28,961 bases of DNA from a virus. Lineage: Duplodnaviria > Caudoviricetes. A model generated the notes under the pieces. The model was not told where the DNA came from and did no database searches. It saw only the letters and a list, made by a program, of their open reading frames with translations. Position 1 is the first letter of the stretch. The number at the start of each line of letters is the position of its first letter. A program made the position numbers and the translations under genes. The stretch lies in IMG/VR virus record IMGVR_UViG_3300023180_000291, positions 1 to 28,961 of that record. One strand, written 5' to 3'. Positions 1 through 28,961 of this stretch are shown one piece after another.

Positions 1-130
1 TCAGACGACCCACTGGGGAGACAGGGACAGGTAGTAGACCAGATACCGGAGACAGTCGGCCAGGTGGTCGTCCTTCTTGTGGATGCTTCCGTCCGGCTTC
101 CGTCTGTAGAGGTTCAGCTCCCGCAGCAGC
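1..130 (+). repeat. Terminal direct repeat, left copy
   Basis: Matches 28832-28961 except C127 vs T28958. Confidence 0.97.
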
Positions 131-1491
131 TCGGTACAGCTGGGGTCAATGACCAGACGCGGATGACCCTGGGCGCAGACCGCCAGCCGCTCCCCGACGG
201 CGTCCAGTCCTGCCTCGATGTCCTTCCGGGCTGGGGTCGTGTATATGTCGTGATCCCTTGCCAGCGACTCCCGCCCATCTCGGTCGGCGGGGTCGGCCAC
301 GGTCCATTCGTAGAGCTCGGCGCCGGACAGGTTGCGGATCTGGCGAGCATTGCCGGAGAGCTTTACGTCCTGGGTCAGCAGCTCCCGGTAGACCACCAGC
401 TGGTCCCGGTCCACATCGAGCGCAGCCCACAAGCAAGCAAAGTTGAAGCCGAAGTCAATGGCCCGATACTTCGGCCAGTCTTCGGGGATCTGGCCGGCCG
501 GCCGGACGTGGACCGCTCTGGACAGGGAAGGGTAGATCAGGCCCCGTGCGCGTGCAAATTTCCCGTACAGTCGGGCGTCCCGTTTGTGGGGCTCCAAGTG
601 CTGGAAGCGGGCCAGCAGCCCTCTGGACCGGACGTGCGGATTGTCCAGCCCAGTGATCCGGCTGTAGAGGTGACCCGGCGGTGGGTCGTGGACGAAGCGA
701 CTGTAAGCCCAGGTCAGCCCCTTCAGCGGTGTCATACTCAGGATGGCCGGGCCATCCGTTTCTGCAAGTCCCCGGCTTATCTCTTCGTAGACGTCCTCTG
801 GATGCTCTTCGTCCAGGATGGCCGCTCGAGGAGCATTGCCCTGGAATTTTTCGCGCCCCTGGGCAGCAGCTTTACAGACAATCCGCCCGCCGTTGGGGAG
901 GATGACCTCCGCTTGGTCCTGCGCTTTCCATTTGCGACGACGGGAGCCAGCCGGTAGCCATCGGTCCAGCTTCGGCCGGTGATACTCCAGAGAGTCGTTG
1001 AAGGTCAGAGCGGAGACAATCACGGCCCGGTCTGCTGTCGCTGGACTCGCTGGGATGGCGTCCTCTGGTATGCCATTGATCGACAGCCAGCGCCGGACCC
1101 ACCATTCCCCAGACCCCGCAGCCAGGGCCACGGCCAGCTGGATGGCAGACTCACTCTTCCCGGCTCGGTTTGCTCCGCCAATCATGTAGGCGACCAGGCG
1201 CCGACTGGTCAGCAGCTCCCGGATCGTGTCCCGCTGGCTGGTCCGCTCTTCGGGCTGTCCATGCTGGGCGCAGTCAGGATTGACGCAGACGAAGACACCG
1301 CGCTGGTCCTCGACGGGCTCCAGCTCCAGTCCGCATCCCCGTGGACGGTCCGGGTCCAGGTTCCAGCGGGTGCAATGCGGACGCCAGAGACGACCGAACG
1401 CCAGCGGGAAGTCCTGCTCGAGCTGGATCAGCTCCCCAGCAGCCCGCCGAAGGGCGTGGACGTCGACCCGGCTGGCTGGCTGGGCTGTCAT
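1..1491 (-). CDS. terL: Terminase large subunit
   Basis: Walker A GGANRAGKS, Walker B AILDEEH, coupling motif SMTP, DNPH, nuclease motifs AIDFG and DDHLADCLRY. Confidence 0.95.
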   Translation of the reverse strand: MTAQPASRVDVHALRRAAGELIQLEQDFPLAFGRLWRPHCTRWNLDPDRPRGCGLELEPVEDQRGVFVCVNPDCAQHGQPEERTSQRDTIRELLTSRRLVAYMIGGANRAGKSESAIQLAVALAAGSGEWWVRRWLSINGIPEDAIPASPATADRAVIVSALTFNDSLEYHRPKLDRWLPAGSRRRKWKAQDQAEVILPNGGRIVCKAAAQGREKFQGNAPRAAILDEEHPEDVYEEISRGLAETDGPAILSMTPLKGLTWAYSRFVHDPPPGHLYSRITGLDNPHVRSRGLLARFQHLEPHKRDARLYGKFARARGLIYPSLSRAVHVRPAGQIPEDWPKYRAIDFGFNFACLWAALDVDRDQLVVYRELLTQDVKLSGNARQIRNLSGAELYEWTVADPADRDGRESLARDHDIYTTPARKDIEAGLDAVGERLAVCAQGHPRLVIDPSCTELLRELNLYRRKPDGSIHKKDDHLADCLRYLVYYLSLSPQWVV

Positions 1492-1934
1492 TCTTCGTCT
1501 TCGTGGACGACCAGGGACGACAGTTGGCCCCGGATCTCTTCGGCGCGCCCCAGTGTCGATAGCAGCTCATCTAGATCCGCCCCGGTCTGGATCGGTCGGC
1601 GGTCCGCTTCTTTGTACTCCGCCCGGACGTCCAGCTGACGGTGGTATCCGAAGCGCCTCTCCATAATCCAAGCCGCAGCCCTCCAGTCTTCGGCGCTGGC
1701 CTGCTGGATGCGATGCAGGTTCAGCGCTGCACACTGGCTGCGTCCCCGCGAGACGGCGTCCGAAAACTCCCGGTAGATGCTTCCCGGCTCTTCTGATCCA
1801 CGGCGTATCCACTCGAACACCGTCGAACGGGCAACACCGATGTAATCGGACAGCAGGTCTATACTCATGCCCATTTGTGAAGCGGCCAGCGCATCCCGGA
1901 TCAGGTCTTTGTCCAGTTTTGTTGGTCTTCCCAT
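1488..1934 (-). CDS. terS: Putative terminase small subunit (HTH)
   Basis: MGRPTKL start, HTH (IGVARSTVFEW), DWRAAAWIMERRF motif; ATGA overlap with terL; alternative start at 1946. Confidence 0.7.
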   Translation of the reverse strand: MGRPTKLDKDLIRDALAASQMGMSIDLLSDYIGVARSTVFEWIRRGSEEPGSIYREFSDAVSRGRSQCAALNLHRIQQASAEDWRAAAWIMERRFGYHRQLDVRAEYKEADRRPIQTGADLDELLSTLGRAEEIRGQLSSLVVHEDEE

Positions 1935-1952
1935 AGCTCTATCCATAGCCTA

Positions 1953-2222
1953 TTAGCGATCCAGACCCCGGACACGCCCTTCCCCGATAGGCCGGAGCTG
2001 GTCCCGGTCTGCGTCCAGGATGGCCTCCATCCGCCAGGCGCCCGCATCCGCTGGACGGCGCGGGAGGACGTCGGCGGGCGCTGGGGTCGTCTCGATGGGC
2101 GCAGCGCTGGACCGGCCGGCCGGCCTGTACCAGTACCAGAAGAGCAGGAGCAGGACGCAGGACGTCCAGACCAGCCCCAGCAGCCCGCAGGCTATCAGGA
2201 TGTCAGTCTGTGTCAGGGTCAT
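1953..2222 (-). CDS. Small membrane protein
   Basis: N-terminal hydrophobic helix ILIACGLLGLVWTSCVLLLLFWYWY; internal ATG at 2222 of the longer ORF. Confidence 0.6.
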   Translation of the reverse strand: MTLTQTDILIACGLLGLVWTSCVLLLLFWYWYRPAGRSSAAPIETTPAPADVLPRRPADAGAWRMEAILDADRDQLRPIGEGRVRGLDR

Positions 2223-2421
2223 CTTCCCGGACCTGCTTGGCGTGGTTGTAGACGGAGCGGACCGACAAGCCGTACCGGGCGCCCAGCTGCGCGGCGTGTG
2301 CTCGGGACAGCTCCCCGGACTCTTCCAGCCGGCTGCGGATGGTGTCGTGCAGCCGGGACTTCTCAAACGGCTGGAGGATACGCCGGACACGTCCTCTGCC
2401 GATCCAGGGTGGTGGGCTCAT
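2203..2421 (-). CDS. Small HTH-like DNA-binding protein
   Basis: SRAHAAQLGARYGLSVRSVYNHA is HTH-like; ATGA coupling at 2418-2421. Confidence 0.55.
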   Translation of the reverse strand: MSPPPWIGRGRVRRILQPFEKSRLHDTIRSRLEESGELSRAHAAQLGARYGLSVRSVYNHAKQVREDDPDTD

Positions 2422-2570
2422 CCTCTGCCCGTCCCGGGTTCGTGGTTTGGGATCGTGACATCGTGAATCCAGCCGGACAGCCGGACTAAGCCGACCAGAT
2501 ACAGCGCTTCCGATATCGGATGGGCGATCATGTTGTGGATGGTCCACATATCGGGCCTGTTAAACCTCAC
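2418..2570 (-). CDS. 50-aa hypothetical protein, not in the ORF track (MRFNRPDMWTIHNMIAHPISEALYLVGLVRLSGWIHDVTIPNHEPGTGRG)
   Basis: Fills the gap exactly, with GTGA overlap upstream and ATGA overlap downstream. Confidence 0.65.
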   Translation of the reverse strand: MRFNRPDMWTIHNMIAHPISEALYLVGLVRLSGWIHDVTIPNHEPGTGRG

Positions 2571-3031
2571 GACGAACCCCGCACGATGTAGAGGACCGGG
2601 ACTTCCGGGGCGTTGGATGTCGTCAGGGTCACCGTCTCGACCAGGGGGATGGTACTGTGCCGGGTGGCCTGGACGCAGACGACCAGGTGGGAGCTGGTCC
2701 CCGGCGGGCCAGAGGGGAAGCGGGCGGGGACGGTCAAGACGTCGGCGCAGTCTGTACTGGAGCTGACCCAGACCGCCGTGGATGCGTACTGAACAGACAC
2801 TGAACAGAGAAACCCGGGGTCATCCGGTTTTGACAGCAGGGTTAGCGTGTGTACGCCGTAGGGACTCGACGGGTCCAGGGACGGGCCGGACGGCGTCTGG
2901 ACGGTCTGGATCTCTGGACACGCCGGAGGGACCACGGCTGGAAGGTCACCGGCCAGGGCGCCCAGGACATCCAGCGGGTCGGCGGTGTCGGCGCCCAGCA
3001 GGGCCAGGAGGGGGATCAGCAGGAAGCGCAC
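2567..3031 (-). CDS. Putative exported protein
   Basis: Signal-peptide-like MRFLLIPLLALLGA, RBS AGGAG, beta-rich Cys-containing body. Confidence 0.6.
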   Translation of the reverse strand: MRFLLIPLLALLGADTADPLDVLGALAGDLPAVVPPACPEIQTVQTPSGPSLDPSSPYGVHTLTLLSKPDDPGFLCSVSVQYASTAVWVSSSTDCADVLTVPARFPSGPPGTSSHLVVCVQATRHSTIPLVETVTLTTSNAPEVPVLYIVRGSS

Positions 3032-3046
3032 GGGGATCTCCTAAAG

Positions 3047-3113
3047 TGCGGGCGCTGGGGTTAGTGACTATGAACCGGTGATTTACTTGACTTATTGTAC
3101 CCCAGCGCCCGCA
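3047..3113. repeat. Perfect 15-bp inverted repeat around a 37-bp AT-rich spacer
   Basis: TGCGGGCGCTGGGGT (3047-3061) and ACCCCAGCGCCCGCA (3099-3113), intergenic. Confidence 0.85.
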
Positions 3114-3117
3114 ATAG

Positions 3118-3960
3118 TCAGGAAGAGACAGGAAGCCAGCATCCGACAGCATCCCCACGACGGGAGCGGGACACGGTCAGGGTTGTCTGGAAGGTCGTGG
3201 CAGATGGACGCCAGCATCCGACCCCGTCCCCGGGGTTGGCCTGTCGGCGGTCGAACGCACGCCCCACAGTCGTCTGGTCCTCTGCGGAATAGTGGACGGT
3301 CAGATCCAGCCGGCCGTCCTCGAGGCGGTCCGCCACCATTGCCAGTCTCCAGCGCTGGGCGCCGTCCGGCCCGTCGTCCAGCCGATACTCAACATGCCTG
3401 GAGCTGGCCGCGATGAGCTCCCGGTGCTCTGGGTCGGTCGGATGGAGCAGGACGGACAGGTCCACAGAGACGCCGTCGTGCTGGGTCGTGACCAGGGCGG
3501 TACGCCAGCGGGGTCGGCGGGTGTTGGGGTCGTCGGTCAGTCTGTACTGGACGGCGGAGTAGTTGAGCATGACAGCGGATAGCTCCAGGATCGTGGGAGG
3601 GGAGGGAAGACCGGGAAGGGGACGGAGGACCAGGACCAGCTGGCCGGAGCAGTAGCCGCAGACCAGATACCCCCAGCCAGGAGGCGGACGTGCTGCGGCG
3701 CGCTGTCGGTCGTCGACCAGGCTGGCCGGATCGGGGACGTCCTGCGGGTCGTCCAGCGGGCGGACAGCCGGACGGCGTGGACGGACACGGAGATACCGGT
3801 CCACGGGAAGGGTCCAGTGCTGCGGCTTTCCGCAGAGCGGACAGGGGAGGGGACCGGATGGCATCTCATACCACCAGGACGTCCGATTGTACCGCAGCCC
3901 GTCCAGCGTGGACGGGTCGGGGATGGGCTCATCAGTCCGGGGATAGGTCAAGTTAGTCAC
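3118..3960 (-). CDS. Hypothetical protein with split zinc-ribbon (CPLC...CGYC)
   Basis: 280-aa ORF in operon orientation with two CxxC pairs. Confidence 0.65.
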   Translation of the reverse strand: MTNLTYPRTDEPIPDPSTLDGLRYNRTSWWYEMPSGPLPCPLCGKPQHWTLPVDRYLRVRPRRPAVRPLDDPQDVPDPASLVDDRQRAAARPPPGWGYLVCGYCSGQLVLVLRPLPGLPSPPTILELSAVMLNYSAVQYRLTDDPNTRRPRWRTALVTTQHDGVSVDLSVLLHPTDPEHRELIAASSRHVEYRLDDGPDGAQRWRLAMVADRLEDGRLDLTVHYSAEDQTTVGRAFDRRQANPGDGVGCWRPSATTFQTTLTVSRSRRGDAVGCWLPVSS

Positions 3961-4627
3961 GGTCGTCCGCTGCTACGGGAGAGGAGTATAGCGCGTCCAG
4001 ATGGCCAGGAGCGCCAGCTCCAGCGCCAGCACCGCAGGATGGAAGCCCAGCCCCGCCCCGGCGATCAGGATCAGAAGCGAGATGGACGCCCGTGCCAGAT
4101 AGATCGTCTCCGTCGGGATCACCCAGCGCAGGGTGGGCACTGTCTTCCGCGTCCGTGTCTTCGGTCCAGTCGACACCGTCCACCCCCAGAGCAGCCGCCA
4201 CGACATCCGGCCGGCTGGCCTGTCCTGTACTATAGCGATCTATCTCCGTCGGACCGAAGAGCGGGATAACGTGGCCGCGTCCGGTGCCCTGGGGCACGTC
4301 GTTGGCGTGCTGCCGGACTTCGTCCAGGGCGATGGCGCCCTGACGGAAGCAGACGGAGCAGATCCAGTGCCCTGCAATGCTGTCCGGGGTCGGCTCGCTG
4401 GAGCTGTCGGCGTAGTCCTCCAGCGTGTCCAGCCCAGTGTCCAGGAGTGCGTCTTTGTAGGTCGTCCGGCGTCCGTGGCAGTCGTCGTCCGTGCAGCGGG
4501 AGCCCTCCCCAGTCCAGGCGGGCCAGGATGGGGTCAGGTGCGTCCGGGCGTGTCTCCAGACATCGGTCCCGGGGTGTGTCCCCCTTAGATACCAGTCGCG
4601 TTCAGGTAGCAAGTCGGAAGGTTTCAT
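3953..4627 (-). CDS. Hypothetical Cys-containing protein; the C-terminal ~60 codons are doubtful
   Basis: RBS GAGG before ATG; CTDDDC and CSVC motifs; acidic tail. Confidence 0.6.
   Translation of the reverse strand: MKPSDLLPERDWYLRGTHPGTDVWRHARTHLTPSWPAWTGEGSRCTDDDCHGRRTTYKDALLDTGLDTLEDYADSSSEPTPDSIAGHWICSVCFRQGAIALDEVRQHANDVPQGTGRGHVIPLFGPTEIDRYSTGQASRPDVVAAALGVDGVDWTEDTDAEDSAHPALGDPDGDDLSGTGVHLASDPDRRGGAGLPSCGAGAGAGAPGHLDALYSSPVAADDRD
3973..4140 (-). CDS. Small two-helix membrane protein overlapping the previous ORF
   Basis: Hydrophobic SISLLILIAGAGLG...AVLALELALLAIW; third codon positions are strongly G/C in this frame; start is GTG 4140 or ATG 4206. Confidence 0.5.
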   Translation of the reverse strand: MPTLRWVIPTETIYLARASISLLILIAGAGLGFHPAVLALELALLAIWTRYTPLP

Positions 4628-4674
4628 GGCGTGTTCCTCGGTTATAGTCTAATCGTCAACAAAAGGAGAAAGGT

Positions 4675-4755
4675 ATGGATTTACTGCTGATTTGGGACGC
4701 GGTCTTCGGCTGGATCTGGATCAGTCCGCCGGACAATCCGACCGGCCCAGCCTGA
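4675..4755 (+). CDS. Candidate 26-aa hydrophobic peptide MDLLLIWDAVFGWIWISPPDNPTGPA
   Basis: AAGGAG RBS upstream; fits entirely within the 4628-4756 gap. Confidence 0.35.
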   Translation: MDLLLIWDAVFGWIWISPPDNPTGPA

Positions 4756-4756
4756 G

Positions 4757-5143
4757 TCAAGACAGGACACGGGCCAGCTCTACAGCCTGATCAATGTGGC
4801 CTGCGTCACACAGTCGCCGGAGCGTGTCGTGATGTTGCGGTGGGGTTGCCCGGAGCAGGTCCACGGCTGCGACCAGCTCCCGGATAATCCTGTCCCGGTC
4901 CGTCCGGATCTCGATGGACGTCCGCCGAAGGAACCAGCCAGGACTGACCCCGTCCCCATAGTGGTGGACGGTCAGCCCGTAGCGCTCTGGAAGGCGCCCG
5001 CCCCGGGTCCAGTGCTCCCACACTTCGATGTCATCCCGGTCCAGCTGGACCGGCGCCGTCCGGTCCGCGTTGGGGTGGACTTCGTAGGTGTAGACACGAC
5101 GGGAACGCACGCCCCTCGGGAGCCCGCCGTAGCGCTTCGGCAT
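4757..5143 (-). CDS. Hypothetical protein (MPKRYGG...)
   Basis: TAATG overlap with the upstream gene at 5141-5145. Confidence 0.65.
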   Translation of the reverse strand: MPKRYGGLPRGVRSRRVYTYEVHPNADRTAPVQLDRDDIEVWEHWTRGGRLPERYGLTVHHYGDGVSPGWFLRRTSIEIRTDRDRIIRELVAAVDLLRATPPQHHDTLRRLCDAGHIDQAVELARVLS

Positions 5144-6240
5144 TATTGGCCCCTCCAGAGGTAGGTCTGACCGCCGGACAGGGCGTGGAATACAGCTGCG
5201 ACCATTGCCGGAGAGTAGAACCAGACCGGCCACGCCCGCCCGACGGGGACGCGCTGCTCTGAGTAGCCCGGAAGCCCCTCTCCCCAGACCCCGCCGGACT
5301 CCTGCTTCTCAATCTCCCGGGCGATTTGATGGACCTCCGACTCCGTGACCGTGCGGAATAGCTGGCGAGATACGAGCGTAGCCGCACGGCTTGCAGTCAG
5401 GGTGCATCGGTGATCGTTGCCCCGGCTGGCTGGCTGGCTGAGTGCGGGGACAATCTGCGCGATGGCCTCCCGGACGGCGACGGCGACCACGTCCCGGACC
5501 ATTGCCTCCATGTCTGCGCGTAGCTCTGCGCGTAGCTGGGACCGCAGCTGATCCGTCGTCAGTGCTGCGGCGAAGCGGTCCCCGTCTTGGGTAAGGACTG
5601 CGGCGCCGATCTCCTGCATAAAGTTGGAGCGGGACAGGGCGTTGCGGATCTCAGCGCAGACAGGGGACCGGGACTTCATCAGGGCCAGGGCGACACCGGC
5701 CGGTGTCAGACAGGACAGCTGGCTGGTTGTCTGAATCCAGGAGGGTGACACAAAATTTGTGTCACCCTCAGCCCTCAGTGACGCCAGCTCACTTCCACGC
5801 AGGACGACCAGATGGACACCGGCCCGGTATTCTCTGGACTGCATGATCTGACTCCGGAGTGATCTCGGGGACATCCCCAGCAGCTCCTCCAGCAGCCGGA
5901 CCGGGATCAGCTCCTGACCATCCAGACGCGCCCCCAGCAGCTCCCGCCCGCCGACGTCAATCGGGACCAGGTCGCAGGAGTGTTGCGGCGCTGGAGCTGG
6001 GGCCGGATCTCCGGACCGTCTGCGGTGACGGGTGGGGCGGTGATTGGGCGCCCGCAGGACGAAGTCCCGGCAGGACTCCAGGCTGACCAGACGGCGCCGG
6101 CCCTGCTTGCAGGACACCACCTTCCCGTCGATGATCCAGCCCCGGACCTGGGTTGGTCGGCGCTGGACTGCTCGAGCAGCTTCTTTGAGGGTGACCCAGT
6201 CCGTCCGGCTTAGGTACGGCTCTTCGTTGTAGTTGCTCAT
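5143..6240 (-). CDS. Antirepressor-like protein: excisionase/MerR-type HTH plus ORF6N-like domain
   Basis: WVTLKEAARAV...VRGWIIDGKV HTH; EYRAGVHLVVLRGSELASLR...LSCLTPAGVALALMKSRSPVCAEIR resembles ORF6N; RBS GGAGG. Confidence 0.65.
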   Translation of the reverse strand: MSNYNEEPYLSRTDWVTLKEAARAVQRRPTQVRGWIIDGKVVSCKQGRRRLVSLESCRDFVLRAPNHRPTRHRRRSGDPAPAPAPQHSCDLVPIDVGGRELLGARLDGQELIPVRLLEELLGMSPRSLRSQIMQSREYRAGVHLVVLRGSELASLRAEGDTNFVSPSWIQTTSQLSCLTPAGVALALMKSRSPVCAEIRNALSRSNFMQEIGAAVLTQDGDRFAAALTTDQLRSQLRAELRADMEAMVRDVVAVAVREAIAQIVPALSQPASRGNDHRCTLTASRAATLVSRQLFRTVTESEVHQIAREIEKQESGGVWGEGLPGYSEQRVPVGRAWPVWFYSPAMVAAVFHALSGGQTYLWRGQ

Positions 6241-6255
6241 GTTGCTTGCCTCCGT

Positions 6256-6537
6256 TCAGATTGTAGACCGGCCGGCCGGCCGGACGTCTCTCCAATAGAT
6301 CCAGCCCTTCCGGGAGCACTTTGAGCACGCCCAGCGCCCCACGCTGTCGCCGTCGGTCATGCCCTTCCCTTCCACCGCTCTGGTGTCCACGACGTCCGCG
6401 ATGGACGGGAGCCGGAGCGGGCGCCGGTCTGCTTCCGCAGACGGCTGGACCCGGACCTGGTGGGTCTGACCCGTGCAGAGTCGGCGGGCACAGTCGCGGC
6501 CCTCTCCGGTCCAGCGGTAGTCCGTATACAGGATCAT
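6256..6537 (-). CDS. Small Cys-rich hypothetical protein
   Basis: CARRLC and CSKC motifs; ATGA overlap at 6534-6537. Confidence 0.55.
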   Translation of the reverse strand: MILYTDYRWTGEGRDCARRLCTGQTHQVRVQPSAEADRRPLRLPSIADVVDTRAVEGKGMTDGDSVGRWACSKCSRKGWIYWRDVRPAGRSTI

Positions 6538-7322
6538 GCTCCCTTCCTCTGGGCCAGTCGGCGCCGGACGTGGTCGGCGGGGTCAATCGCGCCGGAGAGG
6601 ACACCGTCCACGATCCGCCGGGCATTGTGGGCGGTCGGGGTCGGTCCCTCCAGCTCTTCGGGGCTGGGGCGGCTGAAGAACGGGCTACGCGGGTCGGCGT
6701 CCCGTTCGTTCCAGCGGGCTCTGGTACCGGTCAGGTACACCTTGACGTCACCGGGGCGGCCGTAGTGCTCCCAGGCTCCCCGAAGGTCCAGAGTCGGACG
6801 CCAGCCGGCCGGCCGGCTTGTCTTCTGGCCTTTCTCCGGCTGGGCTTGCGCGTAGAGCTTCTGTTGGGCGTGGATCTTCCGGCCCTTCTCACAGTCGCAG
6901 AGGACGCGGACGGACCCGATCTTGATGGGCGCAGCATCGAAGAGAACACGCCCGTCCACGGTGGGGAATCGGTGCTGGATCAGCGTCCGGAAGCCGGTCC
7001 CGTGTTCCCGCACGGTCCCGTCGTCCTCCAGGACCTCCCCGCAATGGTGACAGCCCCGGGACTGCTCCCGGCGTTCGCTGCGGAGCTGCGCCTCTACCGT
7101 CAGGCAGAGCCCCAGGAGCTCGGGCGCAGCTGGGAACCATGCGCCCCGGTCGGGGTCACTCATCCAGGAGCGGGTGGCCGCTTCCAGGACTTCGGTGGCG
7201 ATGTTCTGGAGGACGTCGCTGTATGCGCGTTCTGCTGCGATGTCCCCGGGGCGGGGTACCTTTTTCAAGCCGGCGGACCGGCAATAGTCGAAGAGGTCAA
7301 TGATATCGTCTGGGCTTGCCAT
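6534..7322 (-). CDS. Replication helper (helicase loader/inhibitor-like N-terminus) with zinc-finger region
   Basis: YSDVLQNIATEVLEAATRSW...WFPAAPEL resembles the lambda P/G39P-type signature; CHHC and CDC motifs; directly follows the initiator; start at MASPDD after GGAGG. Confidence 0.55.
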   Translation of the reverse strand: MASPDDIIDLFDYCRSAGLKKVPRPGDIAAERAYSDVLQNIATEVLEAATRSWMSDPDRGAWFPAAPELLGLCLTVEAQLRSERREQSRGCHHCGEVLEDDGTVREHGTGFRTLIQHRFPTVDGRVLFDAAPIKIGSVRVLCDCEKGRKIHAQQKLYAQAQPEKGQKTSRPAGWRPTLDLRGAWEHYGRPGDVKVYLTGTRARWNERDADPRSPFFSRPSPEELEGPTPTAHNARRIVDGVLSGAIDPADHVRRRLAQRKGA

Positions 7323-7323
7323 T

Positions 7324-8211
7324 CTACACCTCCCACGGTGCTGGGGTTTCGTTTGCTTGCGAGGGTTCTGGGGTAGGTTCTGGGCGCTGGATTCGTCGGC
7401 GGGTTGCCCAGGTTGGGATGCGCTGGTCCGTGTCCTTGACGGCGGGTCTGGACGCCCGGGGAAGCTCCTCCAGCCAGGAGGTCTTGATCCCCTTCCACCC
7501 GCTTTCAATGGCCCGCTCCAGCCCCTGGACCACGTCCTTCCCTTCGCTGTAGGCTTGCAGGAGCTTCCGGTGTGTGCGCTCGATTTGTGCGGGCGACTGT
7601 CTCCAAGTCGACCCCGGCCGGACTTCGCACCACGTTGTAAAGGCGTCCGCGTAGCCAGCCGGAAGCCCATCCGGGATCGGGAGCGCTGCGGCTTGCTGAC
7701 GGGTCAGGCAACGGGTCTTCTTTTTAGCCGGTGTGACTTTCTTAGATCTGTTCACAGATGGAGAAGTCTTGATCTCCTTCAAGTGATCTCCTTCCTGATC
7801 TCCTTCTTGATCTCCTTTGGGTACCTCTGTGGTACGGGTGGGGTACCTCTGTGGTACTGGGGTAGTACCAGGGTGGTACGGGTACCCGTCCCTCTGTGGT
7901 ACTGGTACCTCTGTGGTACTGGTACCAGGGTGGTACTGGTTGACCCGCAGCCAGTCCAGGTCCAGGGTGTAGACGTTGGAGCGACCAGGCGCCCGGGTGA
8001 TCTGGATGGCCCCCAGCTGCTCCAGCTCTGCCAGCGCTCGGAGGACTGACATCCGACTGTAGCCGGTCCGGAGCTGGAGCCGGGGGACCGACGGGTAGCA
8101 GCTCGCATTGCTGCCCAGGTGATCAGACAGCGCCAGCAGGACCAGCTTACAAGCCGGGGACATCTCGGCGCCGAAGACCAGGCGGGCGCGCTGCCAGTAC
8201 AGGTCCCTCAC
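7324..8211 (-). CDS. Replication initiator (N-terminal winged HTH, lambda O-like layout)
   Basis: KLVLLALSDH...CYPSVPRLQLRTGYSRMSVLRALAELEQLGAI...SNVYTL; central repeat linker; C-terminal LERAIESGWKGI. Confidence 0.8.
   Translation of the reverse strand: MRDLYWQRARLVFGAEMSPACKLVLLALSDHLGSNASCYPSVPRLQLRTGYSRMSVLRALAELEQLGAIQITRAPGRSNVYTLDLDWLRVNQYHPGTSTTEVPVPQRDGYPYHPGTTPVPQRYPTRTTEVPKGDQEGDQEGDHLKEIKTSPSVNRSKKVTPAKKKTRCLTRQQAAALPIPDGLPAGYADAFTTWCEVRPGSTWRQSPAQIERTHRKLLQAYSEGKDVVQGLERAIESGWKGIKTSWLEELPRASRPAVKDTDQRIPTWATRRRIQRPEPTPEPSQANETPAPWEV
7771..7936. repeat. Iteron-like repeats, probable replication origin
   Basis: GGTACCTCTGTGGTAC at 7820, 7842 and 7904; variants at 7865, 7890 and 7921; GATCTCCTT four times in 7771-7817. 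Confidence 0.75.
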
Positions 8212-8414
8212 TGACTCACCACATAGACGACGGAGATGACGACGGAGGGGATCAGGACGGTCAGCGCCCAGTCCAGGGCGACGGCGACCAGCTCCAGCCC
8301 GAAGTCCGGCCAGATCAGCCCGGGGACGGTCAGGGCCAGCCCGCAGAGTCCAGTGCCCAGGACGGCGTACCAGATTGTCACGCGGCCAGCCGGCCGGCCT
8401 GTGTTATAGTGCAT
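8208..8414 (-). CDS. Small two-TM membrane protein
   Basis: Two hydrophobic stretches; RBS AAGGAG; GTGA overlap with the initiator; annotated start is GTG-free ATG region near 8414. Confidence 0.6.
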   Translation of the reverse strand: MHYNTGRPAGRVTIWYAVLGTGLCGLALTVPGLIWPDFGLELVAVALDWALTVLIPSVVISVVYVVSQ

Positions 8415-8453
8415 TTGCGTTCTCCTTGTAGTGGGGCTCTTGCTTGCGTCCCT

Positions 8454-8488
8454 ACCCCGCCGACCAGCTCAGAGGTCGGCGGGGTTTT
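8454..8488. terminator. Stem-loop downstream of the XRE genes
   Basis: 12-bp stem ACCCCGCCGACC/GGTCGGCGGGGT with 8-nt loop; short T-run on the + side. Confidence 0.55.
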
Positions 8489-8490
8489 CT

Positions 8491-8715
8491 CTATCGCCAG
8501 GGCGGGACTTTCAGGGCGATACGCTCCAGCAGGAAGATGCTGGACTCGTAGAGGTTCAGCAGGGTCAGGACGTGACCTCTGGAGATTGTTCCGGTGTATT
8601 CCCAGTAGCGCAGGGTCAGCGGGGACACGCCCAGGACCCGGGCGGCGTCCTCCAGCTCTACCTGGGCGGCTTCCCGCTCCCGCCGAAGCAGGAGGGCGAC
8701 CCGTGACGGGATCAC
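8491..8715 (-). CDS. XRE-family HTH regulator
   Basis: LRREREAAQVELEDAARVLGVSPLTLRYWE. Confidence 0.8.
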   Translation of the reverse strand: MIPSRVALLLRREREAAQVELEDAARVLGVSPLTLRYWEYTGTISRGHVLTLLNLYESSIFLLERIALKVPPWR

Positions 8716-8843
8716 GGGTCAACCCGGGCTGCGGAGGGGGTAGCGCCCAGGACAGGGCGCCGGAGGGGAAGCTGGACCGCTCCAGTCTCAGCGTCAGCAT
8801 CATGTCTTGTCAGGAGATTAGCTGCGGAGCGATCCAACGTCAT
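8712..8843 (-). CDS. 43-aa hypothetical protein, not in the ORF track (MTLDRSAANLLTRHDADAETG...)
   Basis: TGATG overlap upstream and GTGA overlap downstream. Confidence 0.45.
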   Translation of the reverse strand: MTLDRSAANLLTRHDADAETGAVQLPLRRPVLGATPSAARVDP

Positions 8844-9091
8844 CAGTCTACCCGCTCCAGCTGGGCGGTGGCAGTCTCTGGAAGGATAGCAGGCGCGTCC
8901 GGCTCAATGCGGACATCCAGCTCTACCTCCAGCGCGTTGACCAGCTTCTGGAGGGTGGACAGGCGCGGGTCGCGGCCCTTCCGGATGTTCTGGAGGGTGT
9001 ACGGCGCAAGCCCAGCCCGCCGGCATATCTCCCGACTGGACAGGCCCGCGTCATCCGCTGCGGACAGGATGTAGTTGAGTATTTTTTCCAT
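8843..9091 (-). CDS. XRE/Cro-like HTH regulator
   Basis: GLSSREICRRAGLAPYTLQNIRKGRDPRLSTLQKLVNALEV; first gene of the leftward operon; alternative start at 9109. Confidence 0.85.
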   Translation of the reverse strand: MEKILNYILSAADDAGLSSREICRRAGLAPYTLQNIRKGRDPRLSTLQKLVNALEVELDVRIEPDAPAILPETATAQLERVD

Positions 9092-9158
9092 AGTCCATTG
9101 ATACTTCAATGAGTCAGGGGAAGCAATTATAAATGTTCACTATTTTAGTCGGATAGTG

Positions 9159-9187
9159 TTGTATGCGTGGTTGTTGTTAGATATAAT
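9159..9187 (+). promoter_or_regulatory. Sigma70-like promoter in the divergent AT-rich control region
   Basis: TTGTAT-N17-TATAAT, followed by a GGAGG RBS and GTG at 9213. Confidence 0.7.
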
Positions 9188-9212
9188 AGTCAGGTAACCA
9201 ACGGAGGTTAAC

Positions 9213-9437
9213 GTGGAACGCAAGCCCGAAGACGTGACTATCGACACCTACACCGAAGAGGACCTGGGCGCCGTCCTGGAAGACCACGCCGACGACGCCG
9301 TCCCCTACTGCGACCCGCACGCCGAAGAGCGGACCGCCCTCGAGCAGCTCTACTATCTGGCGATCCAGTCCCGTGACTGGGCACGCGCGTTCGACCTGGC
9401 CGCTCAGATTGAGTCCCTGTCCCCTTCCGTCTACTAA
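9213..9437 (+). CDS. Small acidic protein with UVR-like C-terminal motif
   Basis: 18 D/E vs 5 K/R in 74 aa; AIQSRDWARAFDLAAQIESL; strong RBS. Confidence 0.75.
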   Translation: MERKPEDVTIDTYTEEDLGAVLEDHADDAVPYCDPHAEERTALEQLYYLAIQSRDWARAFDLAAQIESLSPSVY

Positions 9438-9449
9438 GGAGCCCGCACA

Positions 9450-10013
9450 ATGACCGCTATCGACCTCTCCACTATCCTGTCCGTTCTCCAGGATGAGCTC
9501 CGGCAGCTGGCCGGCGGATACCATCCCGCTCTGGCCCACGCCCGCCCGGACGACGTCCTGGCCACGATCGTCTCCGGCGCGTACCGGGCTGGCCTGGGCG
9601 CCGACGACCTCAACCGGGCGCTCCTGGCATCCGGCGTAGAGCTGCGCGGACTGGCTACCCTCCGGCGTGTCACCCTGACCCCCCTGGCCCTCCGGTCTGA
9701 CGGCTGGGTCCGGCTCTGGGCAAACCGGCTCCCGCGTGTCCTGATCGCTGCTGGTCGGGGCGCTGTCCCCTACACCGCAGCCGGACGCAAGTACACCCGT
9801 ACCGAAGTCAACGAAGTCGTCCACTGGTGTGTCGTCGCCCAGTGTGAAGCCAACGGTCTGGAGACGACCCCGGCAAACTTCCTCCAGCTGGCCAACTGGG
9901 GACTGGATCAGCTGTATCCGGAGTATCAGCGGCGGACAGGCAAGGTCCACCCCTGTCAGGAGCGTGTCCGGGACCTTCTCAGCCACCTCAACGTCCAGAC
10001 CTGGCCCCTGTAG
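9450..10013 (+). CDS. Hypothetical protein
   Basis: TAAGGAG RBS; 187 aa; GC3-rich codons. Confidence 0.8.
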   Translation: MTAIDLSTILSVLQDELRQLAGGYHPALAHARPDDVLATIVSGAYRAGLGADDLNRALLASGVELRGLATLRRVTLTPLALRSDGWVRLWANRLPRVLIAAGRGAVPYTAAGRKYTRTEVNEVVHWCVVAQCEANGLETTPANFLQLANWGLDQLYPEYQRRTGKVHPCQERVRDLLSHLNVQTWPL

Positions 10014-10051
10014 CCGGCCGGCCGGCTGGCCTGACTTCCCCTTCATCCATG

Positions 10052-10080
10052 CCCCAGGGTCCGACGCCCTGGGGTTCTTC
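10052..10080 (+). terminator. Putative intrinsic terminator
   Basis: CCCCAGGG/CCCTGGGG stem followed by TTCTTCGTT. Confidence 0.55.
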
Positions 10081-10085
10081 GTTGT

Positions 10086-10140
10086 GTGACTAAAATAAAT
10101 ATCAGAAACCCCTTGACCGTCCGTACTGGCTAATATAAAT
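10086..10140 (+). promoter_or_regulatory. Promoter with 23-bp element shared with 28411-28433
   Basis: GTGACTAAAATAAATATCAGAAA (10086-10108), TTGACC (10113) and TATAAAT (10134). Confidence 0.7.
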
Positions 10141-10297
10141 AACAAACATCGGGGCGGACAAATAGCCCGACCCGGTCCCAGAGAGCTGGCGATAACGGCC
10201 AGCGTCAGTCCAAATGGGCGGGCGCATAGCGAAGACGAAGGGACACAGCACGACACGCCCCGCAGGGGCACGCAAGCAAGCAAGCAAGGAGCACACC

Positions 10298-10489
10298 ATG
10301 ACACACGAAGAGACTGAGGCATTGGAAGAGCTGCTGGGCGACCTCGCACCGCAGCACGACAGCCCCGAAGCGGTGGACGCTATGCTCTGGGACCTCGACG
10401 CCGACGAAGACGACGAAGAGTATCTGGAGTATCTGGCAGCTCAGGAAGTCCTCCACGCCACACACGGCGCGGACGCTTCCCACTACTGA
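10298..10489 (+). CDS. Very acidic 63-aa protein
   Basis: 20 D/E and no K/R; RBS AAGGAG preceded by (GCAA)4. Confidence 0.75.
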   Translation: MTHEETEALEELLGDLAPQHDSPEAVDAMLWDLDADEDDEEYLEYLAAQEVLHATHGADASHY

Positions 10490-10499
10490 CACCGAACCA

Positions 10500-10527
10500 G
10501 GGCGCCCTCCCCAGCTGGAGGGCGCCC
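10500..10527 (+). other. Intergenic 11-bp stem-loop without a U-tract
   Basis: GGGCGCCCTCC-CCAGCT-GGAGGGCGCCC. Confidence 0.6.
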
Positions 10528-10545
10528 GCATAGGAGGACACACCA

Positions 10546-10836
10546 ATGACCGAAGCAGAGAAGATCGCAGAGCGCTACGGCGACGACGGACAGCGCTGGG
10601 AAGATGACGACGGCGTCAACATTGTTGACCTGCTGAACGACGTCAAGACCAGCCGGTGGGACCGGCGGGACGGGATGGACGTCTGGGAGCTGGAGGACGG
10701 ATCGCTGATTGTCACTTGTGACGGCTGGTGGGACGTGGTCACCGTCAACGGCTCCCGCTGGGAGGACTCCAACGGGGAGCCCCTGGCAGACCTCTACGAC
10801 TGCGGGACGCCGAAGGGCTGGGGGTACCGGGCATGA
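10546..10836 (+). CDS. Acidic Trp-rich small protein
   Basis: AGGAGG RBS; 24 D/E and 7 W in 96 aa; internal repeat GQRWEDDDG/GSRWEDSNG. Confidence 0.8.
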   Translation: MTEAEKIAERYGDDGQRWEDDDGVNIVDLLNDVKTSRWDRRDGMDVWELEDGSLIVTCDGWWDVVTVNGSRWEDSNGEPLADLYDCGTPKGWGYRA

Positions 10837-11054
10837 GGACGGACTTCGAAGACCTGTTCTGGGAGCTGGAGGGCGCCGGCCTGGCTGTCGCCCTCTACCA
10901 CGACCCGCCGGAGATTGTCTGTCACAAAGGAGCGGTCATCACTCCGGAGCCCGACGGACACGGATGGAGACTGACCCTGGGCACTGTCCCGCTCGACTTT
11001 ACAGCGCACACAAGCACCAAAATGGTTTACCTACTGAGGAGATACAACCGATGA
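10833..11054 (+). CDS. Hypothetical protein (MRTDFEDLFWE...)
   Basis: ATGA overlaps at both ends. Confidence 0.7.
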   Translation: MRTDFEDLFWELEGAGLAVALYHDPPEIVCHKGAVITPEPDGHGWRLTLGTVPLDFTAHTSTKMVYLLRRYNR

Positions 11055-11224
11055 CACCACATTATCCTGACCTCTCCAACGCTACCCGGGAAGAGCTGCT
11101 GGTTCGGCTCCAGGAGGTCCGCTACATCAACACGGTCCTGCATCAACAGATTGTAGCGGAGCGGGAGCGCGTTAAGGAGATGGCGACTCAGCTGCACGCC
11201 ATGAAGAAAGCAGCGGCAGAGTAA
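11051..11224 (+). CDS. Small coiled-coil protein (MTPHYPDL...)
   Basis: GAGGAG RBS, ATGA overlap, heptad-like pattern. Confidence 0.7.
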   Translation: MTPHYPDLSNATREELLVRLQEVRYINTVLHQQIVAERERVKEMATQLHAMKKAAAE

Positions 11225-11257
11225 GCCAACCACGGCGACGAAGACGAAGACGAAGAC

Positions 11258-11289
11258 GGCCCCGGGGCAAACACCCCGGGGCCTTTTTT
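11258..11289 (+). terminator. Rho-independent terminator
   Basis: GGCCCCGGGG-CAAACA-CCCCGGGGCC-TTTTTT between convergent operons. Confidence 0.9.
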
Positions 11290-11345
11290 GTTTGCTGAAT
11301 CCACAAGAAACCCAGGACCAGACTACCGGCCGGCCGGCCGGCCTG

Positions 11346-11573
11346 TCAAGCCCCAGCAGCGATCAAGGCATCCAAGACCAGGCGGGCGATCTGGCGTGAT
11401 GTCGCTTCGCTGGGGGAGCTGGAGGAGCTGGGGGAGTAGGAAGCCAGGAGCGTGGACACCTCAGACTCCGACAGGACCACGGGGATCTGGTAGCCCTCGA
11501 CGACGAAGTATGCGCCGACGGTGGATTGACCGCTGACGGACATGGACTGGACTTCGTCTTGATTGACTTGCAT
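11346..11573 (-). CDS. Hypothetical protein
   Basis: GAGG RBS; last gene of the late operon. Confidence 0.65.
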   Translation of the reverse strand: MQVNQDEVQSMSVSGQSTVGAYFVVEGYQIPVVLSESEVSTLLASYSPSSSSSPSEATSRQIARLVLDALIAAGA

Positions 11574-11583
11574 TGTGGACCTC

Positions 11584-12327
11584 TCAGATCGTGACGTTCA
11601 GTGACAGGGCTTGGAGCCGGACGGAAAAACGCTGCTGGTCGTCTTCGGCGACAGTAACGGAGCCCTCGGTCCCGACGCCGACGAAGAGGTATTGGTTCGC
11701 AGTGCTCGCCAGCGCTTCGTCCTGTCTTTTGGCGTAGTGAAGAGTCGAGTTGACCAGGCCGGCGGACGTCAGGTTAGCCGCCTGTCCGCCCAGCATATTG
11801 CGCCCACCCCGGAAGACGTTCCCGCTCAGGGTGTCATTGCTGGCGCTATCTGCGGCGTTACGGGTATTTTCGCAGAATACGCCCCCGCCCGGGTTGCCCG
11901 TCGTGGTCTGGTAGACGATCCCGCCGGAGGCGTCTATCGTGGACGCGGTGACGCTGGTTGGATCAGTGCAGACACCGAAGACAAATTGATGGTTGAAGTC
12001 CTTGACGGTCGTGTCCGTCTTCCCCAGGAAGAAGGCGTTGATGAGGTTGTCCGATGTGATCTGGTTTCCGTCGATGCTTAGGAGCTTGTACCAGCGGGGT
12101 GCTCTGATCGTGGCTCCAGAGTGCCAGACATTATTGGTGCTTGCAGACGCCGCGTACCAGGTGACGGTATTGTATCCGCCGGAGTGCGACACGCCCTTGA
12201 CCAGGCTGTCCGGGTCGTACAATGCCCAGCTGCCGTCCGTCAGGTCTACCAGATCCGGCGACACGTTGTAAAAGCTGGTCCCAGCAGCCGCCCCAGCTGG
12301 GCGTCCAGCCATCGGATACATACTCAC
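11584..12327 (-). CDS. Putative virion/receptor-binding beta-rich protein
   Basis: S/T/G/N-rich, aromatic, beta-strand pattern; GTGA coupling; function inferred only. Confidence 0.55.
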   Translation of the reverse strand: MSMYPMAGRPAGAAAGTSFYNVSPDLVDLTDGSWALYDPDSLVKGVSHSGGYNTVTWYAASASTNNVWHSGATIRAPRWYKLLSIDGNQITSDNLINAFFLGKTDTTVKDFNHQFVFGVCTDPTSVTASTIDASGGIVYQTTTGNPGGGVFCENTRNAADSASNDTLSGNVFRGGRNMLGGQAANLTSAGLVNSTLHYAKRQDEALASTANQYLFVGVGTEGSVTVAEDDQQRFSVRLQALSLNVTI

Positions 12328-12620
12328 GCGGTCACCCGGTAGAAGATGTTCTGTGTCCCACGTCCGGAGCCGGTCGCAAAATACACGACCTTATCCCCGG
12401 TGTTATCGGTGTTTTCACGCCGGTAGACCTCAACCCAGACGCTATTGGGGAGCGTGACGGCGTCCGTGCTGTTCCCAATGCTGAAGGTTCCGTCCGTGTT
12501 GTCGCTGAGGTAGACGTTCAGCGCTTGGGCACGGTCCCCGATTGTGATTGAGTTTGCGGACATCGTCTCTGTTGTGGACAGTGTCCCCGTTCCTTCCAGG
12601 TCTACGGTTGCAGTAGCCAT
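12324..12620 (-). CDS. Small Thr-rich beta protein (possible virion component)
   Basis: GGAGG RBS; coupled to its neighbours. Confidence 0.65.
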   Translation of the reverse strand: MATATVDLEGTGTLSTTETMSANSITIGDRAQALNVYLSDNTDGTFSIGNSTDAVTLPNSVWVEVYRRENTDNTGDKVVYFATGSGRGTQNIFYRVTA

Positions 12621-12833
12621 TTATTTGTCCTCCCCAGCCGGCCGGCCGGTCAGTCTGTGTAGTGTGCGGGCGACCAGCTCCCGGACGGCGCGTAGTCTCC
12701 AGGTCAGGTGCGCAAACGGCGTCCACTCTGCGGGCAGCTCTGCGTCAGGGCGGACCCGGGCGCCTGGTTGGGGCGTCCAGCCTCCGGCCGGTGTCACGGT
12801 GACCCGCTCCCGCTTCCAGGTTGCTCTATCCAC
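12621..12833 (-). CDS. Hypothetical protein (MDRATWKRE...)
   Basis: GGGAGG RBS before GTG at 12833; stop abuts the next ATG. Confidence 0.5.
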   Translation of the reverse strand: MDRATWKRERVTVTPAGGWTPQPGARVRPDAELPAEWTPFAHLTWRLRAVRELVARTLHRLTGRPAGEDK

Positions 12834-13311
12834 GGCCGCCTCCCTTGCGCTCAGTGACTTCAATGGCCCGGTCCAGTCTGCTATGGAGCTGTTGGAGCGG
12901 TGCCAGCAGGCGCTCCAGAGACTGGTCCCGCTTGTGGTTGTGGAGCTCGGACTGGAGCCGGGACACGTCCTCTTTTGCGCTCGTCGCGATTGCCCGGACC
13001 AGCGTGACGTCGTTGGACAGCTTGTCCAGCTTGGACTCCAGGCGGTCCACGGTGCTCTGGTAGTGCTCCAGTCGGTCCTGAAGGATCTGGTCCGCGTTGT
13101 CGCGGGCGATAGCAGCGGCCGCCTTCGCGGTCAGATGCTCCCGCCCTTCCAGCCCGGTCCGGTGCCTCTGGTACCAGATCCCGGTCCCGCCCAGGGCGGT
13201 GATCAATGCGGCGACGATGGCGCCGACGGCGTTGGGGTCCACGCCAGGAGCAGCCCAGGCCGTCGAAGGGACGGCCAGCAGGACGGCCACGACGACAGCC
13301 TGGATCAGCAT
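12826..13311 (-). CDS. Membrane protein with coiled-coil tail (holin-like candidate)
   Basis: Two N-terminal hydrophobic segments, then a long heptad region; close to the endolysin; TGATG overlap. Confidence 0.55.
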   Translation of the reverse strand: MLIQAVVVAVLLAVPSTAWAAPGVDPNAVGAIVAALITALGGTGIWYQRHRTGLEGREHLTAKAAAAIARDNADQILQDRLEHYQSTVDRLESKLDKLSNDVTLVRAIATSAKEDVSRLQSELHNHKRDQSLERLLAPLQQLHSRLDRAIEVTERKGGGRG

Positions 13312-13826
13312 CAGATCCCCCCGTCCATCCCCCATCCGCCCGGGTCGCTGGTGACCTCGAGGGCGGACGGGCGGGACTCGGGGACGTCCACGACGGACAC
13401 CGAAGCGGCGACCGGCTGGCCGGCTGGCCTGCGATTGTCCACGATCCTGGGGAAGCGGCCCCGGACTTCGCCCAGGGTGGGGATGTCACCACGGCGACGA
13501 CGGCGCCGACGTGCAGCCCGGACGAAGAGCCGGAGCAGCTGCTCTATTGCCAGCCCGTCCAGCAGCTCCACGATCTGACCAGCCAGCCCCGGGAGGACTT
13601 TCTCCCAGTCCACCGCGTCGTCCAGCTTTCCGGCCAGGAGCGGGACGGAGTCCACATAGCGGTCCCGGATCTCCTCATAGACCAGCTCTTCGTCCAGGCC
13701 CATCTCGAAGAGGTCCAGCGCTTCCTGGACGATCTTGGGGCGTGCTTTCTGGATTGCTGCTTTTAGCTGTCGCAGTCGCTCCTGGGCGGCTTGTAGGATC
13801 TTCGTCTTCATAGGGGTGGGCTCCAT
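13311..13826 (-). CDS. Hypothetical helical protein with an Arg7 run
   Basis: TAATG overlap with the endolysin stop. Confidence 0.65.
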   Translation of the reverse strand: MEPTPMKTKILQAAQERLRQLKAAIQKARPKIVQEALDLFEMGLDEELVYEEIRDRYVDSVPLLAGKLDDAVDWEKVLPGLAGQIVELLDGLAIEQLLRLFVRAARRRRRRRGDIPTLGEVRGRFPRIVDNRRPAGQPVAASVSVVDVPESRPSALEVTSDPGGWGMDGGI

Positions 13827-14542
13827 TAGGTGGGGTTGACGTACAGGGCGTCCTTTGCCAGTGATAGCAGCGCCTTTCGGTCGTTGATACCGTTTGTTCC
13901 GCCGTTGATCGCACGGGTGACGGCCCGCAGGTCGTCCCGGTCGGCGTTGGCGTTTATGTTGCGGTCCAGCCAGTAGAACGCCGCCAGCCTGTAGGCGACC
14001 TCTGGAAGCGCGGCCAGCTCCGGCTGACGCTCCAGATCCAGACCCAGATAAGCGCCGGCCCGCCGATAGTTGGCCCGCCCGGTCAGCTGGATGACTCCGC
14101 GTCCCTTGTAGCGGCGACCGTCGCCCGGTTCGGTGTTGCCCAGGTCCTTCCGGCCCTCGTAGGCGTCCCCGCTGGCATACTCCGTAAGGGCCTTAAAACG
14201 GTCGCTTTCATGCGCGATTTGAGCGATAAAATGCGCCGTTCTAAGGGGTGTGGCCGCTATTTCGTATGTAGCAGCCTGTAAAAGCCTTAAATGCTCGGCG
14301 GGGAAGGTCTTCGCAATCTTCCGAAGGTCCCCCAGCTCCAGCCAGTTGACGCCGGAGATGACCCTGGCCAGTCTGCGGTCCAGATCAGCGACCAGGACGC
14401 CGGATATCTGGCCCGTCGGACGCAGTCCTGCGGCCCGCTCTGCGGCTTTGATTGCAGATGCAGTCCTGCGGCCCGCGACACCGTCCAGCGGTCCCGGCTC
14501 ATAGCCCAGGCGGGCCAGGGTATGCTGGACCCGCAGGATCAC
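13826..14542 (-). CDS. Endolysin: peptidoglycan-binding domain plus glycoside hydrolase family 19
   Basis: VQHTLARLGYEPGPLDGVAGRRTASAI (PG-binding); AHFIAQIAHES, LGNTEPGDGRRYKGRGVIQLTGRANY, VTRAINGGTNGINDR (GH19). Confidence 0.93.
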   Translation of the reverse strand: MILRVQHTLARLGYEPGPLDGVAGRRTASAIKAAERAAGLRPTGQISGVLVADLDRRLARVISGVNWLELGDLRKIAKTFPAEHLRLLQAATYEIAATPLRTAHFIAQIAHESDRFKALTEYASGDAYEGRKDLGNTEPGDGRRYKGRGVIQLTGRANYRRAGAYLGLDLERQPELAALPEVAYRLAAFYWLDRNINANADRDDLRAVTRAINGGTNGINDRKALLSLAKDALYVNPT

Positions 14543-14787
14543 GACTGCCCACCGATGGACGCAGCAACGATCCGATAAAGAAGCGGCCGACCGTCCGGCC
14601 CGTTCCGGGCTGCATAGGCGCTGATCGACTCGATGTAGATTGGCCCGGTCAGTCCTTCCCGAAGCAGGGCGGGGAAGTCTGCGGCGTCCGCGTTGGGACG
14701 GAGCGGGGACGACGTCGGCGCCCTCCAGCTCTGACCCTGGAAGGGCTCGGGGACGTGGTCAACAACAAAGGTCTGGAGCTTGGGCAA
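14539..14787 (-). CDS. Hypothetical protein
   Basis: TAAGGAG RBS before TTG; GTGA overlap with the lysin. Confidence 0.6.
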   Translation of the reverse strand: MPKLQTFVVDHVPEPFQGQSWRAPTSSPLRPNADAADFPALLREGLTGPIYIESISAYAARNGPDGRPLLYRIVAASIGGQS

Positions 14788-14799
14788 TGTGGTTTCTCC

Positions 14800-15237
14800 T
14801 TAGACTCTGTATACCGTAACTGCGACCGATAGCGAAACGCTCCCGGCGGTCGTTGCCATCGTGATCCCTACCGTGACAACCCCTTTCGCGCTGACCCACG
14901 CTGCTGGAGCGCTGCGGACGGTGCTGGGGGCGTTCTGTGCCAGCCCCACCACGACCAGGTCCCCGACTCGGGCGTCCGCCACATTGATGGTATCCGTTAG
15001 CCATGCGTTGGGGATGCCCGGGTTGTCCACGTTGATCGTGTCCGTCTTCAGTGCTCGCAGACGGGGACCGCCGACGGGCTCCGGGAGCAGACGGAGCCGG
15101 CGGGAGCCCAGGGCCAGGACCAGCTGCTCCGAAGCAGCGTCAAGATACAGGACCGGCCGGCCGGCCGGCGGGTCGGGGATCTCCCGCAGTCTGGGGAGCG
15201 CCAGGCAGGACGCCAGGATTCCGCGTAGTCTGCTCAT
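14800..15237 (-). CDS. Putative small tail fibre/tip protein (MSRLRGIL...)
   Basis: GGAGG RBS and ATGA overlap; C-terminal VADARVGDLVVV...AWVSAKGVVTV beta-sandwich pattern seen at fibre ends. Confidence 0.55.
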   Translation of the reverse strand: MSRLRGILASCLALPRLREIPDPPAGRPVLYLDAASEQLVLALGSRRLRLLPEPVGGPRLRALKTDTINVDNPGIPNAWLTDTINVADARVGDLVVVGLAQNAPSTVRSAPAAWVSAKGVVTVGITMATTAGSVSLSVAVTVYRV

Positions 15238-16844
15238 GTCCCGCCGTCCTCCGTGATGTCCAGCGGAAGCACGGCCAGGGTCAGGCGCGTCCTGTTGGCC
15301 CGTAGGTCCATTTGTTCCCGGATGACGAAGACCGGCCGGCCGGCGTAGCCGTCCCGCGTCCCATCCAGCCGTCCATACGCGGCAGAGCTGGTCAGGTGGA
15401 TGACGTCCCCAGGGGCATAGGAGCGCAGACCCCAGACCGTAACCTCCACATACTCCGGGCATAGGTGGCCCCAGGGCGCCAGCCGGTCCCGGGTCTCCAC
15501 GGCGATGTCTGCCGCATTGGACCGGGCTATCGTCTGATCGACCAGATCATAGGGCAGCTCCTCCCGGCTGGGGAGGGTCGTGGTGTTGCTGACGGAGCTG
15601 GACACGCTGGTTCCGTGGTAGACCCGGACGGCGGTGAAGGTTTCCGGGACGTCGGCGGGGTACCAAGTGACGCTGGGGACTTCGGCCAGGTCGTCGTCTG
15701 ATAGGTCCGCTACCTGCCGGTTCAAGCCGGCCGCGTTGGGGTCACGGGCGACCCTGGGCACGATCATGCCCTCCCGGACGCAGATCCAGATCCCAGCAGC
15801 GCCCCAGGTCTGGGCGATCCACGCGGCGGGGTCGTCTATTTCCTGCTCTACAATCAGTCTCCAATGGTAGCTGCCGGAAGACAGGGCCAGTATCCGCTCC
15901 GCTTGCGCCCAGGCGCCCAGGTCGAAGAGCTCCGCAGGGATGGCCAGCCCCCACTGCTGGGGGTAGATGTCGGCGGGTCCATTGGACCCGGTCCCGGTGC
16001 TGGTCAGGACACGCCGTAGAATGTCCAGCGGATGGCCCTCGAGCAGCACCGCGCTGGACACCCGGTTGCCAGCTGCGGCGTCCCCTTCGGTCGTGCCATA
16101 CTGTCCGGAGCTGGACAGCCCGGACAGGGTGGACACGGACTGTCCGGTGAAGCTCAGATAGAAGTCATCCCCGCTGTCCGGTGTGACCCGGACCGCGCCT
16201 TCCTGTCCAATCTCTGTCAGGAAGCGGCCGGCGGTGCTTCCGGTGATGGTCAGGCTGCTGTCCCCGGCGGTGTAGTCGCTGGCCAGTGTGTCCTGCTGAC
16301 CGGCGCAGCCATAGAAGAGCCGCTGGCGGACGTCCGACCCGCTCCCGACGGTGGACGGGCGTGTCCGAAGTCCGGTCTGGAGGTCCCAAATATCCACCCG
16401 GAAGGTAGACGGGTGCCCATCTTGCCGCACGCTGTATACCCGCCCCAGACGAAGGGGCTGATAGTCGCTCCGACTGTAGCCCGTCTCTCCGATACTCAGC
16501 CGGACGAAGGCGCCCCGACGAAGGGCCTGGGCAGCAAGGGCCAGATAGGACCGGCCGGCACTGGTCCCGCTGGGCGTCCCGTCGGGGATCTGGATCGTGA
16601 CCGACCAGGCGCCTTCAACGTAGCTCCACGACTGCGGACGGACTGCGGACGCGCCCAGGGCAGGCTCGTAGCCCCTCTTTTGAAGAAGATAGGCGAAGGG
16701 CTGGAGGCTTGGGTCCGTGCAAGCGAACCAGCGGTCCAGGCCAACACCTTCCCCGGTCGCCGGTATCCAGACGTCCAGTATCAGCGACTGGTGGACGCGC
16801 TGACCGCTGTAGAGCTGCTGTCTAAAGGAAACGGGCCAGGGCAT
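15234..16844 (-). CDS. Tail tip/hub protein
   Basis: Second gene after the tape measure; GHPLDILRRVL and C-terminal YAPGDVIHLT...TRLTL typical of siphovirus hub proteins. Confidence 0.65.
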   Translation of the reverse strand: MPWPVSFRQQLYSGQRVHQSLILDVWIPATGEGVGLDRWFACTDPSLQPFAYLLQKRGYEPALGASAVRPQSWSYVEGAWSVTIQIPDGTPSGTSAGRSYLALAAQALRRGAFVRLSIGETGYSRSDYQPLRLGRVYSVRQDGHPSTFRVDIWDLQTGLRTRPSTVGSGSDVRQRLFYGCAGQQDTLASDYTAGDSSLTITGSTAGRFLTEIGQEGAVRVTPDSGDDFYLSFTGQSVSTLSGLSSSGQYGTTEGDAAAGNRVSSAVLLEGHPLDILRRVLTSTGTGSNGPADIYPQQWGLAIPAELFDLGAWAQAERILALSSGSYHWRLIVEQEIDDPAAWIAQTWGAAGIWICVREGMIVPRVARDPNAAGLNRQVADLSDDDLAEVPSVTWYPADVPETFTAVRVYHGTSVSSSVSNTTTLPSREELPYDLVDQTIARSNAADIAVETRDRLAPWGHLCPEYVEVTVWGLRSYAPGDVIHLTSSAAYGRLDGTRDGYAGRPVFVIREQMDLRANRTRLTLAVLPLDITEDGGT

Positions 16845-17659
16845 TAGAAGACCCGGAAGCTGGAGGACTGGACCGTTTCACTGGTCGCCTGTCTGGTGTC
16901 CTGGAAGCTGCTGGACTGGACCTGCTCTTCGATGGTCAGCCCGCCGGCTTCGCGCTGATTGTTCGCCGTTGCCAGAAGTCCCTGCGCTTGCGCCTCGACT
17001 TCGTGAGGCAGCTCGACCAGCGTCAGGTCCAGCTCGTAGATCACCCCAGGGAAGCGGGAGTCATCCAGCCAGCGGGCGCCGCTGTTGGCCCCGGCTGCGT
17101 CCAGGTAGAGGACTGGGAAGGTGTACTGGGGACGGATCAGGGCGCCGGATGGGGCTGTATAGAATAGGTTGGTACTGAAGGTCAGCTTGTGACCCGTCCC
17201 GCTGGCTACCTGTCCGGTGCTCATCTTGACCCGCTCGTACCGGAGGGGCTGGGTCGTCTGGATGGTCAGCTCGGTGTCTGCTTGGAGGACTACGCCGGAG
17301 GTATAGGGCAATAGGTTGGAGTCCGTGTATACAACATTGACCCCGGACAGCGAAGAGCGGACCAGGACGGACAGGTACGCCAGGTCGGAGTCCAGACAGA
17401 AGGCGATCCGCCCGCCGTACCGGAGATGACTATCCAACGTGTGCAGGTCCCGGATCGTGTTGGGATGGTTCGCTGTCGTATAGCGTCCGCGAATTGTGAC
17501 CAGGCGCCCACCGCCCCGGTCCAGTCTGGTCATGGTCAGCCCTTCGGCGTCGACGACGTCCCGGAACTGCGAAACGTGGACGGCGGACACGTGCGGCAGA
17601 TTGATCGTGCGGAAGGAGCTGGAGCCGTCCGGATACCAGAAGATTTTGGGGGTTCCCAT
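16844..17659 (-). CDS. Distal tail-like protein
   Basis: Immediately follows the tape measure; overlapping stop/start at both ends. Confidence 0.6.
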   Translation of the reverse strand: MGTPKIFWYPDGSSSFRTINLPHVSAVHVSQFRDVVDAEGLTMTRLDRGGGRLVTIRGRYTTANHPNTIRDLHTLDSHLRYGGRIAFCLDSDLAYLSVLVRSSLSGVNVVYTDSNLLPYTSGVVLQADTELTIQTTQPLRYERVKMSTGQVASGTGHKLTFSTNLFYTAPSGALIRPQYTFPVLYLDAAGANSGARWLDDSRFPGVIYELDLTLVELPHEVEAQAQGLLATANNQREAGGLTIEEQVQSSSFQDTRQATSETVQSSSFRVF

Positions 17660-19407
17660 CAGTTACGGCCCCTCAACCCGGTGTCCGGGTCTGTAAACTG
17701 GGCGAACCTTCGCAGGAAGGCGTCCTGTGTTCCATCGTCGACGCCCAGAGCATTGACCACGACGGAAGCTTGCGACTGGGACGCCGTCGGCGCCCTGCTG
17801 ATTGCCAGCCGTGTTGCCCCATCTGCACGGGCCAGCCGGCCGGCGGTCGCGGCCCTTGCGGAGCTGGAGGACCGGCTCCGTCCTGTCGCCCGTCGGATCA
17901 GTCCCGCCGTGATTGCTGCGGATGGGCTGGAGGTGGCCAGGAAGTCCCCAGCCTGGGACAGTATCTCTCCAGTATCTAAGCCCAAGCCTATCCCGTCGTC
18001 CGTCCGCTCTGCGGACAGTCCCGGGATGCGGTCCAGTAGACGGGCGAAGACCTCCGCCATGGCGTCCGCGATGGCGTCCGGGAGCACTTCGGCCAGCTGG
18101 ACGACGAACTCTGGGAAGACATCCAGCAGGACCTCCGGAAGTGCTTGCAGTCCGGCGATCAGCTGCTGACCCAGCTGGTCCAGCTTGTCCTCCACACCCT
18201 GGGCGCCCAGCGCCCCCAGTGCAGACAGTCCGGAGATGATGGCCCCGGCCGGCCCCAGTGCCCCCAGTGCAGCGGTCGGACTCGACAGCAGCCCGATAGC
18301 CTGTCCAGCGCCCGCCCCGATACCGGACAAGCCAGCCTGGAAAGCGCCCGCCCGGGGATCTGGACCGACGACGGCCCCAGCGCCCTGGAGCGCGGCCAGC
18401 CGTTGGCGGACTTCTATCTGACGCTGGAGCAGGTCCACGCGCTCCTGGAGTGCTGCGGACCGCTCTGCAAACGGCGCGTCCAGGTCCACGCCCAGCCCCG
18501 TGGCGCCCGGACCAGTCCGGAAGCCTGCAGCCTCGAAAGCTTCGGCCAGAGACATGACCGCTTCCGCCTGCTGCTCGATTGCTTCGGTGACTTGCGTGGT
18601 CGTCGTGACGGCGCCGGTTTGAATGTCGGACACCGTCCGCAGATTTTCGGCGTAGCGCTCCTGGGCGATCCGGAGGTTGGACAGGGCGTTGGCTTCCCGG
18701 TCCACGATGGACGCCAGCCGGTCCCGCTCGTCGCGGATCAGCTTCAGCTGGACCAGCTCCGTCTGACTCGACTCCCGGAAGGCTTCGTCCCCCATCCGCT
18801 CCCGCGTCCGCTGGAGCCGCTGCTGTTCCTTCTCGAATAGCTCTTGCTGGGCTTGGGCTTCCTGCTCTGCCAGCCGGACCGACTCCTGCTGCTGTTGGAT
18901 CTGCTCCCGGTACAGGTCGGCCGCAGTCTGGGCGGCACTGTTGGCATTGAATTGCGCTTGTGTGATCTCGCCAGTCGCCAGCGCAGCCAGGAGCGCAGCC
19001 TCCTTTACCCGGGTATGGAGCTGGGCCATTGTGGTGGCACGCTGGGCGCTGACCTCCATAGCCTGGTTTGCGGCGTCCAGACGCTGCTTGAGGATCAGAT
19101 ACGCACCGCCCAGCGCTCCCGCAGCCACGGCGACCGGACCCAGGACGCGGAGCAGCGACCCGGACAGCCCGCCCGCAACCTCCAGACCGTCTGCAAAGTC
19201 GTTGACGACCCGGGCGCCCTCCTCGAGCGCTGGATTGATGCGCCCCAGGACTCCGCCCAGTCGTCCAGCTGCGGTCCCCACCTTCCCGGCCCGGTCCTCC
19301 ATGCGACGGAGTCCGCGCTCCGTTCTGTCGGCCTGGTCCTCCAGTACCCGCAAATTCGGGACGCTGTCGGCGGTGTCCGTGCGGACAGTGTGGGTATAGA
19401 CCGCCAC
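17659..19407 (-). CDS. Tape measure protein
   Basis: 582 aa, Ala/Gly/Gln-rich helical, hydrophobic LGPVAVAAGALGGAY segment; follows the chaperones. Confidence 0.85.
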   Translation of the reverse strand: MAVYTHTVRTDTADSVPNLRVLEDQADRTERGLRRMEDRAGKVGTAAGRLGGVLGRINPALEEGARVVNDFADGLEVAGGLSGSLLRVLGPVAVAAGALGGAYLILKQRLDAANQAMEVSAQRATTMAQLHTRVKEAALLAALATGEITQAQFNANSAAQTAADLYREQIQQQQESVRLAEQEAQAQQELFEKEQQRLQRTRERMGDEAFRESSQTELVQLKLIRDERDRLASIVDREANALSNLRIAQERYAENLRTVSDIQTGAVTTTTQVTEAIEQQAEAVMSLAEAFEAAGFRTGPGATGLGVDLDAPFAERSAALQERVDLLQRQIEVRQRLAALQGAGAVVGPDPRAGAFQAGLSGIGAGAGQAIGLLSSPTAALGALGPAGAIISGLSALGALGAQGVEDKLDQLGQQLIAGLQALPEVLLDVFPEFVVQLAEVLPDAIADAMAEVFARLLDRIPGLSAERTDDGIGLGLDTGEILSQAGDFLATSSPSAAITAGLIRRATGRSRSSSSARAATAGRLARADGATRLAISRAPTASQSQASVVVNALGVDDGTQDAFLRRFAQFTDPDTGLRGRN

Positions 19408-19601
19408 TACATCCCCCCAGTCAGCGGGATATTGAAGGCAATCAGCGCCTTCTTTTGTTGCAGGTTCGTTACTGCATCATCGAAGAGGGCCAGCCCGGAC
19501 AGCCTGCACGCCGTATCTACAAGCGCAGCCGCCCAGGTCCCTGGGGTGATCCCCAGCATCCCAGACGGGCTTGTCGAATATCTGCGGGCTTGTCGGTCCA
19601 T
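19407..19601 (-). CDS. Tail assembly chaperone extension (gpT-like)
   Basis: Lies between chaperone and tape measure; frame is open upstream through the chaperone stop. Confidence 0.6.
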   Translation of the reverse strand: MDRQARRYSTSPSGMLGITPGTWAAALVDTACRLSGLALFDDAVTNLQQKKALIAFNIPLTGGM

Positions 19602-19620
19602 ATGCGCGCATTGCTCCTCA

Positions 19621-20163
19621 TCAGCGACGAAACGGGCCCCAGAGTCCGGCTACCTCCTGAGCCGGCGCCAGAGCTGCGGACATGATCGCGGCCAGTCCAT
19701 CAATACGCAGGACACGCTCCAGGCAGAGCCGGACGCCGTCTTCGTCGTCGCCCTCTTCGTCGTCGGTGTCTACCCAGGTGATCGGGTGCCAGGTGTCTGG
19801 GTCGTCCAGATCCTGGACGTGCGTAACGACAGCCCGGACGACCCGCTGGCTCTTCTGCAGGGTGTCGGCCAGCGTGTCCAGCCGTTCCTGCTCCGACTGC
19901 TTCCGGGCCTCCAGCTCCGCAGCGGCCAGTCCGTCCAGGTCCTCCGGCGCCGGCTTCCGGGCGCTGTCGATAAAGCTGTAAAGCGTGGTCAGCAGGATAC
20001 CCAGGCGGGCAGCTTCCGCAACCCCGATATAGCGGACCTTGAAGGCAAGCCGGACGGAGCCCAGGTCCTGATACGCCACGGCGCTGGATGCGTCCTGGAT
20101 GCGGCTGAACATCGACGAGCCGGCCGGCCGGCTGGCCTGTTGTCCTGGGTCAGTTTGCATCAT
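19621..20163 (-). CDS. Tail assembly chaperone (gpG-like)
   Basis: Acidic helical protein between tail tube and tape measure. Confidence 0.7.
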   Translation of the reverse strand: MMQTDPGQQASRPAGSSMFSRIQDASSAVAYQDLGSVRLAFKVRYIGVAEAARLGILLTTLYSFIDSARKPAPEDLDGLAAAELEARKQSEQERLDTLADTLQKSQRVVRAVVTHVQDLDDPDTWHPITWVDTDDEEGDDEDGVRLCLERVLRIDGLAAIMSAALAPAQEVAGLWGPFRR

Positions 20164-21142
20164 GACTGGAGCTCGCGTTCTGGACGGCGATTGTGATGGC
20201 TGCGTCTACGGCGTCATCGTGTAGCGTCCACGTCGGGCGGACGATCACGCGACCAGACCCGGACAGGGGTGGCGCGGGCATATCGGTTAGCTTGGCGTTG
20301 CGACAGGTGAAGGCATAGTCCTGGTTCGCGCTGTCGCCCGTTGCGCTAAATGTCAGGTCGCTGGAAGTTTCCGACAGGTGGGCAGTATAGAGGGCGTCCG
20401 TAGCGGTCCCGACGTGACGGAGTCCGACCTGGACCGTAACCAGGCGCTCGTTGCCCTGGTCCACGTCGGTCGCGTAGTAAGAGCCCATGTCCCCGACGTC
20501 GGAGACGGCGTTATCAAAGCTGACCGTCACTTCCTGGGCGGTGTAGTTGGCGCTGTTCCAAGTGAACTCAAACGGGATGCCGGACGCGCTGTTGTCCAGG
20601 TGTCTGGAGTAGACGGCCCGGGTCACCACGGAAGCGCCGAAGGTGGGAGTTGCAGCAGCGCCGAAGCCGTCCGACTTGTAGCCGATAATATCCAGCTCGA
20701 GGAAGGCGACGGCGGACCGACGGAAGCGGATACGGCCCCCGGCGATGGCGCAGCCGGTCAGCAGCTCCCGCTGGCCGGAAGTGCCGATAATCTTTTCAAT
20801 CGTCAAATACTCCGGCGGGACGGTCCCCAGGGTGTATGTGTGCGTGTATGGAGCAGACCCGCCCGTGGTGGCGACGGCGCCCAGGAGCCCCTTCAGAAGT
20901 ATCCCCACCCCGGTGTATTGGAGCGGGACCACGATTGTCCCGGTGACCTGCTTGGCGCTGATATGCGACACTTGACGGGAGCCGCCCCAGACCGCTTGAA
21001 GGACCGGGAATCGCTCGTAAGTCGCCGTTTCTGTGAACTCAGCGCTCTGGACCTCCAACCAGTTGGTCCGGGATACGGCGGTCCCTCTTGTGGACTCGAC
21101 GCCGATCCCAATTGCTGTCTTGAATGGAAGAGTGGAAGCCAT
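20150..21142 (-). CDS. Major tail tube protein
   Basis: IGIGVESTRGTAV N-terminus, YTHTYT, LTIEK; 330 aa; synteny. Confidence 0.85.
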   Translation of the reverse strand: MASTLPFKTAIGIGVESTRGTAVSRTNWLEVQSAEFTETATYERFPVLQAVWGGSRQVSHISAKQVTGTIVVPLQYTGVGILLKGLLGAVATTGGSAPYTHTYTLGTVPPEYLTIEKIIGTSGQRELLTGCAIAGGRIRFRRSAVAFLELDIIGYKSDGFGAAATPTFGASVVTRAVYSRHLDNSASGIPFEFTWNSANYTAQEVTVSFDNAVSDVGDMGSYYATDVDQGNERLVTVQVGLRHVGTATDALYTAHLSETSSDLTFSATGDSANQDYAFTCRNAKLTDMPAPPLSGSGRVIVRPTWTLHDDAVDAAITIAVQNASSSHDAN

Positions 21143-21153
21143 CTCGGGATCTC

Positions 21154-21960
21154 CTATGCGTCGTCCTGGTCACGGACCTGGATCAATAGTCTACCCTCTA
21201 CGACTTGGCGCGTTGTGGTCGTGCTGTCGTCGGGGAGCTTAGTTGTTGCTTTTACGATCAGGGTGTAGTCCGTCGCGTCGGTCCCGCCGGACACCACGAC
21301 CCGGACGAAGGCGGTACCAGCGAAGCGGGTTGCCGCCTCGACTTCGATGGACGCCCCAGACCCGCCGGACACGCTGGACACCTCGACGAAGTCCAGCTCT
21401 TCGAACTCCAGGCGGTCGTTGTACCGGCGCTGCATCCGGCGGAGGACCGGGCTGAAGTCGAACCAGTAGGCGCGGCGGGAGCTGCTGGACTTGGAGCGCC
21501 GGTTGTCCGGGGTCGTCCGGTCCGGGGTAGGGTCACCGACCACCACCACCTCCGCTTGCTGCTCTGCGGTCAGGTAGCCGGACAGCGGGGACGTTGTGGA
21601 CGCGGTGATGGATGCGTCTGCGGCGTCTGCATCCCCGACGTAGATCCAGAGCAGATTGATACTGGACGCTTCCGCTTCCCAGGTGTTGGTCCCGCCCTGG
21701 CCGTATATCTCCAGCGTTCCGGTCCGGCTGGCGTAGGTAAAGGACGCCCAGTCATAGTCCACAAGGGTGATCCCATCGGAGTCTGTGACCCGGATGTCAT
21801 TGCCGGAGGACTGGATCAGCGACCAGAACAGATCCAGCGTCTTCGGGATCGTCACGGTGACGTCTTTGTCTGTAGATGCGCCCAGGGCGGACGCATCCAC
21901 GGCGATGGGAAACCGTGCTGCAAAGGGAAGGGTGCTGCCGGACAGCTTCAGCCAGGCCAT
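21154..21960 (-). CDS. Virion protein: DUF2341-like domain plus small C-terminal adaptor-like beta domain
   Basis: FWSLIQSSGNDIRVTDSDGITLVDY...LLWIYVGD; C-terminal YWFDFS...VRVVVSGGTDATDYTL...IQVRD. Confidence 0.6.
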   Translation of the reverse strand: MAWLKLSGSTLPFAARFPIAVDASALGASTDKDVTVTIPKTLDLFWSLIQSSGNDIRVTDSDGITLVDYDWASFTYASRTGTLEIYGQGGTNTWEAEASSINLLWIYVGDADAADASITASTTSPLSGYLTAEQQAEVVVVGDPTPDRTTPDNRRSKSSSSRRAYWFDFSPVLRRMQRRYNDRLEFEELDFVEVSSVSGGSGASIEVEAATRFAGTAFVRVVVSGGTDATDYTLIVKATTKLPDDSTTTTRQVVEGRLLIQVRDQDDA

Positions 21961-21961
21961 C

Positions 21962-22435
21962 TTATCGACCTCTGATGTATCGAAGGGTGATCAGGACGTC
22001 CAGGCTACACGGCTGGGACTGGGCGTTGGGCTGGGAGGCGAAGCGGGGGATAAACTGGACGTCGGTGACGTCCAGCACATTGACCGCGCCCAGGGCGCCC
22101 CCAGGCAGGAGCGCAGCGTCCAGGGCAGTCATTACGTCCGCCTCGATGGTGTCCAGCTGCGTCTCCCGGGAGCTGTTGGTCCGGTCGGCGCTGTCAGCGT
22201 AGACAGTCAGCGCATAGGTCCGCTCCGACAACCATCCGCCCAGGGTGGCCTGATCCGCACGGGCATAGCTGGCCTGTCCTCTCCAGACATAGGCCTGTTG
22301 GCCGGCCGGCCGGCTGCCCAGGGGCTCCATTCCGTGAAAGGTGCTCCCGGACAGGTCCAGGGCATAGGGGACGACGCCGTTGATGCTCTGGAGCATAGAC
22401 ACCAGCGCCCCGCGTACCTGGGCCGGGGTCGTCAT
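21962..22435 (-). CDS. Putative tail terminator
   Basis: Size, position and fold pattern (VRGALVSMLQSI...LDVLITLRY). Confidence 0.6.
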   Translation of the reverse strand: MTTPAQVRGALVSMLQSINGVVPYALDLSGSTFHGMEPLGSRPAGQQAYVWRGQASYARADQATLGGWLSERTYALTVYADSADRTNSSRETQLDTIEADVMTALDAALLPGGALGAVNVLDVTDVQFIPRFASQPNAQSQPCSLDVLITLRYIRGR

Positions 22436-22881
22436 CGAACATCCAGAGACAGCAGCGGGCGCAGCTCTGCGGCCAGGGCGTTATCCAGCTGGTCCAGGGC
22501 GTCTTCCAGTGCTGGCTGAAGGTATGGGCGTTTGGGGATGCGGACGCGGCGGACCTTGCGCCAGCCTCCGTCCGGCAGCTGGAAGACCAGCCACGGCCGG
22601 CCCTCGATGACCCCGCCGATCTCATGGATGCGGGCATAGGGAACCCCGCCCTTCCCGGCGCCCAGGGTGCCCGTTACCCGGCTTCCCGTCGTGTCCACAG
22701 TGTGGAAGATTGAGCGGGCCAGCCGGCCGGTCCTGCGCTGGAGGACGGCGCCGGTCGCATTGCGGACTGCACGGCGCTCCGCATCGGCCAGGACGTGCTC
22801 CACGGCGTCGGTCACCGCTTCCTGGAAGTGTCGGCGGGCATACCCCAGATCCAGGGGAAACTGCTGGATAGGACGGCTCAC
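22432..22881 (-). CDS. Neck/tail-completion protein (HK97 gp10-like)
   Basis: RRTGRLARSI, VPYARIHEIGG, IPKRPYLQPALE. Confidence 0.85.
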   Translation of the reverse strand: MSRPIQQFPLDLGYARRHFQEAVTDAVEHVLADAERRAVRNATGAVLQRRTGRLARSIFHTVDTTGSRVTGTLGAGKGGVPYARIHEIGGVIEGRPWLVFQLPDGGWRKVRRVRIPKRPYLQPALEDALDQLDNALAAELRPLLSLDVR

Positions 22882-23495
22882 GGGATGTAGCTCCCGGGCA
22901 GTCTGTAGGGCTCCAGCAGCTGGGCAACGTGCGCCGGGACGGTTTCATCCCGATAGGCAGTATTGAGTCCGTCCGGCGTGGATGCGGTCGACACACCACG
23001 ACGGTCCCGCAGGTCCAGGAGATGGAGGACCATCTCAATAGCCGCTGTCTCCAGATCCGCAGGGACGGAGCTGAAGCCGGCGGTACAGATGACCCGGACG
23101 GCGCGGTCCGTGTGACTCCATCCGCCGTGGACGGCGTCGACCTTCAAGACGATCCGCTCCCCGTGGTCACCGCGCTGGACGTAGTCGCTGGAAGCGACCA
23201 GCTCCGCCGACGTATAGACTTCGTCGGGGTCGTCGTGGATGGATGCAATCGCGGTCACCGGGTAGGGGTCGATCTCCAGCACACGACCGGAGATGACGCG
23301 CAACGACGGCGTCCCGCTGTAGAGGGTATAGGATGCACTCTCCAGCGATGGAGCAGCCCCAGCGGACGCTGGGGGGTATCCACAGAACCGGGCCAGGGCG
23401 ACGTCTGCACGGGCGATCAACGCTGACAGCACCGACTCCGATGCTGTCAGGTTGGGTGCCATTGCTGCGACGTTGGCCGCGCTGGTGAGTGCCAC
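22878..23495 (-). CDS. Head-tail adaptor (gp6-like)
   Basis: LSALIARA...FCG, YPVTAIASI, AGFSSVPADLETAAIEMV, LLEPYR. Confidence 0.85.
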   Translation of the reverse strand: MALTSAANVAAMAPNLTASESVLSALIARADVALARFCGYPPASAGAAPSLESASYTLYSGTPSLRVISGRVLEIDPYPVTAIASIHDDPDEVYTSAELVASSDYVQRGDHGERIVLKVDAVHGGWSHTDRAVRVICTAGFSSVPADLETAAIEMVLHLLDLRDRRGVSTASTPDGLNTAYRDETVPAHVAQLLEPYRLPGSYIP

Positions 23496-23504
23496 GGTCA
23501 GACC

Positions 23505-23891
23505 TCAGTTCAGAAGCTTGTAGACCAGAACAACAGACAGCTCGTAAGCCGGACCCGTGCCAGCCTTTGCCACGGCGAAAGTTACAGCGTCCCCGGTGTC
23601 CAGCTCCCGCTCTTCGCCGTCCAGCGCGGTCAGGATCGTCTGGGCCTCAGAAGCGCTTGCAGACAGCGCACCGCCGGCCACATTGGTCTGACGGGTGAAG
23701 ATGTCCTGGCTGTTCTGGGTCGCGGTGACCGTGATGTTGTTGCTGTTGTCAGCAGACACAGCGGTCAGGTTGGCGATGTAGGCGCGGACAATCGTTCCCT
23801 TTTCAGTGTAGGGCCAGATCACGACAGCGCTGTCCGTGGCGTCGGTGCCGGACATGACTGGACTGACCAGAACACGCTCTTGAATACTCAT
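23505..23891 (-). CDS. Putative capsid decoration protein
   Basis: Small beta-rich protein directly after the major capsid gene. Confidence 0.55.
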   Translation of the reverse strand: MSIQERVLVSPVMSGTDATDSAVVIWPYTEKGTIVRAYIANLTAVSADNSNNITVTATQNSQDIFTRQTNVAGGALSASASEAQTILTALDGEERELDTGDAVTFAVAKAGTGPAYELSVVLVYKLLN

Positions 23892-23911
23892 GGTGATACT
23901 CCAATGTGTGC

Positions 23912-23947
23912 GACACCCCGGCCGGCCGGCCGGCTGGTCAGGGTGTC
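23912..23947 (-). terminator. Stem-loop after the capsid gene enclosing a (CCGG)4 tract
   Basis: GACACCC (23912) and GGGTGTC (23941); no strong U-tract. Confidence 0.4.
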
Positions 23948-23955
23948 AGGATTGA

Positions 23956-25449
23956 TCAGGACAGCCAGTTGTAGCCGAAGCGGGCGACAGCTTCCGAAGA
24001 GCCGGACACCGTCTTGAAGCAGCGACGGAGGGTAGCCACGACGTGGGTCCCGCCCGTCTTGATGTCCCGCTCCATCTCCACCAGGTTGCCCCGGCGCTGG
24101 TAGTGGAAGAATGCGGAGCGGTCCACGGCGATGGCACCGGAGAGGGCGCCGGAGCCGGTGTAAAGACCCGTCGCGGCCAGGTCAGCGGACAGGAAGCGGG
24201 ACACGATGATGGGGTGCCCGAAGACGGACGCCAGCTGGCCGGACAGGAGGGTTGCGCCCTGTCCCAGCTTGTCCAGGGTCAGGACGTTGGAGTCTGCCAG
24301 GAGCTTCTGGTAGAAGACCTCCGGGCTAACGATGATTGCCAGCTGCGATGCAGCGCGCTCCCCCATCCCGCCGATCAGGTCGGTCATCAGTCCGGTGACG
24401 GTCTGAGCGCTGCCCATGTCCACGGTCTGGGAGCGGTCCGCAGCCAGGGCACGAAGACCCAGGAAGATGCGGCGGTGATCCGCAGCCCCGCCCAGTCCGG
24501 AGGCGCCCCAGCGGGAGCGGATGTTCCAGGAGCTGATCGCGTCCTGGTGTGTCGCGGCGGTGTCACCGTTGATCATGGCGTCTTCATAGCCGTCATTCAG
24601 GGCGTCCACGACCAGACGGCGGACCAGGGGCTCCATTGCAACAACGGCGTCCTCTGCATCCATCTCGTCGTACACGACGCGCACGGCCCAGTTGGTGACC
24701 GTGATCGTGGTTTCAGAGGTCACCGGGGTGGAGCCGGTGTAGTTGGTCGGGTCGTCGCTGGAGATGGCGTTTCGCTTGTAGGGACGAACGCCGGTCGTCA
24801 GCTTGGGCTGGAGCATCGTCGCGTTCGGCATATCGACGATCCCGAAGAGCTGGGCGACCGCGTTGGGGACCTGGAACTCTTCGTAGATGCTGGGGAAGGT
24901 TCCGTCTGGAATCCACTCCGCACCGCTTCCGGCGGTGTCGGTGATCGCCTTCTCGATTGCGCCCCGGATGCCCTGGGGAGCACGATGGAGCAAGGACAGG
25001 ATCTCGGCGTCCGTGCGGGGGGTGGCCGGGTTCTTTGCGACCAGGCGGACCAGGGACCGACGCTCAACGGCGCTCTGGAGCTCGCGGTGCCAGTCGGTCA
25101 GGACGGTTTTGTCGTCCAGCAGCCCGGGCTGGTCAATCTCAGCGACACGCCCGCCGAACTTAATCCGACGGACACCGCTCTTGAGATGGACCCGGCCGCT
25201 GTCGTCGGTGTAGCGCTGGATCAGCTCCCGGTCTGGGGTGCCGACTGCGGTACGCTGGGCGGGACGGGCCTGACCTTCCAGGACGCTCTGGAGCTTTGCA
25301 GACAGGTCAGACACGGCGCGCTGGGTCGCCACCTGGTCGCCAGCGGTCCGGGTCAGGACGGCGCTTGCTTCTTTCAGGTGCTCCCGGAGCGTGGACTCCG
25401 TGATCTTGTCTGGAACGGACAGGCTCTTGGTTTCTTCATTGCCGAACAT
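23956..25449 (-). CDS. Major capsid protein (HK97 fold) with N-terminal scaffold/delta region
   Basis: KAITDTAGSGAEWIPD, EDAMINGD, SVFGHPIIVS; AAGGAG RBS; follows the protease. Confidence 0.92.
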   Translation of the reverse strand: MFGNEETKSLSVPDKITESTLREHLKEASAVLTRTAGDQVATQRAVSDLSAKLQSVLEGQARPAQRTAVGTPDRELIQRYTDDSGRVHLKSGVRRIKFGGRVAEIDQPGLLDDKTVLTDWHRELQSAVERRSLVRLVAKNPATPRTDAEILSLLHRAPQGIRGAIEKAITDTAGSGAEWIPDGTFPSIYEEFQVPNAVAQLFGIVDMPNATMLQPKLTTGVRPYKRNAISSDDPTNYTGSTPVTSETTITVTNWAVRVVYDEMDAEDAVVAMEPLVRRLVVDALNDGYEDAMINGDTAATHQDAISSWNIRSRWGASGLGGAADHRRIFLGLRALAADRSQTVDMGSAQTVTGLMTDLIGGMGERAASQLAIIVSPEVFYQKLLADSNVLTLDKLGQGATLLSGQLASVFGHPIIVSRFLSADLAATGLYTGSGALSGAIAVDRSAFFHYQRRGNLVEMERDIKTGGTHVVATLRRCFKTVSGSSEAVARFGYNWLS

Positions 25450-25455
25450 ACCGGC

Positions 25456-27969
25456 TTACTCCTTCAGAAAGGGCAGACCGGTGGCCTGCGTTGGGGACTC
25501 TTGAAGCCATGACAGGGCGTCAGGCTCCGGGGGAGAAGTTACGCCCAGCAGCGCCCGCAGGCGTCGTCTGTTTGTGGCGTTGGCAAGCAGCGCCCGCAGC
25601 TCTTCGTCTGCGGCGGTTGCACTGGCAGCAATCAGGGCGGACCCGTTGGCGGGGACCGGGGTAATGGAGAACTCCACCAGCTCATTGTCTGAGGCGACGA
25701 TCCCGAAGGACTTGGGATCGTAGCGTGGATCGTCCTTCGGCAGCTCGGACCGGTACTGGACCGCCCCAGGGAAGAAACCGACGGAGCCCGCATTGATGAA
25801 GCCCCGTTGGATCTTGCCGGCGACCTCTGCGGCAAACGGGTCAGCCAGGTCAAACTCCATCTCAATCTCCAGCTGGCCGTCCACGACTTCGACGGCGGTT
25901 GCTCGAGCAATCGGCGGGCGGGTGCTGTCGTGGTTCCAGAGGATCACGGGGTTCCGCTTGTAGCTGTCCAGGTGCCAGGACTGCTCCACGACGTCGCCCA
26001 TCCGGTCTACCTCTGCGGTAGATGCGACGAAGCGGAAGACGGACTGGATCAAGGGCTCTTCTTCGTCTGCGGCCAGCTGTAGGCGCTTCAAAGTGACCCC
26101 GACATTGTGGCGCACGTCGGCCTCCTTTGCGGCGACGTGGCGCCGGCTCTGTTCTTTCTCTTCTTCGTCGGCCGCGTCCATTTGGCGCCCGATTTTATCC
26201 GCCCAGCTCCGGCCAGGGTCACCGAACCAGGCTGCCCAGGCGACCCGCCCCGGGCTGGGGTATCCAGGCTCCCCAGGGTTGAAGCCTTCCCCTTCCTGGT
26301 CGGACTCATGGCGGGCAAACCACGCCCGCATCCGGCGCGCTTTCTCGAAGGTGATGTCCTCGCCGTTGGCGACCTTGCGCGCCCAGACCTTCGTGGACTG
26401 GACCATGCCATCCCCGGCCAGTCCCTCTTCAATCCATCGGACGGCGCGCTCTGCTTCTTCGACCATGCCAGCGGTTGGCGTAAAGTCAATGTGATCGTAT
26501 TTGGTCGGCGTCGGGCGGGTGATCAGGCTCTTAAGGTCCTCTTCGGTGACAGCCCGATAGAAGCAGCGGCATTGCGGATGCCTGGGCAGCTCGGGACCGT
26601 CGTGGCTTCCGTCTGGGGCGACCAGATAGACCTCGTCGTGCTCTGGGCCGCATATCTCGCAGACCCGTTCATCCACGGCGGTCTGGTACCGGACAGCATA
26701 GGGAACGGCCCGCTGCTGGAAGGGTAGGACGTTGCGGACCTCCGGCTCCGGCTCCGCAGCTGCGGCCGGCTGGCTGGCCGGCTGGAGCATGGTTTCGTCT
26801 ATTTCGGTGAAACCCTCAACCTGTAGCGCCGCGATGGGCTCCAGGCCGAACTTTTCAACCAGTAGAGCCGCCCGTGTCATCCGGTCCGTCCGGGACTCCT
26901 GGAGGGCTTCGACGTTGCTGGTATCGTGTGCGACCCGGTCCGATACCCGGCCCATCCTGACGGCGACGACAGATAGCGCGTCCTCGACCAGTGCGATCAA
27001 GCCAAGCAGGTTCTGCCAGTAGATTCTGTTCTGTTGCTTCGCCGTGGCGAAGTTGGCGCTGGGCAGGAAGAGGCGGACGTAAGCCACGCCGACAACGGCC
27101 AGGATGGACGCCCGCGTCCAGTCCCGGGCAGCGCTGAACTCCATGTCCCGGGCGTTGAAGGGCAGCTGGGTAATATCGACCGGCCCGCCGATGGGGACGA
27201 TGCCGGTTCGGTTGGCGTGCCTCTGGATGGATGCAACCAGCTTTTCCAGCACGTCGGGACGGATGCTTGCGCCGTCCTTCGGGCTGATCGTCATCGTAGG
27301 CTGACCGCGTCCGGCTTCGTCTCTCCAGCGCTGGCTGGCCGCATACTCCCCGGTCAGCTCCGTCTCCAGGACTTCAATGACACCCTGTCCGTAAAGACTC
27401 TGCGGCCCGTCCCGGTAGCTGGTCTGCCGGACGTGGACCACGTCGTCCGGGCTGTAGTCTGTAGAGACGCCCTCTTCGGTGTAGCGGTACGCAGCGACCC
27501 CGCCGGAGCTGGAGGGGATGATCTGGACGTGCTCTGGATGGAGCCGGACCAGACTGGTCACCGACGAACCCCGCCCCAGGATCAGCGCAAAATAGTTGCC
27601 GGTCAAGAGCAGGTCCACGATCATCTGCCGGCGCCACAGTGTCGGTCCGGTATTCGAGGTCGGGCGCTCCATCAGCCGCAGGAAGGGGTGACGCTGCACG
27701 GCCCGGTTCCGGTCACCGACCAGGCGCCGGACCTGAAGCGGTAGACCGGCGATGTCCGTGGCTACGGCTTCCACGGCCGCATAGATCCAGGGGAACTTGC
27801 CGAACGCGCTCATGGAGTTGACGGCCGGATAGGGCTGCTGGACGCCGACTTCCTGACTCCATGCGTGTCCGTACCTGATCTGTTCCGGCTCTTCGACCAC
27901 TTGGAGCCGGCGGATGATCCAGCGCCAGCCCTCTGCGATGCGGTCCGCGATTGTTCGGGATTGACTCAC
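25456..27969 (-). CDS. Fusion protein: HK97-type portal + MuF/gp7-like Cys module + unknown domain + HK97 prohead protease
   Basis: Portal: WIYAAVEAVATDIAGLP, LLLTGNYF, DDVVHVR, DMEF. MuF-like: DERVCEIC...PRHPQCRC. Protease: FVAST..VDRMGD, NPVILWNHD, GSVGF, ELVEFSITPVPAN. Confidence 0.9.
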   Translation of the reverse strand: MSQSRTIADRIAEGWRWIIRRLQVVEEPEQIRYGHAWSQEVGVQQPYPAVNSMSAFGKFPWIYAAVEAVATDIAGLPLQVRRLVGDRNRAVQRHPFLRLMERPTSNTGPTLWRRQMIVDLLLTGNYFALILGRGSSVTSLVRLHPEHVQIIPSSSGGVAAYRYTEEGVSTDYSPDDVVHVRQTSYRDGPQSLYGQGVIEVLETELTGEYAASQRWRDEAGRGQPTMTISPKDGASIRPDVLEKLVASIQRHANRTGIVPIGGPVDITQLPFNARDMEFSAARDWTRASILAVVGVAYVRLFLPSANFATAKQQNRIYWQNLLGLIALVEDALSVVAVRMGRVSDRVAHDTSNVEALQESRTDRMTRAALLVEKFGLEPIAALQVEGFTEIDETMLQPASQPAAAAEPEPEVRNVLPFQQRAVPYAVRYQTAVDERVCEICGPEHDEVYLVAPDGSHDGPELPRHPQCRCFYRAVTEEDLKSLITRPTPTKYDHIDFTPTAGMVEEAERAVRWIEEGLAGDGMVQSTKVWARKVANGEDITFEKARRMRAWFARHESDQEGEGFNPGEPGYPSPGRVAWAAWFGDPGRSWADKIGRQMDAADEEEKEQSRRHVAAKEADVRHNVGVTLKRLQLAADEEEPLIQSVFRFVASTAEVDRMGDVVEQSWHLDSYKRNPVILWNHDSTRPPIARATAVEVVDGQLEIEMEFDLADPFAAEVAGKIQRGFINAGSVGFFPGAVQYRSELPKDDPRYDPKSFGIVASDNELVEFSITPVPANGSALIAASATAADEELRALLANATNRRRLRALLGVTSPPEPDALSWLQESPTQATGLPFLKE

Positions 27970-28135
27970 AGTAGACCGGATAGCCCAAACAAACCCGGAT
28001 AGTCAAGGGGCTGTCTCTGCCCTCTTCGCCGTATTCGTCGGGGTATCCGGCCGGCCGGCCGGTGATGTTCAGCGATAACGGTCGGGGCCCCCTACACGCC
28101 AGTCAAAGAGCGCCCCGACCGGGGAACATCCCCAG

Positions 28136-28396
28136 TCAGTCTATCACGGCCGCCCGCTGGAGTAGCGACTGGAGCCGGTCGTGTGCTTTGCTGTACCCGA
28201 CCCGGGCGCCGTCCACCTCTTCGTCTGAGCCCATGAAGAGCGCATTAACGTACTGTCTATGCATCTCTTCGCTGGAGTATCGGGCGGCTAGGATGTCCAG
28301 CCACAACCAGCCCACGTCATTGTCCAGCGCTGCGGCGACCTCGGACAGCTGCTGGAAGTGTCCGGCGTCATACAGGGACCGGAGGGCTGCGGACAT
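28136..28396 (-). CDS. Hypothetical protein
   Basis: AGGAG RBS; divergent from 28503. Confidence 0.7.
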   Translation of the reverse strand: MSAALRSLYDAGHFQQLSEVAAALDNDVGWLWLDILAARYSSEEMHRQYVNALFMGSDEEVDGARVGYSKAHDRLQSLLQRAAVID

Positions 28397-28410
28397 CGTG
28401 GACTCCTGGG

Positions 28411-28466
28411 GTGACTAAAATAAATATCAGAAAGTGATGACGGCTCGTTTAGTGACTGTTATAAAT
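28411..28466 (+). promoter_or_regulatory. Promoter with 23-bp element shared with 10086-10108
   Basis: GTGACTAAAATAAATATCAGAAA, then ATGACG-N17-TATAAA with TG extension. Confidence 0.7.
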
Positions 28467-28502
28467 ATCAGGCAAGCAAGCAAACCCAAACAGGAGCAAA
28501 CC

Positions 28503-28763
28503 ATGTCCGACCAGACCACCGACCTCACACAGAAAGCGCTGGACACCCTGCAGTTTTTCGGCTGGGTAGTCGTCGAAGAGAAAGAGCACACGCTGACCGT
28601 AGCAGATGACCACTCTGGTCCCTACATCACCAGCTACTCTTCTCTGAACTCCGCAGCCCTCAGTGCTGACCAGCGCCAGGACATCCTGGACAGCGACGAC
28701 CCTGAAGCCAGATACGACGCGCACTGCGACTGGTGTAGCGACTGGGACGCCTGGGAGCAGTAG
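28503..28763 (+). CDS. Small acidic protein
   Basis: AGGAG RBS; 19 D/E vs 4 K/R in 86 aa; HCDWC motif. Confidence 0.75.
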   Translation: MSDQTTDLTQKALDTLQFFGWVVVEEKEHTLTVADDHSGPYITSYSSLNSAALSADQRQDILDSDDPEARYDAHCDWCSDWDAWEQ

Positions 28764-28801
28764 AGCCCACCCCGACAGCCCCACCCTGACAGCCCGCCCC
28801 G

Positions 28802-28826
28802 CCCCGCCCTCCCCGGCGGGGTTTCC
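28802..28826 (+). terminator. Putative terminator between the 28503 gene and convergent terL
   Basis: CCCCGCC-CTCCCC-GGCGGGG-TTTCC. Confidence 0.55.
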
Positions 28827-28831
28827 TGCGT

Positions 28832-28961
28832 TCAGACGACCCACTGGGGAGACAGGGACAGGTAGTAGACCAGATACCGGAGACAGTCGGCCAGGTGGTC
28901 GTCCTTCTTGTGGATGCTTCCGTCCGGCTTCCGTCTGTAGAGGTTCAGCTCCCGCAGTAGC
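28832..28961 (+). repeat. Terminal direct repeat, right copy
   Basis: Copy of 1-130 with one substitution. Confidence 0.97.

Follow-up and report, generated by a model that had tools for sequence, protein, structure and literature searches.

A polar, evenly spaced (CCRG)4-5 element dispersed through a small phage genome, with priming sites as a tentative reading

The genome of the small uncultured phage analysed here carries a selected, fixed-length, polar DNA element that is evenly spread, conserved among relatives and restricted to one clade. The window, by which we mean the whole 28,961-nucleotide stretch of DNA, is a circular phage contig of ~28.83 kb with a 130-base end overlap and a GC content of 64.7%, not the ~67% of the initial annotation. 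The copies are likely to be docking sites for one sequence-specific protein, and we put at roughly one in three (0.35) the probability that they serve, on the lagging-strand template, as sequence-specific sites of priming or primosome loading. Dispersed phage repeats such as the stoperators and Cluster O repeats of mycobacteriophages are known, yet mostly unexplained; the element is a fresh variant among them, and the present case excludes chance, slippage, iterons and ParB. The initial annotation had proposed a dispersed protein-binding code. Its dispersal, its polarity and selection on the DNA all stand, and we infer that a protein reads it; the suggested host HIP1-like word is unsupported in the genomes sampled, and the XRE and ORF6N proteins named as binders are weakened as candidates.

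All 21 positions originally listed carry a run of at least three CCGG, CCAG or CTGG units (Table 1). As claimed, the exact 12-mer CCGGCCGGCCGG is present in 13 of these tracts and CCTG follows seven of the 21, and the coding copies (n = 15) occupy all three reading frames (8, 4 and 3). The tracts had been labelled (CCGG)n; they are real, but a better description is a polar (CCRG)4-5 element of the - (gene) strand, in many cases GA-(CCRG)4-TC, with a length of 16-20 bases. Two extra three-unit runs, at 3636 and 24231 (CCAGCTGGCCGG), are background-like.

Table 1. Tracts and candidate reader or replication genes in the window.
Positions	Strand	Feature	Remarks
490..505	-	(CCRG)4 site, inside terL	
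1468..1483	-	(CCRG)4 site, 8 nt into terL, terS/terL junction	syntenic G001-G005
1488..1934	-	small terminase with HTH; candidate reader	
2112..2127	-	CAGG+(CCGG)3 site, 89-aa gene	syntenic L140
3118..3960	-	280-aa protein with zinc finger and putative tandem SH3/Tudor-like domains; second candidate reader	clade-restricted
4207..4222	-	CAGG+(CCRG)3 site, 224-aa gene	
5422..5437	-	(CCRG)4 site, 365-aa HTH_17 gene	
6268..6283	-	(CCGG)4 site, 93-aa gene 3' end	syntenic after loader gene: G001, G004, G005
6534..7322	-	262-aa protein beside rep, invariant CxxC...CxC; candidate reader	clade-restricted; putatively helicase-loader-like
6801..6820	-	site ~506 nt into 262-aa loader-like gene	same place G003, G004; weakly G005
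7324..8211	-	O-like replication initiator	
8386..8401	-	site 13 nt into 68-aa gene upstream of rep	
8843..9091	-	XRE1	48% identical in G003 (closest relative), motif unchanged
10014..10033	-	site directly 3' of 187-aa gene stop, oppositely transcribed operon	main-strand orientation kept
11326..11345	-	five-unit site, late operon end	
12634..12649	-	site 13 nt before 98-aa gene; last unit CTGG	syntenic G001, G002, G004
13412..13431	-	five-unit site, 166-aa lysis-region gene	
15153..15172	-	site just after 536-aa tail gene	syntenic G001, G002, G004
15332..15343	.	three-unit (CCGG)3 site, in 536-aa tail gene	
17828..17843	.	weaker, apparently reversed site, 582-aa (tape-measure position) gene	
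20120..20139	-	site between tail tube gene and next gene	syntenic G001, G002, G004, G005, L144
22302..22313	-	site 118 nt into 157-aa gene	same offset G001, G003; 108 nt in L144
22715..22730	.	weaker, apparently reversed site, neck gene	
23918..23937	-	five-unit site, 18 nt after major capsid stop, hairpin-forming flank	syntenic G001, G002, G005, L139-L141, L144
26766..26785	-	five-unit site, linker of portal-protease fusion	syntenic G001-G005, L139-L141
28047..28062	-	(CCGG)4 site upstream of portal gene	

Markov models of orders up to 5 fail to reproduce the 12-mer count: 13 non-overlapping copies are observed, whereas the simulations (orders 0-5, 60 each) average 0.02-1.3 copies and never exceed 4. 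At order 6, where the tracts themselves enter the training, the mean is 5.6 and the maximum 12. Neutral microsatellite slippage, base composition or a host HIP1-like or methylation word could be argued from the short tandem unit, from one copy in G001 that has grown to eight units, and from the fact that CCGG and GGCC are methyltransferase targets. However, run length peaks at four units, two-unit runs show no enrichment, and the geometric lengths and variation among close relatives expected of a microsatellite are not seen. Only 4 of 80 four-fold positions inside tracts have changed, compared with 23.7% genome-wide; aligned sites in G003 and L002 have kept their unit number, and the tracts hold their length and position among relatives. 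Four-unit runs are wholly absent from 446 kb of GC-rich outgroup loci. Selection on the DNA itself is thus borne out by fixed length and purifying selection at four-fold sites, and the Markov nulls, length peak, four-fold conservation and outgroup absence refute the neutral explanations; to these and to a host HIP1-like or methylation word we attach very little probability. GCNNGC is not enriched outside the tracts. The tracts are likewise not rep iterons, which form a distinct, separate family of six 22-nt repeats clustered at 7819-7941. When the assembled contigs of four runs were placed on positions 9000-28800, none of the four listed joints linked two tracts. A single loose end, at 23922, agrees with sequence flanking the 6801 tract; mis-placement from beyond 9000-28800 accounts for it best.

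Conservation among related phages was confirmed, with tracts retained at syntenic places in relatives of 77-100% capsid identity and the terS/terL-junction site found in six genomes. None of 42 GC-rich outgroup loci contains the element. The consensus differs from lineage to lineage and is pure CCAG x4 in one; CCGG:CCAG is 19:13 in G001 versus 0:28 in G002 (p = 2e-7), and this drift accompanies a GC shift from 65% to 54%. The clade is thereby a natural experiment in specificity drift, from CCGG-rich to pure CCAG x4 with CTGG excluded. Viral contigs were scanned for dense (CCRG)4 arrays over 29 of 64 parts; among the dense loci examined, eight of nine were clade members, and none of the five followed up was an unrelated phage with a dense CCRG array. 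A de novo word search of the other outgroup loci, which may overlook degenerate words where GC is high, turned up a convincing array in L158 only, and hits in L169, L140, L145, L174 and L214 were rejected as coding-bias words. The nearest cultured-phage terminases are <30% identical.

The tracts are strongly polar, as an earlier hint had suggested: within tracts of at least four units in five genomes, 74 CCAG units are found versus 2 CTGG units. No comparable strand bias is seen at synonymous sites (G-to-A fractions of 0.33, 0.84, 0.74 and 0.52 versus C-to-T fractions of 0.31, 0.68, 0.72 and 0.30). Tract orientation matches transcription over about nine tenths of the genome, and in the oppositely transcribed operon a single site per genome is still oriented as on the main strand (window, G003, G001, G002 and G004). 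A consensus promoter at 10161-10132 aims across this site (10014) on the - strand, so the site may follow transcription after all. Spacing is more even than chance (CV 0.44-0.51; p ~0.001 or less in the window), also against a gene-junction-aware null (p = 0.0003 in the window, 0.02 in G001, 0.004 in G002). Gaps in the window are 0.2-2.8 kb, which is Okazaki-fragment size, and none exceeds about 3 kb; gaps of 4.9-5.0 kb are present in G001 and G002. The between-gene share of tracts is enriched (6/19, 9/13, 8/11, 8/12 and 4/7 across the genomes), many sites lying 0-30 nt past a stop or ahead of a ribosome-binding site and many others mid-gene. No tract occurs at the divergent early promoter (9092-9212, and the equivalent gaps in G001, G002 and G004), which is occupied by a different, AT-rich repeat.

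We favour priming because polarity has no matching synonymous strand bias, because the opposite-operon site retains its orientation, because spacing is even with gaps of this size, and because length peaks at four while the divergent early promoter is tract-free. Replication would run in one direction, by a rolling-circle-type mode, and tracts on the lagging-strand template would prime synthesis or load a primosome, acting on DNA rather than RNA. Sites would be placed where they cost least, just past stops and in linkers, with extra copies written into long genes so as to keep gaps at or below ~3 kb here and 5 kb in relatives. If this is right, Okazaki-fragment starts are hard-coded in a phage that apparently relies on host primase.

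A replication protein of the phage would act as reader, and our best guess at it is the 262-aa zinc-motif protein. It is 44-48% identical among the window, G001, G002 and G004, with four invariant cysteines, and it persists with the tracts although the adjacent initiator has been swapped between the window and these three genomes, which again favours priming. As it has no Pfam or PDB match, its presumed loader role comes only from a resemblance to such proteins and from its position. Site density near its gene is barely raised (3, 3, 4 and 1 versus 2.1, 1.5, 1.7 and 1.1 expected), and this, like the 4.9-5.0 kb gaps, disfavours priming. The predicted structure of the 280-aa candidate has a pLDDT of 46 and a best Z of 5.4 to SH3/Tudor-like folds, with Atlas hits <0.9.

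The same orientation, dispersal and enrichment between genes are also consistent with stoperator-like silencing, in which a phage repressor bound to asymmetric sites would block elongation along the main direction of transcription. The lineage-specific consensus fits such a repressor, as do the two XRE genes and the degenerate sites 3' of XRE1 in G001, G002, G004 and G005. We nevertheless consider silencing unlikely, though a serious contender. The divergent early promoter has no tract; XRE1 is replaced in G003, and the XRE2 recognition helices vary between lineages with the motif kept. Neither integrase nor ParB was found in the window, and the sites are even rather than clustered at one end. 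The HTH_17/"ORF6N" protein is found only in the window and G003, which weakens it as a binder. A promoter scan gave 3 and 0 consensus hits, which is chance level, and TTGACA-18-TAGTCT around 11326 was rejected as a tract-linked promoter since it does not recur at other sites.

The stoperators of Cluster A/MabJ are described as 13-14 bp sites that lie near the right cos end and follow transcription, one of them overlapping the early promoter and bound by the immunity repressor (PMC9934374). The tracts resemble them in being asymmetric, dispersed, mostly intergenic, of one orientation and subject to lineage drift, but differ in the tract-free early promoter and in that no matching repressor was found. 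The Cluster O repeats are 17-bp dyads in >30 copies genome-wide, about a third of them coding, with a function given as unknown (PMC4351075). Both sets are dispersed, not tied to promoters and without an integrase, and Cluster O also lacks parAB; its repeats are invariant inverted repeats, unoriented and denser at one end, in contrast to the even, polar tandem of four tetramers with a lineage-specific consensus seen here. A literature search, which left most subscription papers outside, found nothing on this motif or layout.

KorB-OB or ParB-type operators are ~16-bp sites dispersed over a small replicon, within and between genes. Unlike them, the present site is polar and not a fixed palindrome. 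No ParB_N domain is found in the window, G003 or G409, and PF02195 is absent from the window and G003 and occurs in G002 only as a methylase-fused domain; a ParB/KorB operator array is therefore rejected.

Placement beside stops and ribosome-binding sites, together with hairpins formed with complementary flanks at the post-capsid site and a few others, could instead indicate an RNA-level element, REP-like hairpins or protein sites that stabilise or process polycistronic mRNA. This seems improbable to us. Flank pairing does not exceed that of swapped controls (p = 0.21 in the window, 0.22 in G001, 0.35 in G004), the coding-strand fold of three of the 11 G002 sites is -1 kcal/mol at best, there are hardly any compensatory CCAG...CTGG pairs, and many sites are mid-gene. 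A REP-like element was rejected, as a conserved hairpin is not present at every copy.

Polarity relative to the genome would also suit programmed strand nicks, such as T5- or phiKMV-like interruptions, or packaging and ejection marks docked by TerS. The terS/terL-junction site in six genomes, a TerS HTH that differs by lineage, and an HNH gene in G001, G002 and G004 point the same way, but neither an HNH gene nor a nickase was found in the window (69 ORF scans against Pfam; PHROGs), and the second word described below is common to phages with unrelated packaging modules. We regard nicks or packaging marks as distinctly unlikely.

A second word, common to unrelated phages and found together with a primase-like gene, is added by this case. 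G409, a distant family member (a small, 27-kb siphophage), has a different 16-bp word in comparable places, three copies of which form a cluster, with spacings of 209-246 bp, immediately upstream of a CHC2-zinc-finger, RepB'-primase-like gene. The T4-like phage G414, unrelated to G409, has 80 copies of this 16-mer at even intervals (p = 0.0006), and the primase-like gene is the only strong match between the two (about 78 of 139 kb of G414 compared). By analogy this favours priming on the CCRG tracts. Because the second 16-mer is a palindrome whereas the CCRG word has polarity, the two may function differently. The predicted structure of the primase-like protein has a pLDDT of 42 and no match at E 0.001, with PrimPol at E 0.29. 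Priming is disfavoured by the lack of a homologue in the window or G001-G005 (profile searches, six frames; PF16793 absent), which leaves silencing, host-factor self marks and programmed nicks as rivals; by G414, which additionally encodes a DnaG-type zinc-finger protein and a DnaB helicase; and by the G326 prophage, where a distant full-length homologue is present with no such array. The G326 repeat, considered as a third array, proved to be a promoter and ribosome-binding site. The primase-like protein has 72 homologues, but no cultured phage was found with it.

The ssiA and ssiB sites of RSF1010 are reportedly read by RepB'. Likeness to ssi sites lies in a strand-specific signal that would set where primers are made, and in the RepB'-like protein that accompanies the second word; known ssi sites are one or two structured origins of at least 40 nt, in contrast to the twenty 16-20-bp repeats of a window in whose clade no AEP/RepB' homologue was found. 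The phiX174 ssi/pas sites are strand-specific single-strand initiation signals (PMC5714925). It is possible, though somewhat doubtful, that phages more generally write an evenly spaced, genome-wide map of ~16-bp priming or primosome-loading sites, with one word per lineage that moves together with the protein reading it; unrelated phages infecting one host, such as a 27-kb siphophage and a giant T4-like phage, could then have a word in common. If so, a priming word found by sequence alone could point to its reader or to co-hosted phages.

The shared word is explained equally well by a shared host factor, since G409 and G414 are near-identical in tetranucleotide usage (r = 0.91). A host DNA-binding or tracking protein would then read the sites, for Chi-like protection or as nucleoid or anti-defence "self" mimicry, and co-hosted phages would converge. 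Polarity and even coverage fit a tracking enzyme, and the consensus drift of the CCRG clade parallels its GC shift. We think such host marks unlikely but still credible: no unrelated phage with a dense CCRG array appeared among the loci examined, two-unit words are not enriched, and in the cellular genomes sampled neither word reaches a high density. Given the specificity drift and a second word beside a primase-like gene, short oligonucleotides and a few small proteins (two or three) would be enough to test directly between priming, silencing and host mimicry.

Cyanobacterial HIP1 and DNA uptake sequences are host-chromosome words, written through genes in hundreds to thousands of copies. Here, (CCRG)4TC has at most two copies per genome in 301 genomes of the phylum of G006, the sole phylum with a host hint, which may not be the host's; further word counts are at most 10 with one mismatch in 251 genomes and 0-12 in 43 genomes of one family. 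CdbA of Myxococcus xanthus is described as binding a GC-rich direct repeat (PMC7156744); compared with its sites, and with HIP1 and uptake sequences, the CCRG word differs in being at background level in sampled cellular genomes. No genome contig matched the capsid profile of a close alignment, and a broad alignment picked up 15 distant loci, which belong to MAGs of mixed phyla; one of 401 genomes of the G006 phylum has a capsid match. Among named cluster members, one homologue of the primase-like protein is labelled "Myxococcota bacterium", and none is named for the capsid. The word copies viewed in G234 and G204 look compositional.

All 21 tracts listed in the initial annotation are present, the exact 12-mer lies in 13 of them as claimed, and seven of the 21 are indeed followed by CCTG. 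Markov nulls of orders 0 to 5 give at most four copies of the 12-mer (60 runs each) against 13 observed; at order 6, where the tracts themselves enter the training, the mean is 5.6. On the gene strand, mostly the minus strand, the element reads (CCRG)4-5, often as GA-(CCRG)4-TC(A), with single CAGG, CCTG or CATG units tolerated. Run lengths in the window peak at four units (715 single units; 19 two-unit, six three-unit, ten four-unit and two five-unit runs). Tracts of at least four units in five genomes contain 82 CCGG, 74 CCAG and two CTGG units, and a strand bias comparable to this polarity is absent at synonymous sites. Many sites lie mid-gene and all three reading frames are used, in agreement with the earlier claim.

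Compared with the closest relative, G003, and the related locus L002, four-fold positions differ in 4/80 cases inside tracts and in 1654/6982 elsewhere. Unit number is constant in the sites aligned with these two, indels being confined to the flanks; the exception to constant length is one eight-unit copy in another relative, G001. The post-capsid site and the next gene are absent from G003. Neutrality of the tracts is rejected. An RNA element is very improbable: flank pairing exceeds that of swapped controls only in four relatives (G002, G005, L139 and L141), where a few sites drive the result, and coding-strand folding is near nil in 3 of 11 G002 sites. Hairpins are not a general property of the sites.

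Pure four-unit runs number 40 in 169 kb of relatives' loci, occurring in 12 of 16 (62-99% capsid identity; the loci are not independent), and the 446 kb from 42 outgroup loci with 58% GC or more contain none. In a scan covering 29 of 64 parts, nine motif-bearing viral loci of at least 2.5 kb have at least three sites, and eight of these belong to the clade; none of five unrelated contigs followed up has a genome-wide array. By gene calls made in this analysis, syntenic sites lie at the terS/terL junction, in the portal linker, after the capsid, tube and 536-aa tail genes and before a 98-aa gene, with others around the replication genes and in the opposite operon; there is local turnover in places (locus L140). 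The consensus is lineage-specific: tract CCGG:CCAG is 19:13 in G001 and 0:28 in G002 (p = 2e-7), the background ratio being equal in both.

Intergenic sites are enriched (6/19 in the window, p = 0.003; 9/13, 8/11, 8/12 and 4/7 in relatives), and a stop codon often lies within 30 nt. The sites are spaced more evenly than at random (CV 0.44-0.51, the widest gap being 2848), also against a gene-junction null (p = 0.0003, 0.02 and 0.004 for the window, G001 and G002), although 5-kb gaps remain in G001 and G002. Within the operon transcribed in the opposite direction, the site retains the genome's orientation in five genomes, though in the window a consensus promoter on the minus strand is directed over it. 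No tract occurs in the divergent early promoter region; the early promoters carry a different, AT-rich repeat, the iterons in rep being distinct from both.

We infer from this pattern that the tracts may be priming or primosome-loading sites, the best joint fit, with a probability of roughly 0.35. This reading explains together the genome polarity, the even 1-3 kb coverage and the cheap placement, and it draws further on the lack of an early-promoter tract, the lineage drift and a primase-like gene beside a second word in a distant family member. No primase was recognised in the window. Single-strand initiation (ssi) signals offer a functional model, although they are few and long, unlike the tracts (PMC5714925; PMC8567376). 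The nearest published counterparts are the 17-bp repeats of Cluster O (PMC4351075), whose dyad the tract lacks, and stoperators (PMC9934374), whose early-operator feature it lacks. Literature searches found no description of a (CCRG)4-5 tract element.

Repressor-mediated silencing at the tracts is unlikely. The window encodes two XRE proteins that might read them; XRE1 is 48% identical to its G003 counterpart, where most genes exceed 90%, the XRE2 helices vary by lineage, and an HTH_17 protein is limited to the window and G003. More persistent candidates are a 262-aa protein beside rep, clade-wide and clade-restricted, with no family or structure match, and a 280-aa zinc-finger/SH3-like protein, clade-restricted and present in 11/11 clade loci, whose SH3-like fold is tentative. 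G001, G002 and G004 have another initiator than the window, while the 262-aa protein and tracts persist. TerS, a further candidate reader, is conserved. That the tracts are programmed nicks or packaging marks is quite improbable.

The distant member G409 (loci L158 and L396-L397; 48% capsid identity), a siphophage, lacks CCRG tracts and carries in 27.1 kb an even, genome-wide array of 13 copies of a 16-bp quasi-palindrome, ACGAA(T/G)TCGA(A/C)TTCGT, at places including after terL, in the portal gene and after the capsid gene. Among all viral contigs the exact 16-mer occurs in 29 stretches, and only three contigs have dense arrays: G409, the unrelated T4-like G414 (gp23 capsid, gp20 portal, sheath; 80 in 139.5 kb) and its relative G415 (31 in 62.4 kb). 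In G414 the spacing is even (CV 0.70, p = 0.0006, smallest gap 338) and 42/80 sites are intergenic against 15% expected. The sole strong match between G409 and G414 (about 78 of G414's 139 kb compared) is one gene, 44% identical, encoding a CHC2 zinc finger protein with RepB' primases among its Atlas neighbours at 0.95; its structure model is poor and matches winged-helix and PrimPol entries only weakly. Beyond G409 and G414 no viral contig was found to encode it, and in G409 three 16-mers, 209 and 246 bp apart, lie directly upstream of the gene, other gaps being at least 859 bp.

A simple link between 16-mer and primase-like gene is argued against by several observations: G414 also encodes a DnaG-type zinc-finger protein and DnaB, a prophage in G326 has a distant homologue and no such array, the window's clade has no homologue, and tetranucleotide usage is shared. 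Tetranucleotide usage of G409 and G414 correlates at r = 0.91 (0.32-0.72 for ten others), which suggests one host and so makes a host reader of the 16-mer possible; the 16-mer is also sparse in the cellular genomes sampled. That the tracts are host-factor marks is unlikely. Of the first interpretation, the dispersed DNA-level code is supported, and the host HIP1-like word is not supported in the genomes sampled: (CCRG)4TC has at most two copies per genome in 301 genomes of the phylum of G006.

The window, a circular contig about 28.83 kb long (end overlap 130 bases; 64.7% GC), encodes terS, terL, a portal-protease fusion, capsid, head-tail and tail tube proteins, a GH19 endolysin, an O-like initiator and the two XRE proteins; among the ORFs scanned, none was recognised as an integrase, ParB or HNH. 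Runs from salt marsh, estuary and freshwater contain near-identical sequence, and three pointers hint weakly at a Myxococcota/Deltaproteobacteria host. CTAG is nearly missing (2 per strand, about 44 expected), CGCG, CTCG/CGAG and GAAT/ATTC are depleted and CGATCG occurs once, a scarcity that suggests restriction avoidance; CGATCG avoidance is absent in the close relatives G004/L006. A ParB_N-fused N6/N4 methylase, an HNH nuclease and RusA occur in G001, G002, G004 and G005, not in the window. Lineages with 85% identical capsids differ by 10 points in GC.

Coordinates of features in the window and in compared contigs and loci
Feature	Record	Position	Remarks
280-aa protein	window	3118-3960 (-)	two zinc-binding motif pairs, two tandem SH3/Tudor-like repeats; N-terminal extension to about 440 aa in G001, G002, G005
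12-nt repeats	window	7767-7819	within O-like rep gene
Six 17-23-nt iterons	window	7819-7941	within rep; with 12-nt repeats, likely origin
AT-rich repeat GTGACTAAAATAAATATCAG	window	about 9140-9155; 10087-10104; 28411-28430; 28452-28471	upstream of early genes; likely promoter/operator for XRE proteins; present in G003, exact search negative in G001/G002/G004/G005
(CAAG)4 run	window	10272-10287	upstream of early gene
GCAAGCAA words	window	8436-8446; 28480 region	resemble (CAAG)4 run; both have the tract's C..G period, different unit
128-aa gene after capsid, with tract	window	23494-23954	missing from G003 and two runs' contigs
Portal + prohead protease, one 837-aa ORF	window	25456-27969	family-wide; tract within linker
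About 500-680-aa protein family, 72 representatives	L396; L370	3839-5593; 6335-8269	winged-helix-like N-terminus, CHC2 zinc finger, AEP-like C-terminus (DxD, TSxxGxQ, DP..H..R); no Pfam model spans whole protein
Promoter-plus-RBS blocks GGACCTACCAACAGAGAG	G326:C36 (prophage region)	29980-60920	13 near-identical; ATG 6 nt on
Dispersed repeats CCCGATTCTA/CGGGACTGTTCCCG	L216 (MAG locus)	1-12000	de novo scan
Dispersed repeat AACGAAAATG	L222 (MAG locus)	780-9100	de novo scan
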